A DNA stretch of 64,000 bases, taken from assembly GCF_001194135.2 (NCBI RefSeq), contig NC_068995.1:2887297-2951296 (forward strand), given 5' to 3'. This stretch comes from Octopus bimaculoides. Its lineage: Eukaryota. Below the pieces are notes generated by a model. The model made no database searches, had not been told where the DNA came from, and saw only the letters and a list, made by a program, of their open reading frames with translations. How positions within the stretch are numbered: position 1 is the stretch's first letter; each line of letters opens with the position of its first letter. Made by a program: the position numbers and the translations under genes. Below are positions 1 through 64,000 of this stretch, piece after piece.

Positions 1-199
1 ATAAATGTTTCGGAATAAAATATGTGAAATGAAGTTTATATTAATGAGAAGAATGCACCACACACACACACACATACACGTGTGTGTGCGTGCATGCATG
101 CATATTTACATACATACATACACAATGGAATGCTTCTCATAAAGGTGACATTAACCAGGTGATGTATTATGAAAAGTGGTCCCAATAAGTGTGTGTCTG

Positions 200-264
<65 letters not shown>

Positions 265-3200
265 GTATGTATGTTTATATTTATCTTTTACTTATTTTAG
301 TTAGACTGAAGGGTTTAATCTGGTACTTATTCTTACAGTCTCTTACCAAACTGCTAAGCTATGGAAACGTAAACAAACCAGCACTGGTTGCCAAGCAATG
401 GTTGTGGTGGTTGTGGCAAACACACAAATTATGCATATGTGACCGGCTTCTACATTTTCTGTCAACCAAATACATGTGCAAGGCGTTGTTTGACCTGGGG
501 CTGTATTAGAAACCACTTGCAACAGTGCCACACAGTGGGAATGAACCTGAGGCTGCATGGTTGCAAGGCGAGCTTCTTAACCACACAGCCATGCCTACAC
601 ACATATATATATTGAGGTCTACTTTGTCTTTCATCTTTTTGGAGTCAATAAATTAAGTACCAGTTGCGTACTGGGGTCGATCTAATCAAATGGCTGCCTC
701 CCCCTAAAATTTCAAGCCTTGTGCCTAGAGTAGAAAAGAATATAGATGGTTTTGAAGTGAGTTCCACTGCACAGCACTTTGGACATGTCTTCTACTATAA
801 CCCTGGACCAACCAGAGCTTTGTGAACAGACTTCGTTGAAAGAAACTGACAGAAACCCATCATATATATATATATATATATATATGTGGCTGTGTGTCTG
901 TCTGTTTGTCTACACATCACAGAATAGTTGTCACCATCATACTACAAGTGGTGTCCTGCATTTCCGATCTGCTATGAATATATAGGGAAATATGATTTGG
1001 GAAGAGGTGAGGGTTAGCAAACACGAAGAGCAGCATTTGGTCATTGGATATCTGTCTCAACAAATTCCATCTGGCCCATGAAAGCATGGAAAAGTGAACA
1101 TTAAAATGATGAAGATTATATACGTTAGTAGTAAACAGAGATGGATCAAAAAGATAAATTCTGTCTGACCCATACAAGTATGGAAAAGTTGATATTAAAA
1201 AAATGATGATGATGATATGCACACATATTCATAAATGATCTCACAAAGCTAAACCGAAAGAAATCGTGTTAAATTAACACCCTAACATCTTAGATAATGA
1301 GGTATAAAAGATTGGATTTCAAAAGTCTAACACATTCTCTAAAAGAGCAGATGGTCCCAGTTGAAGCATCTATGATTTATATGGCTATTTGAAGAGGTTT
1401 AGCTTACACTAAACAAAAACAACATAAAAATATTTTTAAAAAAATACAAAAGGACCACTTGAACATGTACAGACACATCGACAAATACATTAGTAGTCCT
1501 TCACTACAACGTTAATATAAAACACATAATCTGCCTCAATCTCTCTCTCTCTGTCTATATGTATATATATATATACATATACATACACACCACAGATATC
1601 TTGTAATTGTCACAGGTGTATTTAACCCCTTAAATTTAAACTGGCCATACCCAGCCCAAGTATTGTTTTATGTTTAAATCAGCTAAATCTGGCTTCTCAC
1701 ACCTACCCTACAATACTATTCTAAAACTATACACTCACATCATTGAAATCTCAAAGCTACAAGATAATGCATGATTATTTCAAAACAGTGTAAAGAAATA
1801 AGTATTACATTTACTCATAACAAAGTAATCTGAATGCTAAATGGTTAAACTGCACTGGGTAACCAACAACCTTACTTACAAAATGTCACAGACGAGATGT
1901 TGGCAGATTCAGTCCCAGGGAGTAATATGCTGGGCAAATTCTATCGTGAACCCAAACAAACCAAAGCCATGTGAATGGATTCGGTAGAGTGAAAGCAGGC
2001 TATCATATGTGTTTGTATGTTCCTGTCTTTACACAGCATGCTAACTGTAAAGAAATGGCGTTGACTGTTTGGGATCACCATCATCATCCTTTAACATCTA
2101 TTTTCCATGTTGGCATGGGTTGGACAGTTTCACTAGAATTGGCAAGCATGAGAGCTGCACTGGGTTCTAGTCTGATTTAGTTTCTATGGCTAGATGTCCT
2201 CCCTAAAGTCCACCACTTTACAGAGGTGTACTGAGCGCTTTTAATGTGGCATGGAAACATGTCTGGCCATTGTGGCTGTTTGTATTCAAAGATTAGGAAG
2301 GGAACTATTTCCTTATTTGGAAACAGGTGAAAGTTGGTAACAAGAAAATCTTTGGGTCCTAGGAAAAGTCTGTGTTGATGAAATACAAAGAGTGATGCAA
2401 GGTAGAAGGAACTTCTTGTGGTGGCAGAAAATCTCTCTGATGAAAGTGGTATGATAAAATGCACCCAGCTGTAAATTGGTTGATAAGAAGATGGTGCCCA
2501 GCCATGAAAAACCTAATCATGGAATATGGCACACATAATAGCAAAGATTGATGGATTTCCTCTGTTGTTAAGTATGTGTTAATGAAGGACAGCAACATGT
2601 GGAGAGATGCTGTGTTAAAACTGACTCATCCGATCTATACAAACATGGAAAATGGATGTAAAACAATTATGATGATGTGTCCCAAAACCAGGATAATCAA
2701 TAATACGATTTTCTGGAAGACCAAAAATATACACTGACCACATCTGCCATGTTGGCCGTGTCTTTTACTAATCAACATTATTACATCACACTGCAAGTCC
2801 TCACCACCACATTACACAACCTGGCCTCACGACTAAATCTATCACTGCAGGTTTTTCACTATTACTCTACACACACACACTTTTAATTTCCTAATATAGA
2901 CCATGTCTTTCCTACCATCCAACACCACCCCACATGTACTCAATACTACATGTACAACACCACACCTGCTCTCACACCCACACTACACCATCAGACATGT
3001 CCTTACTACCATATCACACCATGAAATGTATTCACCACCACAACGTCACATACTGTACACTTTTAGACCAAACTGAAACCCATCATATTCCATAACAGAA
3101 GTTATGGGTTTGTTCTAATTATTCAGTTAATCTTACAGCTGTTACTAATGAGCTGACAAAATTTTCATCAAATTCTATCATATATTTCAGTGTAAACGAA

Positions 3201-5069
3201 CAGTTATGAAATCTTAACATAAACAGTCCAGGCAGCAAAAGCTGGCAGAAGCATTAGAACACTGGGGAAAAAGCTTGGTTGCATTTTATCCATCTTTACA
3301 TTCTGAGTTCAAATTCCACCAACATCAAACTTACCTTTTGTCCTTTTGGGGTTGATAACATCAGTACCAGTTGAGCACTGGGGTCAATGTAATCGACTTA
3401 GCCCCTCCTCTGAAATTATTGACCTTAGGCCAAAATTCGAGACCAATATAAACAGCCTTGGCTGCCACTGTATAAAAGTTCTACTTGCAACATCTGTCAG
3501 ACACCACTTAGCACCTTTGGCAAGAGCAAGTGTCTTTTGCAATAGCCAGAGCAGAACAGAGGGACCAAATGATTACTTCCTATTTCAGAAGAGAGCATGG
3601 AAGTGATTGGCTGGAGCTGATGCGATCTCAGGGTGGACCTTCAAGGCACAAGGCAGGCAGGAATGAGCAGGAGAGTAGGTGATGTCTGGCAGTTTTGAGG
3701 AGGGAGAACAGGTAACTTGATTCCATTGACATGAGTACATGTGCCCTTCCTCTTGTTTAACCCTGTTTCTAAGCAACATAGGCCTTCCCCATCACCAAAC
3801 ATGTTTTGCACAGAAGACCGGAAACAAGTATGACACCCGCTTACAACTTTCACACAATATCAAGAGAAGACAGTAACACACACACATATCATCATCATCA
3901 TTGAACTTATGTTTTCTATGCTGACAGGGTCTACACCAGATTCCATAGTTTGTTTTGGCTTGGTTTCCACAGCTGGATGCCCTTCCTAATGCCAACCATT
4001 TTGCAGAGTGTACTGGATGCTTTTTATGTGGCGCCATCACCACATATCTATACTTAATACATCAATAAGATGATCAACAGACTGAATTGTATAGTTTTAT
4101 TTTTGTTTAATGAGTCTATAAAAATATTTGAGGTTAACAAACTTCTAAAACTGCAAAAACTAGTAAAAGAAATTCTATTCACATTTATTTATAAAATATT
4201 TTAGTAATTAAAATAAAATTATTTATTCACTTGATTTACTCATTACAGCAATATTTTAATTAGTTTAATCCTTCAGCATTCAAATTACATTGTCCAAAAT
4301 AATGTTTATTTATTCACATCATTTTCACTTAATCCTGGATTATCTCACGGCTCTGAGATTTTGATGATGTGATTGTTTAGTTTTAGAATGACATTGTAGG
4401 GTAGCTGTGAGGGGTCAGATCTTGTCAGTTTAAATGCTAAAGGGGTTAATATTTATTTCTTACATCCAAAAGTACATTTATTTGTTGAGTGAAAGGTCAG
4501 TCATTGAGGTCCCTTGCAAAAGGGGACTCTATTTCAATGACAGCTGCAATGATGAAAAGGAAAATGAAACCCTTCTGGGATTTGAACTCAACATGCAGAA
4601 AAAGTAAACTAAATGTCTTATATTTTGGTGGTTTATTCTTTCAGTTTTCTTCTAATCATTTTTGGTTCCTTTGCATAATAAAGGGGTGGTATTGAGTGGT
4701 GGTGGTCATGTCTTACCAAAGGAATGGACTGGAGGTATGGAAGCAAAGTAAAATAACTACAAAAGAAAAAAAAGAGAAAAACTCCATCATAGACTCAACC
4801 AAGAACTTAACCAAAATCTTCTTATATATAACAGTGAATGTGTGTATATATATATATATATATATAGATAGATAGATAGATACAAACATACATACACATC
4901 AGTGCACACATATATGTATATAGATGGTTGATCTACATGCATAAGTACGTGTGTGTTTGTTCCAAGTTGTTGGCTACAGTTGTGCACCCAGCAAGTTAAA
5001 ATTTTGCCTGTGGGACATATTTTCAAGAATGTTACGGGCTGAGTTCATTCTTTGCTGCTATTTTCTATA

Positions 5070-5260
5070 AAGCTCAGTACCACTATTTCAATATAATAGA
5101 CTAGGTACTGTTGTTAGTGCCAAATAATAAGCTGGGTACTACTGCAATTTGTAAAACAAGTTGGGTACCACAGCTAGTTTTCTTAAAGCTGGGTACTGTG
5201 ACTAATTTGACATAAGCTGGGTACTGTTGTTAGTTCTAAAACCTAAACTGTGTATAACTG
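5070..5260. repeat. Degenerate minisatellite, period about 28-31 bp, with a conserved AAGCTGGGTACT core
   Basis: Six to seven core copies separated by 16-19 nt variable segments. Confidence 0.75.
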
Positions 5261-6379
5261 TTAGTTCTAAGCATTACCAGTTTATTTTTCATTAACTGCA
5301 AAACACCTGTAATCTAGCATAGAGTGACATCTTAAGTGTCCTCCATGGCTATTTAGTAACATAATTAATAGCTACAACTGCAGATTGAAACCATATTGCT
5401 TCAATTGACACACTGTAATTTTCTAAATGATATTACACATCCATAATTTAATCCTTTAATTCCTAAAAAATTGTTGGCTAATCCTCTTATTATAATGGTG
5501 TATCTGATGGGTATGAAGATATTTAGGTACAGTGTGTTATGCGTTGCACTGAAATGTCTGTCGGCAACCACACACAATGTTTTTAATGTCTTTTGTGAAG
5601 AAGGAGGGAGAGAAATTTTAAAGCATTATATATTGATAGTTTTACATGTGAAAACCCTTCCCTTGGAGCTGCTAGTCACTGAACTGGGAATTAAGAGTGG
5701 GAAAAAGAAGAAAAAGTATTTGGTGTCAATTAAGCAGGTTGAAAACGGAAGGTTTATCTGACTATAATAAAGTCTGAATTCATAAACCCCATGATCAGTA
5801 ATCCAGTATGTAACCAGACCAATAATTGTACCTTAATTGTCAGAATAAAAAAATGAGAGTTTTAATACTCTTGTAACCATATCTCTGTTGAAATATATTA
5901 CATTTGTTTCAATTATTTTCAGAAATGATGAAGAGTCATTATTAAACTGAAAATTAACATGAAATTTTGATAAGTTTTAATTTAACCCATTTTAAACCTT
6001 GTAGCATTTAATCTAGCCATATTCAGCCAAAATATTTCCACCGTTTTATGTTGAAACTGGTCAGGTCCTGCCTTTCACACCAACCTTACAATGTCAGTGT
6101 AAAATAATCATTGTTGAAATCTCAAACCTATGAGAAAACAAATGATAATCATTTATCATTTTTTAGCTTTTGATGATGTTTTTGAATGTCATTGTTGGGC
6201 TGGTGTGAAAAGCTGGATCTGGCCATGTTGAACATAAAACAGGTAGAATATTTTGGCCGGATGCAGCCAATTTGATAGGAAACTGCCTGATATTGCACAT
6301 GGTTGCATGATACCAATTTCCAGTTTGAAAGTGATTTAAATCAAAATCTTCCATTGAAATTTCATGTTAATTATGTTCT

Positions 6380-6755
6380 AAACACAATCCAATCTGGCAA
6401 AGTTTCTACAGCTGGATGTCCTTCCTAACACCAACCACTCCAAGAGTGTAGTGGGTGCTTTTAACGTGCCACCAGCACGGGAGCCAGTCAGATGGTCCTG
6501 GCATCTGCCACAACTACAATTTCCATTTTTGATTGAGATTCTGATTGTGATGGGCAACATGCCATGCTTGAGGAGTCGTATTGAGTCAATCAAAATCAAT
6601 AAACGGTTGGCGCTAGGAAGGGCATACAGCCACAAAAGTTATACCAAAGCAGGCAGTAGAGTATGGTGCAGTCATTCAACACGCCAGCTCCTGTCAAACC
6701 GTCCAACCCATGCCAGCGTGGAAAATGGACGTTAAATGATGATGATGATGATGTG
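6380..6755 (+). repeat. RTE-3'-tail / (GAT)n-ended repeat (representative copy). Others: about 1020-1110, 2080-2230, 3890-4040, 18895-19110, 20100-20290, 27980-28200, 52730-52900, 56570-56715, 59420-59480, 61030-61170, 61780-61840, 62960-63010
   Basis: Recurrent CCAACCCATGCCAGC(A/G)TGGAAAA.GGACGTTAAATGATGATGATG. Confidence 0.85.
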
Positions 6756-7563
6756 TATGATTGTTTTCTTGTCTTGACATCACACGAAAGTTGTAAATGA
6801 GCGTCACTCTCATACAAGCGGTGTTATTCGTTTCTAATATTCTGTGCGAGCATGTCTGACCATGGGCAAATATTACCTTGCTTGCAAACGAGGTATGGAT
6901 TGATGACAGGAAGGGAATCTGACCAGGGGAATCTACGTCAATAAATGCTGTCCGACTAATGCAGGCATAGAAAAATGGGCGTCAAAACGAGGACGATATG
7001 AAACAACAGAACATATTTTAAATAATTGAATAGATAACGAAAGCGTTACATAAAATATTAAAATATGGTATTTCCACTTTTAGTTAAATTAGAACCCGGA
7101 AAAATTCTAAACACTGCAAGTTGACCATCTTTTGCAAACGAATACATTACACACACACACACACATTACCTCTGTATAACGGGGTTTATTCCTGTCAAAT
7201 TAGGGAATCTAGAAGCTAAAGATATTTATTTCAAATACGAAATATAAAAGCAACACAACAAAATCTTCCTGATCTATTTGTTAAAAAAAAACAACAAACA
7301 ACAAAAATCTGCAGAAGTGTGTAAAGGGAGCTAAGTACGTTAAGCACAAAACTATAAATTATTCCTCATGTAGTATATTATTATTATTATTATTATTATT
7401 ATGTTTCCGGCAGGAATAACTAACATAGCATGTGTTTTAAATTAAATTTAGTATCATATAGATGGATAGTTTTGCCTCACTGTATCGAAAAAGATTAATA
7501 TATATTAATTTATTAGCCTTTACTCGGTTTTCTGCAGATGATGCGTGTGTGTTTACACATACA

Positions 7564-8155
7564 TATGAAGTCTGTTCAAAATGCATCCGACTTTATTGTT
7601 TCCCGCTAAAACTAACGCCGCGTGGGCGAAATCCTGTAGGTAGGAGGTCACGCCACCCTTTGTGCGCAAGCATGAAAAATTTTGCGCCGGAAGGCCGCGC
7701 CAGTACCCGGCTGTTACGCCTAGAGTACAGACGTGTATGTAGTGCGCGCTCGCAGGACTTTCGTTTTCACGCAAAAATACCGAAAACAACGAGCAGAGAT
7801 ATTGCATCAAGTTTCTGGCAAAACTTGATGGTACTCAAGCTCAAACCATCCAAAAGATTAAGCAGGCCTTTGGCGATGATGCTATGTGGAAAACTCTGAT
7901 CAAAGAGTGGCACAACCGCTTCAAACATGGCCACACCTCAGTGAAGAGCGATGACATGCTCGGGCAGGCCGTCCACAAGCCGAAACGATGAACCGATTGA
8001 GAAAGTTCGGCGAATAGTCATGGAAGACTGTCGTGTAACACTCCAGGAAAATGCTCACAAAGTGGGAATAAGCACAGGATCAGTGTATTCCAATTTAAGG
8101 AATGATTTGTGCAAGCGGAAAGTGTCGGCGAAATTCGCCCCCAAGATGCTGGTAT
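7564..8155 (+). mobile_element. Mariner (Mos1-like) transposon, 5' portion only, frameshifted transposase
   Basis: TA plus TIR-like TGAAGTCTGTTCAAAATGCATCCGAC. From 7791: EQRYCIKFLAKL...EWHNRFKHGHTSVKSD, then a frameshift to SGRPSTSRNDEPIEKVRRIV...KVSAKFAPKML (HTH domains). DDD domain absent. Confidence 0.85.
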
Positions 8156-9054
8156 ATGCTATGCATTGAAGAAATTTGTCATACTTCGCATTCAAAAATG
8201 ACTGAACTAATTATCTGTAATAATTAAATCACTCGGCTTTTATCATATTCGTTATCCCACAATTTAGCTTTAATAATTTCATTGTTACCGATCCTAATGT
8301 TTTGTCATATAAAATATGCATTCATACCACGAAAATATATATTTATATAATTATTCCCTAATGACAACCCCAACCAAAAACCACCTTCTTTGACATTTCT
8401 CTTCCGAGTAACAAAATAAAGATCACACTTTTTTTTTTCCTGCGACTACTACATTGACTTTCATTTCGAGATTATATATATATATGACAACTGTAAATAG
8501 CAACACACGATTCTTGTCTGCATTTATCTACTGCTAACCAAACATGTTCAGATATTTATAAAACCATAAATATAACTATTTTATTTTTCGCTTAAAGAAA
8601 AAAAAAAAAATCAAACTTAATTCTGTATTTTATCCTACATTTTTTTTTTTTCGGATAATACAGAATTTTTTTGTTTTTTTTGTTTTACAGGAAAAGAAAA
8701 AAAAATCCACAAATAATGATGTTAAAGAGAGAGAAAAAGCGGAGTAAATAATCTTCACTCAACTTTCATTACAGAAAGTGAATGGCTATTTCTACTACTG
8801 TAGTAATATTTTGCGTTATTGAATGTAAATTAATTTCATTATTTTGGTCAGATATTCTGCAACAGAAGAAGAAACCCAGTATTTTTGCTCATTATTAACC
8901 AGTATAATTTTACAACTTTCCTTACATTCAATTTGCGATTATTAAGTAAGCCGGTAATTAGTTTTAAGAATTATTTTAATTAATGACACTTAAAAAGACA
9001 TGTTAAATTTTAATTACGCCGCTTCTCTCCCAATTATACCTGAATCAGCGAACA

Positions 9055-9606
9055 TCATTGGTTTACTCTACCTCTATTATATTTCCTGCTGGAAAAATGG
9101 GTCTTGTCTATTTTGACTACCACCGAAGTTCCATTCTTCAAGTCCATGTCATCACTTTGGATAGGAAGTTGTCCAATAAAACGAATACCCTCATCTTTGC
9201 ACAACTGGGCCCAGTCACTGCTGGCTTTCGCAACAGTATCTTGTAATAGCATATCTTTAGTCCAAGAATAAATGAAAATCACTAATTGTGACAGATCCAG
9301 CTTAGATTTATCAAAGACCGAATCAGTTCTTATAGACTTCCTATTTTTACAACGGCTGCAGTACCACCTATATTTGTCTTCGCAACCTGTATATTTATTT
9401 ACACCACATGGAATATTACATGTAGTGCATGTATATGTATTTCTAATCAATCGACGTTTGGCCAACCATTCCAAAATATCCAAAGAACCTGGATCACCAA
9501 TTGACTTGGACAAAGAATTTAAGGTCCACTTTTCATCTCGGATTTCTGCATCTGTCAAAACTTGGTCGACAATTTTCAATTTCTGCTTTGGACCTCTACG
9601 AGCCAT
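9055..9606 (-). mobile_element. Merlin / ISXO2 (IS1595-like) transposase, N-terminal half, truncated
   Basis: CTTC...WYCSRCKNRKSIRTDSVFDKSKLDL and VVKIDKTHFSSRKYNRGR match Merlin motifs (SIR.GS.F...L; VEIDES.F.KRKY.RGR). Stop falls at the conserved W position. Confidence 0.85.
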
Positions 9607-11145
9607 GTTAAATGATTTGCTAATACAACTATTTTATTTCTCATCTTATGCACTGTATATCAGCTATTTTACAATTTGTTGTCCAATCTCATCTAAACTT
9701 TGGTAAAATGAAAGCAAAAACGGCGTAATTAAAATTGGAATCAGCAGTAATGGAGAAAGTCAAAAATCCGACATGGATTTCATGAATTGCCGAAACGAAA
9801 AGAAAGAAGAATGAAATGCTTTAAAATAACCAAAGTAGGCCTCCCACTCCAACTTTTGTTATTCATTTTTAACTGTCAAAGTAATTTTCAGATTTTTCTG
9901 ATTTTGACATGGGATTGTGCAAAATTAAATTAATAAAAACAAAAGAAATTGTTAAAAATATCAAAATTTATTTACCCCTCCCCCAACATACATAAAGCGT
10001 CAATCTTGAGGAAACACAAATTTCTTAGAATTACATAAAGACAGGCGAAACACGACTAACTGTGCCTTCATATTAGCTCTTTACCATATTTGTTAACTAT
10101 ATTCCAGATTTATTTAGTCTCAGCACCAATTATATACAGTAGGATTATATTACATAAATATAGACAAACCAGAAGGCACTGGGTTTCTTTGATAATTTTG
10201 CAGACATCCGACCAAAATAACGAAAGTGATTATTATTAATAAAAGCATTAATTAGTATAATAATAATAACTCACTTTATAATACAGAAATGTAAAAATGA
10301 GGTTATACTTTTATTGGCTTCGAATGGATAAAATAAATATTTGAGTCACTTAAATTTTATTAATCATTTTAGAAACTAATTTAATTTTTAGGCTATTTTA
10401 ATTAACTTCACTCGAAACTGCTTATATAACTATCACATACTAAATGCATATATATATATATATATATATATAGATATATTTGTTATATACATTACTTATG
10501 CATGTGTTTTATAGACCTAATACTAGGATATTGGGGTATTTAGTTTGACACTACGGTATTATATATATATATATATATATAACGGTACATTATGTATACA
10601 CTTGTCTGATGTATATAATACTAGTATCATATACATGAAATATTCATGTATATTTTCATTAGCACCATTCTATACAAGCTCCAAATAAATACCTCGTAAT
10701 AAACACACGCACACATATATGTGTGTGTATATATAGAAATATTTATACATATTTGATCTAATTTAAAATCACTCGATATGCACACCTAAATGTATGTAAT
10801 GTACTTCAACATCATCTATCTGCAGTACTTTATCATTATATGTATATGTGTATATGTGTATATGTATTTGTACAGGAGTGTATATATATTTATGAGGATG
10901 TGTTTATATATGCGTATTCATATTTGTATGTATATATGTATATGTTATATACATTATAAATGTATACACGTGTCTTGTATGAATAACACACACACACCTA
11001 CATACACAAGTCCAAAGTAAGCTAGAATCATATATTGCAGCAAACAACTGATGAGAGGAGGGGGAGAAGATGCACCTGTTTGCAAACGTGCTCAATTATT
11101 TGATGCAAGTTTTGTTTTAATACGGTTTCGACTATTAAATAGAGT

Positions 11146-11186
<41 letters not shown>

Positions 11187-13450
11187 TATATTATATAGAA
11201 TACACTCTACAATATATATTCCATTGAGTGATGAAACATTTTAGAAAAAAATAAATATCAAAAATTCACCCATAAAACATCAATGTAAGCGAAAGAAATT
11301 ACTTTAAAATAGTAAAGATTATTAATTAAATAAATTAAAAATATTTAATCATGATGGAAAAAAAAAATTTTTTTGACCTTTGACCCAATATTAATATGTG
11401 GTCCTGCATTTTTTTTTTTTGTTAACGAAAAAATAAAACTTTTCTTTCTTTACACTTAGTAATTAAAATGATGTTTGTAATGAGTTAAATTGATGAAGGG
11501 CAAAAAAGACACAATATGATTTTTTTAAAAAAAAAGCTTTGATCGTTAAAAGTGTCAGTCAGTTTCTGAACATGGCGTCGGGTCTATTTCAAAGAGGGGG
11601 GAAAATGGGACAGCAAGTTATCTATTTATCAAAGGGAAAATTTCTTGTGAGAAATACAGAGACAATGAATGTGTATATATAAGAAATAAAAACCGTATGT
11701 ATGTAGTATGTATGCGATACAATTTCATAGACTATCACCACCAACTCTTATAATAACAGTAAGATGAGGCAGTCCTACCGTAACAAGTGGTGAGACACAC
11801 ATTTTAACAGCCAACATGGAATAGAGAAAGAGAGAGAAAGAAAAAGAGTGAAACAAAGAGACAGAGAAAAAGAGAGAGAGAGTTGATACGCGCTTCAAGT
11901 GCGCATGCGTACAACATAGTCATTTTCTCTCATGATTCTCGCCGTAGGAGGAATGGTTTACCATATAAATGCATACGTATATTCACACACACACACATAT
12001 ATATATATATACATACATACACACACACACATATAAATACATACACATGTATACACACACACTATATATATATATAAATACATACACACCATATAGGTAC
12101 ATACACACGCTATATAAATATATATATATGTATGTATGTACATTATATCTACTTTACTTTTATTTGTTTCAGTCAGTTTGACTGTGGCCATGCTGGAACA
12201 CCGCCTTTAGTCGAACAATCGGCCACACTCTGCGCGCGCGCGCTCGTATGTCTGAGAGAGAGAGATTAGCCTGGGCTGGGACTATTATTAGATGCAATTT
12301 CGCTTCCGTCTTCACGGTTTTTGCTGTCATTTTACGTTCGGTTGACTAGATGTCCTGTGATATTTTATTAGAGATTTACGGCAGATTGAGACCATGGAAT
12401 TACGTCATTTGTCTAAATTGAAAGAAGATGTATTGAAAAATTTCGATTTTACTCAATTATACAACATGGAACTGTTGTTCTTCGACTAAACCATGCTGAT
12501 ATTTTATACACTAAATGATGTAGCTTGCTGTCAATAAATAAATACCATAGGGTCTAGTGCACTGTAATTATCTAAATTTGATAATTACAGTGTAATTTTT
12601 GTTGAAAAGGAATCATTATTATCATAAATGTATTTGTACAAAATGAAACAAAATTTTAAAAAATAGAATTAATATTTTCTAATTGTCAAATTATAATTTT
12701 CCTTTAAATATTTTCATATATAAACATAATTTTAAATTATTTTTTCTAAGGTGTAATCATTTACAGATTTTACGTAGAGTTATTGCTGTTTGATAATATG
12801 ACCAGGATTAGAATTAAATTTAACTAGGAATTTCATATTTTATTAATGGTAAATTATCTTCGAAAAAAAAAACTTCGAAATTGATCGTATCAATAACATT
12901 CTTCGTTATTTATTCAATAAAATCCTCAAAGTTCAATCTTCATATATTTTGTTATGTATCTTTGGATAATATTTTTTTCTATCTCTCCATAATTCAAATG
13001 GCATAATGTGCGATAAACTCCTTTCGGTTTTGCTTTGGATCGTAATTTTCATTAAAAAAAAAAAAAAACTTAAATTTACAGCATCGAGTGACGGCGAAGG
13101 TAAAGGATAAGCACACCCGGTGTTTAAGGTAAAATTAGGGGTTAGGGTTACATCGAAAACGGGTGGTATGCGTATTCTTTACCTCCGCCTGAGTGACATC
13201 CGAATTAGTGATGGAAATGTAGGGGTACAGTGTCCCTCTACTTTTTAAAGAGAGTAGCTTAATCAGAGCCTATAAGCACCCGAGCAAATCAATGTACTAG
13301 GCTCCATAGTATTTATTTATTGACAGCAAGTCACATTATTTATAGGGCTTTCCCATAAGTAGGTTATCTCCCTTGGCTCGGCGGCGCTCCATGTGGACAA
13401 TTAAACTTCCGCAGACTATCCACGCTATTGTTATTGTTTTACGTCTTATC

Positions 13451-13534
13451 ATGGATATAAAGCAGCTCGATGATTCAGCTATTGAAGTACTTACTGTGCC
13501 TGAGTTAAAGAAATATTTAAGATTATATGGACAA
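13451..13534 (+). mobile_element. SAP-like N-terminus of a DNA-transposon accessory ORF (fragment)
   Basis: MDIKQLDDSAIEVLTVPELKKYLRLYGQ has the LTV.ELK..LR..G SAP-like pattern, then breaks off. Confidence 0.45.
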
Positions 13535-13854
13535 ATATTTGAAATGTTTCTTCAAATTTTCCACATCTACCTTCACCTCTCTCATTCCCATGTCGCTGGT
13601 CGGCCTGCAGCTGCTAGCTGGTAGTCATATTAAACCCCCTCAGCAATGGCTTTCAACAACAAAACAAGCAACAATACAATAACAGTTCCTCAACAAATTC
13701 CTACAACGTATTTCTACTCACGCGCTCCTTCAAAACATGACACGATAATAGTTCTTAAAACAATTTCAACAGAACGCAAATCAGAGAACTCACCACGTTA
13801 ACCGCTTTCTTCAATCAAATTCGCAACACAACTCCAAAAAAACTGGTGCTCAAC

Positions 13855-13924
13855 ATGCATAATAAGCACTTGCTAATATTAGCCCTAAATTGGGGGCTAA
13901 TATTAGCAAGTGCTTATTATGCAT
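13855..13924. repeat. Perfect 31-bp inverted repeat with 8-nt loop
   Basis: ATGCATAATAAGCACTTGCTAATATTAGCCC-taaattgg-GGGCTAATATTAGCAAGTGCTTATTATGCAT. Confidence 0.95.
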
Positions 13925-15479
13925 TAGTGAATCCCTTTCCATTCTTAGGTCTTTGGGGCTGAAAACCTTGAATAAGTTTATCGAGGTAATCCCTTTTTGC
14001 AATCATAAATTTTCCTCCACCTTCCTAAAACTATATAAAAATAGAAATAAGAACAAAAATAATAGTATTAGTAGTGGTAGTAATGGTAATGATAGAAATA
14101 AACATTAAAATAAAAAGACAAAAATATTGATATTAAAATGATAATAAAAATATGGATACAATGGTAGTATTTATTTTTTATTTATTTTTCATCATGGCTT
14201 ACGTTGGATTTGAAACCTAATAGTCTTTAGTTACCAAACCTGCCTGACTATTCTAAAGGGTATACTAAAAATTAGATTTTTTTTTTTTTTNNNNNNNNNN
14301 NNNNNNNNNNNNNNNNNNNNNNNNNNNNNNNNNNNNNNNNNNNNNNNNNNNNNNNNNNNNNNNNNNNNNNNNNNNNNNNNNNNNNNNNNNNNNNNNNNNN
14401 NNNNNNNNNNNNNNNNCTCATAATTATAATTTTTTTTTTTTGACTGGTAACTTTGTTGACGTCTGTGTCTTTTTTTTTTTTATCCTGAAGGGGTTATCAC
14501 CAATTTGTGCTCTATTGTGTCCTAAATACGGCGATATACCCCCGAAATAGCCATGTGTTCTGTGTTTGTGTTCCACCTATACTTGTAATCCACTGTAAAT
14601 GATGTTTATGGTTTGACTTTACTGATGTTACCTGCGGAATAGGTGAAATATGGATTTTACTTTGCCACACTTTGGATGTTCTGTTGTTGGTTTGTCCCGT
14701 GCGCTTCGGTATTCCTGTTTCTGAAATTGGATTTTACCTACGAAATTTGCTGTCATGAGGCAGGTAGTTGAACTTTCGTACTATTTATCTTGAACTTCTT
14801 TATTGGTCTCAGCGAATGAACTGTTGTGCTATGTCTCCCTATGTATTACTTTTTTCTCTATATTTTTGCTATATATATATATATATATTTATTCTACTGT
14901 ATTTGTACCGGTCTCTAATATTTTTAATCAACTTTTAATCGCAGTTTATTTATATTCTATTGTATTTTTAATCGATTTTTTTTATTCTTATGTATAAAAA
15001 TTTTGACTTCCCTTTACTAATTTGTTTTTGTGGTCTATGTTGTACTTCTTATTTGTGATCATTGGTGGGCTACGGCTTTTTGAGTCGATGACCTAACGGT
15101 TTTATTCTGCAATTAACTTTGTACCTATGTCTCAACTAGTTTGAGCACTTCTTTTACAGCCTTGTATAAATTCTTGGTTTTCTAATACAGAACTGTTAAT
15201 ATTGAATATATATATATATATATATCATAGCTAGGCTTACTCGAAATTCCCACATTCATTCAGAACATTAATAACAATTTCAATGTATTTATTTGAATGC
15301 AAAATTCTTTATTAAAAATACCTGTACATCAACACAACGATTGTTAGATTAAACATTCGTGTTTAGCCCAACGTACACCACTCGAATTTGTTTCCCTCTT
15401 GAATTTTAACATGTTCTAATCTGTTAATGAGGAGATAAATCAAAGAGACATTTCACTCATCTACTAACTGCGTATATGA

Positions 15480-15758
15480 TCATGCACTTAATGATATTTT
15501 AAATACTTTGTTTGGAAAAACGGATGGCAAGGGGTGATCTTTCGATGGTCCATTAAAATTGACGAAATGCTGGGAACACATTTGGCTATTTGCAGTGTAA
15601 ACAAAGTCTTTCATCACATGTCTCGATCTCTGAAGCCAAATACGACGAATAGCTACGTTTGCAGGATATATATGCAGTGAAATAACTTTGCCGTCTACAT
15701 TCTTCCTTCTATAGTGGCTGCATATACAGCAGTATTTGCGTGATTTCTTCGGAGACAT
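15480..15758 (-). mobile_element. THAP zinc-finger domain of a DNA transposon (ISL2EU/Kolobok-type remnant), no DDE domain
   Basis: CCIC...SLHIYP...RRIWLQ...MCSQHF...LPSVF matches the THAP C2CH pattern. Confidence 0.8.
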
Positions 15759-17879
15759 ATTAACCGGTCAGTACAGTATGTGAGTCGTTAGTCTGCGGAA
15801 GTTAAAGCAAGTCACTGAGCATGCGTACATGTCATACGGGAGAGTTCCAATCAGGGGTGGATAACAACCTTATAGGAACCCCCTATAGTATCACAATCGG
15901 GCCTCTAGATCCGTAAGGCCTAAGTGTAACCATGCCTTAAGATGGCATTGGACATACACCCACCTTTCTAACCTCAGCATATCGGATCCTAGCTTACCCC
16001 TGGTACCCTGACAACCCAATATTGGATGGATTTTAAGAAAGACAGTAATGTGTCACGTATCACTTTTAATAATCCAAGGCCGTGTCGTGCCTCCAGATAC
16101 AAATTAATTGTTGCGCAATATTTACAAAACAACCATTTTCGTATATATATATACACGAAATATTTTGAGGGATAGAAAATCTGTTTTAAAATATACTTGC
16201 ATTAAGCTCAGTGTGTGTGTGCAAGCAATGCACGAACAAAATGTCAGCTGGGCTCATTAGCCACCAGCGGACCCACAAGTGTAAAGTCGAAATTTGTCTA
16301 AGAGCATAAGGCTCTTAATGGTTAGTGATGGTCACGATTGGACAACCATTATATATATATATAAGCAATAACTACAGGGTTTTACCCCCCCCCCCCCCAG
16401 ACTTTGCCATAACCTGCAGATGTTTCCTTCAAAATTCCTACATGCTCGAAATGTACATACATCAAGGTATATTTGTAGAAAATTTCACGAAAAAATATTA
16501 ATTTTCATGGAAGTTAAGAATTTAAATGGACTCTGTTGGAATTTCCGAAAATTGTCCCCCACCCCCATTCCCAAACTCTTTCACCGAAAATTTTTGTATA
16601 TTCGGAATCTACATAATAAATACAATTTGCATAGAAAATTTCATTAAAAAATATTCATTTTTCTGAAAGTTATGACCTTCCAAAGTCTGGGGGGTAGAAC
16701 TCTGTAGTTATGCCTATATATATATATATATGTAAATATATGAACTCCAAACGTAAATCCGGAGGAAATACCGCTAAGCATTTTGTCTAGCTCGCCGCCT
16801 TTATATATATATATATATATATATACATGCATACACACATATAGACACCCATCCATACATACACACGTCTCATTCAAACACGTGCACACTCATACCCATT
16901 CAAGCAATCTTTCTATCTCACGCTCTTTCTTTTTATCCCCTCTCTCCCTCCCTCCTAACATGCACTCATTCATACACGATATCCTGCAATCACGTATTCT
17001 TCTTCTTCTTTCTCCCTCGATCACGCATTCATATACACTAATTCTTCACCTCCCTCCCTCTCACATACATTCACACTATCTCTCATTAACACACTCTTCT
17101 TTCTCTCTCTCTCTCTTATTCTCGATCATACATTCATTCATGAACATTTTGACTCACGTATTACCTCCTTTCTCTCTTTCTCTTTCTGTCTCATACGCAT
17201 TCACTCGCATACCACCACTCACTCACAGACTCCCCCTCTCCCTTTCCCTCACACACATCCGTACCCACTATCACTCACACTTACACTCACATATCCCCCC
17301 CTCTCTCTCTCCCTCTATCTTTATGTTGTAAATATTTTCAACAAGCCAGGTGTGATTATAACACCTGTCTGTGATGTTGTTACTAAGGATGAGAGAAATG
17401 TGACGTGAGAACAGTTCTCCGAGACTTTCATTCCACCATATTTTGAAATGTTGGTAACCTTGACCTACAAGAAATAGCAGTTAGATCTCCTCTAAATCAC
17501 ACCATAGTCACTTTTAGAAAGTTAACATCTGCAACACTTGATCATAGAACTGACCCAGGGTTAAACAATAGTGGTTTCACATTTTGGCACTAGGCCAGCA
17601 ATTTCGGGGAAAGGAGAAAGTCGATTACATTGACCCTAGTACTCAACTGGGACTTATTTTATCGACCTCGAAAGGATGAAAGGCAAAGTCGACCTCGGCG
17701 AAATTTTAACTCAGAGTGTAAAAGACAGACGAAATGCCGCTAAGCATTTCGCCGGTTCGCCGTAGTTGTCTGCTAGAAATAGCAGCTAAATCACATCTTA
17801 CTATCTTTCAAAGGCTTACCTACTGTTCGATAGCCCACCTCGACTTTGTTCCCTAACATTTTTTTAAAAATACATATTT

Positions 17880-18140
17880 TTACCGAAATTCTGCAGATAT
17901 ACGCAGTTAAAATTGCATGGTGTAAAACTACATTAAACCCCTGTTTATGAGGAAAAACTACATCAATTTAGAGTGTTTACGGTGTAAATCTGTGTTCGAA
18001 GCCTGCATTTATAATGTAAAACAATGTTAAAACACTTTCTGTATGAAACTGCTTGGAGATATTGCGTTTTGATGTAAAACGACAATAAAACTGATATTTT
18101 AAAATATAATCTAGATTAAAACACTGCATTTATTAATATA
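17880..18140. repeat. Degenerate minisatellite, about 30-40 bp (TGTAAAAC.A.ATTAAAAC)
   Basis: Tandem tgtaaaac...ttaaaac units. Confidence 0.6.
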
Positions 18141-18157
18141 AAACCAGATTAAATGGC

Positions 18158-18460
18158 ATACCTACACAAGTGTGCCCTCACCACGACTCTGTTTCCAGTT
18201 TTCAGAAAAGAAGGATATATTTTAATGATATTTTCTACAAATACGCTATAGATGCTGTAGATTCCGATTATATCGGAATTTGTTGTGAAAAGAATTTCCA
18301 TGAGCGGGGACAGGGTTCCGGAAAATTCACTCGAGTCAGCTTTGTTTCCTCGTAATTTTCAGGAAAATGGGTAAATTTCAATGAAATTTTCAAGAAATAC
18401 CTTTCAGAGTGCGTAAATTACGATTATATCGGAATTTAATGTAAAACAAAATTTGTGCCA
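18158..18460 (+). mobile_element. Non-autonomous DNA element / MITE family. Related: about 16400-16700, 25190-25330, 36620-36920, 36960-37130, 40150-40413
   Basis: Shared TACCTACACAAGTGTG..., GAAAAATGGATATTTTTAATGAAATTTTCTACAAAT and CGATTATATCGGAATTT blocks. Confidence 0.65.
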
Positions 18461-19159
18461 AAATTTAAAATCATTATTAAGCTGATGTTTGGAACATATA
18501 TTGATATGAAATTTTGATGGAAGTTTTTAATTTAGATCACTTTAAACCTTTTGCTATCATACCTCTGTTGATATATACTGCTTTCACTTCAATTAATTTC
18601 GAAAATAATGAAGAGTTTTGTAAAACAATTTTGCCATTATAATAATGGCTGGTGTTTGAAACAACTTCAAATTTTGATGACAGGTTTTAATTTTAAAGCA
18701 GAAAGTTTGTATCATAGGACCAGAGTTGGTTTCAAGTTAGTATCAAAAAGTTAAGACTCTTTTTATGATATAAAACTAGATTAAGATACAATATATCTTT
18801 GTCTTTAATCTTTTGCTGGCTTTAGTCATTAGACAGTGGACATGCTGGGGCACTTCCTGGAAGGGTTTTACTCAACTAATCAACGCCAGCTCTTCATCAT
18901 CATCATTGTTTAGCGTCTGTTCTCCATGCTGGCATGGGTTGGACGGTTTGACATGGAGCTGGTTAGCAGGGATCTGTCCAGATTCCATTTGTCTATTGTG
19001 GCATGGCTTCTGTGATTCCATGCCCTTCCTGACGTCAGCCACTTAGCAGGGTATGCTGGGTGCATTTTACATGCCACTGGCACAGGTGCTTTTTAAGTGG
19101 CACCCGGAAAGGACAAGCCTGTATGTATGGAGGACAGTGGTTTTACTTGGCTTGATGTT

Positions 19160-19340
19160 TCTTATCAAGTACAGCAAATCGCTACATCTCACGGTCCCTT
19201 ATCTCCTCAGTGAAGCCCAGTATGCGAAGACCTTCATCCCATGCCTTCAGGATCTACCCCTTCCACAGGGACCCTCCACAATTAGAGCTCGGCACTTCTT
19301 TATGCAGCTGTCCTCGGTCAAACACACCATGTCTTTTGTT
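19160..19340 (-). mobile_element. RTE LINE 3' ORF fragment
   Basis: Minus strand reads EDSCIKKCRALIVEGPCGRGR, typical of the RTE C-terminus. Confidence 0.75.
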
Positions 19341-19574
19341 GATACCACTTAGTTACAGGGATGAAACAACCCAACGCTGTAAATCTCCTGTAAAACACTG
19401 AGTTTCTCACCTGTATTGATTGCATCACTTCCTCCATCATTGTATCAATTTAAGGTGTAACATTATTGATTAGCTATTGACTAATTGATTGCTATTTTGT
19501 TCACTGCACTCTGTGCACTCCTGATCATAATGCATGCAGAGAATTATTGAAGAATATGGAACTCTATGAGAGTT

Positions 19575-19790
19575 CAATGGAAGCTGGGTGATTGATAAGT
19601 TCTGTTACCTGGGAGAGCTGAGGATTTCTGGGAGGGGAGAGGAGATAAAAGAAATAAAAAAAAGAAACGAGAAGCAGAGATTTAAGGACTTTTCTTTGTT
19701 CTTTGTATTGAGAATGAAAAATTCCTTTTTTTTAAAATACAAAAGAAGACACCATGCTGTATGCACAAAGCGTGTAATGTTGCCTGGCAG
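19575..19790 (+). mobile_element. Degenerate RTE RT fragment
   Basis: IDKFCYLGE...; later ..HAVCTKRVML resembles the RTE VDSFRYLGD and YDACVRTAML motifs. Confidence 0.55.
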
Positions 19791-22700
19791 AGGAAGAGAG
19801 AGAGAGAGAGATTGAATTGTGGTGGTGGCACAGTGAGGACTGTGGAGAGTGGGATAGGATTAGTTGAATATGGCCTCGAGGAGATGGAATATTGAATAAT
19901 GAATGACTGTTCAATGAAGATGGATGATTTGAGAAATATAATGAAGTCGGAGTGGTGGTGGATTTTAATAGAGAGAGAGAGAGAAAATACAGGGAAAGAG
20001 AAAGGGAATAAGAAAGAAGACAGAGAATGAGATTCAGACTAAACAAAAGAGAAAGACAGAAAGAAAGAGAGGGAGAGAGATTCAGTTGTGTTACTTGAGA
20101 TATCATCATCATCATCACCATCATTGTTTCAGTGTCCAATTTTCCAATGCTTACATGTGTCAGATGGAATTTGTTGAGGCAACGATCTCTATGGCTGGAT
20201 GCCCTTCTTAACGCCAACCACTTTACAGGGTATACGGGGTTACTTTTATGTGGCACCAGTCCTAATGATGTCACCTGTGCTTGTGTTTGTCCTCCACCCC
20301 ACCCATTGTTTCGCTGCTTTACAACCAGTGTTGGTTTATTTATGTCCCCTTTGTAGTTCAGTAAAAGAGACCAGATTAAAGAAAGAAAATATGAGCAACA
20401 GGGTTGACTAAAACCCTTGATCACAGTGCTCCAGTATGGGCTCAGTCCAATGAAAAATGAATAAAAGATAAGAAAAGGACTAAAAGAACAACAACGTTAA
20501 CTTCAGCTGCCAAACACGACCAACTTGTGGGAGCATAGGTGTGGCTGTGTGGTAAGAAGTTTGCTTTTTGCTTTCCAACCACTTCATTATGGGTTCAGTC
20601 CCACTGTGTAGCACCTTGGACAAGTACGGCCGCAGTCAAATGACTGAAACAAATAAAAGAATATATATACATGCACACACATGGTAGGCTTCTTTCAGTT
20701 TCCGTCTAGTAAATCTACTCACAAGACTTTGGTTGTTCTAAGGCTATAGTAGTTGGCACTTGCTCATGGTGCCATGCAGCGGGACTGAACCGGAAACCAT
20801 GTGGTTCGGAAGCAAACTTCTCAACCACACAGCTGCACTTCGACAAACACACATTCACTTGAGAATAGACTTCTGTAAGTGAAGGCTTCAGTATCTAACT
20901 CAGGTGAACCGTACAGGTTAAGGATAGAAATGCTTAGCCCCTTGAGATAACTAGCTAAAGGTACATGTTAGGGGTTTCCGGCATTGCCATAGCTTTAGTA
21001 ACCACCAGGAAAAAAAGGTCACGATGTCTGGAAGTAGCACTTGCAGTTTCTCTGAAGATTGGCCAGAAAAACGACCTGATTGAAAGCCGAAACGAGCAGT
21101 TGAAAATGTGAATATTTGAATAGATAAATACGATTATAAATAGAACTTTATAAAATAATTTAGGACATGTAGCAAGAAGACCGTTATTTAAAATAAAGGA
21201 AATTCACAACTACAACCTCTTCCTCCTCCACCTTCTTCTACCGTCAGTGCTATCAACATAGCTACCACCATCACCACAGTAATTAACATTGATAAAAGTC
21301 GTAATGAGCTTCCATGAAGGTAATCGAGGAGTTATCTCCCATTAGCCAGCGAAACCTGTACAGCAGGTTTGCTTTCAAAGACAATTTTGATTCTCTCTCC
21401 CTCTCTCTTCATTTTTATTCACTCCCTGCTCTTTCTCTTTGAAAGTTTTTTTTTTAATAAAGTTCTATATTTATCCATCAATCAATGATATCTAGAAATA
21501 TGTTTTAAACTTCGATTATTTTCAATAACAAGCTACCGTAATACATGGGATGAGAGAAATAGCTGTGTCTTGGATATTTTTTTGAAAAAAAACCCCCAAA
21601 AATCATGACTTAAAGCAGAAACAGTAGTGGCCATGACCCTGTTCAGAACTTCCAATACTCGTGGGACGAAGTTAACCCCAGAGAAGAGGTCTGACCTGAA
21701 AGCTTGCAATAAAACAGGACTCTATCAAAGGAAACCAAGAGCAATGTGGTTACAATGACTATAAGAACCGAAGGAAGTTGACAAAACTAATTGCTTCGAT
21801 CACAGATAACAAAACCACGCGTTTATGAAATAAATCGATTTCATTATTTGATTGTCATTAGGCTGCAAGCTGGCAGAATCCTCAGCACGCCGGACAAAAT
21901 GTTAAGCGGCATTTCGTTCGTCTTTACGTTCTGAATTAAAATTCCTCTGAGGCCGACTTCGCCTTCCATCCTTTCGGAGTCGATAAAATAAATACTAGTT
22001 GAGTCCTGGGATCGATGTAATCGACTTACACCCTACCCACGAAACTGCTGGCCTTGTGTCAGAAATTGAAATAAAAATTAATAGAACGGGAAATACAAAG
22101 ATAACAAGATATAAACCCCGGACCCCCGTCAAGGCAACACCATAGCCCAACGTCCACAAGGGGCTAAATATAGAGGTTACATATTACAAAGACAATACAA
22201 TTCTTTTTATCATTATTAGTGAACAATAACGTCGTTTGTCCAGAACCAATAACTGGTTCATTGCTTTTCTGCCGGTAAGAGTAAAGACAACATCGATGTA
22301 GACCAAATATCTTAAGGGACTTCTTTTGTAAAGCACCGGGTTTTAGGTTTCCTCGCCGATGTTTACACAATTCCTTCAATTAACAATTTTTGTTTCCACT
22401 TGCAACGTATTGATTAATCCGAAGCTATGATAAAAGACACTTGCCCAAAGTGCCGCGTTGTAGGACCGAACCCGGAATCACACAGTAGCTAAGCGAACTT
22501 CTTACCTTCACAGCCATGCTTTTACTGCTATTTCTAGCAGGTCGAATAGCCGGGTTAAGTTCCCTTTCATAAATGGAGAGAAGAAAATTTTTTGCTGTTG
22601 TTTTGAAAGGAATATTTCTACTCTCCAAACATACATTCTCACACACACATGCATTGTTTCTTTTCATACACTCACCTACATTAATGTGCTCAGAAGGGAT

Positions 22701-23682
22701 ATTTCTACATTCGAACTACTCTCCACACATTCTCTCTCTGACACCCCGTCATACACACATATCGTCTCATATATTCTCTTTATCTTTCACACACATATTT
22801 TCTCATGTACGTACATATACTCTCTCTCATTCATACATTCTTTCAAATAGGGTCTCATACATACATTGTCACTCATACACATATCTGTCAGTCCCTCTCA
22901 TATACATTGTCTTACACATATTGTCTCATATGCACACATTGTTTCTTATACACTCATTCATTTACTTTCTAACCCCTCTCTCTCTTTTTCACACTCCTGT
23001 AACGAAATACTATTTTAGTGAGTTTTCAGGGTTGACGGTTGAACGCTTTAAGAAACAAAAAACACCAAAATAAAAATAAAAATGGTTGGCTGGATTCCCC
23101 CGCACCCGTAAATAAATATTTATGTCTACAAAACAAGTGTATGCAACTACATTGAATTAGTTCTGCTTTCTTTATTTTATTTTAGCCGACACAGGCCATC
23201 ATTAATTCTGTTTTGTACTTCCTAGCAGCTGTGTGACCGGAAAACAACTGGGGCACCTAACAACAACAACAGGGAAGGCGAAAACACGTATGAGGGTAAA
23301 AGAGAGAGACAATAGTTTAATAAATAGGTGAACAAAAGACAACAAAAATACTAGTATTGTATTTTAACTTTGATTTTAAACTTAACATAGAAGTTAGTTC
23401 TCCATTGAATTTTTACACTTTGTAGTTTATTAATATACAGTTATTTTCCTAGACTTTAACGTACTTTTTCAACGACATAACAACCTGAGTTTATTTATTT
23501 TAACTGAGATTTCTTTCTCTCCACCTCGACCAGATTTTTACTTCCACTCAAAATCGTCTTTCCTTAAGATCGTGGCCGTTGTCTATCATGTTTGTGTATT
23601 ATAAGTGTTGTAAAGACCATCACATGTACTCAGAATATTGAACATAATAAAAATTGTAAGACATTTGGGTACCCAGCCAGTC

Positions 23683-23973
23683 ATGGAAATCATAAAGAGT
23701 TCGTTGGGAGCAGATATGATCGTTTACAGAGAGTATATTTATAGAAAAGATAAAGCCAACTTGAATACCATGTACTGGCGATGTGTTAAATCGAAATGTA
23801 AAGGGAGATTGGTGAGCATTCTGGATTATAAAGAAAAGGACGTGGAAGAAATTCAACTGAAGGTCAGGGGTCACCATTTTCATCCTCCTGATCCTTTGGA
23901 TGTGAAGGCAAGGAAAGCATTAATTGAAGCGAAGTCAATTTTGAACTGCAACGAACTACCTAGAAACAAAAAG
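23683..23973 (+). CDS. Variable exon F1: FLYWCH zinc finger (MULE-derived), 97 codons, ends in a phase-0 donor
   Basis: ATG 23683 gives MEIIKSSLGADMIVYREYIYRKDK...YWRCVKSKCKGRL...HHFH, matching the FLYWCH pattern (W-x-C..C..H-x-H). Donor AAG|GTAATC at 23973/23974; 291 nt = 97 codons. The ORF-track tail beyond this is AT-rich intron-like sequence. Confidence 0.85.
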
Positions 23974-25559
23974 GTAATCATTATTCGATTTAACCATTGT
24001 TTTAATTTTTTTTTAGCAAAAAAAACAAAACTTTCGAAATATAATTACAGCTTCAAAATGATGTTTATTTATTTTGTCTTTATTTCCAAAACATTTTTTT
24101 TTATTTATAAAGTATATATTTAATAGCTGAGTATGTATATCTGATAGACACACTCTCAACTATCTATTTCTCTCTCTCTATTAGCCTGTCTGCCGGTCTA
24201 GTCGGGAGAAAGTTACAAAAGTGACTCTGGGGCCAACATTTTCGTCCAACCGACTTTGAATCTGAGTTTGTTTCTTTTTTATCGATCGAATCATATATAT
24301 ATTCTTTTGCTGTTGGTGGACTGCAGCCTTCCTATGGAACCTAGTGACTTCTATAGTTTGAAACCAAGTATATCGATCTGTATTTGTAGAACCGTTAGTT
24401 GGACAACACCGATTTGTTTTTAAAAACCCTTGTAAACATTAACTAACCAGGTACGCGCGCGCACACATCACACATATTTTCAATACTTTTTTTTTTTACA
24501 TATATGTCATCTGTTAAATTCCAGTCAACAACCTGAGGCTCATTATAGTTGAGTAGAGCCCCGTGTAAAATGTCGCGCAGTGAGATCGAACCTCAAATCT
24601 CAGTGCTGCAAAGCGAACTTTGTAACTAAACGGCCTAACGAATACGTGGAGTATATTATTTATCTTTTACTTGTTTCAGTCATTAGACTGCGGCCATGCT
24701 GGAGTACCGCCTTCAAGAATTTCTTGTCGACTCCAGTACTTATTCTATCGGTCATTTATGCCGAACAGTTAAGTTACGGGAACATTACCGGTTGTCAAGC
24801 GGCGTCGGGGGGTGGGTAGAGGACACACACAGAGCCAATCTTGCGGAGAAAGTTCATGAAAATGAAACTATTTGTTCGGTAATTTCCGACATACATGCAC
24901 AAAAAAACTCCCATACTTACATACGCTAAGAATACAATAACAAGCGGTTCAAGTGAAAACAAAAGTTAAAGAAATAAAATTTTTTACGGAAATTGCTGAA
25001 CAAACACTTTCACTTTTCATGGTCTTTCTCCAAAAGAATGCCATATATATACATATAGAGAGAGAGAAGAGCGGACATAACAAACAGAGAGAGAGATGAA
25101 ATTTACTTACCATATCTATCTATCTGCTTGTCTATCTCTCCATATCTCTGTCCGTCCGTCCATCCATCTATCTATCTATCTATCTATCACACAAGTGTGC
25201 TCTCTTCCCCGATTTTGTTTCCTTACAATTTTCTGAAAAAAATGGGTATTTTTAATGAAATACCATTCTGACTGCATAAATTATACGATTATATCGGAAT
25301 TTAATGTGAAAAAAAAAATGTTGGGCGCACACACGTACATACTGTTATACTTTTCATATACATTACAAAATAAAGCTTGATATTCTGAACACATTATGTG
25401 TGTTTTAGTATGTATGTGTGTACACCAACCTGTTTTGTTTTTTCATTATGATCGTAATCTATACACACGCACACATATGAAGTCTGTTTTTCGGCCATCG
25501 TCTCGTCACTTGTTGCGATTATTTCCTTTAGGAGGTTTCCCAATTTCTTGAAATCAGCG

Positions 25560-25730
25560 CTCTTCGTCCACTTTTCCCTTATATTTTCCCATGTCTCTTC
25601 CTATTTTGCAGGTTCCTTCCATTGGAATCACTTGCCAATTCTTTTACCCAGCTTTACCCCGTTCTATACACATCACATGTCAGAACCAGTGCAGTCTTCT
25701 CTCATGCACGTTACATCTGATTCCACGAGC
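25560..25730 (-). mobile_element. Degenerate RTE C-terminal fragment
   Basis: Minus strand reads GIRCNVHERRLHWF*HVM...EGTC. Confidence 0.7.
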
Positions 25731-25959
25731 CAACGCGGTAGCCTGTATATTAGTCACTCGACGCGCTAGAAACAGCAGCCAAATCTCTCTCAAATTAACA
25801 TCCTAAAAGATCGAACATCTTGATTATTGGAGTCTTGGGTTCCTTGCTTATAGGAAAAATACAGAATGGTCACGGTTGGAATGTCTTTGATCAATGGTTC
25901 AATCAGGGCCTACATGAGACTATATAAACAATATCAACATTCGATTCCTCTAATATTTA

Positions 25960-26450
25960 GTCTTTCCCTGACCCGTTATTCACCTTCTCTGTAATGTCAC
26001 CGTACAAGAAATACAGATATAATCGCATGTAACCCTTTCTCTCACAGATATCCTATCCATCAGAATAATCGAATTTGTTTCCACCTTAAATAATTCCAAT
26101 CTCGTGGAAACATGCCATATGTAGTAACAATATCTTTTCTTTCTGAAACGATTTGTTTTAATTCCTTTTGTTATTCAAGGTCTGCGATATCTGCTCCTGT
26201 ATCAGTTATTATTAAATCAACATCTTTATTAACAGAGTTTTAAATATCATTCAGAACAGATGGATTGACGTAGCTTCCTAAATGAGGAACAGCCTGATGA
26301 CCCCAAGAATGTCCTTTTTACATTCATTATAAATAAGAGAACATTTACGTGGTAAATATTCTTTTAAACCCATTTTAACGTTCTCGATTATTCTGCCAGT
26401 ATTTCCATTTGATTGTGGATGATATATAGAGGTGTTTTCGTAGGTCTACA
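25960..26450 (-). mobile_element. Degenerate LTR-retrotransposon (Gypsy-like) integrase fragment
   Basis: Minus strand reads TSIYHPQSNG..RIIENVKMGL, the integrase core motif; many stops follow. Confidence 0.75.
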
Positions 26451-26966
26451 CCCAGTTTTAACGAAGCCAGATGCTCGAGTTTATTATTTATGTAATTCAC
26501 AGACATTGTCAAGAAGTCCGCCAACTTATCGCCGCCAATTCAGTGCGGAGTCAAGTTATCGGTAAACTAACTCATCGCCTCAATTAACTTACTTTAAAAA
26601 TTGAAATTCATAGAAGTGAAATGGAATTGAAAAAAAAACCCTTTATTTAAAGAAATGGAATGTTAATTAAAATACCTTATTTTACTAAAGTGTATATGTT
26701 TAAATCAGTGGTTCGCTACTAATTCATCGCCGCCAATTCATCGCGAGCCAAGTCCTCGCTCACCAACTCATCACCGAACTACTTCAGTATCAAACCAAAT
26801 AATTACTAAGCAGACTAAATTAGCAAATTACAAGTCAGCTAATTATTAATTTAAATGTGACAGCGTTTACTTATTTACTGTTCGACGCTGGCAACTTCGG
26901 TTCATGCAATTAATTTAGAACTGTTTGAGCTACGATTGCTTAAATTTTTCAAGGAGGCCCTTCACA

Positions 26967-27275
26967 ATGGAACGTGTTTTCAGTCAGCGAGGCAAAGAGA
27001 AGTTCTCACACAATGGCTATTTGTTTATATTTGATAAATTTAGTAGGACCGACACTGACTTAATGTTTTGGCGTTGTGAATTAATCGGCAGATGCAAAGC
27101 AAGAATTCACACAAAATTTGGCGATGTTGTGAAATTTATGAATACTCACACACATGATTGTTCACCAATAAGGGAAGTAGTAAAAATGGTCAGAAAATTG
27201 AAAAGCTGCTCTCGAAAGTCACTGGAAGGTCCAAATATAGTAATTGACGAAACATTGGGCAGTGTTTTCCGACCG
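26967..27275 (+). CDS. Variable exon F2: FLYWCH zinc finger (MULE-derived), 103 codons, ends in a phase-0 donor
   Basis: MERVFSQRGKEKFSHNGYLFIFDK...FWRCELIGRCKARIHT...HTH. Donor CCG|GTAAGC at 27275/27276; 309 nt. Confidence 0.88.
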
Positions 27276-28203
27276 GTAAGCACTTCAAATAAGCATTTTT
27301 CCTTCTATATTTCTATGTATATAATAATAATTCTTTCTAATTTCGGCTCAAGGCCAGCAATTTTGAGGGAAAGAGAAAGTCAGTTATATCGATCCCAGCG
27401 TTAAGCTGGTACTTCATTTTATCGACCCGAAAGGCAAACGTTGATTTCGGCAGGATTTGAACTCAGAGCGTAGAGAGCCAGAAGAAATGCTGCTAAGTTC
27501 TTGTGTCGGATGCGCTAACAGTTCTGTCAGCTCACTGTCTTACTAATATTTTTTAATAGCAATTAAACATTTTGATGGAATAAATTAAATGCGTGGAAAT
27601 TGAACCGCTATGTTAAATTAAGGCACTGTGGCTCTCCGTTTTCATACACAAAATGCTCTAAGAATGTCCTTTCTGAATGAAATACAGTTCTTCCGTAGCT
27701 CCTTAACTCTTTCTCTTTCTTTATTCTTATTAATTCACCCACAGTATCAGTAGCGTAGCTTGGGGTAGAGCGAGCCGCCCCTGGGAAGAAACAATTTTTG
27801 GGTCTACTGTATAAACGCCTATATAGGCTCGTGAACCCGGGAGTAGGGGCTGGGTTCTTAAACTATAGGGCTTCCCCGGCGGCACATGCCACATCATTGC
27901 ATAGTATACGTCAACAAATATTAACAGTACTTCTAAATTCTTGACATAAACATGATCAATGGACGCATGTATCCATTCTTCATCATCATCATCACCATCA
28001 TTTAACGTCTGCTTTCCATGCTGGCATGGGTTGGACGGTTTGACAGGAGCTTGCAAGCCAGTGGATCGTGCTAGGTTTTACTATCTGCTTTGGCATGGCT
28101 TCTATGGCTGGGCGCCTTTCCTGATGCCAATCCCTTTACAGAATGTACTGGGTGCTTTTTACGTGACACTAGAATCAGCAGTAGCAAGGTCACCAGGTAA
28201 CTT

Positions 28204-28249
<46 letters not shown>

Positions 28250-28689
28250 AAAAGAAAAAACCTCAACTGAACAAGGGAGTAATATTGAGAGTACAAATGT
28301 CATGTTTTCAAAAGTTCTGAATTAAAATCTTCCACCAAACCTTAGTCTAATTGAAAGAAACACAGAGCATCTCAACAGAAATATGGTAACAGAAGGGTTA
28401 AAGATTTTCAACAGAAATGACAACATCACACTTCTAAAACAAAATATAGACTTGTAAACCTTCAATATTCTTGGTAGTTCGTCTGTCTTTATGTTCTGAG
28501 TTCAAATTCTGCCAAAGTTGACTTTGTCTTTCATCCTTTCGGGGGGAGGGGGTCGATAAATTAAGTACCACAAAACATCATAAAGAAGAATGAATAATTA
28601 TACATCTTCAAAAGTTATTTATTACAGCATTATCCCCATTTTGAGAATAATGCTGTCAAACCCATATTGGTATCAAAATCTATACCAGC

Positions 28690-28830
28690 CCCTGTTCCAA
28701 AGGTCCCAGCTATTCCGTCTAGATTCAAGGGCCCACAACTATTTAACACCTTGCTAAAACATCTGAGGGTTCTCTATGGACTAGGGGTAGATGTTTTCAA
28801 GAAACAACTTGAGCTCTTGCTATCCAAGCT
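28690..28830 (+). mobile_element. CR1/L2-type LINE RT C-terminal fragment
   Basis: GPQLFNTLLKHLRVLYGLGVDVFKKQLELLLS matches the C-terminal motif of CR1/L2-group ORF2. Confidence 0.7.
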
Positions 28831-29539
28831 TTGGATATTAACCTATATCAAGGCAGGAAACTCAAAAGAGGGCAGCAGTGTTGAACTCCCTCCTTCAGCA
28901 AATGCCAATCACATATAATTGACCATTGAAAGGGTGATTACACTGGCAGTGCTGCAGCATGGCCGCAACCACAGGGCTGAAATGTATAAAAGAATTCAAA
29001 GAATTTACTTCCAATCCAATACGCGTTTCTGCTGGATAAATGCCTTAATGTCTTTTGACGCAGTATTTAGGTGCATTTAGTTGGTTCAGCCGCAGTAAAT
29101 ATCCGTCCAAGGTAAACATTCCCATGTAGCTTTGTCCATGTTCAAAGAACATGGGTACAAACTGTTAACCTCCAATTTTATTTCTCTTTGACTTCCAAAA
29201 AAATTCTTTTTAATATTTGATAAGATGGATGCCATCGAAACCGGTTATATTTTAAATCACTCACTCTAACAAAAATATTAAACATTCTGTAAAATATATT
29301 TTTGTGCCTTTTCAAATTTTAGTTACTTTTTTAACCATAATTTTTGATTCGTATGTACTCTTAACTCCTTTTCAACTATATATATATATATATATAAATA
29401 TATATATATTGGGGGAGAGGGATTATCACCTAGATATCCAATTAAGTTATACAAGAAGGAATCATTCCTAATAACTGACATTGCAGTATCCTCATAAACA
29501 GCTATCAGGGCAAAGGAGATGTCTTAGAGTGAAGTAGCT

Positions 29540-29690
29540 ATTTAGGAATCAGATTATTGGATCCGATTATGAAGGTCATGGAGAAAGTTATGGCTCAATT
29601 GATTTGTGATAAGATTGACCAAGATGAGATATTGTATGGCTTCATATCCAGGAAAATACCACAGATGCAGTCTTCCTTATGAGGAGGCAA
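29540..29690 (+). mobile_element. Degenerate RTE RT fragment
   Basis: YLGIRLLDPIMKVMEKVMAQLI...YGF..(frameshift)TTDAVFLMR. Confidence 0.75.
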
Positions 29691-30422
29691 CAGGAGGTGA
29701 AATGTTTGGCTCAGAGTTGAGGGCCCGCTTTACGAGACCCTGGGTTTACGAGTTTTATTTTATTATAAATTTTTCAAACACAAGATCCAAATTTTGAACC
29801 AAGTGCAAAAAAAGTTTCTACCACCATAACAAATGCTTCTGCATGTTACTGAGAAATTTATTGAGAGCGAATAAAAGCTTCTTCTAATCAAACAACTCTA
29901 CACTTGTGTGTAAGTACAGGCAGAGGCATTTGGTTAACAAAATGGTTTCCTAACTCTAATCATGTAGTCTTGTGTGGCACCATGTGTTTTGTATAGCCCT
30001 GGGCCAACCAAAGCCTTGCAAATGGAAACTGAAAGAAACCCATTGTGTGTGTGTGTAGTAATGTAAGTGTTAAAAAGTATATTATTAAACTATGCTTTAC
30101 ATAGTGAAAACATTCTGATACGGAACTCAATGCAGTGATAGTTGTGTGCGGCCCAACCTGGAGCAAAACTCAGAGTAGATTATCAAATTCTGATATAATA
30201 AATACAGAGACACACACACACAACATTTGTGTATAATTATGGGTATGTGCGAGTATGTGCATATATGAGTGCAGTGGTGGGACCCTGCGCCATTAGAACT
30301 TGCAGGTGGGACCCTTTAGTCTCCTGGCAACCAATATTTTTAGACCCAGTCCGCCACTGTATGAGTGTATGTATATGTCTCTTCCTCTCTCTCTGTATAT
30401 ATATATATATATATATACCGGA

Positions 30423-30545
30423 GTAAGCACATGAAATGTGCAACAAGGTGGAAAAAAGAGTACTCAAATATCTTGTTCCAGGATAAGAAGGCGCTTAACC
30501 AAAGACGCGAACTTTTAAACACATGTAGGCATGCGTCCAAATTTA
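30423..30545 (+). mobile_element. Penelope-like element, GIY-YIG endonuclease C-terminal fragment
   Basis: LNQRRELLNTCRHASKF resembles the PLE LN.R.E....CRH..K motif. Confidence 0.65.
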
Positions 30546-31116
30546 AAATGTCTACATGTAATATTCCATATGGGTAAAATTTTGGACTATGATCGACTCC
30601 TTATAACCATTGTGCAATCTGACTATATATANNNNNNNNNNNNNNNNNNNNNNNNNNNNNNNNNNNNNNNNNNNNNNNNNNNNNNNNNNNNNNNNNNNNN
30701 NNNNNNNNNNNNNNNNNNNNNNNNNNNNNNNNNNNNNNNNNNNNNNNNNNNNNNNNNNNNNNNNNNNNNNNNNNNNTATATATAGGTTACTTGGAAAAGG
30801 ACGCGTGGCGTTCGGAGTACATAAAACAGGGGACAACTGATGAAGGGAATGTTCTTTATGCTGCATGTCTGTTTCTCTGTTTGTTTGTTGTTTTTGTTGT
30901 TTGAAAAAAAGTTCGTTTTCTATGCTTTTGTTTTTTATGTTCTCGTTTCTCATTCTGTCCACGTTTTTTTGATGTCCTGTACCCATATATGCATGTATGT
31001 ATACATATATATGTAGGTATGTACATATATGTATGTATATATTTATATATTATTTATATTATTATTATTATAATATACAGACGATACAAAGAAAACAAGG
31101 ATGTATCATGTGAATA

Positions 31117-31171
<55 letters not shown>

Positions 31172-31193
31172 TACTTGAAGATCATGGTGGTGG

Positions 31194-32046
31194 TGTCACT
31201 GATTTTTCCCAGTCGCATTTTCCCAGCCAACATTTCCTAGTCACATTTTCGTAGCCGACATTTCTCGATAGCAGTTTTCTCCCAGCAAGACTACTTTAGA
31301 CAATATTTTCCGTTTTTATTTGCAATAATTCTATGAAAATTATAATTAACACAAGTAATCAGTAAGGAAGAAGATTACATGACGGAAAATGTTTTTATTT
31401 TGTTATGTTTAATTAAGGCTGTAAATAAATTATTTTAACTGTAAAAAGGTTATCAAACAGTTAACATTACAATTTCTCTTTATAAATACGTCATAAGATT
31501 TAAGATTAATAGCGATAAAAATTATCAAGTTATAAAGTTTGATTCATTTAGTATTTGCTTCCAGGAATATTCGAGAAATATTCGTTTGCTATAATTGAGT
31601 ATTAACAAATTTTATGCTGGAATATGGATAACAACGTTTCATACATCGCAAGTATCAGAGGCAAGGAAAAAGCTTGCAACAATGGCTATGTTTATGGGTT
31701 TGACAAGAAAAGCAAGAAAGACGACCAGCTCTTCTTTTACCTCTGCGAGAGACAAAGATACGAGCAATGTCCATCGAGAATCCATGTAAAACATGACACG
31801 GTGGTGAAACGCATGCATCAACATAACCATGCTCCAAATCGATCAAGGAAAAAAACCTTGAAAATAGCTTCTGAGATCAAAGATCATGCGGCCACTTCCG
31901 CGGAACCGTTCATAAATACCATCATAGCAGACAGGACAACTCATATACCAGCCTCTGTTGCAGCAGCAGTAATTATACCAAATGTAGGTACTCTGTTTAC
32001 TTTGCCTGTTCATTCACACAGATACAAAATACTATATATATGTAAA

Positions 32047-32081
<35 letters not shown>

Positions 32082-32215
32082 ATGTAATGTCTTTTTGTTG
32101 ATATAGACACACGTACGCAGATGTGTTTATATACATACATGTACCTGTGCGGCTGTAATGGTCTGTCTTGGCTGGGATATCGATCGCTGGGAAAAGCGGC
32201 TGGGAAATGCGTTAC

Positions 32216-32216
<1 letters not shown>
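31194..32216. mobile_element. TIR-bounded MULE-like shell enclosing exon F3
   Basis: Left end TGTCACTGATTTTTCCCAGTCGCATTTTCCCAGCC; reverse complement of right end TGTAACGCATTTCCCAGCCGCTTTTCCCAGCG. No TSD recognised. Confidence 0.6.
31624..31983 (+). CDS. Variable exon F3: FLYWCH zinc finger (MULE-derived), 120 codons, ends in a phase-0 donor
   Basis: MDNNVSYIASIRGKEK..NGYVYGFDKK...FYLCERQRYEQCPSRIH...HNH. In-frame TAA at 31603 upstream of the ATG. Donor AAT|GTAGGT at 31983/31984; 360 nt. Confidence 0.85.
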
Positions 32217-32249
<33 letters not shown>

Positions 32250-32692
32250 CATTTTATATTGTCGAGAGATATTCTTGCTTTTGGCACAACCGGTCTATTT
32301 TTCTTTTAGAGTGTATCCTTGTTTTTCCTGACTTATAGACTAACTGATCACACACACACACAAAGATGTGTGTAATTTCATTTATGTACCTGGAAATTCT
32401 ACGAACAAATTCTGCTCATCGTATCAATGTTAATATGTATGTATGTATGTATGTATGTATGCGTGCGTGCGAGTGTGCATGTCTATACGAGTTCCTGTTT
32501 ATGTGTTCTTGTCTGTGAGTGCTTGTATCGATGTTACTGTGTATATATATTTAAGCGTCCAACCCATGCTAGCATGGAAAATGAACGTTAAACGATGAGG
32601 ATGATAAATGATTATATATATATATATATATATATAGACCTTTTGCGATGAAATCTCTTGCTATATTGGTAACGATTACATGTTTTTCTATG

Positions 32693-32735
<43 letters not shown>

Positions 32736-32760
32736 TTATTAATATTTCTANNNNNNNNNN

Positions 32761-32800
<40 letters not shown>

Positions 32801-33383
32801 TTATTAATATTTCTAAGTCTCTCTAAAGGGGATATTTAATAACTTTATTAATAGTGACTTCGAATGCCACATACAAGTGTGTGTATGTTTTTATATGACT
32901 AACATTTTGAGGTTACTTACAATACCAAAAAGCTTCCACAACCATGGTTCCAGGTTCATTTCTACTGCATGGCACCTTCATCAAGTGCCTTCCACTATGA
33001 TCCGAGGCAAACTAAATATTTGTGATTAGATTCGTGTGGGTCAGTCACAATTTGATGGGGCAGATTTTTTTTATGGCCAGATGCTCTTCCTTCTATCACT
33101 TCTCATCTGATTCAAAGCAGGTAATATTTCTTTTCTAGTTCAGACATGGTTGTAAATGGAAAATTGCAAACAAATGATACTGTTTGTATAATGGGATTGA
33201 ACCTGCAATCACTCGGTTGTGAAATGAAACACTTAACCATACAGCCATGACAGCACCTCTCTGTCTGTCTGTCTCTCTCTCTTACATACATACACACACG
33301 TTCTTTCTCTTTTCCTCCCTCATCTCTGTGTGTGTGTGTATGTTTCTGGAATCTGAGGAAATATTTCTTTCATATTTTTGCAG

Positions 33384-33482
33384 AATGCTAGCTACAGTAC
33401 CAGAAAGAAATTGAGCAAATCTCCAAGAGAAGAACCCATTTCTGATATGGATCCTTTCAGTTCTGAAGTTAGTAAAGTAAAG
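33384..33482 (+). CDS. Symmetric (0/0) micro-exon m1, NASYSTRKKLSKSPREEPISDMDPFSSEVSKVK
   Basis: Acceptor ttttcatatttttgcag|AAT, donor AAG|GTAAGC, 99 nt, open in phase 0; resembles m2. Confidence 0.7.
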
Positions 33483-33639
33483 GTAAGCAGTGTGTGTGTG
33501 TGTGTAGGGGTGCAATCGGTTGTTGTTGTGATACAGTGAGTTAAGAGAAATTTGGCTGCTCTTTTTAGCATACTGAATAACTATGTAGGGGTCTCCCTAT
33601 TGTCTTGTGTTATGACTGGTTGATAACAAGTTGGGGTAG

Positions 33640-34010
33640 TTGACAGAAGATTGAGAAAGATGATTGAAGACTGAGGTAGGTGACATTGTAGTAGATGACA
33701 TATTGTGGTTGATGATTATATTGTGTTAGATGCCTGGAGATTGAGGCTGGTGACAGAAGATTGAAGTAGATGATAGAGAATTGGGATAAATAACTGAAGA
33801 TTGAGGTAGATGACTGAAGATTGACTTAGTTGACAAAAGATTAAAGTAGAAGACTGAAGAATGAGATAGTTAACAGAAGATTGAGCTAGATGACAGAAGA
33901 TTGAGGTAGATGACTGAAGATTGTGGTAGATAGCAGAAAATTGTGGTAGATGACAGAAAATCGAGGTAGGTGACTGACAATTGTTGTAGATGACTGAAGA
34001 TTGAGATTGA
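33640..34010. repeat. About 20-bp minisatellite (TTGAGGTAGATGACTGAAGA)n between m1 and m2
   Basis: Many degenerate tandem copies visible. Confidence 0.85.
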
Positions 34011-34056
34011 TAAAAAAAAATGTGAGGAAACTGAAAATATTTCCGATATATTTCAG

Positions 34057-34173
34057 CAATATAGTCGTTTCAACAGAAGAAAGAAAGTGAACAAATGTCC
34101 AAGAGTGGAAAATATCAAAATGTTGTCCAGCCCTGTCACGGCTCCCTTCATTCATGAAGTCACTGAATTCAAG
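34057..34173 (+). CDS. Symmetric (0/0) micro-exon m2, QYSRFNRRKKVNKCPRVENIKMLSSPVTAPFIHEVTEFK
   Basis: Acceptor gatatatttcag|CAA, donor AAG|GTAAGC, 117 nt, open in phase 0; resembles m1 (RKK.K.PR.E.I...PF..EV...K). Confidence 0.7.
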
Positions 34174-37100
34174 GTAAGCAAACAAATGTATAAGGTTAGG
34201 TTTTGTAGCTGTTTTTCTTTTTCACTCAGTTTACTTAGTAACCACCAGGCAGTAGGGCACCATCTCCTTGTCTTCACTTGTCATAATGTATGTATGTATG
34301 TATGGTACACTGTGTGTATGTATGGTATAGTATGTGTGTGTGTATATATGGTATAGTATGTATGTGTGTGCGTGCACACATGTATATATGTAAAATATAA
34401 CTGGTGTGTATATAATGAAGACACTAATTTACAACTATCACTCAATGTCAGGACATTCACACTGCATGGTACATTGGACAAATGACTTCTGTATCCATAT
34501 GAACTAATGGTTCTTAACCTGGATTGTAGTGTCCAGTTGTGGGCATTGTGGGATCACAAGATGGTGGCAAATGCCTAATGGGAACTGGATGTTTAGACAA
34601 ATTGTGAATGTTCTCAGAAACAAAATATTTAAACTCAGTGGAATCCTTTTATTTTAAATATATTAAAAAAATAAAACAAAAGTCTGTCAGGATTAGAATG
34701 TAAGTTGGACATTGTGTTATCAGTGAGTAGATACTTGACTGATGATGTGGCAAGGTGTGTAATATCACTGCCATTAGTCCTCACTTCAGTAATTTCTATA
34801 AATAAATTCAACATGGTGCCACTTGTCCTTGCAAATATCGAAAAAGAGGCTCCTGTTTGATGGTTTAATGAAACCTCTAAGTGCAAAATTAGCTACTGTT
34901 AGGTTAAAAAAAAAGAATTCACAAAATATGGCGAGGGTGATATTCATGAAAATGCCATTTGTTGAAAGGAGGTGATGAGGTACAGGAAAGAACGACTGGG
35001 AAAAGTATGATAGGCTTAAAATGATATCGAATATCCTTTTAGAAATGATTATTTTCTGAAAAACTGGTGGAAGTCTGTAGAGTGACTGAACAATTGTGTC
35101 CACTGATTAAATAAAACAATGGAGAGGTGGCAGTGCCGTTTTCAGGCATGGGAACATGGAACAGTTGCTTGGAGGCCACACCACTATAGGCACCCAGTTC
35201 TGATCTGTGTACGACAGTGGTTCTCAGCCATTTTTTGCCCATAGATCTCTTTGATTCCAATTTTACTCTACAAGATCCAAATAAACATTTGTTGTTTAAA
35301 ACAGTCCCATTATATTTTCATAATTAAATATCATTTGGAATTGTATGCAAAAAATTAAAATATTTTGTATATTGTAGAAGTAAAACCAGTTTATTGCACA
35401 TGAATTTTAACAGCAAAATCTTATGTACACCCCCAAAAAGGGCCATGTGGACAGCGTATATTGTATGCTGTCAATAAGTAAATAGTATGGGGCCTATAAT
35501 CCTAGTAAGACTGCTCTGGGTGGTGTTGAAATATAAACGATTATTTCCACCTTCCGGCTGAATGTGTCTCTCCGTAGTTATGTCCCTTTATTTTCTTGCC
35601 AACTTCGATATTCGCAGTAAAAAAAAATCAATAATACGAGATACCACCGAGGATATTATTTATTGTCTATAGCTTTTAGCACTAGGATAGCTTCAATTTA
35701 CAGTAATGAGTAATGTTATAAATGGAATCACACATAATTTGATCGACGACTAATTATAGCAATTCTTGCATATATGCAAATGTCGTTCGGTGAGGATGCA
35801 GTTTTCAGTTTTAGAAACCAATTTATCACCGATCTTTCACTTTGGGGCTCATAAGGGCTGGTTTCCTGGTGTCATTGGTGTATAGGTTCCCCATCTGAAC
35901 AGGACGCTGCTCTGTTGCAGGTGAGCTGCTAAATGCTGGAGGAAAGAGTGAGAGAAAGTTGTGGCAAAAGAGTCAGCAGAGGTTCACCATTACCTTCTGT
36001 CAGAGCCACATGGAACTTAAGGTGTTTTGCTCATAAACATACACATCGCCCGGTCTGAGATTTGAACCCATGATCCCTTGACTGCGAGTCCGCTTCTCTA
36101 ACCACTAGGCCATGTGCCTCCACTAGTTATATATGTAATGACTTCAAATTTTGGCACAAAGCCAGCAAGTTTGGAGAGGGGATAAGTCGATTACATCGAC
36201 CTCAGTATGCAACTGGTACTTATTTTATCAAACCTCAAAAGAATTAAAGGCAAAGTCAACCTCGGCAGAATTAGAACTCAAAATGTGAAGACGGACAAAA
36301 TGCTACCAAGCATTTTACTTGGCATTCTAATGATTCTTTTCTACTCTAGGCACAAGGCCCGAAATTTTCGAGGGAGCCCTAAACACTTAAAAGGGTGGCC
36401 TCATGTATATGAAATTCAAACTATAAAAACCATAAGATAAATTATTAAACACATTGATTAAATTTATTAGGCGAATATTAACAATATTCAGTCGCATTAA
36501 GTATGGTTACTCACATACATTATAAAGTACACGTAATTACATAACAGCACTGACGTACGAACACGCACGCACGCTTAATGCACGTTGTTTTTCAACTTCA
36601 TTCATCTTTTAAATGATTAATATTGAAATTAAAACAAAGATATTTTAATCCGAAGAAACTTCGTTGGGTTCTGTGAATGAATATCTCTGCTGAAATATCG
36701 AACACATTGGGACAAGAAACAACTTCACGAAATATATAAACATTTGAAAGTTTATAATAACTTCGACATACCCTCGTAAAAGAGTTTGATTTCCCCATAG
36801 CTTCCAGAAAAATGGATATTTGTAATGAAATTTTCTACAAATTCCTTCTAGATAATGTGGATTAAGATTATGTCGGAATTTAACGCAAAAAACAATTGAG
36901 GGCGCGCACACATCAGTACTGACAAACACCACCTACCTTAAAATGAAACTTGAAATTTTGAAAAAAATTATGTGATTTGTTTCTGTGTAATGTGTGCGCG
37001 CTCAGTATTATATTTTTTTTTACATTAAATTCCAATATAATCGTAATCTATACGACCAGAAAGTTACTTGTACAAAATTTCATTAAAAAATATGAAATTT

Positions 37101-37843
37101 TCTGAAAGTTATGAGGCAAAAAAGCCAGGGCGGCACAGTTGTGTTGGTATGCTGTAAATCGTTCGGTCAGCTACGTTTGTGAAAGTCCTTCTGTCGTCGT
37201 TCGCGATCCCTTCATTGACATGCTCGCTTTACTCCAAGTCGGTCTCCTAGTTTATAAGTTCTGTATTTAAATTTATATGGACGTGATTGAGAAATCCTCC
37301 TGAGATACAACAAAATGTATTTCAACGCACGGATCTTGCAAAACCAAATACAAAAACCTAAATATTTGAAAAATAAGGAAAAATAAAATAAAAATATGAC
37401 CTGATGGTTACGTGTGAAAATCTGGTAGGAATCGAAACCTTTACGTCGAGTACTTGCTTTTTTGGTATGTATTGTATTTTATAAGCTTACTACACTCACA
37501 ATAGAATATCGTCTTGGATAGAGAGACAAATGCAGAGATACGAGAGGAGGTATGTTGGTTCTTAAAACGATCGTTTGACAGTGACTTTACAATGACAGAG
37601 TGTAGCTGTCATTTTTACTGACTGATCGATTTGCCTTGTCACACAGCAGCCAGTCACAAATACACGTAATTAAGTTCACAGCCTTCCTCGTTTACAGCTA
37701 CAATATGTCATGACGATTTGCTGTCATCTCATTCGTTCATTGATTAAATTTTTAATAATAAACAACCTTTGTTTTCCCTTCTTTTGCCAACCAATTTACT
37801 TTGTAATCATTTGACACATGTGCGTCATTACGCGAGCTGTTAC

Positions 37844-37868
37844 TCACGTGATTCGGCTCCTCCAATCA
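37844..37868 (+). promoter_or_regulatory. E-box (TCACGTGA) plus CCAAT box about 50-70 bp upstream of the Y1 ATG
   Basis: TCACGTGA at 37844-37851 and CCAATCA at 37862-37868 in unique, CpG-richer sequence. Confidence 0.45.
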
Positions 37869-37915
37869 GATGCAGGAGTTTGATATACGACAGTTTCTCG
37901 GAAATTTTGGTGATC

Positions 37916-39130
37916 ATGTCGGATGTAGCTGACTCAAAGCCATTATCGTCTTCACTCACGCAATCCTTTATGAATGACTTCAACGCTGATATTGTTAGCG
38001 GAACCAAAAGCGATAAAAATGTTCTGTTAGTTGCAGATGACCCTCCTCCTGCAATGAATTCTATAAACTTCATAAACCTAGACGAATGTAGCCAGCTGGC
38101 AGGTTCGAGGAACACTAAACGGGTCACCGCCAGTTCTGTTAAATTGTTTCGAGCCTTTTTAAAGGAGACCAATAATGGAAGGACTGATTTTGAAAATTTT
38201 GATGAAGAACTCCTTATCAGTCATTTGATAACTTTTTTTAAGCGGGTAAGAAAGCCAGATGGTGATCTGTATACGAAGAATGGTTTGCTGTCGATTCGTT
38301 TCGGACTAAGAAGGCGCTTGTTAGACTTACGTAAAGTCGATATTACTAAGCACCCTCGCCTTAATTCAGTTTTTACTGCTCAGATCAATAAATTGAAACG
38401 AGAAGGAAAAGGAGATATAAACCATTATCCTCCCATTAGTCAGGATGACATGTTCAAAATTTATAGTTCAGGGATTTTGTCACCCGACACGCCAAAAGGG
38501 TTGTTAAGGAAGATTTTCTTTGAGACTGAAATGTTTTTTTGTCGACGAAGTAGAGAAAACCTAAGGGATTTGAAAGGAAGTCACTTTAAAATTGAAACCG
38601 ACGATCAGGGCAAAATATATTTGACCACAGATTTTGATCCATCGTTTGGTGGTGGACCAATCAAACGGATTTATGAAACTGGCACAGACATATGTCCAGT
38701 GAAAGCCTTTCGGAAGTTTTTGCTGAAACGTCATTCTGGCTGTGAGGCGTTATTTCAACGTCCCGTGGATATAATTCCGTTTTCTGAACAGGATCCTTGG
38801 TTTTATTGTTCAGCTCTCGGCCTCAATAAACTCGCCAACATGATGAGAGAAATTTCTTCAGAAGCGTGCCTATCCAAGATATATACAAATCATTCCATAA
38901 GAGCTACCTCAAAATCGGTCTTTGATCTCGTCTGGAACGGACTCTTCTCGCAGAACTCACCGAATACAATAGCACCTGCCTCTAGTGATGTCAGCAATAT
39001 TAGTGACATAACTTCTGTTTCAATGGAGAAGCCAAAGCAACGATCATCATCATCTCAAGGAAATGAAACTGATATCGATTTGAAATCGAACTTAGACATA
39101 CAAGAAATTGAAAGGAAACACGTCCCTGTG
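37916..39130 (+). CDS. Variable exon Y1: Crypton-type tyrosine recombinase / DUF3504-like domain, 405 codons, ends in a phase-0 donor
   Basis: Uninterrupted ORF with Crypton-like motifs RKPDGDLY...IRFGLRR, FFCRRSRENLRDL, CPVKAFRKFL, LGLNKLANMMREIS and YTNHSIRATS. ATG 37916; donor GTG|GTGAGT at 39130/39131; 1215 nt. Confidence 0.88.
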
Positions 39131-40413
39131 GTGAGTTCTTCATTAATACTCATCTTTATAAAACAGACCTCCATCTCTACTTCTTCACCTGTTGGACCTT
39201 ATTTCTCTTCCACTGTCCTCCAGTCTTTTATGACTCTTGCTCGTCGTAAATTAAGTGATGTCACAAATTTAGTCGGGAGCTGCTTAACTGACATTGATAG
39301 ACCGATAACAAAAGCAGTCTTAAGACAGAGTCACTCAGATATAACTGGGTGTGACTTAAAGGAGATTAAGCTACTATTTCTAGCAGATTGAGCGACCACT
39401 ACACTCTTTGACTCGAGTATAGTGATGTATAGAGTGATGCGAAGTTGCGGCTATTATGCCTTTCCGTAATCCTTACTACAAACAATAACTATAACATGTA
39501 ATGTGCCCACACTCTGGCGTATACCAGCCAATGTTTCATTTGAGTAAGGTGAAGGGTTCCATATATGTTGCCGTTGTTTAGCCCAAGGTCAACTTCACTG
39601 AGGCAACCTGTAATCAGCGTCTTTCCGACTGTGACAATCTCGTCTTTTTACTTAAAACGAAATTCAGCCAGTGTATCGAGGGTAAACCCTACCATCTTAA
39701 GGGAGGGGGGAGGATCTATTTGTTTTCTTTAAAACAGTGAGGATATAATCTGAAGATGAGTTGACTATTATTTCTAGCAGGTCGAGTGTCTACGTAGAGG
39801 GTCGACCTGCAAGAAATTGGGTGTTTAGTGGTATAAAAAAAGTGTGGGTTGTATTGTGATAGGAGGGTGGGCGATATCGGTGTGCGAAGGCCCTATTTAT
39901 TGTTGTTGGGAGGAGTGGTGGTGTTCAGCTCCGCCAAGTCAACCCTGATCGAGCAGACTTTTTACCAAAGGCATTTCAAACGTGACCATCCCGTCTTTCT
40001 TAAATACAGGCAACCGAAGACGTCATCTAACGGAGCCAGTTTAAAGATGAAGGCGTGATTTGAGGGAGATTTAGTTGCTATTTCTAGCAGATCTAGCTAC
40101 AACGAATAGATGTCCTTTGGACCGAGTGTAGGGATGTATAGGAAAGAGGTATTACCTACACAAGTGTGCTCCCCACCGACTTTGTTTCCTCTTAACTTCC
40201 AGAAAAATGGATGTTGTTTAATGAAATTTTCTACAAATATGTTTCAGATGGTATAGTTTTTGATTCCATCGGAATTTGTTGTTAAAAAAGTTTTTCCGAT
40301 GGTAGGGAGATGAGTTTCGGAAAATACACAAGAGTTGGCTCTGTTTTCTCATAACTTTACGAAAAATGGATATTTTTTAATGAAATTTTCAATAAATGCT
40401 TTCCAGATGGTAT

Positions 40414-41056
40414 NNNNNNNNNNNNNNNNNNNNNNNNNNNNNNNNNNNNNNNNNNNNNNNNNNNNNNNNNNNNNNNNNNNNNNNNNNNNNNNNNNNNNNN
40501 NNNNNNNNNNNNNNNNNNNNNNNNNNNNNNNNNNNNNNNNNNNNNNNNNNNNNNNNNNNNNNNNNNNNNNNNNNNNNNNNNNNNNNNNNNNNNNNNNNNN
40601 NNNNNNNNNNNNNNNNNNNNNNNNNNNNNNNNNNNNNNNNNNNNNNNNNNNNNNNNNNNNNNNNNNNNNNNNNNNNNNNNNNNNNNNNNNNNNNNNNNNN
40701 NNNNNNNNNNNNNNNNNNNNNNNNNNNNNNNNNNNNNNNNNNNNNNNNNNNNNNNNNNNNNNNNNNNNNNNNNNNNNNNNNNNNNNNNNNNNNNNNNNNN
40801 NNNNNNNNNNNNNNNNNNNNNNNNNNNNNNNNNNNNNNNNNNNNNNNNNNNNNNNNNNNNNNNNNNNNNNNNNNNNNNNNNNNNNNNNNNNNNNNNNNNN
40901 NNNNNNNNNNNNNNNNNNNNNNNNNNNNNNNNNNNNNNNNNNNNNNNNNNNNNNNNNNNNNNNNNNNNNNNNNNNNNNNNNNNNNNNNNNNNNNNNNNNN
41001 NNNNNNNNNNNNNNNNNNNNNNNNNNNNNNNNNNNNNNNNNNNNNNNNNNNNNNNN
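40414..41056. other. Assembly gap (other gaps: 14291-14416, 30632-30776, 32751-32760)
   Basis: Runs of N. Confidence 1.
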
Positions 41057-41124
41057 CCCCCCCCCCCAAGTTACGAGAAAGTAAACAAACATACGTGCGC
41101 GCACATAGACGCACACACGTAGTA

Positions 41125-41275
41125 AATACAACGGGCTTCTTTCAGTTTCCGTCTACCAAATGTACTCACAAGGCTTTGGTCGGTTCGTGGCTATAGTAGA
41201 AGACACGAGCCCAAGATGCCACGCAGTGGGACTAAACGTGGAACCATGTGGTTGGGAAGCAAACTTCTTTCCACA
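41125..41275 (-). mobile_element. tRNA-derived SINE family B (representative copy). Similar copies: about 20537-20625+, 20690-20835-, 22430-22520-, 42433-42590-, 62756-62870-
   Basis: Head GGCTGTGTGGTAAGAAGTTTGCTTCCCAACCACATGGTT..GGTTCAGTCCCACTG with pol III A/B-box-like motifs; no cloverleaf or CCA. Confidence 0.8.
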
Positions 41276-42249
41276 CTTCTTACTATAGCAGACCAGAGCC
41301 TTGGCGCGCGTGAATTGTTTTTTGTTATCTTTATTCCAACAATGGAGTTATGTATTTTTCTTAGAAACCAAATCCTTCCTCGGAGGAACAATTTAAATAA
41401 TCTAAAACAGAAGGGAACAGGCAAATGCAATACTTTATTTCAGGGTTATCTCCCCTGCTCCACTTTATCAGAATTAATCACAACACTAACGATTTTTTTC
41501 TCCTCATTACAAATGTAATTTTTTAAATGAATATATTAACGATTCTTGGCTCACTACATTATCTATGTTAACACCCACTTTACTGTTTGTTTTTCATACA
41601 AAAGGGAGACCCTGAGTACTTCTCCCCCTCTTCCCTTTCTCTCTCTTTCAGCCTTATTCGTTGTTTATAAAGAAAAGAATAGTCTTACCATGTCTAGAAA
41701 TTGCGTGTTACAGCAATATAGTGGTGGTGGTGGTGGTGGTGGTGGGGTACACACCACACTGCTGTGAATACAGAAGTGGTTGCTGTGTGTGTGTGTGTGT
41801 TTACTGGTTCTACCTAGACTCTCTAGTGTGAGTATCTAAGATCCACCCTCCCTCCAACATATACTCTAATACTCTGCATGACTCAACATGACCAGCTGAC
41901 AATAGGTGAAACCTAAGATCTTGATGTGATGTCCTACTTACCACACACAGTGTGTGTATGAGAGAGAGATAGAGGGACTGTATACATCTTTACTCTAAGC
42001 ATGTGTATCGTATAACTTTTGAAGAAAGAAAACACTGTGTGTGTGTATCTGTGCACCCCCCCCCCACCACACACACATAAGCACAAGCAGACACACAAAC
42101 ACACATATCATATATCTTTGGTAGATCTTAACAGACAGTTCATCACTAGTTTTCCAGATGCTGTATTCCAATAATAATATCACCCGATATATTTATTTAT
42201 CAATAAATATCATTATAGATATTATTTTAATATATATTGATAAAATAAG

Positions 42250-42408
42250 GTAGCGAGCTGGCAGAAACGTTAGCAGGCCGGGTGAAATGCTTAGCGGTAT
42301 GCCATCTGTCTTTGCCTTCTGAGTTCAAATTCTGCCGAGGTTGACTTTTCCTTTCATCCTTTCTGGGTTGATAAATTAAGTACCAGTTGCGTACTGGGTC
42401 GATCTAAT
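42250..42408 (+). mobile_element. SINE family A (representative copy). Similar copies: about 3240-3460+, 17590-17755-, 21860-22068+, 27345-27530-, 36140-36370-, 43245-43410-, 49640-49850+, 52250-52430+, 52450-52660+, 60330-60460-
   Basis: Recurrent GAGCTGGCAGAA..TTAGC...GTTCTGAGTTCAAATT..GCCGAGGTCGACTTT..GGTCGATAAA.TAAGTACCAG consensus. Confidence 0.85.
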
Positions 42409-45400
42409 TTGTTACCCACAAACACACATATACACAGCAAGCTTCTTTCAGTTTCTGTCTACCAGATCCACTCACAAGGCTTTGGTCAGCCCTGGGGCTG
42501 TAGTAGAAGTCATTTGCCCAAGGTGCTGTGCAGTGGGACTGAACCCAAGACCACATGTTTGGGAAGCAAGCTTCTTCACCACACAGCAATACCTGTGCCT
42601 GAACTAACTGATCAACTGCATGAGAGATGACTGTGTCCAACTTTGCAGAATGGTAGTTCAAATATGCCAGTGGCGTATTTGGAAAACAAGCCATTTACTG
42701 TGTTTTGTCATGGAGAAAATTTCTCGCTGCTTAGCGCTTCCACCCCACAATATTAGGTTCTGTTACAAGGGCCTGGACGTCCACAGTCTTTATGCTCCCC
42801 AAACGACGGAACTTCTATTGGTTGCTCGACATGCTAGAAATAACAGCCACTACTCCCTCATCATGCCCCGTCATCTTAAAAATATAATGTAGTCCTAGAT
42901 ACACTACGCCTGCCAGAAAGAAAATGAAAAGGAAAAAGCGAGAGAGTCGTGACTAGAACGCCTTTGGTCATTGATCTGTTCGATCAGAACTGACCAGGAG
43001 CCAAACGGCAGCATGGCCCTCGTTTTGGCTTCAGTAGTCTCATTGTGTTGGTCATTTCGTTGGAGAAAACGGGAGAAAAGATAACGTTCTTGACCGTCTG
43101 CGCGGCTGTCCCCGCCATTCCTGGTGTGAACCTAAAGCTTTTCATGACTTATCTCAGAGATTCCTTTAGGAAAGGCACCAACACCTATAACTCCTACTAA
43201 AAACATCGCCTTAGAAGATGACAGTAATAATAATCCTTTCTACTGTAGGCACAAGGCCTGAAATTTTAAGGGCGAGGGGCTAGTCGATTATATCGATCCT
43301 AGTACTTAACTGGTACCTGTTTTATCGACCGTGAAAGAATAAAAGGCAAAGTCGACCTCAGTGGAGATTGAACTCAGAATGTAAAGCATTTCGCCCAGCG
43401 TGTTAACGATTCCACCAGATCGCCGCCTTAGAAGATGACATCAATTATGATCACAGCAGTAATATGTAAATGAAAGTCTAACCTCTGTTCCGAGTTCAAA
43501 TCCTGCTGAAGTCGACTCTTATCCTTCCGGGACAGGTGGTGGTTTAGCAGAAACATTGTTTCGACTCCTTGCGTTCTGAGTTCAAATCCCACCCTCATAC
43601 TATTTGGGTGGTCACCTTAACCTGTTACCTCGTTTAATAGCAGAGCCTACTTTTCATACCAAGCATTCGAGTCAGGCTTCGGCGTTTAACCCTTTCACTG
43701 CACAATTAAATTTCTTGGTCCTTCCCGTTATGGTGTTATCTACCCCCAAAATAGAATTGCTGGGTACAGTTTTCATATCCTTCGCTTTAAGTATTTGATT
43801 CGTGCTCTGTAAAGAAATATTTAATGAAATATGTGGAAAAAGAAAAAAAAGAAAATTTAAAAAATTGTCTTTAGTAAAAATGAGGATTTCTCTGCTCCTT
43901 GCAGCATAAGGAAAGGAGCTTTTAGAAAGCTTTTGGGTTAAAACCGTTTTCCGCATTTACCGGTAATAACATTTTGAGCGGAATATTTCTGCTTTCCACA
44001 TTCAAAGGGTTAAAGATACTTTCTTCCTATTTTGCTACCAGTTTCAGAGACCCTGTAAAATGTCAACGGCAACTTGCCTTTTCCTCTTGACTAAAAGATG
44101 AAAAAACAAACAAACAAAACCCCCAATGGTTCACAGAATTTAATTTTGTCCCTGTCCGTCTCGAGTTAAAATCCTGGCCGTCGATAACCCCTTCTTTTCT
44201 CGGTGTCCGGGTGAGTTGATGAAACCGACTATACGCCGCCTCTCATCATATTCTCGGTTCTGTACCAGTGGGAGAAACCAATGTATTGACTGGTACCAGA
44301 ATATGAAATGGATAAAGTTGCCAGGGAGTCAAACCAGCGACACAGTTTCGAACTCCGACTGGAATAGTTTCTCTTCAGTTAGTCCCTTACTTAACTCGTT
44401 GGAAGAGCCATGAACATCACAACACCCTCTTTATCATTTCGTATAGTAGTAACACAACATTGGTTTCTTTTTTTTTTTCTTTCTATTCTTTGTTTGTTTG
44501 ATGAATTGAATTCGGTCTTGCCAGGATTCGAACTCGAATCTGGGAGAGACTAAGTTATTGTAATGAGTTTTAGTCCAACGCTCTGATGTCACAACTGCCT
44601 CAGCTTGCTTCTATTTATATTAGAAATTGTTAGCATTATTTGATTGTTTTATTAACACCGCCTCCATCCACCACCACCACCGTCATTATTATCATTACCA
44701 TCCCCACCACCGTCACAACCATCATCAACACCACCATTGTTGTTATTATTATTATTATTACTACCACTGTTAGTATTTTTATTACCACCACCACAACCAC
44801 CGCCATCATCACCATCATCATCATCACCATTAACAAGTCGACAGTCTATAACAACAAATATGGCAGCTGGTATTGAAGGTTTTGTTGTTCTGTTTTGCTT
44901 TGTGTGTGTTTTTCTTTTATTTTCCTTCATCTGAAAGGAATTCTGATGCTATCATATTTGACTAATATAGTCAGTCTGGTAACATTGTTATTTTGCTAAC
45001 AATGTGAGGTTTTTCGCCTTGATTTTGTTGTTGCTGTTGTTAACAACACCACCGCCACCACCACCGTAACTACTACTATTACCACCACCACGTAGTAATA
45101 GTAGTTGTGGTGGTAGTAGTAATAGTGGCAGAGCATTGTAACTTTTAATTGTTCTCTAACAAAGCACTTGGTATTCCCCCTCCTCTCCGTGAAACTGCAC
45201 CCAAATGTTATGGTGTATATATATATTATATAATATATTGTATAATATAATATATGTATTATGTATCTCTCAGTTAAATATATCTCTGGGTAGCACGCAA
45301 TATGTGTATGAATCCAGTTGTTGGTTTTTCTTCCTCCCCCCCCCCCCCAAGTTCAATTTAAATGTTGTTTCGATGTTAGAGTTGGAAGAAATAAAAAGTC

Positions 45401-45984
45401 AGGAATGAGTAGGGGGGAAGGGTGAGGTGGAAAAGCTTTTGGTTTAGTAGAAAGAATAAGAATAATAAAAGAGAGAGGGCGAAGCAATAAAGCTAGAAAG
45501 AGTTGTGTGTGAAGTAGGTTTGCTGTTGGTAGTTAGGCAGCTGCTGTCTGCTTGCTTGTTCTACTTTCCTCTCGAAACCAACCTACCACCATCAGCAGCC
45601 TGCTGTTTGTTGTTGTTTACAGTTAAACTGCTTGTCGATATAACAACCCTGTTGTTAGGCTTACTCAGAGAGGGGCGGCAGTCAGTTGTTGGTGGCTAGC
45701 TACACTCAGTACACATCGATTTACTGCAGTCTGACCTAAATCGACCATCACACAGAACGGTAAACAACGCACCACAAGCTCGAGAACATTCGCTGAACGC
45801 AGTTTAATACACATGTACTCAAGTTGTGATTTGGTTAGAATATCTCAGCGCCCAGCTTTTCTTCTACTGCTCATATAAAACCAAGTGATATTGTGTCTAA
45901 TGTCTCATGTCTGCTGTTATTTGAACAGTTTTTCTGATAGTCGTGGTTTAGCAGTTTTTTTTTTCACTTCTCTCCTCTGCACAG

Positions 45985-46051
45985 ACTCGTGTAACAATTT
46001 TCATTTGATATATTAAAACCAGTCGAAAGTTTTTGATGTCGAATCTCTCAG
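45985..46051 (+). other. Candidate non-coding 5'UTR exon upstream of Y2
   Basis: Strong acceptor tttttcacttctctcctctgcacag| and donor CAG|GTAAAT; 67 nt. Confidence 0.45.
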
Positions 46052-46195
46052 GTAAATTTTACTTCACAACTTGACACAACAAGCTAAGTTTATTACTGTA
46101 TTAATCGGATTAAACAATTTTTTCTGGTTGGCAACGTGGCTGACGCACAACTGGAAAGAAGCTTTGTATAGAGAGTCTGTGTTGTGACATCCAAA

Positions 46196-47362
46196 ATGGC
46201 CGACCCTCCGTTCGTTGGAGACCTCAACACATCTGCTGTAGACGGTGGTTTGTACCTCACAACAGCGTTGAACAACGAAGAATTTGAAGGTTTATTAACG
46301 AAAGACTCCAAGTCCAGTCAACAGGCTGAGAAATACGCGGTGTTGAAATTCCGTCACTATCTGACCAAGCGAGGTGAACCATTGTCTTTGGAAAATTTGT
46401 CCTACCATGTGACCAGTGGTGACATGCCTGCCAAGGAGCGACTTCTTACCTACCTGACCACCTTCTTTAACGATCTCAGACGGACTGACGGCAGTAAATA
46501 TAAATTCAATGCCCTTAGAAGTATTCGTTACGCCTTAAATCGCTTTACTTTGAAGTTTGGAGTTGATTTTCTCAACGATGCTTATTTGAAAAAACCATTA
46601 AATGATGCATGGGTGGCGTTAGGCGAATGCCTGAAGCTGGAAGGGAAAGCTGATGTCCAGCATCACGATATTTTATCGTTGGAAGAAGTTAAGAAAGCAT
46701 ATGCCTGGTGTAATCAAAATCTTTCTGATCCTGATCGACTCCAAAAGAGAGTTTTTATGGATATTTACCTCTACTTTGGACGTCAGTGCCGACAGAATTT
46801 ACCACACCTGACCAAAGATAATTTCGGCATGGACGTCGATGCTAACAACCAGCGTTATGTTTACTTTATCGATAAAGCCGGCGACACAACCCGTAAAAGT
46901 AACACCCAGCTAGTGATGAAAGAACGTGTAGGATTTGTTAATTGTCCCGTAAAGATGTTCCTAAAATATGTTTCCAAATTAGACCCACATTATCCGCGAT
47001 TCTTCTGTCATCAAAAGCTAAATGTTGACCCGCCCTATCACACAGTTTGGTATACAAAACAGCCGATGGGTGAGAAGAGAATGGCCGAGTTTATGAAATC
47101 CATTTCGAACGACGCCGGTTTGTCTAAAGTTTACACAAACCATTGTTTGCGTTCCACACTGCTGTATCTAATGGAAGAAGGTGGGTTGGATGCTAAGGAT
47201 GTCAGTCGAATAACCTGTAGTCAAGCACCTCACGAAGGATCCATACCCGAGGTCCCTTCACCAGCACAACGTCCCTTACAAACACCACATGTCGCCACTA
47301 CAAACACGTGGTCCTCACATTCTGGCACTTCACTTCACTCTCGGAATAAAAAATCATCTCAG
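46196..47362 (+). CDS. Variable exon Y2: Crypton-type tyrosine recombinase / DUF3504-like domain, 389 codons, ends in a phase-0 donor
   Basis: Motifs RRTDGSKYKFNALRSIRYALNR, YFGRQCRQNL, CPVKMFLKYVSKL, WYTKQPMGEKRMAEFMKSIS and YTNHCLRST. Start context CCAAAATGGCCG; donor CAG|GTAAGT at 47362/47363; 1167 nt. Confidence 0.88.
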
Positions 47363-47749
47363 GTAAGTTATATACTACTCACATTCACCTTCGTCCTCGT
47401 TAAACCACCCACCACGAACTTCTCTCTCTCTCTCTCTCTGTACCCAGCAGCCTCAATAACAGTATATATCCACCCCTATTTATATCCTCATTTTGTAAAT
47501 AAAGGAAGGTAACTCTAACATTAATCTGAGAAGTTGAACAAATTCTGGTAAATTCTTTCCACCCTTTCGAAGTCCTTGAGGTACCCTGATGTGTCTATTA
47601 TAGTTGTTGCTTGGTTCCAGGTTAGCTTTATTCCTAAAGGGATTCCAACCATAACCATCTCGTCTTTTTTTGTGTGACGGTAAATGTGATCTGAAGGAAA
47701 TTTGGCTGCTATTTCTAGCAGGTCGTGCGACTCCGTCGATTTGTCTATT

Positions 47750-48030
47750 GTGGCTATCTTGGTCTAGCTGCTATGGTACCCTGACGTATCTGATACTACC
47801 CTAATGCGTTATTCTGTGATAACCTAATGTATCTATGGAACCATAATACCTGTCTTACCCTGATGCATCTGCTCTGGTACCCTAAAATTTCTTGGGATAC
47901 CATCACTGTGACATCTCGATGCACTTGCTGTGGTACTCCGCTTGTATATACCATGATACCCAAATGTGTCTGATGGTACTCGGATGTACTAACTATGGTA
48001 CCCCGATCTATTTACTATAATACTCTGATG
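47750..48030. repeat. Degenerate tandem repeat with a TGGTACCC(T)GATG-like core
   Basis: Repeated tggtacc/atacc...gatg motifs. Confidence 0.6.
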
Positions 48031-48879
48031 TTTTTAAATATTCTATTTTCTGTTATAGTTTTTCTCTTACATATCTGTTTACTCAAGTTCTACGATGGTT
48101 TCTGTGCTACAATTAATTTGTAGTCCTAACTGTCATACCCTTATATGCTATAGGGGTACCTGGCTAATTGTAACGTATTTTCACAGGTCCAGTTATACCC
48201 TTACGTGCCTGTGACATTCCTAGATTGTTGTAATACTTCTGTATTCCGGTGGTGCTCATTGTCTATAGTGTGATAGCTATACATACCCCATAATAATACC
48301 CGTATACTATAGCTGTCTTCAACTATACATACGAGATGCAGCGCTATACTATCAGGGAAGCTGTGCTGTTGTCAGTTGATCACACACACGCACACACTGT
48401 GCTACAATCGATCCATTTTACTTCTTCACAGTTGAGAGGAACCAGCTGGGTTTTTAGTTCCTCTTCACAACCACCCAACCGATATACCCCTTCCTTAGTG
48501 ACTCCTGTAGTAGTACTCATACTTTATTTTCCTGTACTTATAAAGGCTTTACACACACACACACTCTACGTTTACTAATTTCTTCTTAAGCTGTTTGAAA
48601 TTGAAAGAAGTAAAATGATCAAAGTTTGGAGGCAGAAAGCAAGTTCTTGAAGGTTTTTGTGGATTACGATAAAAGCAGAGTTTCTTGTCAGTTTTTGAAA
48701 ACAAACTGTTATTATTATTATTATTTTGGTTTGACTCAGATTCGGTCTTATTTCTGGTAGAACTTGTGTGGGTAGCTGCTTAATACATATAACCTTAAAT
48801 ATCCACAAGTTTTCAGCAGTCTTTTGGGTGCTTCCCCTCATTTCAGCCCGTGCCTATAGCAGGTCCCCAAACTGTTTAG

Positions 48880-48933
48880 ACCATCGACTCCTTCATGGAA
48901 TTCTTTGATTCCTCATCGACCCCCACCCCTCAG
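48880..48933 (+). CDS. Candidate symmetric micro-exon m3 (TIDSFMEFFDSSSTPTPQ)
   Basis: Strong donor CAG|GTATGT at 48933/48934. The acceptor is ambiguous (48846, 48862 or 48879). Confidence 0.35.
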
Positions 48934-51900
48934 GTATGTACAAGAAAATAAATAAATAATAATAATAATAATTAAGTAGATGTGCAGTTTCTGGCATTTA
49001 TCAACCCCCAGGGGTCGATATTGACCACCATAGAGACCCCTGGCCTATAGTAAAAAGTAATTTTTGTTTTCTTTTTGAAAAGGCGATGATCTGGCGGTTA
49101 CCATGCCAAACAATATGCTTAACAGCATTTCTTCCAGCTTTTACTTTCTGAATTCAAATTGCTGCCGAGGTTGACTTATGATAAAATAAGTACCAGTTGA
49201 ACACTTAGGGGGTCAGTGTAATTGAATTAGCTCCCTCCCCTAAGATTTCAGGCTATGTGCTTATAATAGGAAGGATTATTATTTTCGTTGTTTGGGCAAA
49301 ACGTTAGAATGTCTGACAAAATGCCTTGCAATGTTTGTTCTGGTTTAGTACATTGTGAGTTCAAATGCCACTGAGGTCAACTTTGTTTTTTATCTTTTCG
49401 GGGTCAAAAAATATACACCCCAGTCAAATACTGGGATTGCTATGGTTGACTGTCTCCCATCACCATCAATTTCTGACTTTGTGCCCATGTAATTTTTATT
49501 GTTACTTATTTTTACATCTTCATATATTTTTTAAAACACACACACACACACACTTTGATCGAAAGCCTTGTCTGTCCTTGCAACCCGTCTCAGTAATGTC
49601 CCTCATTAGTTACCCTTGTGGCAAATAAAGAATCTTATTATTGGTGAGCTGGCAGAATCATTAGCACGTTAGGCAAAATGCTTAGTGGCATTTCATTCAT
49701 CCTTATGTTCCGAGTTCAAATTCTGCCGAGGTCGACATTGCTTTTCATCCTTTTGAGGTCGATAAAATATGTACCAGTTGAAAACTAGGGGTTGATGCAA
49801 TCCATTTACCCGCTCCACCGAAATTGCTGGCCTTGTGCCAGAATTTGAGGCCATTATTGTTATTGTTGTCGACTTTGTCCTTTCAGAGTTGATAAATTGA
49901 GTACCAGGTAATTGACTATCCCCCCTCCCCCAAATTTCAGGTCTTGTGCCTATAGTAGAAAGTCTTATTATTATTATTATTGGTTTTTCATTCTCTTGGG
50001 GTTGCTGAAGTAAGTACCAGTTAAATACTGGGGCTGGTGTAATTGACTAGCCATCTGCTTTCAAAATTTCAAGCCTTGTGTCAGTAGAAAAGGATTATTA
50101 TTGTTATTGGCAGAGAGTTATTAGAACGTTGGAAAAAAAAAAGCTTTGATGCGATTAGATTTTTGTGAGTTCAAATTCCTCAGGGTTCTATAAAATAAAG
50201 TATCAATCAAGCACTGGAGCCAATGGTATTGATTAACCCTTCTCTCTTCAGAAGTACTGGCCTTCTGTTTCTGCTCAGATCAAAACCATTTTTTTTTTTC
50301 TGCAATAGTTTTATCGCAGATCCAATAACACCACCAGTTACTTCATCTCCATGTACCTGGGGTATGACAAAACATATTATCTTTTGGGAGGGAAGCGAAC
50401 CCATGTTTGTGTCTTAAGTCAATTTTATTTTGTTGTCTCTGGTGTTATTTTAAGATTTCGTGTTTTACTTGTGCAGGTGTGTGTTGTGAGATGTTTTATG
50501 CCAAAAAAGCCCCTTTGAATTCAATTTTACTCTGCTGGGCCTCCATAGCAGTTCAATGTATATATCATCATCATCATCATCAAACGTCTGTTTTCCCTGC
50601 TGGCATGGGTTGAAATGTTTTATGTATTGTAGAAATATAAGCAATTTATTGGAGATACATTTTAACAAAATCTTATATGGACCCCGATTGAGAAGCACTG
50701 GGTTTGAATATGTGTTTGTGTTGGAATGTTCTGTGGTGTTTCTGTTGCCTTTTGAGTTGTGTTCTAATGTTGTTGTCTGTGTGTTGTGTTATATAATGAG
50801 TGTAGATTATGTACAATGTCAGTTGTGCTATTTGGTTTCATGTTGATTGGGTAGAGCAGCGGGGGTCAGCAAAATGATCAATATTGTCCCCTGGGGAGGT
50901 CTCTGTGGCTATCCAAAGGCTCAATAAACACTGGAAACAACTTTTAGCATTAAGGGCACTGACTCATTTAGTAAACAAAATCTGCAAGAATGCAGTAATT
51001 TGTGTCTAAAACTTAGTCATTTCCAATCAAATATCAACATAATTACTAATATTTGCCAAACATAGTTTTACATTAAATATTCTGATCACATCAATATAAA
51101 ATCACGGAATTTTCATTGTTCTTTATCAATTTTGTGCAATATTTTCATTAAATTTCTTTTGGATGTACCTTATTAAAAAGTGGTAATGATTCTAAAGTAT
51201 GAAAAATTATTGTTTTGTTTTTTGTTTTTTTAAAATCAAGATGTGTTTTTATCATCTTGTGCTTATTTCAGTCATTAGACTGTGGCCATGCTGGAGTACC
51301 GCCTTGAAAAGCTTTTAGTCGTATGAATTAACCCCAGCACTTATTTTTTAAAGTCTGGTACTTGTTTAATCGTTTGCCAGAAATTTACTTGTTGAAGGTT
51401 GATAAATTAGCAACAATTCCATCAACGGAGTTGATGCTGTATGAAAATTGTTGAGCCATGGCATTGAGTGTTATGTTATGGAATTTGCTGTAATTCCACC
51501 CACTTCTTGGAAGTTTTATGGAAATATCATTGCAGCCTCCTTAGTTAATTGGTACTTTTTATGTAATCAACTCTGAAACCCAGAAAGAACGAAAGATTCA
51601 AGTTGATATCAGTAGGATTTGAACTCTAAACATTAAAGGCTGTAACTAAATAATGTTTCCAATTTAGGTGCAAAGCCAGTAATTTTTGAGGGGAGGGGTA
51701 AGTCAACGTCATCTGACTGGTACTTGGTACTTTATTTTAGTGACTTCCCCATCCATCCCAAAGCCGGAAGGGTGACAAAAAAAACGTCAAAGTCAACCTG
51801 AACGGTATTTGAACTCAGAACGTAAAGAGCTGTAACTAAATAGCACAAAGCATTTCATCTGATGCTTTACTGATTCTACTACTCCACCGTTGCCTGGTGT

Positions 51901-54900
51901 CAAGTTGTCATTGTGAGGAGAAAGAGAGAGGGTCTATGCTGTGGATTGTGTTTTATTATAGGGTGGGATTTGTGTAGAATATGGGTTATGCGAGTTATAG
52001 ATGATGATGATGATGATGGTGGTGGTTGAGAGACATGTTAGAGTATTGGGTGTTGCTTATGTAAGAATCCGTGTTGTATTATTCCAGTTGGGTGGTGATT
52101 GGGTAGACTTTGTGCTGTGTGTTGTATTATTGGGTGGTGCTTCTGTAGATTATGTGTTATGTGACTGGTATCATGGTGGAGTGGTGGGTGGGAACTGTGT
52201 AGGGTATGTGCTGTTGAACCATGATGATTGGTATGATTGGTGGTGAGCTGGAAGAATTGTTAGCAGGCCGGGCGAAATGCTTAGCTGTATTTTGTCTGTC
52301 TTCACATTCTGAGTTCAAATGCCGCCAGGATTGACTCCTTTTGAGGTCGATGAAATAAGTACCAGTTATGCACTGGAGTTGATGTAATCGATGATCCTCC
52401 TCCCCTAAATTTCAGGTCTTGTTTCTATAGTAGGAATGATTTTTATTTTAATGATTGGCAGAATCGTTAGCATGCCAGGTGAAATGCTTAGCGGTATTTC
52501 ACCTGTGGCTACATTCTGAGTTCAAATTCCGCTGAGGTCAACTTTACCTTTCATCCTTTCGGGGGTCGATAAATTAAGTACCAGTTAAACACTAGGGTCA
52601 ATGTAATCAACTAGCCCCTTTCCCCTCAAAATTTTCAAGGCCTTGTACTTAGAGTAGAAATAATTATTATGATTTAATAAAGTGGTAAGCTTGCAGAATC
52701 GTTTTATATATATATGTGTGTGTGCTGGTGTCATGTAAAAAGCACCTAGTACACTCCGTAAAGTAATTGGCTGTAAGAGGGGCATCCAGCCATAGGAACC
52801 ATGCCAAAGCAAACAATTGGAGCCTAGTGCAGCCCTCCAGCCATGCCAGCTCCTGTCAAACTGTCCAATCCATGCCAGCATGGAAAACGGACATTAAATG
52901 ATGATAATGTGTGTCTCCTTGTTTTGACATCATGTGATGGTTGTAAACGGGCATCTCTGTTCTGCAAGTGGTGACCTTTGTTTCCAGTCCAAAGTGAAAA
53001 CCTATCTGACCATGGAGGAAATATTACCTTGCTTGGAAACAGTTGAGGGCTCCAAAACAGAAAGTTTGCCTCAAGCAGCAATTCTATTCAGCCATGTAAG
53101 CATGGAACAGTAATCGTTAAAACAATTCTGATGAGGATGATAATGGTAACTTTTCAAGTTCAAACCCAACTTTACTTTTTTTCTCATGGAAGTCGATAGA
53201 TTTGTCTAACCAGTGGTATACTGGAGTGGGTCAGTTCTGTTAATTTTTTTTTTATCCAACTCCACTGTGGTATTGTGTCTCAATTAAACACCATGACTGT
53301 TGTTGTTGTTGTTGTTGTTAGTATAGCGATGGTGGTGGAACTCTGCTGTGTGTGAAAACTATTGAACCAGTTTGCTTTCAGATAACAATAAATAATAATA
53401 ATAGAGCAACATATTCCAATTGTCACTGCACACCCCAGAAGCTATTTATAGGTCAATGAACTGAGATATTTGTTGTTAGTTGTCAAGAGGGTGGACTGGT
53501 CTTCTTCATATGTTTTCATACATTCAGTCTTGTCTGTTTTCTGTCAAGTAAACTCAGCAAACAACAGCCACCAGTGATAGCTTTAGAAGGACTTGTAAAG
53601 AGGTGGAGGGGTGGTTGGGAAGAAGTAAGACTTGTGAGGGTGGTAGTTGGAGGTAGAGCTGTGAGGTAGTAGAGCACCACACTCCATGCTTTTACATGGT
53701 TTGTTTGAGCTTTCTACATTTGCCTCAGTTGATTTAACCTTAAAATACCATAACTTAATTGTTGTTCAGTCCCAGGTCATTCCTGATGGAGCAGACTTGT
53801 GATCGAAGGCATGTGACCATCCCTGTCTTTTCTTGTGTACAGGAAAGCCAGAACCACATTATCCAATGTATATTCTTTCTTAAGATGGCAAGGTGTGATT
53901 TGATGGACTTTGGCTGCTATTTCTAGCAGATTGAACAACTCCCCCAAATGGTTGGAATAAGTACCAGTAATATATCATGGCCATTGACTAACTAAACCAA
54001 CAATGATTTCAAATATTGGTACAATGCCAGGAATTTATAGAGGTGACCAAAAGTCTTTGAGAGAAATTTTGCAAGATGGAATGAAGTTCCTTTTGGGTCC
54101 CACCTTGTCAGAAAGTTTTTCTTGGGTCTCTGGCCCCACCCTCAGTCCTATGTAACAACTGGACCTCTCTTCTCATAGACCTTGCAGAAAGCATATGAGT
54201 TTCTTGAATTGATACTTACGTTCTTGACCCCAAGAGGGGATGAAAAGCAAAGCTGTCCTAGAATTGAACTAAGAATACTTACCCTTCAGCATTTAAAGTG
54301 GCCACATCCGGCCCAGGTATTCTATGTATTTTATGATCTGGCTTTTCACACATACCCTTCCATGTCGTCCCCAAAATAAACAATGACATCATTGAAATCT
54401 CAAAACAAGATAATGCACAATTAATTCAAAACAATGGGAATAGACAAGCATTATATTTGACCGAATAATTTGAATGCTGTCAACCCTTTAGCATTTAAAC
54501 CAGCTACAGCAGGTTGAAATATTCTACCTGATTAAATGTTTATACCAACTAGATCTGACCTCTCAGACCTACCCTACAGTGTCATTGTAAAAATAAACAA
54601 TCACATTATCAAAAGCTTAAATCTACAAAATAATACATGATTAATTGAAGAAAATGTGGATAGATAAGCATTACGTTTAAGAGAATAATCAGTATACAAA
54701 AGGGTTAAAGGTTGATTATCAGTTCTTTTATCATTTTCATCATTCCACCATCCCAAGAAAAGGATTTAAGGCTTAGACTTAAGTCTGTTACAAACTCCAG
54801 GACTCATAAGGCTGGAGCTTGACCCTGTTTCCATTGCAGTAGAGATTACAACACAACAGCACCCCCACCCTACAAGATAGGATGCCAGTTCCTCACAAGG

Positions 54901-56828
54901 TTAACTTCCCAACTGAGTGGATTGGAGCAACATGAAATGAAGTGGCTTGCTCAAGGATACAATGCATTGCCTGGTCTAGGTATTGAAACCAGTATCTTCT
55001 GGTTGAGAGCGCAGCACTCTAACCACTAAGCTATGTGGCTTGAGGAAAACCTTACAAAACTATCTCAATTAAAAGAAGCCCAAGCTTCTTTTGATACCAT
55101 TCTACCCGGAGCCACCCATGGTTCTGTGTCACAAACTTCTTTAAAAATTATCTAAAAAAAAACTCCCATCAGAATGTCCCGTTAATTTATGTTCCAGACA
55201 TCAGATTTATAACTACAAAGTTATTTTACTGAGTTGTCTATTATTTTAAAAATAAATCAAAACAAAGCAATGAATTTCAACAGAAATATGGGGACATAAG
55301 GGTTAAGGGGATCCATCAAAATTTCATGTTTCTTTATGTCCCAAACACTTACTTAATAATAATAATGAAGTTATTTAAAAAATAAATTGAAACAAAGCAT
55401 TGTATTTCAAAAGAAATACAAATGCCTCGTTTTTTGCTTTGTTGTAACAAAAGGGCTTCTGTAGTTTGAAGTGGTTGGCCTGTCATCAAATATTTCCTTC
55501 TCTTCACTAACAACAACAAAAAAGAGTTAAAATGGAAATTCTTTACAAAATCTCTAATAAATATTCATTCTTCTGCTTCGGATGTGACTGAATTGCTTTT
55601 TTAATTTTGGGAGTAAAATTGAATATTTTAATATTGTTGGATTTTTATAATTGCTATTATCTACCTAGTGTCCCACATGTTTTACAAATCTGCCACATGT
55701 GTTGTAATGATTCCAAACGTAAAAAAATACTTCATTGTTTTGTAAACATCACACTGTTTTATAGACCTGCCACATATGTTGAGAATTACAAAACATGTGG
55801 CTCTCAACTGGTTTACAAATCTGCCACATGTCATACCATCCCACATGTTTATAATTACCACACTTGTTTTATAACTATACTACATGTTTTATAACCATCC
55901 CCATCATATGTTTTGACTATTCTCAAATGCATAGCTATTCCACATCTCATAAATACTCCACATGTTAAAAGTTACTCTACATGTTTTATTATTCTGTATC
56001 CATTGTACTTCCATCCTATCTTATATAACAACCGCACATTTATGATTACTCCCCCAAAATTATCAAAGTTTATCCTACAGTGTTCATTAGATAGATCACA
56101 TGGTTCACTTATTAGTTTACATAATTTCCTACATGTGTAATTCATGAACAGCTTACACAGTTCACTGCACACTTTTCAGCTAAAAATAGTAGGTTTTGAC
56201 TTCTACACCAAGACAATGTTGGAGGACCAAAAATTCCATGTGAAATGCAGCAGAATATGGAAAGATAGAGACAATGTTTGAGTGTTTTGTTTGAATGTTT
56301 ACAATATCTATTATGTCAATTTGTTTGCTGAAAAATGCAGTAATTATCTTAGTTTATTGTTAATGAGGTGATTGAAAGTAGTTAGCTTATTTTGCTGTAA
56401 ATATAATTTATAGGGTAAAAAGCATTGGGGCTGCTTCCATGTAATAATCACTGGTACTGTTAGAGCTCTGGTACTGGTGCCATATAAAGAGCTCTGGTAC
56501 TGGTGTCATGTAGAAAGCACTGGTGTTGGTGCCACATAAAAAGCACTGTGCTACTACCCTGTAAAATGCTCTGGTGATGGTGTCATGTAAAAAGCACCCA
56601 GTACACTCTGTAGAGTATTTGGCAGGGCATCCAGCTGTAGAAACATTGCCAACCCCTGTTGAGCCATCCAACCCATGCTGGCATGGAAAAACAGATGTTA
56701 AATGATGATGATGATGATTTATATGGTAACGTCTAGTTTTCATTGTCGAATCACTATGAGCATAGTCCATGGTGACCAATGCATGTACAATGTCAAGGTT
56801 ATCTAATGGTATTTGTTTAATTTTCCAG

Positions 56829-57130
56829 GAGGAGAACAACTGTGAACTGTACCCCAGTGTTAACAATGTAGGTAATACATACTCACTAAACTCGTTCAAT
56901 GGTAACGTTCAGGTAGAGAAACAAGCAGCAGAGAAAGACATTGTGGAAACAGCGGCAGTGAACCCTATGGAGTTCAAGCTGAGGCAGTCGGAATTTATGG
57001 AAGCTCAGAAGCAACAGGCTGAATTCATAGAAGCCCAGAAGCAACAGGCTGAGTTTATGGAAGCTCAAAAGCAACAGGCTGAATTTATGGAAGCCCAGAA
57101 GCAACAGGCTGAGAAATTAGCCGAGGAAAG
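56829..57130 (+). CDS. Constant exon C1: phase-0 acceptor, coiled-coil-like (EFMEAQKQQA)x4, phase-2 donor
   Basis: Acceptor tttaattttccag|GAG GAG; donor AAG|GTTGGT at 57130/57131; 302 nt. The phase matches the acceptor of C2. Repeat variants are mostly synonymous. Confidence 0.8.
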
Positions 57131-57833
57131 GTTGGTAATAAATCTTGCTATTTAAGTGTGAGATTTGTTGTTAGTTCAATATTTGATTTAAATTTTGAAG
57201 AATTCAGTCTTATGCTAAGACTTAGGAAAACTTTTGAAAGGTTTTTCAGAGTATTCCAAATATGATTCATTGTTTTCGTGGTTTAATTTTGATTTATTTT
57301 CTTGCATTTACTATTCCTGTCACCAACCTTTATTTACTCTTTGTCCAGAAAGGGTTTCCTTTTGTTTTTTTTCTTTTGGATTCAAGAGGAATTGAAATGT
57401 GTAGAGCTAGCAGATGATTTGTTGACAAAAAATATCAACAAATGTCACCTTCTGCTGCCACAGCCACTAATGGTTGCATCACCAGCAGCCCAACTCGTAA
57501 ATAGTGATGCTATCATTTGTAGCTGAGCTGAAAAACGGTTACGTCACTGTTTACAGCTGTAGCTCTGCATAGACTGTGAACAGTCACACACAGAGTAAAG
57601 AATGTGTGTACAAATAGATGTATGTCTGCTATTGTTATATATAGAGCTCCACATAAATTATCATAATCTAGGCTGCTTCCTAATGCAATACTGTGTTCCT
57701 TGATGATCCTTTGTGGTTGAGCATCTAAATGCTCTCTGAACACCTACAGCTGAGTTCCAAACAATGATAGTGGTGAAACGTGTGTAGGAACTTTAATAAT
57801 ATAAACTTGAGTTTATCCTTATTTCTCTTATAG

Positions 57834-57867
<34 letters not shown>

Positions 57868-58744
57868 GGAGTAAATGGAGCAAGAACACACGAAAATGAA
57901 AAGTGTTGCTGAAGAGGTCACAGATGTGTGACAAAAGATTTCTGGACAATGGACATGAGTTAAAATAATAAAATAAGAACAGTAATAAACGAGTGGAGGT
58001 AAAATATATAGTGCGTGTGCTTATTAGGCAAAAAAAAAAAAAAACACGACCATCCCAAAATACAACAAGATATATATTAGTGTTACACCACTAATATATT
58101 TAAGCAATGTGTTTGTGAATTGTTGATCAGTTGGATGTGATACTGATGGACGAGCAATACTTCCTGAAATATGCATATACACCCATTACCTGTTTTCTCT
58201 GTCTTTGATTGCATTGTTTATACAGACATATTTGTGGCACGAAATGCTGTCAATTTCAGTGCTGGCTCTGAACTCTATAGAAAATCCATAGAGGTAAACT
58301 TATATATATATATATTTGTGTATGTTTTGAATGTGAAACAATGTGTATATGTTAATAATATACACACTGTCTGACAGCTGACAGAATGTTCATTGATGGA
58401 TGTAAAAACACTGCAGTTGGTGACAGTTAAAAGAATGGAACGATTGAAATATAGTGTCAGTTATTAGAGTTGGATTTGCTGTTGTTTTGTTTTAACCTGG
58501 TGTTTGCTGTCAGCTCTGGTCAGCCTGACCAAACATCACACAGGATCCAACTGTGACCATTATTCAATGTGTCCTTTTGTTATTTTTTTATTCTTTTTCT
58601 TGTTTCAGTTGTTGGGCTGTGGCCATGCTGTGGCACTGCCTTGAAGAGTTTATTCAAACGAATTAACTTCTAGTACTTATTTCTGTGTCTTCTACTTACT
58701 TGTGAAGGTGCATGGCTTCTACTGACAAGTGAAACCACAAGGCA

Positions 58745-58995
58745 CAGGTGGTTAGAGTGTTGGGCTCACAATCACAAGGTTGTGAGTTCGATTCCTGGAC
58801 TGAGATGTGCGTGTTGTGTTCTTAAGCAAGACACTTTATTTCACGTTGCTCCGGTTCACTCAGCTGTAGAAATGTGTTGCGACATCACTGGTGCCAAGCT
58901 GCATCAGCCTTTGCCTTTCCCTCGGATAACATCAGTGGCATGGAGAGGGGGTGCTGGTACGCAAGGGCGACTGCTGGTCTTCCATAAATAACCTT
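58745..58995 (+). mobile_element. tRNA-derived SINE family C. Related copies: about 35860-36120-, 54790-55040-, 63085-63425-
   Basis: GGTTAGAGTGTTGGGCTCACAATCACAAGGTTGTGAGTTCGATTCC tRNA-like head followed by a SINE body. Confidence 0.7.
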
Positions 58996-59242
58996 ACCTG
59001 GACTTGTGTCTTGGAATTGCTCCCCTTCCAAAAGCACCATCTACTTCACACATTCAGCACTTCTTATGCCACTGTTGTCATCCCTATGCACCACATGGCC
59101 ACACCGGATTTCTCTTTCTACACAGTTTTCCTTTCAAGGCCTTACTAATGTGTTGTTGAAGGATACAAATCTTATGTTTCCAGCCTTTTATGTTTGCTTT
59201 CTTTTCTTTCTTTTTGTAAACATGTTTATATTTTTTTTGTAG

Positions 59243-59384
59243 GCAACAAAGACAGAACGAAAGCAAAGTATATAAATATATGGTTTTGAATCACGAGAAG
59301 AAAATTCTGGAAACTCTTCGAACGCTTTGGAAAGGAAACCAGTTCTGTGATGCGATGTTGCAAAATGAATGTGTGTCTATTCCA
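59243..59384 (+). CDS. Constant exon C2: N-terminal part of a BTB/POZ domain (not in the ORF track)
   Basis: Acceptor ttttttttgtag|G (phase 2), then QQRQNESKVYKYMVLNHEKKILETLRTLWKGNQFCDAMLQNECVSIP, then donor CCA|GTAAGT (phase 0). L..L...FCD..L......P is the classic start of a BTB fold. The rest of the domain was not found in the window. Confidence 0.8.
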
Positions 59385-60897
59385 GTAAGTTTTAGCCGTT
59401 GTTTATTGTAAGATAACTAGTCATCATCATCATCATCGTTTAATGTCTGTTTTCCATACTGGCATGGGTTGGACGGTTCCCATCATATGATGGGCAACAC
59501 TGTAGTGTTAATATAAATTTGTTTGTTATGCAATAATGTTGTATAAGACTACTTTAATATGAAATCATCAATGTTATGCAATAGTGTTGTATGCAAGACT
59601 ATTTTAATATAAAGTTAATGTTAGAAATAGATCCTGTTGGATACAAGACTCAACCTTTGTGAGAGAAACTTTGTAGATAGAAACTGTATGGAAGCCCTTT
59701 TGACAGACTCTCTCCCTGTAATTCAAAAGGTCAGCTTTGTCACAGTTATGCTGGTTTTTTTCCATGAATTGCATTTAGTATACACATGTCTGGAATACTC
59801 AGCCACTTAGATGCTAGTTCAGTAATGATCTGTTTACATACAATAAATACTTTACCTTACAATTGAGGGGTAGGGGAATTGTAGTGTGCAATACTCCCCC
59901 CCCCCCCCAAAAAAAAACAAAGGTTACAAAACGCTGGCTGAGAAGTAAGTTCTTACACAAGCAATTTCCTCCCTGTCATAATTCGTTGTTAGACTTTTGT
60001 TTTTGTTGTTGTTTAGTGTAAGGTGAGCCATGTTGTAACAGAATTACGATGGAAAATGTTCCAAAATAACTTATTATTTACACCACAAATACATCCAATC
60101 TTATTCAACCGAGAATAATTAATTCATCTAAATTCAGAGAAGGAAAACAACGTTGTCATATTTTTGGGACAAATTAATTTGATTGCTGAAAAAACAACAA
60201 AATAAAAACTCAAGAATTAAAAAAAAGAACTGATTTTTGTAGTCCAAGGGAGGTAATTTTTTCCTTTAGAACAACCCACGAAAAGAAATGAAATGAGATT
60301 AGTGAGATATTTGTTCAGCTATGGCCTTAAGGTCTGAAATTTGGGGAAAAGGGCCACTCAATTAAACTCGTACTTATTTTATAGACCCTGAAAATACGAA
60401 AGCTAACGTTGACCTGGGCGGAATTTGAACCCAGCATGTTAAGACAGACGAAATGCCACTGAGTATCTTATTTTGTCTCTTGTGATAGTGATATTTCCCT
60501 GGCCTATGGCAAAACCATTAAGTAACAGTTTGAGGCGGTGGATTAACAGAATCGGTAATCGGTAAGCCTTGCGTTATTTAGTTCTGGCCCTCTATGTCCT
60601 GAGTTCAAACCATGTTGAGGTCAACTTCATTTTCCATCCCTCCAGAGTGATAAAATGAAATCAAGTACGAAACGGAATTAACTAATATTGGTCTGTCAGA
60701 GGCGTCTTTAAGTAAGAGATTCTGGCTGAAGATCCTAAAAGAATCTTCATGGTGCTGCTTGTGCTTCAATGGTGGATAAGGGTTCTAACACCAGCTGCTA
60801 TATATATATATATATACTTTATTAAAAAGCCTCAAAAATATCACAAAAACGTTCCCGTTTGTTGGACAGTTTTGTTTAGAATGGAGCAAGATGGAGT

Positions 60898-60931
<34 letters not shown>

Positions 60932-62278
60932 CAAGCATGGAAAAGTGTTAAATGATGTATGTATTTATGATCGTGCAAGCTCAATGAAGTGATGGCACTC
61001 TTCTGACCAGAAGTAGCAATAATCAACATCATCATTATCGTCCGCTTTCCATACTGGCATGGGTTGGAAAAATTGACAGGAGTTGGCCAGCTGGAGGACT
61101 GCCCAGACTCCAGTTGTCTGCTATGGCATCGTTTCTATGGCTGGATGCTCTTCCTAATGCCAACCATTTTACAGAGCATGCTGTATTTATAGTCACATTT
61201 GTAATAGAATGAGTAGAAAAACTGTTGAAAACTGGATGTAAGGGAGACAACTCTTCATTACCAGCTGACTAAATTGTTGTCAACGATAACCAACCCCCAA
61301 CTCGGTACAGTTAGGAGTGGATTTTGTCTTTAACCTTCTGGCACTCGTGTTATTCTGTCAGATGTAATACTTATTCAAATTGTTTTCAATTAATCATGCA
61401 TTATCTTGTAGCTTTGAGATTTCAATTATGTAATTATTTTAAGAAAGTCATTGCAGAGTAGTCGTGAGAGGCTTGATCCGGTCAGTTTGAACATAAAACA
61501 GGGAGAAGATTTGGGTCAGATATGACCTGTTTGAATGTCAAAGGGTTAAAGCCAACTCGTGAGAGCAAGATATACATTAGCATGTGTAAACAACGTACAT
61601 TTGCACTTTGATAGTTGATAACTTAGTGAATACTGATTTTTGTTGCAATCAGAACAGCCATGATTATCGGTGACAACTCGATCTTTCAAGTTCAAACTTG
61701 TGCCTTAGTGATCAGATGGTGACTCTATTTAGTAAAGTGGTGCAAAGAGACTGGCTACCATCTTGAAGGACATTCATCATCATCATCATCGTATAACGTC
61801 CGTTTGCCATGCTGGCATGGGTTGGATGGTTTGACTGATGTCTGGAAAGCCATTATATCTAGTAATACTGGTGCAACTAATTTTACTGCTAACAGGAAAA
61901 GTTCACAAGTGTAAAGCAATGTGTGTGTATGTTTTCTTTTACTTGTTTCCAATCATTTGGCTGTGACCATGCTGGAGCACCACTTTGAAGGGACTTAGTG
62001 TTTCTAAGAAATAGTACTTATTCTTTCAGTCTCTTTTGCTGAGCCACCAAGTTACAAGGACATAAACACACCAGCATTGGTTGTCAAGCGATGGTGGGAG
62101 CTGGGGGACAAACACAATCACATATACATATGTAAAATATATATAGGGTAGTGAGTTTTTTTCCAAATTTCACTACCAGTGGCCTAGCATGTATAAAAAG
62201 TCAATTGACAACATATTCTCAATATAAAATAGTGTACATTTAAACACAAGAAAAAACTGCCTTCAACAGGCAGTTTTT

Positions 62279-62746
62279 ACATGCTAGAAGAAGTAGTCAA
62301 AACGACTAAAACCATATTTAAGGGCAATCTTCAAAAGGAAAGAAAAATAATAACTCTTACCTTGTTATTTCATTCCGGTCAGACCTAAAAATAATTTGCT
62401 AGGCGAATCTTTCATCAGTGATTGCGCCATAACACAAACATAATTATGAGATGATTAACACGTGTCTCTTTATTATACATTATAATTTTTCAAATTCACC
62501 ACTCAAGCACAGTTTCATTTGGCAGTAAATGATTAACTACCAAATTAATCTTGTAAAAATTACTAAAAACATATACGTAAAATATATATAGAGTAGTGAG
62601 TTGTTTGTTAGAAATTTCACTACCAGTGGCCTAGCATGTATAAAAAGTCAATAGACAACATATTCTCAATATAAAATAGTGTACATTTGAACACAACAGA
62701 AAACTTAAATGTGGTTTTGGTCGTTTTGACTGCTTCTTCTAGTGTA
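62279..62746. mobile_element. MITE with about 40-bp TIRs, preceded by a partial direct duplicate of its interior
   Basis: CTAGAAGAAGTAGTCAAAACGACTAAAACCATATTTAAG versus CTTAAATGTGGTTTTGGTCGTTTTGACTGCTTCTTCTAG. Segment 62148-62250 repeats at about 62594-62697. Confidence 0.75.
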
Positions 62747-63616
62747 CACATGACAGGCTTCTTTCAGTTTCTGTCTACCAAATGCATTCGCGAGGCTTTG
62801 GTTGACCTGAGACTATAGAAGAAGACACTTGCCCAAGGTGTCATGCAGTGGGACTGAACCCAGAATTCTGTGCCTACATACATATACACTCATGCACACA
62901 TTCTTATGTATGTATGTATGTATATGACGATGAGAAAATGATGATAATTATGTTATCATCATCATTTAACACCTGTTTTGCATGCTGGCATGGGTTGGTT
63001 GTTTGACAGGAGACCGGTTAGCTGCAGGGTTGTGTCAAGTTCTAATGTCATGTTTTATATATATCTATATATCTCAGCGTTGGTTACGAGGACTCCAGTT
63101 GATCAGACCAACGGAACAGCTTGCTTATGAAATTAACGTGCAAGTGGCTGAGCACTCCACAGGCACGTGTGCCCTTAATGTAGTTCTTGGGGTGGAGATT
63201 CAGTGTGACAAGGCTGGCCCCTTTGCTATACAGATACAACAGAAACAGGAAGAAAGAGAAAGTTGTGGTGAAAGAGTACAGCAGGGTTCGCCACCCCACC
63301 CCCTGCCAGAGCCTTGTGGAGCTTCAGGTGTTTTTGCTCAATAAACACTCACAACGCCTGGTCTGGAAATCAAAACCGCAAACCTATGACTGTGAGTCTG
63401 CTGCCCTAACCACAGGGCCATTGCACCTCCACAATTGTATACATAATCATACATGGACACACACTGCTCTGTACTCAACAAAATGCTTTGTTTCTGAAGC
63501 ATATGTGTACCTAGTTCTAACAGTGAGTCATTAGTATCATTTATGTCTAAATGCAATTATATATATTTATATAATTGCATGGCCGCAGTCAAATGACTGA
63601 AACAAAAAAAACAAAA

Positions 63617-63650
<34 letters not shown>

Positions 63651-63679
63651 TCAGGTACACGACACTGCTTTTCCCCTTC

Positions 63680-64000
63680 CCAGGCCACAGGCCCACACCC
63701 CCAACACCCATACTGTTAGGATTGGCACTCTCAACGTCGGCACGCTGAAAGGTAGATCTGGTGAAATTGTTGAGATGCTTGAACGGAGATGCGTAGATAT
63801 GTGCTGCATCCAGGAAGTAAGATGGAGAGGAGGTTCTGCAAGGTTCCTCACAGGCAAAGAACACAGGTACAAGATTTTCTGGGCAGGGAACACTGACGGG
63901 GTCGGGGGCGTAGGAATACTTCTAGCGGAGAAATGGGTGGATAAGGTAATCGAGGTCGTTAGAGTAAGTGACAGAGTACTTAAGATCAGACTAGTGCTTC
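63680..64000 (+). mobile_element. RTE LINE apurinic endonuclease domain, open to the window end
   Basis: VRIGTLNVGTLKGRSGEIVEMLERRCVDMCCIQEVRWRG...GVGILLAEKWVDKVIEVVRVSDRVLKIRLVL with no stops; probably a young copy. Confidence 0.92.

Follow-up and report, generated by a model that had tools for sequence, protein, structure and literature searches.

An array of transposon-derived FLYWCH and Crypton 5' exons on one constant BTB region in Octopus bimaculoides: a predicted variable-first-exon gene and its cephalopod relatives

The window analysed here, 64,000 nucleotides of Octopus bimaculoides contig NC_068995.1, contains the alternative heads, linkers and first constant exons of RefSeq gene LOC106879774 ("uncharacterized protein"), which has seven predicted isoforms and a length, first head to stop codon, of about 46 kb (Table 1). 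Each head is a single exon with its own ATG and a phase-0 donor, and all exons lie on one strand. The original prediction, made from the letters of the window, had claimed five plus-strand reading frames, each running from an ATG to a GT donor at a codon boundary, followed by a phase-0 acceptor (56829) whose phase-2 donor (57130) fits a phase-2 acceptor (59243), and all of these were present at exactly those positions. The donors had been picked by eye, but the same junctions recur in the RefSeq models and in the O. sinensis ortholog and they are therefore more than by-eye choices. The models of LOC106879774 (XP_014784956-62 and XP_052829115) have junctions identical letter for letter to the sites in the window, with donors 23973, 27275, 31983, 39130 and 47362, acceptor 56829 and junction 57130>59243 all used by predicted isoforms; these are Gnomon predictions in the form of protein models, which do not reveal 5' UTRs. 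Direct joining of the heads to 56829 was seen for C1 and C2, whereas F1-F3 reach this acceptor through two shared linker exons, L1 and then L2, and position 34173, earlier listed as an alternative donor to 31983, is the end of the second linker used by the FLYWCH heads. Independent gene models of O. bimaculoides and O. sinensis agree on transposon-derived first exons joined to one constant region, as had been proposed, and the sequence evidence supports a single gene with alternative transposon-derived 5' exons on one constant coiled-coil/BTB region. The complete reading, in which the array of single-exon heads and the constant K/BTB/tail part work as a variable-first-exon gene, appears to us quite probable. 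The assembly gaps (30632-30776, 32751-32760 and 40414-41056) all fall between exons without interrupting any frame, and the locus aligns colinearly along its full length with that of O. sinensis, which has no gaps.

Table 1. Exons and other features of LOC106879774 in the window (positions of the window; a slash marks the exon boundary).
Feature	Positions	Strand	Description	Splice sites	Isoform or protein model
X7 exon	14755..14763	+	Tentative first coding exon, 'MRQ', upstream of all heads	ATG AGG CAG/GT	X7
Head F1	23683..23973	+	FLYWCH zinc-finger first coding exon	donor AAG/GTAATC, phase 0	X5
Head F2	26967..27275	+	FLYWCH first coding exon	donor CCG/GTAAGC	X4
Head F3	31624..31983	+	FLYWCH first coding exon	donor AAT/GTAGGT	X3
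10-N assembly gap	32751..32760	.	Site of the sixth head exon in O. sinensis		
X6 exon	33055..33120	+	Short head-less first coding exon, M(GQIFFM)ARCSSFYHFSSDSKQ	donor CAG/GTAATA	X6
Linker L1	33384..33482	+	NASYSTRKK...SKVK	phase 0 at both ends	F heads, X6, X7
Linker L2	34057..34173	+	QYSRFNRRKK...TEFK	phase 0 at both ends; donor AAG/GTAAGC	
Head C1	37916..39130	+	Crypton tyrosine-recombinase-derived (DUF3504-like)	donor GTG/GTGAGT	X1, XP_014784956
Head C2	46196..47362	+	Second Crypton-derived first coding exon	donor CAG/GTAAGT	X2, XP_014784958
Constant exon K	56829..57130	+	Charged, helix-forming	phase-0 acceptor ttttccag/GAG, phase-2 donor	
Constant exon B	59243..59384	+	BTB/POZ start (…KVYKYMVLNHEKKILETLRTLWKGNQFCDAMLQNECVSIP)	phase-2 acceptor, phase-0 donor	

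The constant 3' part consists of exon K, a BTB/POZ domain over two exons and a tail of ~270 residues predicted to be disordered, and the last exon, with the rest of the BTB and the stop codon, lies ~9.2 kb downstream, outside the window (G000:C15:2955874-2956947). Exon K carries a 30-nt repeat in 4.1 copies (EFMEAQKQQA; 56991-57112) and is modelled by AF2 as a single helix of 62 residues that leads into strand beta-1 of the BTB. The spliced proteins scored 43-44 bits with PF00651 (cut-off 20.5), and dN/dS against O. sinensis was 0.045 for K and 0.05 for B. Among solved BTBs, sequence comparison places four Cul3 adaptors nearest (gigaxonin, KLHL3, KLHL26 and KBTBD2; E 1e-8 to 1e-6), ahead of ZBTB17, BACH1 and ZBTB7A, and on this ground a ubiquitin-ligase role would be as open as a transcription-factor role: with the same gene structure, the BTB could recruit Cullin-3 for an E3 ligase in which the exchangeable heads would direct targeting or recognise substrates. 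We hold this to be unlikely, as Pfam detected neither BACK nor Kelch in the disordered region after the BTB, the heads are classical DNA-binding modules (FLYWCH, with THAP and CENP-B elsewhere in the family), and a conserved IKLEPE-type motif in the tail resembles a sumoylation site.

The three FLYWCH heads all exceed the curated PF04500 cut-off (38-50 bits vs 23.6; E-values 1.7e-9 for F1, 4e-13 for F2 and 1.4e-11 for F3) and the zinc ligands are retained in all orthologs. F1 matches XP_052829115 exactly and keeps its donor in O. sinensis, while F2 is found in XP_014784960 and F3 in XP_014784959. The dN/dS of F1 (0.71) and F2 (0.54) against O. sinensis is based on just 13-20 substitutions over few sites and, between two such close Octopus species, would not by itself reject neutrality. 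Neither F1 nor F2 has any indel, against 5.6 and 5.9 expected from flanking DNA (P about 0.003-0.004). F2 is single copy, the best of the other genomic matches reaching 51% on a shorter stretch and 47% nearly full length, and in Argonauta its ortholog combines a phase-0 GTAAGC donor with a core dN/dS of about 0.19; the F3 ortholog has a core 65% identical, with saturated dS, and a GTAAGT donor, and F1 was not found within the readable 10 kb of Argonauta flank.

The proposed domain search, which returned FLYWCH three times and the BTB above cut-off, matched both long Crypton-derived frames to DUF3504 only below the gathering cut-off. The AF2 model of C2 has a tyrosine-recombinase fold, with QRICH1, Cre, XerH, XerA and lambda Int retrieved by Foldseek at probability 1.0, and when the Crypton-head profile was compared with PDB sequences QRICH1 alone reached significance. 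C1 and C2 lack the nucleophile Tyr after HxxR in three species; HxxR with its second Arg is retained, and both heads read as tyrosine-recombinase relics with the nucleophile tyrosine lost. C1 and C2 are single copy (next-best match of C1, 38%), and dN/dS values, low as in K and B, were 0.18 (O. sinensis) and 0.10 (Argonauta) for C1, and 0.06 and 0.03 in the same comparisons for C2. Every head tested proved single-copy, where near-identical genomic copies would have meant active transposons, and the nearest paralogs of the heads stand at 38-51% identity. Purifying selection or frame conservation was found on every head, all five reading frames being kept in O. sinensis and four of them in Argonauta. 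Single copy, with frame kept and catalysis lost, the heads are thus domesticated.

The orthologous O. sinensis locus has the same structure, and the head donors are kept between the two species, while the read-through tails past them vary in length and sequence. In Argonauta F2, F3, C1 and C2 retain phase-0 GTAAG or GTGAG donors, dN/dS is about 0.2 or lower in the three exons with estimable dS (F2 core, C1 and C2), and a weak match (E 0.042) together with a by-eye reading suggests a likely L1 counterpart, ...CSRKKLTKVPRKR...VKVK/gtaaga. At the 10-N gap O. sinensis has ~2.3 kb extra, including an added head exon (L018:20153-20449, between anchors matching window positions 32548 and 32852), and at the 643-N gap ~4 kb extra with no ORF of note. 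This sixth head, in isoform X5 of LOC115220336, is a pogo/CENP-B-like helix-turn-helix whose match to CENP-B_N is weak (17.7 bits, below the 21.2 cut-off), and it has no match in the window or the O. bimaculoides genome. The expected mixture of transposon superfamilies is seen in the FLYWCH and Crypton heads, and in O. sinensis in a pogo/CENP-B head too.

The locus is not unique, being the smaller member of a cephalopod family. Its paralog LOC106877732, on another chromosome, joins at least 10 heads to one constant BTB region (THAP, FLYWCH, CENP-B and three Crypton heads, with a Tc1-like helix-turn-helix and a zinc finger recognized by eye) and has 18 isoforms built in this way. The rule that position determines linker inclusion applies there too: 596 C-terminal residues are common to the heads upstream of its linker and 534 to those downstream. 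Heads within one locus are not each other's closest kin, and the named relatives with the head-BTB layout are all cephalopod. A decapodiform paralog encodes DUF3504 and BTB in a single ORF on ~4-kb contigs, found in ~104 sequencing samples, that look like mRNA; the Logan contigs fetched for LOC106879774 were genomic DNA of a third octopus. The locus had been thought undescribed, and in the literature that could be searched no paper describing it or these arrays was found, although RefSeq already annotates the seven isoforms, and LOC106879774 and its family are in databases as annotation, unnamed.

An older UniRef model (P0026) runs C1 past its donor to a stop, the Argonauta annotation splits off the upstream FLYWCH ORF as a gene of 149 residues and merges C1 with C2, and the isoforms are known here from gene predictions; each FLYWCH or Crypton ORF could accordingly be a small gene of its own or a transposon relic, in which case the fused isoforms would be artefacts of annotation. 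Such an explanation is highly improbable, as two separately annotated species have identical junctions, the donors are conserved and the sequence beyond them is not, the heads are single-copy and constrained, the paralogous locus repeats the design in its isoforms, and mRNA-like contigs join DUF3504 to BTB in a paralog. The Argonauta merge, moreover, relies on a site ('caag/ATG') that lacks a pyrimidine tract, and AG is absent at this position in Octopus.

In the variable-first-exon gene, a transcript beginning at a head would splice to the next downstream acceptor, since a head offers a donor and has no acceptor in use, none being shown by any predicted isoform. F1-F3, upstream of the linkers, would pick up L1 and L2 and then K, C1 and C2, downstream of them, would go straight to K, and each head would have a separate promoter. 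The same gene and isoforms could also result if a single promoter with a non-coding first exon served all heads and splicing chose among them as mutually exclusive second exons, a reading we judge rather improbable. Candidate acceptors (pyrimidine-rich YAG sites 150-400 nt upstream of F1, F3, C1 and C2) and the X7 candidate exon upstream of all heads would allow a common 5' exon, and 5' UTRs are invisible in protein models. Within the window, the pattern that XP_014784962 requires ('MRQ/NASY...') is matched by the X7 candidate alone, with ~0.18 matches expected by chance as estimated for this strand, and the candidate found no confirmation in O. sinensis. The acceptor heuristic is nonetheless weak, because the true acceptors of the gene score no better than the candidates, and no candidate lies upstream of F2 or the X6 exon; each head begins with an ATG of its own where the domain starts, two heads or an N-terminal extension occur in no predicted isoform of O. 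bimaculoides or O. sinensis, and the position rule for linker inclusion, seen at two loci, is as expected of first exons that have a donor only. With variable first exons, the products would combine a common dimerising helix and BTB with differing nucleic-acid or chromatin-targeting heads, and probably act as nuclear regulators, self-pairing or cross-pairing. We infer dimerisation, DNA binding and a regulatory role for the isoforms, and the Crypton heads may contact DNA either directly or through partners.

Clustered protocadherins and UGT1A are tandem arrays on one strand, in which every variable exon brings a start codon and a 5' splice site of its own and the constant exons are shared. The likeness extends to LOC106879774 and LOC106877732, where a head is predicted to take the next available acceptor and position thus decides which shared exons enter. 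The variable exons of those genes are paralogs of each other, derived from tandem duplication, whereas the octopus heads are unrelated folds from different transposon superfamilies, and the promoter of each head is here presumed.

Drosophila mod(mdg4) and lola likewise combine one BTB constant region with many alternative DNA-binding modules, including FLYWCH, and octopus isoforms could similarly mix via the BTB (PMC11426971). The polarity is opposite, as had been proposed, with heads N-terminal and the BTB C-terminal to them, and the octopus array adds Crypton and pogo head classes, has a BTB that is not of the arthropod-specific TTK type (PMC11426971), and, with every exon on one strand, needs no trans-splicing. 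KCTD1b owes its single-exon alternative 5' variant, DUF3504 then BTB, with the catalytic Tyr lost, to a Crypton copy that lay upstream of a BTB gene, and KIAA1958 has two alternative DUF3504 exons (Kojima and Jurka, 2011; PMC3212892). C1 and C2 are alike in being alternative DUF3504-like 5' exons deprived of the catalytic Tyr, and the suggested parallel with KCTD1 holds for the joining of a Crypton DUF3504 to a BTB, but not for the BTB itself, which is T1/KCTD-type in KCTD1 and PF00651-type here; the two fusions are therefore of independent origin, by convergence and not homology. The second Arg of HxxR, moreover, is kept in the octopus heads and lost in the vertebrate KCTD1/KIAA1958 genes, and octopus has several heads of several kinds and a gene family.

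In transposase capture, an exon for a transposase DNA-binding domain is alternatively spliced to a host regulatory domain, and the survey by Cosby et al. in tetrapods found usually one capture per gene, mostly with KRAB/SCAN partners, the word 'BTB' being absent from the preprint text (bioRxiv 10.1101/2020.05.07.082677). Coexisting head-less isoforms (X6 and X7 in octopus) and purifying selection on the fusion are common to both, while in octopus repeated captures form an array at a single BTB gene and recur within a cephalopod family. Available passages of Mukherjee and Moroz (2023; PMC10027918) deal with Octopus CENPB, THAP and HTH-Psq 'transposon-derived transcription factors', report that most CENPB and THAP proteins have a BTB/POZ domain, and call the BTB itself transposon-derived. 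These passages treat as separate proteins what is here one gene with alternative heads, and hold no description of alternative head exons, arrays, Crypton heads or LOC106879774, whose accession numbers are also absent from the supplementary files; as far as those passages go, the BTB-bearing CENPB and THAP proteins are very probably members of the present family. Among QRICH1/ZMYM DUF3504 proteins, QRICH1 is the best fold match of the modelled Crypton heads, and offers a case of a catalytically dead recombinase fold serving transcription regulation in the Zincore complex (PDB 9hjt; Bianchi et al., 2025, Science, as given in the reference list of PMC13538652), where, by the title of the PDB entry, it binds a zinc-finger factor on DNA.

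A hypothetical spliced protein, assembled from the junctions of the original prediction, was used as query and returned a match at 100% identity, whose precomputed Pfam domains were BTB and FLYWCH; the same query also recovered LOC115220336, the O. sinensis/vulgaris ortholog, and a cuttlefish protein. The locus is a RefSeq gene already annotated, without a name (LOC106879774, "uncharacterized protein"), and its isoform structure is not strictly a discovery. The seven O. bimaculoides predicted isoforms were mapped onto the window (see table). The five ORFs that had been claimed, with their ATGs and donors, all lay where predicted, every donor being exact in the isoform models, as did the 56829 acceptor, the 57130 phase-2 donor and the 59243 phase-2 acceptor. 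That the heads, i.e., the alternative first coding exons (F1-F3 of FLYWCH type, C1 and C2 derived from Crypton), join 56829 held directly for C1 and C2, whereas in the models the FLYWCH heads reach it via two shared phase-0 linkers, L1 and L2, the end of L2 (34173) being the donor offered as an alternative. Exon B encodes the start of the BTB only, the remainder (VHKILLIACCPKIL...) and the stop codon lying in the last exon. The gene models of O. sinensis show the same isoform set and the same junctions. One gene with alternative transposon-derived first exons on a constant BTB was thus matched by gene models in two species and at two loci, the second being the paralogous gene LOC106877732; in these models each head has its own ATG and 5' splice site, the constant exons are shared and no product carries two heads, which is the layout of a variable-first-exon gene.

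Exons and predicted isoforms of LOC106879774, the sixth head of O. sinensis and the order of elements at LOC106877732. Positions are those of the window (G000:C15:2887297-2951296 of the 2.34-Gb assembly) unless a contig or locus is named; L018 is the orthologous O. sinensis locus.
Feature	Position	Strand	Path or remark
X5, head F1	23683-23973	+	gene model; F1, L1, L2, K, B, last exon
X4, head F2	26967-27275	+	gene model; then as X5
X3, head F3	31624-31983	+	gene model; then as X5
X1, head C1	37916-39130	+	gene model; direct to K
X2, head C2	46196-47362	+	gene model; direct to K
X6, short exon	33055-33120	+	gene model; head-less; to L1
X7, "MRQ"	14755 (candidate start)	+	tentative, sole pattern match in window; head-less; to L1; upstream of whole array
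L1	33384-33482	+	linker
L2	34057-34173	+	linker
K	56829-57130	+	constant exon
B	59243-59384	+	constant exon
Last exon	G000:C15:2955874-2956947		outside window, 9.2 kb past B; phase-0 acceptor, AATAAA after it
Sixth head	L018:20153-20449		O. sinensis isoform X5; splices to L1
Second array, LOC106877732	G000:C3:137301439-137477464	+	176 kb, heads mapped
Second array, 1		+	CENP-B
Second array, 2		+	FLYWCH
Second array, 3		+	THAP
Second array, 4 and 5		+	Crypton, Crypton
Second array, 6		+	linker exon, shared, not a head
Second array, 7		+	Tc1-like helix-turn-helix, by eye, without Pfam match
Second array, 8		+	CENP-B
Second array, 9		+	Crypton
Second array, 10		+	zinc finger, by eye, without Pfam match
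Second array, 11		+	constant region: charged repeat, BTB, tail

In the models every head is a 5' exon that uses a donor but no acceptor, and a transcript begun at a head would splice to the first acceptor downstream, as in the protocadherin and UGT1A clusters. Such a rule would explain why the FLYWCH heads include L1 and L2 and the Crypton heads do not, and donor-only heads would explain why no isoform has two heads; by analogy, this is the simplest model accommodating both loci. Mutually exclusive cassette exons would find some support in the candidate acceptors that a scan for pyrimidine tracts and YAG, a weak heuristic, placed upstream of four heads, and in a candidate exon upstream of the array, and seem to us quite improbable. 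With the protocadherin/UGT1A logic we infer a separate promoter for each head; upstream of the head ATGs all sequence is conserved between O. bimaculoides and O. sinensis, a pair only ~6% diverged.

Three assembly gaps (30632-30776, 32751-32760, and 40414-41056) overlap with none of the exons, and the window locus is colinear end to end with its gap-free O. sinensis counterpart. Between the flanking anchors the first gap corresponds to merely 381 bases in O. sinensis; at the third O. sinensis is ~4 kb longer, without any ORF of interest, and at the second, of 10 N (anchors at window 32548-32852), it is ~2.3 kb longer and includes a sixth head exon. On a weak Pfam CENP-B_N match, and otherwise on sequence read by eye, this exon resembles the CENP-B/Tc5-type helix-turn-helix at the N-terminus of a pogo transposase, its donor apparently cutting inside the second helix-turn-helix. 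Since no copy was found in the window or in the whole O. bimaculoides genome, the sixth head is in this species either absent or concealed by the 10-N gap. The fourth gap of the window (14291-14416) lies ~340 nt upstream of the tentative X7 first exon.

When the short ORFs were compared by HMMER with PF04500, as had been proposed, all three exceeded the curated gathering cut-off of 23.6 bits (F1 38.1, F2 49.8, F3 44.8). Both octopus species keep the C...C...H.H zinc ligands and the [WY]-x-C core in all of F1-F3, and so do the two Argonauta orthologs. The dN/dS per exon, another proposed check, was low for C1, C2, K and B, and against O. sinensis amounted to 0.71 in F1, 0.54 in F2 and 0.37 in F3, on few sites and hence under-powered; for the FLYWCH heads an indel test and the comparison with Argonauta were used instead. 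Colinear non-coding DNA of the two octopuses contains 19 indel events per kb, F1 having none vs. 5.6 expected (P ~0.004) and F2 none vs. 5.9 expected (P ~0.003); F3 shows a one-codon difference from O. sinensis. In Argonauta hians the locus (L019) is compact: two FLYWCH ORFs, orthologous to F2 and F3, precede C1 and C2, after which come the coil and the BTB. A search of 10 kb of Argonauta flank did not detect F1, and for this head purifying selection is supported by frame conservation alone. Between Octopus and Argonauta the two FLYWCH cores had dN values of 0.25 and 0.22, with dS saturated; the F2 core gave a dN/dS of 0.19 and the F3 core no computable ratio.

The equivalent check of the long ORFs was borne out by homology and not by Pfam: C1 and C2 scored 23.9 and 26.0 bits with DUF3504 (PF12012, cut-off 29.7) and 16.4 bits was reached with Phage_integrase (PF00589, cut-off 27.1), all below threshold, but they match Crypton-like recombinase proteins with PF12012 and PF00589 at E 4e-40, and a profile built from the heads matches, among solved structures, the human DUF3504 protein QRICH1 (E 3e-5). 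Judged from these matches, the homology of the long heads to Crypton-like tyrosine recombinases is clear despite the sub-threshold Pfam scores. C2 is also predicted to have the two-domain tyrosine-recombinase fold: its AF2 model (core pLDDT mostly >80) retrieved from the PDB with Foldseek QRICH1 (E 3.5e-6) and Cre/Tre (3e-5), then XerH, XerA, XerD, lambda Int and IntI, with probability 1.0 and TM-scores of only ~0.3-0.45. The Arg-I region and HxxR are kept in the heads (RRSRENL/HSIRAT; RQCRQNL/HCLRST), but alignment with relatives revealed no tyrosine downstream of HxxR in C1 or C2 of the three Octopus and Argonauta species, where the related proteins P0030 and P0031 read HCLRST...SGHQNEASINSY. 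Lacking this residue, C1 and C2 are predicted to be catalytically dead recombinase folds, as are the vertebrate DUF3504 genes (PMC3212892). The PDB entry of QRICH1, the best structural relative, is a complex of this protein and a zinc-finger factor on DNA (9hjt), so the Crypton heads may bind partner proteins and not DNA itself.

The dN/dS of the Crypton heads was 0.18 (C1) and 0.06 (C2) against O. sinensis, and 0.10 and 0.03 against Argonauta (dN 0.21 and 0.075, dS saturated). Both are intact in genomic contigs of a third octopus, with dN/dS of 0.25 and 0.09. These Logan contigs of the isoform clusters were rejected as transcripts, being genomic, colinear over exon and intron and ~88% identical, and were used for dN/dS only. 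About 300 nt at window ~45450-45800, 400-750 nt 5' of the C2 ATG, are essentially identical between O. bimaculoides and O. sinensis (one 50-nt window 96%; background ~6% mismatches and 19 indels per kb), and this block may serve C2 as promoter, enhancer or 5' UTR element. The Argonauta annotation (L019:10001-15816) places C1 and C2 in one 1387-residue protein and gives the FLYWCH exon upstream of them a gene of its own. Probably these are both annotation artefacts, and the concatenated model was rejected as evidence for head-to-head splicing; its junction (caag/ATG) has no pyrimidine tract.

Each of C1, C2 and F2, the three heads searched, has a single genomic copy at 100%, the next best being 38%, 41%, and 51% identical, respectively. 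The many near-identical copies that would have marked active transposons were not seen, and an active transposon family is rejected for these heads on copy number. The donors of O. bimaculoides and O. sinensis (dS ~0.1-0.18) are either identical or match the consensus, and the in-frame read-through past each donor differs in length and sequence between the species, as introns would. Comparison of orthologs, as suggested in the original prediction, showed the head frames to be conserved in O. sinensis, and F2, F3, C1 and C2 to have orthologs in Argonauta, where each of the four has a phase-0 donor (GTAAG or GTGAG) at its end; a likely counterpart of L1 was recognized there by eye and from one weak match (E 0.042). 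The locus moreover displays the traits of host-transposase fusions, namely a transposon domain on its own exon, splicing to a host domain, purifying selection and head-less isoforms (X6 and X7). The tests point to the heads being domesticated genes, not transposon relics.

In the constant region, a 30-nt unit coding for EFMEAQKQQA is repeated in exon K (4.1 copies; window 56991-57112), and AlphaFold predicts a single 62-residue helix leading directly into the BTB beta-1 strand and core (pLDDT 60-86); disorder is predicted for the part encoded by the linker exons and for the last 260 residues. EFMEAQKQQA occurs four times here and in the current RefSeq, three times in older models (P0027, P0022) and six times in the Argonauta model, a difference that could reflect polymorphism or an assembly effect. 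The BTB/POZ assignment of the spliced isoforms, likewise proposed for checking, was well over the gathering score of PF00651 (43-44 bits vs. 20.5), and dN/dS against O. sinensis was 0.045 for K, 0.05 for B and 0.11 for the last exon. The disordered tail encoded by the latter bears two motifs conserved family-wide, IKLEPEVD and YPVGL, the first of which is similar to a psi-K-x-E sumoylation site with acidic residues after it. The products would be nuclear regulators, targeted to chromatin via interchangeable heads and pairing through the helix and the BTB. A role as Cul3 adaptors is a live alternative, as the solved BTBs nearest in sequence by phmmer are gigaxonin, KLHL3, KLHL26, and KBTBD2, followed by ZBTB17, BACH1, and ZBTB7A (best E 8e-9).

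The closest relatives are paralogs from cephalopods and BTBs of the KLHL/ZBTB type. With the BTB as query, a full HMMER scan yielded 280 relatives, and in nearly all of the ~25 closest (33-38% identity) the BTB sits mid-protein after a long N-terminal region. Pfam detected a head in 13 of the 20 close relatives scanned, the types being THAP, FLYWCH, DUF3504, CENP-B_N with HTH_Tnp_Tc5, CG-1, STPR, and THAP with a DDE_3 transposase core; FAR1/ZSWIM3_N heads stayed below the Pfam cut-off. The named members with head-BTB layout are all from Octopus, Argonauta or cuttlefish, among them a cuttlefish model with a Crypton-like piece ahead of the same coil and BTB, and the first non-cephalopod match is a bivalve protein with an ordinary N-terminal BTB. 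The O. bimaculoides genome encodes ~20 BTB paralogs, a family in which the design recurs, and every stand-alone Crypton-like ORF in this genome is followed, 4-15 kb further along the same strand, by a BTB paralog. At the second array at least 18 isoforms share 534 or 596 identical C-terminal residues and draw on at least ten single-exon heads of at least six kinds; as in the window locus, the linker is present with the heads upstream of it and absent with downstream heads. Further family genes adjoin LOC106877732, and more BTB paralogs lie on the minus strand at C3:135.37-135.49 Mb. In a tree of Crypton heads C2 groups with one head of this locus (support 100/99), another of its heads groups with decapodiform proteins, and C1 and C2 fall apart, a topology implying an early origin of the multi-head state or of capture from distinct Crypton lineages. 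A decapodiform paralog with DUF3504 and BTB in one 927-residue ORF was found on ~4-kb contigs from ~104 sequencing samples, with ~0.7 kb and 0.45 kb flanking the ORF, and these contigs look like mRNA.

Capture of a transposase DNA-binding domain by splicing, a Crypton relic before a BTB and a variable-first-exon cluster are each known separately. Transposase capture via alternative splicing is established in tetrapods (bioRxiv 10.1101/2020.05.07.082677), and KIAA1958 has two alternative DUF3504 exons (PMC3212892). The closest single precedent is KCTD1b, in which a Crypton upstream of a BTB gene gave rise to a new 5' variant (PMC3212892), but that is a single capture and its BTB is of another type. 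The KCTD1 parallel that had been drawn holds for the Crypton-BTB fusion and not for the BTB itself; Pfam gives PF00651 alone and not T1/KCTD (BTB_2), and KCTD1 orthology was rejected. Functional analogues are mod(mdg4) and lola, where the BTB is N-terminal and of the arthropod-specific TTK type (PMC11426971) and the variable C-terminal exons are partly trans-spliced, whereas here it is C-terminal to the variable exons, all exons being on one strand, so that the locus is not of their type and its polarity is opposite, as predicted. The combination, in which one gene has several unrelated heads of transposon origin available as interchangeable 5' exons, we could not find described. Octopus CENPB and THAP proteins were reported to mostly carry BTB (Mukherjee & Moroz, PMC10027918), but the portion of that paper available describes neither arrays, alternative heads, Crypton heads nor LOC106879774, whose accessions are absent from its supplements. 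No description of LOC106879774 or of head arrays was found in the literature searched; the arrays appear to be undescribed there, and more general than first thought. With the corrections made here, the initial observation is confirmed and its interpretation supported.

If the isoforms are real and dimerise, this would be a combinatorial regulator system like mod(mdg4), of independent origin and reversed polarity, and the octopus "CENPB" and "THAP" transcription factors counted in publications may, as the arrays suggest, in part be isoforms from few loci. It would also bear on how cephalopods, rich in transposons and lineage-specific regulators, diversify transcription control, and on the organisation of repeated transposase capture at a single locus. 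Read jointly, the data might describe coleoid BTB "capture platforms", whose upstream region would gather donor-only heads from Crypton, Mutator/FLYWCH, P-element/THAP, pogo/CENP-B, Tc1-like helix-turn-helix and other sources and emit combinatorial, fast-evolving, dimerising regulators. Since the heads descend from transposase DNA-binding parts, such a system might recognize and silence transposons, or wire genes through transposon-derived sites, and vertebrate KRAB zinc-finger proteins would be a functional analogue with a different building principle. We regard this joint reading as speculative and rather doubtful.

Other ORFs of the window deserve mention. Inside the last intron of the gene, a LINE-like endonuclease ORF with a weak Exo_endo_phos match (63643-63999, plus strand) leaves the window end into ~3.3 kb of adjoining DNA reading as N (L002:1-3310). 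Past the tentative X7 exon and before F1 there is an intact 95-residue THAP ORF (15483-15767, minus strand; 27.7 bits vs. 23.9); heads of THAP type are common in the BTB family, but no BTB paralog was found downstream of this ORF on the minus strand. A 192-residue ORF with a Cys-rich motif and without Pfam match (9058-9633, minus strand) matches the N-terminal head of P0050, an Argonauta member of the BTB family, at 34% identity (E 3e-19), and may represent a further head type or its source transposon.

Follow-up and report, generated by a model that had tools for sequence, protein, structure and literature searches.

The window, the 64,000-nucleotide stretch of Octopus bimaculoides DNA analyzed here, is part of the gene LOC106879774, whose final exon lies beyond it. 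Two recombinase-like frames on its plus strand, Y1 and Y2, are alternative first coding exons of this one BTB/POZ gene, not two genes (Table 1). In the gene models both are joined to common exons, of which exon C encodes EFMEAQKQQA repeats that are coiled-coil-like in appearance and exon D supplies the beginning of the BTB/POZ domain (...KVYKYMVLNHEKKILETLRTLWKGNQFCDAMLQNECVSIP). The conceptual protein joining Y1 to the common exons is exactly the predicted NCBI isoform XP_014784956.1, and the product of Y2, C, and D corresponds exactly to the first 537 amino acids of the predicted isoform XP_014784958.1; exon C is present in both annotated isoforms. The full isoforms match the BTB family PF00651 with 43 bits and continue 3' of this domain into a long low-complexity tail. 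The closest solved BTB structures are those of gigaxonin, KLHL3, KBTBD2, and BACH1, with no KCTD proteins.

Table 1. Coordinates of the features in the window; a slash marks an exon boundary
Feature	Coordinates	Strand	Remarks
Three FLYWCH zinc-finger exons	23683-23973, 26967-27275, 31624-31983	+	each with its own ATG and a phase-0 donor
Promoter-like block 5' of the Y1 ATG	37808..37892	+	conserved; putative promoter
Y1, alternative first coding exon	37916..39130	+	405 codons; start ATG 37916; phase-0 donor GTG/GTGAGT (39130/39131); read-through stop 39391
Intron between Y1 and Y2	39131..46195	+	Y1 read-through tail (to 39391), dispersed SINE/MITE-like repeats, assembly gap
Y2, alternative first coding exon	46196..47362	+	389 codons; start ATG 46196; phase-0 donor CAG/GTAAGT (47362/47363); read-through stop 47512
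Common exon C	56829..57130	+	phase-0 acceptor TTTCCAG/GAG; phase-2 donor AG/GTTGGT; coiled-coil-like
Common exon D	59243..59384	+	phase-2 acceptor TGTAG/G; donor CCA/GTAAGT

A sequence-only reading of this DNA had described Y1 and Y2 as intact, strongly diverged frames of about 1.2 kb each, and we indeed found both of them open and 30% identical across 244 amino acids (E=4e-28). An in-frame GTG is located at 46184, 5' of the Y2 ATG. The assembly gap at 40414-41056 lies within the intron, 1.28 kb past the Y1 donor and 5.1 kb ahead of the Y2 ATG, and breaks neither frame. The ungapped O. sinensis counterpart of window positions 40409-41392 (locus L011, 35761-40941) consists of 5.2 kb of repeats without a meaningful open reading frame, and neither a helix-turn-helix (HTH) exon nor a GH..Y exon was found when we searched the intron for them. 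Upstream of Y1, the putative promoter comprises the invariant 22-nt CATTTGACACATGTGCGTCATT (37808-37829), the E-box TCACGTGA (37844-37851), a CCAAT motif (37862-37866), and TATACGACA (37884-37892). Between the window and three distant loci this block does not vary, and nothing else of the noncoding DNA of those loci can be aligned.

Y1 and Y2 are confirmed as Cre-like tyrosine recombinase homologues of the Crypton/DUF3504 type, the identity proposed from the sequence being upheld by homology searches, AlphaFold models, and Foldseek matches alike. In Pfam, Y1 scores 23.3 bits and Y2 28.4 bits for DUF3504 (PF12012), both under the gathering score of 29.7, and Y2 has an additional weak match to Phage_integrase. 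Despite these subthreshold scores, homology to DUF3504-annotated proteins is secure according to phmmer and profile searches (E=4e-45), and a profile built from Y1, Y2, and their homologues matched 19,153 cluster representatives, among which 2,523 reached E<=1e-30. The two AlphaFold models (pLDDT of 73 and 67.5) feature a confident two-lobed core, consisting of an N-terminal helical core-binding lobe and a catalytic lobe, followed by disorder from residue 341 in Y1 and residue 343 in Y2. Cre, XerH, XerA, and lambda Int were matched by Foldseek at a probability of 1.00, with E values down to 1e-5. The TM-scores of the structural matches are modest (0.33-0.45).

The catalytic residues are retained only in part. 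Arg-I is kept in both exons (RRSRENL in Y1, GRQCRQNL in Y2), as is the H-x-x-R box noted previously (HSIR within YTNHSIR in Y1, HCLR within YTNHCLR in Y2), whose H and R do not vary across a 17-sequence alignment. The GH...Y nucleophile segment, reported as missing in the sequence-only reading, is absent also according to our alignment. We used as a reference 12 more distant homologues, which read ...SGH(R/K)xExS(I/L)xxY at this segment; aligned to them, Y2 shows ITCSQAPHEGSIPEV, lacks the Tyr, and has ITCS where the homologues have (S/T)GH, while Y1 leaves the alignment for Ser-rich sequence about 15 residues past H-x-x-R, its last ~65 codons forming a Ser-rich disordered linker. The entire segment after the H-x-x-R helix is gone from Y1, and two further helices are kept in Y2. 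Both His/Trp-III and the tyrosine nucleophile are absent in all eight Y1/Y2 orthologues, whereas GH..Y is present in 99 of 114 relatives (87%). At the site of the beta-hairpin Lys, which acts as general acid, where homologues have (T/S)KNH, Y1 and its orthologues contain no alignable Lys; Y2 reads TRKSN in Octopus and LRRGN in distant orthologues. The pLDDT of this loop is low, and the placement of the catalytic Lys is uncertain.

Without the nucleophile no covalent 3'-phosphotyrosine intermediate can form, and Y1 and Y2 are therefore unable to cut and rejoin DNA. For recombinase activity to be kept, the Tyr would have to be supplied in trans by another protein, as in Flp-like trans cleavage, or by an undetected exon, which we deem very improbable. 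The conservation of Arg-I and H-x-x-R would fit such activity, being more than vertebrate DUF3504 genes keep: these are Crypton derived and generally lack a full catalytic set, as the earlier reading had stated, with the second Arg lost and the His mostly lost (Kojima & Jurka 2011, PMC3212892). However, a six-frame search of the window, the whole O. sinensis gene (a 92-kb locus), and loci L001 and L004 detected no GH..Y segment, His/Trp-III is lost too, and the beta-hairpin Lys cannot be recognized with confidence. We also looked for a catalytic Tyr encoded by a downstream exon and found none; the downstream exons of both isoforms are all accounted for and encode coiled-coil-like sequence and then BTB.

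The assignment of Y1 and Y2 to a single gene is supported by the conservation of their splice sites. Their phase-0 donors are conserved at the homologous codon in all orthologues, beyond which the read-through tails show no conservation of sequence, length, or stop position. Exon C is conserved in L004 with identical acceptor and donor phases, exon D is 78% identical to its L004 counterpart by tblastx, and the C/D junction is in phase 2 in both lineages. Orthologous isoforms are annotated in O. sinensis and O. vulgaris, so that three Octopus annotations contain the same joins. It could be argued that these gene models are wrong and that Y1 and Y2 are independent single-exon genes or read-through open reading frames (to 39391 and 47512) upstream of a BTB gene, considering that the joined isoforms are predictions, that prokaryote-style calls of the read-through forms exist (P0182, 491 amino acids; P0178, 403 amino acids), and that a conserved promoter-like block of its own precedes Y1. 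We consider this quite unlikely in light of the strong donors followed by unconserved sequence, the conserved phase-0 acceptor of exon C, an exon that in neither lineage opens with its own ATG, the identical joins across annotations, and the comparison of L001 with L003, where the conserved blocks within the cluster are limited to the exons and their upstream regions. The Logan contigs that contain Y2 orthologues follow the genomic DNA collinearly and are uninformative on splicing. Of the previous description of Y1 and Y2 as old and separately retained copies, the age holds, but the notion of separate genes does not, given the shared exons C and D.

The O. sinensis locus (L011) is collinear with the window at 85-92% nucleotide identity, and the orthologous position is kept. 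The order of Y1 and Y2 is conserved in L001, L003, L005, and L011, and in the comparison of the window with L001 the exons alone align. Orthologues also agree in their start codons, donors, and upstream motifs. Y1 and Y2 are under strong purifying selection: omega versus O. sinensis is 0.19 for Y1, 0.06 for Y2, and 0.045 for exon C, and between L001 and L003 it is 0.24 for the Y1 core, 0.08 for Y2, and 0.10 for the Y2 tail, with the Y1 tail evolving near neutrally (about 0.6). Between the window and the distant loci, synonymous sites are saturated (pS of 0.79-0.89) at a dN of 0.17-0.33 (p<1e-28).

These data bear on two further explanations. That Y1 and Y2 are Crypton fossils in decay, with frames that happen to be open, might be suggested by the subthreshold Pfam scores, the low-complexity tails, and the repeat-rich surroundings, but it is refuted by selection and synteny and we regard it as extremely improbable: the 1.2-kb frames are open in every species examined despite saturated synonymous sites, omega is 0.06-0.3 with p values down to 1e-57, and starts, donors, and upstream motifs are conserved. 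An active Crypton is rejected as well, on account of the same position in O. bimaculoides and O. sinensis, the distant tandem pair, and the identity with host isoforms. The multicopy flanks or termini that would mark an active family gave no sign, with one contig per genome on record, and the SINE/MITE-like repeats that border Y1 are dispersed copies and do not represent termini. Domestication, as originally proposed, is instead borne out by the orthologous position, the purifying selection, the Tyr loss shared by the eight orthologues, and the predicted splicing to host exons. We conclude that Y1 and Y2 are very likely old, selectively maintained Crypton remnants (CryptonA/DUF3504 type) which serve as alternative heads of an octopus BTB gene.

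The same gene may possess other heads. The three FLYWCH exons, which match Pfam FLYWCH with 38-50 bits and are weakly constrained (omega of 0.37-0.71 versus O. sinensis), could serve as additional alternative first exons of LOC106879774. In O. sinensis, the recorded gene range opens precisely at the ATG of FLYWCH1; conceptual proteins joining FLYWCH to the common exons were sought in the protein collection and are absent from it. In the distant lineage (L001, L003, and L005), a pogo/Tigger-type exon encoding CENP-B_N and HTH_Tnp_Tc5 is found between Y1 and Y2, with its own ATG, a conserved phase-0 donor, and an omega of about 0.1. All six exons (Y1, Y2, FLYWCH, and HTH) end in phase 0, matching the phase-0 acceptor of exon C, and Y1 and Y2 each have relatives closer than the other one, in keeping with separate captures. 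We tentatively entertain the idea that the locus is a head-swapping array, in which a BTB/POZ body repeatedly trapped DNA-binding domains of unrelated transposon families as exchangeable, separately promoted first exons, with two different Crypton recombinases in all lineages seen, as many as three FLYWCH fingers in the case of Octopus, and the pogo/Tigger-type exon in the distant lineage.

In sum, Y1 and Y2 derive from two Crypton tyrosine recombinase genes that were captured anciently, and both heads have kept the Cre-like two-lobed fold together with the phosphate-contacting Arg-I and H-x-x-R, losing the nucleophile-bearing helix and the preceding His/Trp. Each head starts at an ATG of its own, is contained in a single first coding exon, and is joined in the gene models to the shared coiled-coil-like and BTB exons. 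According to the mechanism that we propose, at least two proteins would be produced from the gene, sharing an oligomerizing/adaptor BTB body and differing solely in the dead-recombinase head. The heads may function as noncatalytic nucleic-acid- or chromatin-targeting clamps, either by binding DNA directly or by holding DNA-bound factors, like QRICH1 in Zincore; the two of them might thereby provide two different target sets for the common BTB body, which would mediate self-association and/or the recruitment of partners, e.g., CUL3 or corepressors. Such a putative DNA-binding or chromatin module role agrees with what the earlier reading had supposed.

Alternatively, the heads could be chiefly protein binding, taking hold of DNA-bound transcription factors, or of some other partner, to which they would bring the BTB body, in the manner of QRICH1 in Zincore. 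Of the structures matched by the Y2 model, the best is QRICH1 within SEPHS1:QRICH1:ZFP91:DNA (9hjt_H, E=7.8e-7), and QRICH1-SEPHS1 is described as a zinc-finger coregulator complex (PMC13538652). The top match of the Y1 model is Cre, not QRICH1, the TM-scores are modest as given above, and Y1 and Y2, unlike the vertebrate DUF3504 genes (PMC3212892), keep Arg-I and H-x-x-R, which fits contact with DNA phosphates. A chiefly protein-binding role is in our opinion rather unlikely, and we favor the targeting clamps set out above.

Domestication of this kind is already known in vertebrates, and the octopus gene is an independent invertebrate example. Isoform b of KCTD1 is a long form that carries a single-exon Crypton-derived DUF3504 upstream of a BTB gene, with the dead recombinase at the N terminus and the BTB domain at the C terminus (PMC3212892). 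The octopus gene likewise contains each DUF3504-type domain in one exon, located upstream of BTB exons and spliced to them, with the Tyr lost. However, its BTB is a classical BTB/POZ (PF00651) and the KCTD/T1 type was not matched, it has two alternative heads where KCTD1 has one, and its H-x-x-R is fully kept whereas KCTD1 lacks the second Arg. Since the octopus BTB gene is a cephalopod one, the capture is independent of that of KCTD1. KIAA1958 has two intronless DUF3504 exons, ~26% identical, in different isoforms of one gene (PMC3212892), which resembles the two isoform-specific recombinase exons of the octopus gene, 30% identical; the partner domains differ, KIAA1958 lacking a BTB domain, and each octopus exon comes first in the coding sequence and supplies its own ATG. 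With QRICH1, ZMYM2-4, and WOC, Y1 and Y2 share the Crypton-derived two-lobed fold devoid of the nucleophile, at ~14% sequence identity in the fold match, but the octopus gene has no zf-FCS/MYM or Gln-rich context, and the His and second Arg that Y1 and Y2 keep are gone from the vertebrate proteins. Active animal CryptonA elements belong to the same protein family and have the same N-terminal core-binding-like and catalytic lobes, whereas Y1 and Y2 are without the Tyr, single and syntenic, spliced to host exons, and under purifying selection.

In Drosophila, mod(mdg4) and lola combine one BTB body with alternative DNA-binding modules, FLYWCH fingers in the case of mod(mdg4), and these variable modules are 3' exons which are partly joined by trans-splicing. 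FLYWCH fingers are also found within the octopus locus, where the part that varies is the N-terminal first exon, probably under alternative promoters, and the polarity is reversed. If the head-swapping array exists, it would be the cephalopod counterpart of mod(mdg4) and lola with this reversed polarity, and an example in nature of one effector being sent to different targets by different dead transposase heads.

In every orthologue of Y1 and Y2, the two Crypton/DUF3504-type tyrosine recombinase frames of the window, the conserved coding part ends in a strong phase-0 splice donor, which reads GTG/GTGAGT (Octopus) or GAG/GTAAGT (distant loci) in Y1 and CAG/GTAAGT (Octopus) or CAG/GTAGGT (distant loci) in Y2. 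Past these donors, the read-through sequence, its length and the position of its stop all vary among orthologues, and between the clusters of two distant species, L001 and L003, conservation is limited to the exons and a few hundred bases ahead of them. Downstream exons were located by comparing the translated window against L004, which lies on the same contig as L001, and just two conserved exons, C and D, were found 3' of Y2. Since their acceptor and donor phases are identical in both lineages and C and D are in frame when joined, Y1 and Y2 were predicted to be alternative first exons of a common body. An exhaustive profile search then retrieved a protein of the predicted architecture, XP_029646297.1 (O. 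sinensis LOC115220336 isoform X2), whose DUF3504 part precedes a BTB domain (PF00651). XP_014784958.1 of O. bimaculoides, a member of the same cluster, starts with the exact 537-residue translation of Y2, C and D of the window, and the conceptual protein of 910 aa that joins Y1 to the common exons is identical to XP_014784956.1, isoform X1 of LOC106879774, of which orthologous isoforms exist in O. sinensis and O. vulgaris. On the strength of these exact matches to annotated isoforms, Y1 and Y2 are alternative first coding exons within a single BTB/POZ gene, the annotated but uncharacterised LOC106879774, and not separate genes, as their description in the sequence-only reading as separately retained copies had implied.

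The BTB domain of LOC106879774 is a classical BTB/POZ domain whose closest solved structures are those of gigaxonin, KLHL3, KLHL26, KBTBD2 and BACH1, and Pfam detected no BACK, Kelch or zinc-finger domain C-terminal to it. Its assignment rests on the full isoform, exon D alone (47 aa) not being identified as BTB by Pfam or by phmmer against the PDB. Word-indexed protein searches gave no match with exons C and D and, with Y2, missed the annotated octopus isoforms, which the exhaustive profile search alone recovered. Conceptual short BTB-only proteins were absent from the protein collection. Logan contigs, considered as transcripts, were collinear with genomic DNA and ended in homopolymer runs, and were therefore uninformative. 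Within exon C (56950-57110), the number of EFMEAQKQQA repeats differs between entries of the same species (884 versus 894 and 900 versus 910 aa), which could stem from alternative splicing, allelic variation or the assemblies.

Coordinates of the recombinase gene and associated features (window numbering unless another locus is named; L011 is the ungapped O. sinensis locus, and L001, L003 and L005 are loci of distant species)
Feature	Locus	Position	Strand	Remarks
FLYWCH1 exon	window	23683-23973	+	Upstream of Y1; Pfam 38-50 bits across the three FLYWCH exons
FLYWCH2 exon	window	26967-27275	+	Upstream of Y1
FLYWCH3 exon	window	31624-31983	+	Upstream of Y1
Conserved non-coding block	window	37808-37892		Just 5' of the Y1 ATG; shared with L001, L002 and L003
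Y1 open frame	window	37769..39391	+	Conserved start ATG 37916 (MSDVADSK)
Assembly gap (Ns)	window	40414-41056		1.28 kb past the Y1 splice donor; 5.1 kb ahead of the Y2 ATG
Y2 open frame	window	46184..47512	+	Conserved start ATG 46196 (MADPPF)
Exon C	window	56829-57130		Phase-0 acceptor, EFMEAQKQQA repeats, phase-2 donor
Exon D	window	59243-59384		Phase-2 acceptor; encodes KVYKYMVLNHEKKILETLRTLWKGNQFCDAMLQNECVSIP
Y1	L011	33240-34457
Y2	L011	53405-54580
Exon C	L011	68256-68558
Exon D	L011	73044-73190
Last exon	L011	81340-82413		Counterpart lies beyond the window
HTH exon	L001	13167-13682		Between Y1 and Y2
HTH exon	L003	3959-4471		Between Y1 and Y2
HTH exon	L005	4428-4940		Between Y1 and Y2

Y1 and Y2 are 30% identical across 244 residues (E=4e-28), and DUF3504 is found in both by Pfam with scores slightly under the gathering score of 29.7 (23.3 bits for Y1 and 28.4 bits for Y2), Y2 additionally having a weak Phage_integrase match. 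Both were compared with a consensus from more distant homologues, YTNHSIRAT..(I/L)..D..G......I....SGH(R/K).E.S(I/L)..Y. In this alignment Arg-I is retained (RRSRENL in Y1, GRQCRQNL in Y2), as is the H-x-x-R box, which reads YTNHSIR in Y1 and YTNHCLR in Y2. At the position of the expected SGHRSExSIRSY, Y2 has ITCSQAPHEGSIPEV, and Y1 diverges from the family consensus about 15 residues past H-x-x-R and continues into Ser-rich sequence. The alignment thereby confirms the sequence-only reading, according to which both frames keep the upstream recombinase motifs and H-x-x-R and neither has the GH...Y segment, which comprises His/Trp-III and the Tyr nucleophile of active recombinases. AlphaFold models of Y1 and Y2, based on the same alignment, have a confident two-lobed core, with disorder from residue 341 in Y1 and 343 in Y2. 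When searched against the PDB with Foldseek, the Y2 model matched 9hjt_H, which is QRICH1 as part of the Zincore complex, together with Cre, Xer and lambda Int, and the Y1 model matched Cre.

A search for the missing tyrosine, by tblastn with 14 C-terminal segments and with an HMM on six-frame translations, detected no GH...Y segment in the window, the 92-kb O. sinensis locus, L001 or L004. The best candidate for a Tyr exon, at 52928-52969 (HHVMVVNGH, E=0.3), was rejected, as it lies behind a stop codon and is redundant with the segment that Y2 itself carries. Every exon downstream of Y1 and Y2 is accounted for in the two isoforms, and none encodes a catalytic Tyr. Multi-copy flanks or Crypton termini were not seen around Y1 and Y2 either, with one contig per genome on record. 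The inverted repeats that flank Y1 (37015-37133 and 40171-40289) were considered as Crypton termini and rejected, being members of a dispersed family with more copies nearby and absent from the distant loci.

Searching proteins with Y1 returned two close relatives at 66-69% identity and further relatives at 30-40% identity that carry the full GH...Y end. The recombinase family is large, with 19,153 cluster representatives in the profile search, of which 2,523 reach E<=1e-30. Two long relatives, P0065 and P0124, combine ATF7IP_BD with a C-terminal DUF3504, in agreement with the association of ATF7IP and Crypton in birds (Kojima & Jurka, PMC3212892), and others pair DUF3504 with C2H2 fingers, THAP or DDE_Tnp_4. 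The GH...Y motif is present in 99 of 114 family relatives and in none of the eight Y1/Y2 orthologues. The tandem Y1-Y2 pair occurs in the same order and orientation on the 237-kb ENA contig that holds L001 and L004, in L003 and in L005, L002 having Y1 only. Between the window and L001, the alignment is limited to the two coding regions and the flanks do not align. Synonymous differences between the window and the distant loci are saturated (pS 0.79-0.89) against a dN of 0.17-0.33, and a binomial test on Y1 and Y2 departs from neutrality with p of 1e-28 to 1e-57. Between L001 and L003 (dS about 0.45), omega is 0.24 for Y1 up to H-x-x-R, about 0.6 and not different from neutral for the Y1 tail, 0.08 for the Y2 core and 0.10 for the Y2 tail; between the window and O. 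sinensis (dS 0.12-0.18), it is 0.19 for Y1 and 0.06 for Y2. Purifying selection acts on all parts but the Y1 linker. Y1 and Y2 are host sequences maintained over a long time, not decaying elements. The domestication proposed from sequence alone is supported by synteny, by omega, by the missing GH...Y motif among orthologues and by splicing to host exons, and the two signs to the contrary that it had named, a tyrosine from a downstream exon and multi-copy flanks or termini, were not found.

The assembly gap lies 1.28 kb past the Y1 donor, with the Y2 ATG another 5.1 kb beyond it, and so within neither frame. Window positions 40409-41392 correspond to 5.2 kb in the ungapped O. sinensis orthologue (L011 35761-40941), which contains repeats and low-complexity ORFs only; reading-frame continuity is therefore no issue. 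The gap falls in an intron and probably spans several kb in reality, against 643 bases in the assembly. A dispersed-repeat copy ends exactly where the gap starts. Dispersed SINE/MITE-like families occupy the introns at 36100-37150, 39350-40413, 41100-43400, 47680-47750 and 49170-49290, with example sequences ...CTATTTCTAGCAGGTCG... and ...AAAGGCAAAGTCGACCTC...GAACTCAGAATGTAAAG, and none of the window's families is present in the distant loci. The Y1-Y2 intron differs in length by about 12 kb between O. bimaculoides and O. sinensis; about 8.5 kb of extra O. sinensis DNA, including a duplicated repeat-derived ORF of 125 aa, lies at L011 42032-50525, against window 42409-42656. Elsewhere in the window, a 183-aa ORF at 9055-9606 (-) has Cys-rich motifs (…TCTTCNIPCG…YRWYCSRCKNRKS…), which we take to resemble a transposase zinc-ribbon N-terminus, and no Pfam match at E<=0.1. 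Rfam and tRNA scans across the window were empty.

Further exons may supply heads to the same body. Each of the three FLYWCH exons has its own ATG and phase-0 donor, and the ATG of FLYWCH1 is exactly where the recorded range of the O. sinensis gene begins. The FLYWCH exons show weak constraint in the comparison with O. sinensis (omega 0.71, 0.54 and 0.37), and conceptual proteins joining them to the common exons were absent from the protein collection. Between FLYWCH2 and FLYWCH3, a second assembly gap at about 30700-30850 appears as X in the ORF 30552..30986. In the distant lineage, an HTH exon with an ATG of its own and a conserved phase-0 donor encodes a pogo/Tigger-type CENP-B_N and HTH_Tnp_Tc5 DNA-binding domain, at an omega of 0.10-0.12. 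This exon was found neither in the window nor in the ungapped O. sinensis locus, and the latter rejects for Octopus the idea that it is hidden in the gap between Y1 and Y2 (expected 40580-41010). Given these ATGs and donors and the start of the O. sinensis range, the locus may be an array in which several transposon-derived heads serve a single BTB body.

The annotated architecture is that of two alternative heads on a single BTB body. Both heads retain the recombinase fold; as the nucleophile is gone, the covalent step of recombination is impossible for the Y1 and Y2 heads. They would instead work as non-catalytic clamps on DNA or on DNA-bound factors, the BTB body would provide oligomerisation and partner recruitment, and the two isoforms would address different targets. 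The retained phosphate-contacting Arg-I and H-x-x-R favour direct DNA contact by the heads, and the structural match of the predicted fold to QRICH1/Zincore leaves open a protein-clamp role. The conserved block 5' of Y1 contains a 22-nt invariant element, CATTTGACACATGTGCGTCATT, an E-box, TCACGTGA, a CCAAT and TATACGACA, and nothing else non-coding aligns between the window and L001, L002 and L003; its conservation fits a putative separate Y1 promoter.

That Y1 and Y2 arose by tandem duplication after domestication is unsupported: by distance, in a weak tree at 30% identity, the paralogue ranks only 114th and 64th of 121, and many Tyr-bearing family members are as close to Y1 and Y2 as these are to each other. 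The sequences are compatible with two separate captures or a very old duplication.

Domesticated Crypton recombinases have so far come mainly from vertebrates (KCTD1, KIAA1958, ZMYM2-4 and QRICH1), together with WOC, and what the domain does biochemically is only beginning to emerge, via QRICH1/Zincore. In the library searched, we found no paper that names LOC106879774 or its proteins or that links Cryptons with octopus, and the ZMYM/QRICH1 group is the sole case of domestication in animals treated in a 2026 paper on CryptonA elements that encode DUF3504 (PMC13465315). With LOC106879774, an "uncharacterized protein" conserved in cephalopods gains a functional annotation, and annotation should treat the Y1 and Y2 frames as alternative exons instead of remnants of a transposon. 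Its natural two-head, one-body design makes the contribution of each head directly comparable.

KCTD1 isoform b owes its single-exon DUF3504 to the insertion of a Crypton upstream of a BTB gene, and the two alternative DUF3504 exons of KIAA1958, which lack introns, share 26% identity (Kojima & Jurka 2011, PMC3212892). The octopus gene unites both designs, a head with a BTB and two alternative exons. Its BTB is of a different class from that of KCTD1b and its host is a mollusc, and the capture is therefore independent of KCTD1b and KIAA1958, which suggests that the combination of a dead recombinase head with a BTB is functionally favoured. In vertebrate DUF3504 genes the second Arg is gone and so, for the most part, is the His (PMC3212892), whereas octopus Y1 and Y2 keep Arg-I and H-x-x-R and have lost only the nucleophile side, a less degenerate state that is useful for probing the binding that the pocket retains. 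LOC106879774 is thus a further Crypton-derived DUF3504 host gene, convergent with KCTD1b and KIAA1958 and with a less degenerate pocket.

Follow-up and report, generated by a model that had tools for sequence, protein, structure and literature searches.

The exon that opens the BTB domain of Octopus bimaculoides LOC106879774, a gene with alternative FLYWCH and DUF3504 first exons

FLYWCH and DUF3504 are transposon-derived domains (PMC10027918, PMC3212892), and both are found in DNA- or chromatin-associated proteins (PMC11426971, PMC3212892). In vertebrates, isoform b of KCTD1 is an alternative 5' variant of a BTB gene in which a single exon encodes a Crypton-derived DUF3504, the outcome of a Crypton insertion upstream of the gene (Kojima and Jurka, 2011, PMC3212892), and KIAA1958 has alternative exons that each carry a different diverged DUF3504 within one gene (PMC3212892). 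In Drosophila, the constant BTB of mod(mdg4) is paired with FLYWCH domains that vary (PMC11426971), and lola likewise joins one BTB constant part to many alternative modules at one locus, these being zinc-finger modules. In long-form BTB domains, an N-terminal extension forms the dimer interface (PMC11426971). As for octopuses, BTB is a frequent companion domain in their CENPB and THAP proteins, according to a survey of transposon-derived factors (PMC10027918).

The window analysed here is a 64,000-nt stretch of the O. bimaculoides genome, with a G+C content of ∼36%, four N gaps, and many repeats and transposon fragments. An exhaustive representative search with a two-sequence profile built on the exon under study, which we call BTB exon 1, recovered P0003 and P0004 at 122–124 bits. 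The clusters of these two representatives name the O. bimaculoides LOC106879774 isoforms X2–X7 (XP_014784958.1 to XP_014784962.1, XP_052829115.1), the UniProt entry A0A0L8G1G0, "BTB domain-containing protein", and the O. sinensis/O. vulgaris orthologue LOC115220336. Identity between the proteins of O. bimaculoides and the window was 100%, and five of the isoforms (X2–X6) each gave one unique GT-AG solution on it, all using 56829–57130 and then 59243–59384. These isoforms are computational RefSeq predictions, and their names carry PREDICTED. The exon and the gene model are already public in RefSeq and UniProt and were hidden only from an ORF track; given that the gene model is public, BTB exon 1 is no discovery. 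The LOC106879774 gene and protein accessions were absent from the literature text searched and from the supplements of PMC10027918, and the locus is apparently uncharacterised, as no description of it was found as far as the literature was searched.

The features of the locus are listed below by window position, with a slash marking exon boundaries.

14755..14763, + strand: candidate first coding exon of isoform X7 (ATGAGGCAG/gt, read as MRQ), a weak assignment
23683..23973, + strand: FLYWCH-1, alternative first coding exon of isoform X5, from its ATG to a phase-0 GT donor
26967..27275, + strand: FLYWCH-2, alternative first coding exon of isoform X4
31624..31983, + strand: FLYWCH-3, alternative first coding exon of isoform X3
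33073..33120, + strand: short alternative first coding exon of isoform X6 (MARCSSFYHFSSDSKQ)
33384..33482, + strand: 99-nt exon common to the FLYWCH isoforms and the short isoforms X6 and X7, skipped by the DUF3504 isoforms
34057..34173, + strand: 117-nt second exon common to the FLYWCH and short isoforms
37916..39130, + strand: DUF3504-1, alternative first coding exon (Crypton tyrosine-recombinase-like), from its ATG to the phase-0 donor GTG/gtgagt
46196..47362, + strand: DUF3504-2, alternative first coding exon of isoform X2, spliced directly to 56829
56829..57130, + strand: constant coiled-coil exon of 302 nt with the phase-0 acceptor ttttccag/GAG, placed by isoform mapping
56991..57112, + strand: 30-bp tandem repeat inside the coil exon, 4.1 copies, with EFMEAQKQQA units
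57131..59242, + strand: intron between the coil exon and BTB exon 1, 2112 nt in the window
59243..59384, + strand: BTB exon 1, the final base of an Arg codon followed by 47 codons, an exact RefSeq exon
59385..64000, + strand: start of the last intron (gtaagt...), with the terminal exon outside the window

The locus has six mutually exclusive first coding exons, namely three FLYWCH, two DUF3504, and one short exon, a second short one being the weak X7 candidate. Each first coding exon has its own ATG and its own phase-0 donor and lies on the same strand as the constant part, and the lengths of the variable exons are all multiples of 3 nt. Isoform X5 is read from 23683–23973, 33384–33482, 34057–34173, 56829–57130, and 59243–59384; X4, X3, and X6 follow the same chain with 26967–27275, 31624–31983, and 33073–33120, respectively, as the first exon, and X2 consists of 46196–47362, 56829–57130, and 59243–59384. 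The coil exon is the acceptor exon both for the DUF3504 first exons and for the shared exon at 34057–34173. DUF3504-1 corresponds to isoform X1 of the O. vulgaris/O. sinensis LOC115220336 (95% amino-acid identity). The X7 candidate is the sole such site within positions 1–33384, where ∼0.1 chance matches are expected by estimate. The sequence-only reading had placed BTB exon 1 in a constant region of the gene, and this agrees with the isoforms, all of which share the coil exon, BTB exon 1, and the terminal exon and differ only upstream. Within the coil exon, the EFMEAQKQQA repeat of the UniProt entry A0A0L8G1G0 is one unit short relative to RefSeq and the window.

Profile searches identified the variable modules. 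FLYWCH was detected by Pfam in X3–X5 (E = 4e-8 to 9e-12), and DUF3504 in X1 and X2 at E ∼1e-5, which is below the gathering cut-off, but the YTNH[CS][LI]R box is present. With a FLYWCH profile, the sole matches were short ORF calls on genomic DNA of other cephalopods. Identity among the paralogous variable exons is just 30–47%, and they are, therefore, old duplicates rather than recent insertions.

Among known systems, KCTD1 isoform b and a mirror image of mod(mdg4) are the closest analogues of the octopus gene. As in KCTD1 isoform b, a DUF3504 is encoded in a single upstream alternative 5' exon spliced to the BTB part, since both 37916–39130 and 46196–47362 join 56829. KCTD1 has one such exon, whereas the octopus gene has two, together with three FLYWCH exons and a coiled coil. 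The BTB of KCTD proteins is of the T1/tetramerisation type, whereas that of the octopus matches KLHL, KBTBD, ZBTB, and BACH1 proteins, and none of its 51 PDB matches was a KCTD chain. Given this difference in BTB type, the two genes arose independently, and KCTD1 isoform b is an analogue and not an orthologue. Like mod(mdg4) and lola, the octopus locus combines one BTB constant part with many alternative modules; its order is mirrored, however, with the variable modules N-terminal and the BTB C-terminal. The variable exons of mod(mdg4) are 3' exons joined by trans-splicing, whereas those of the octopus gene are 5' first exons on the same strand, which implies ordinary cis-splicing from alternative promoters. 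In addition, the octopus BTB lacks the arthropod TTK motif FxLRWN (PMC11426971) and reads YKYMVLNHE, with KVYKYMVLNHEKK at the FxLRWN position; this and the 5' location of the FLYWCH exons set it apart from the TTK type. The number of isoforms is also smaller (∼7 versus 30 or more). KIAA1958 resembles the octopus gene in its alternative DUF3504 exons but has no BTB and no FLYWCH exons.

BTB exon 1 is a GT-AG exon of 142 nt, and the forward strand at 59243–59384 reads ttttttttgtag/GCAACAAAG...TCTATTCCA/gtaagt. An exon at these positions with a GTAAGT donor had been proposed from the letters alone, and the proposal was borne out to the base, as the interval is an annotated coding exon of LOC106879774. 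The upstream donor at 57130 reads GAGGAAAG/gttggt, and the 57130–59243 join translates as ...AEKLAEER-QQRQNESKVYKYMVLNHEKKILETLRTLWKGNQFCDAMLQNECVSIP, exactly as had been predicted. The last codon of the exon is a complete CCA (P) and the next G is part of the GT donor; because the exon ends on a full codon, the 59384 donor is in phase 0. The encoded product comprises an N-terminal extension (YKYMVLN, followed by the helix HEKKILETLRTLWKG) and the first strands of the BTB core (QFCDAML and CVSIP). The stop-free stretch around the exon spans only 63 codons, so that an ORF track would miss it. No additional copy of the exon was found within the 64,000-nt window.

The exon is conserved in cuttlefish. 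A word-indexed protein search returned one cluster, represented by P0001, an ORF call of 42 residues from L001, a genomic Logan contig of 2 kb. P0001 was rejected as a protein starting at the internal Met, since this ORF was called on genomic DNA in prokaryotic style and runs on into the intron. When L001 was compared with the whole window by blastn, only 59265–59390 aligned, at 82% identity, and the flanks were unalignable. The contig nevertheless contains an exon of 142 nt with an acag/ acceptor and a /gtaagt donor at matching positions and an open frame. Between octopus and cuttlefish, the exon alone is therefore still alignable and the introns are not. The second cluster member, P0002, came from an RNA-derived contig of 1152 nt, L002, which matches positions 1–37 and 652–797 of L001 at 99–100% without the intervening 616-nt intron, and runs past the donor into GTTCACAAAATC... 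(VHKILLIACCPK...), a sequence missing from L001. L002 is intron-free at both junctions, which demonstrates that both orthologous splice junctions are used in RNA.

The RNA contig joins the orthologues of DUF3504-2, the coil exon, BTB exon 1, and the next exon, and the direct RNA evidence accordingly covers the DUF3504-2 route only, in cuttlefish only. P0002 matched Pfam BTB at E = 5e-10. Its C-terminus, DRKSVV followed by a stop, was rejected as a real protein end, as it derives from Illumina adapter (AGATCGGAAGAGCGTCGTGTAGGGA). The constant part of P0002 is 100% identical to P0025, a protein of the cuttlefish Acanthosepion pharaonis; therefore, L001 and L002 are from that species or a very close relative. 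The A. pharaonis model P0025 and the RNA contig have different DUF3504-like N-termini on an identical constant part. As the cuttlefish also has different heads, the alternative heads predate the octopus-cuttlefish split.

The intron between the coil exon and BTB exon 1 varies in length, with 2112 nt in O. bimaculoides, 3959 nt in O. vulgaris, and 616 nt in the cuttlefish. In O. bimaculoides as well as O. vulgaris, every variable exon still has its ATG, an uninterrupted reading frame, and a phase-0 GT donor. Between these two species, dN/dS was 0.06 for DUF3504-2, 0.18 for DUF3504-1, and 0.05 for the coil exon and BTB exon 1 together, which are under purifying selection. The values for FLYWCH-3, FLYWCH-2, and FLYWCH-1 were 0.34, 0.43, and 0.71 (few substitutions), respectively, and because of this fast evolution, constraint on the FLYWCH exons is weakly shown. 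Between octopus and cuttlefish, BTB exon 1 had a pN of 0.11 and a pS of 0.83 (saturated), and the BTB domain was ∼94% identical.

The remainder of the domain was located in O. vulgaris. A 78-kb contig of this species (L003) has the same exon order as the window, and all sequence after BTB exon 1 lies in one terminal exon, with the acceptor tttcag/GTGCATAAA and 357 codons, starting at VHKILLIACC... and ending in MALQ and a stop. This exon lies 8367 nt downstream of BTB exon 1, and the window holds only 4616 nt after the exon. A pattern scan for the BTB continuation (H[KR]xVLA) found none in 59385–64000 or in the downstream part of L001. The earlier expectation that the rest of the protein lies beyond the window was, therefore, correct, and extending the gene model downstream by means of O. 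vulgaris yielded a single terminal exon that completes the BTB. The terminal exon carries the remaining BTB and a serine/threonine/proline-rich tail of ∼275 residues without a Pfam domain.

Analysis of the full proteins identified the domain as BTB. Isoforms X2–X7 matched Pfam BTB (PF00651) at 43.2–44.0 bits (E = 3e-11 to 5e-11), covering profile positions 4–106 of 110, against a gathering cut-off of 20.5 bits, and the cuttlefish orthologues matched at 40–45.7 bits. The match starts at L518 of X2, which corresponds to window position 59325 within BTB exon 1. The idea that the FCD motif marks the start of a BTB fold was thereby upheld. It was obtained from the full proteins, as neither the 47-residue peptide alone, nor the 124-residue join, nor a two-sequence profile gave a BTB match in Pfam hmmscan or PDB phmmer searches at E <= 10. 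The profile scan of the 47-residue peptide that had been suggested as a check hence came back empty; only ∼20 of its residues fall in the Pfam BTB model, which makes this null result uninformative.

A graft test was performed in which the peptide was fused in register to a BTB domain without its first 24 profile positions. The remainder is what we take to be that of human KLHL12, and Pfam recognised it as BTB. On its own it scored 85.1 bits, which rose to 100.5 (+15) with the octopus peptide, 101.7 with the orthologous cuttlefish peptide, and 115.2 with the native KLHL12 N-terminus. Sixteen composition-preserving shuffles of the peptide scored 83.9–90.0 bits (mean 86.7, SD 1.8), and with the real peptide the alignment reached profile position 3–4. 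The peptide thus matches the beginning of the BTB model ∼8 SD better than expected by chance.

Against the PDB, the BTB region had 51 matches, the best of which was gigaxonin (E = 7e-9), along with KLHL3, KLHL26, ZBTB17, KBTBD2, IVNS1ABP, and BACH1. Alignment starts at or before the exon-encoded NHEKKILETLRTLWKGNQFCDA helix (NHEKKILETL), ahead of the Pfam core, and stops at about residue 133 of the query, beyond which the sequence is of low complexity. The sequence thus reads as a long-form BTB, with an N-terminal extension (predicted strand beta1 and helix alpha1) before the FCD strand. An AlphaFold2 model of X7, based on an alignment of seven sequences, had a mean pLDDT of 38; the BTB was not formed in it, and a helix was assigned to the coil-exon residues at pLDDT 70–85. 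Due to the low confidence of this model, the assignment of the BTB fold rests on sequence evidence only.

A BTB of the BTB-ZF/BTB-Kelch type had been suggested initially, and the nearest solved relatives (gigaxonin, KLHL3, KBTBD2, ZBTB17, and BACH1) are in keeping with this. Relative to the closest solved BTBs, those of gigaxonin, KLHL3, and KBTBD2 (E = 7e-9 to 8e-7), the octopus sequence aligns from the NHEKKILETL helix and the FCDA strand through to the final helix of the BTB, but no BACK or Kelch and no other Pfam domain follows the BTB, which places it outside the BTB-BACK-Kelch family. With the BTB-ZF proteins and BACH1 it shares the long-form BTB with an N-terminal extension, and BACH1, ZBTB17, ZBTB7A, ZBTB9, and ZBTB48 were significant PDB matches. 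It differs from them in having no bZIP and no C2H2 fingers in any isoform, in a BTB that is internal or C-terminal, and in that the candidate DNA-binding modules are FLYWCH and DUF3504. A Pfam search of the isoforms for BACK, Kelch, and zf-C2H2 found none, and BTB was the only domain in the constant region, for which the complete O. vulgaris terminal exon was read. Since no downstream domain is present, that part of the protein does not settle whether a transcription factor or a Cullin3 adaptor is encoded, and it is in the upstream variable exons that the candidate DNA-binding modules lie.

The combined evidence confirms 59243–59384 as a genuine coding exon that opens the BTB domain in the shared part of the gene. 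The reading in which it is a chance open frame flanked by fortuitous splice-like sites draws on the failure of the 47-residue peptide alone to match Pfam or the PDB at E <= 10; it has already been refuted by the exact correspondence with exons annotated in three octopus species, the island of conservation in cuttlefish, the spliced RNA contig, and the strong purifying selection. A related concern is that the variable exons could be transposon ORFs in 5' introns, mis-stitched by prediction onto a real gene made of the short isoforms and the constant region. The transposon origin of FLYWCH and DUF3504, the PREDICTED names in RefSeq, the fairly high dN/dS of the FLYWCH exons, and the abundance of repeats and transposon fragments in the window would all suit such an error. 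We nevertheless regard it as very unlikely, because a DUF3504 exon and the constant region are contiguous in the cuttlefish RNA contig, the ATG, frame, and phase-0 donors are kept in all variable exons of both octopus species, the DUF3504 exons have a dN/dS of 0.06–0.18, and the variable-exon paralogues, at 30–47% identity, are old duplicates. It had further been proposed that an ancestral stand-alone BTB protein started at the internal Met (MVLNH) and that the upstream exons were acquired later. The BTB alignments of gigaxonin and KBTBD2 start ∼14–15 residues from the N-termini of these proteins, so that BTB-first is the usual layout; the internal Met is also conserved in cuttlefish, and KCTD1 isoform b documents a Crypton capture upstream of a BTB gene. 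However, conservation between octopus and cuttlefish extends to the AG acceptor, the exon length, and the 12 codons preceding the Met, the upstream coil exon is constant as well, none of the annotated isoforms starts at this Met, and the searches found no relative outside the coleoid cephalopods by which the history could be polarised. Such an ancestry is, on these grounds, improbable.

The main rival concerns function, and proposes a SPOP-like Cullin3 substrate adaptor in which the BTB recruits Cullin3 and the alternative N-terminal modules choose the substrates. The closest solved BTBs (gigaxonin, KLHL3, KLHL26, and KBTBD2) are Cullin3 adaptors, and SPOP, with its substrate-binding domain N-terminal to the BTB, has the same order of parts as the octopus protein. 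This role appears unlikely, given that neither BACK, nor a 3-box, nor Kelch was detected after the BTB, where low-complexity sequence soon begins, that BTB-ZF and BACH1 domains are also among the PDB matches, and that FLYWCH and DUF3504 occur in proteins associated with DNA or chromatin (PMC11426971, PMC3212892). We consider it quite probable that LOC106879774, through its alternative first exons, places variable transposon-derived heads on a common coiled-coil/BTB body and that the products are likely to be regulators of transcription or chromatin.

According to this regulator model, alternative promoters and first exons would probably yield a family of at least seven proteins, with the FLYWCH and short first exons routed through the two small shared exons and the DUF3504 exons leading straight to the coil exon. 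The heads may be differing nucleic-acid-binding or chromatin-binding modules, which would give the isoforms different DNA or chromatin targeting. The coiled coil and the BTB would dimerise, with BTB exon 1 supplying the N-terminal extension and first strands that are expected to form the dimer interface of a long-form BTB. Given different heads on a common dimerisation body, the isoforms could both homodimerise and heterodimerise, and could act as transcription or chromatin regulators. As to origin, the heads may be transposon ORFs captured upstream of a BTB gene. More tentatively, and with a little less than an even chance in our estimation, the locus may be a coleoid mirror image of mod(mdg4), in which transposon ORFs (FLYWCH from Mutator-like elements and DUF3504 from Cryptons) were captured repeatedly upstream of a BTB gene and duplicated in tandem, giving rise to mutually exclusive first exons and combinatorial dimerising regulators that have been kept since before the octopus-cuttlefish split.

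The locus brings together five transposon-derived modules of two unrelated kinds on one coiled-coil/BTB body, in a layout that is conserved between octopus and cuttlefish, and is apparently an unpublished case of host-transposon domain fusion via alternative first exons. It would extend the example of KCTD1 isoform b and the "transposase capture" model to cephalopods, and it offers a natural comparison with mod(mdg4), in which a similar outcome is reached with the opposite gene layout.

The H-x-x-R box is retained in both DUF3504 exons, and was read by eye as YTNHSIRAT in the exon at 37916-39130 and as YTNHCLRST in that at 46196-47362. By the same visual inspection, no catalytic tyrosine was seen at the expected distance downstream of the box in either exon. 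Retention of the box together with the lack of a visible tyrosine fits a reading of these exons as domesticated, non-catalytic Crypton recombinase domains.

Two further features concern the coding sequence of LOC106879774:

14755-14763, candidate start of isoform X7, coding for MRQ, with ATGAGGCAG followed directly by gt
56991-57112, tandem repeat within the coil exon, 30 bp in 4.1 copies, encoding EFMEAQKQQA

Within positions 1-33384 of the window, the first of these was the sole possible MRQ-coding site for X7. As it lies upstream of every FLYWCH exon, its location suggests a putative far-upstream promoter, whose transcripts would omit each of the long variable exons. The EFMEAQKQQA unit occurs three times in the UniProt model of the gene (A0A0L8G1G0) versus four times in RefSeq and the window, which represents either a copy-number or an assembly difference.

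The remaining elements were located upstream of the gene or in its last intron and elsewhere:

9058-9633 and 15483-15767, minus strand, two ORFs upstream of the gene
59400-59480 and many other places, short interspersed repeat copies, tcatcatcatcatcgtttaa...ccatactggcatgggttggacgg
63643-63999, plus strand, non-LTR retrotransposon endonuclease fragment (Exo_endo_phos, E = 0.005)

In one of the two upstream ORFs, Pfam recognised a zinc finger of the THAP type (E = 4.8e-6); the other, a cysteine-rich, transposase-like ORF of 192 residues, had no Pfam match. The pair are probably transposon remnants or a neighbouring gene. The endonuclease fragment sits in the last intron and extends beyond the window end. 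Copies of the interspersed repeat start 20 nt past the donor of BTB exon 1, and similar copies were found throughout the window and in the orthologous O. vulgaris locus (L003).

The last intron of L003 also holds a partial, degenerate duplicate of BTB exon 1 (71403-71507; TLWKENQFCDVMLQNDFVSIL), which spans the 3' half of the exon and the first ∼37 nt of the following intron at 81-86% identity. Its donor is destroyed, and the terminal exon starts 2.5 kb after it. No counterpart of this duplicate was found in the window at 59385-64000.

In cuttlefish, the C-terminus of P0002, the protein of RNA contig L002, was rejected as an artefact: the contig ends in an Illumina adapter (1127-1152), and the terminal DRKSVV and its stop are therefore false. 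The constant region of P0002 is identical to that of P0025, an annotated Acanthosepion pharaonis protein, whereas their DUF3504-like N-termini differ, which indicates that alternative heads are present in Decapodiformes too.
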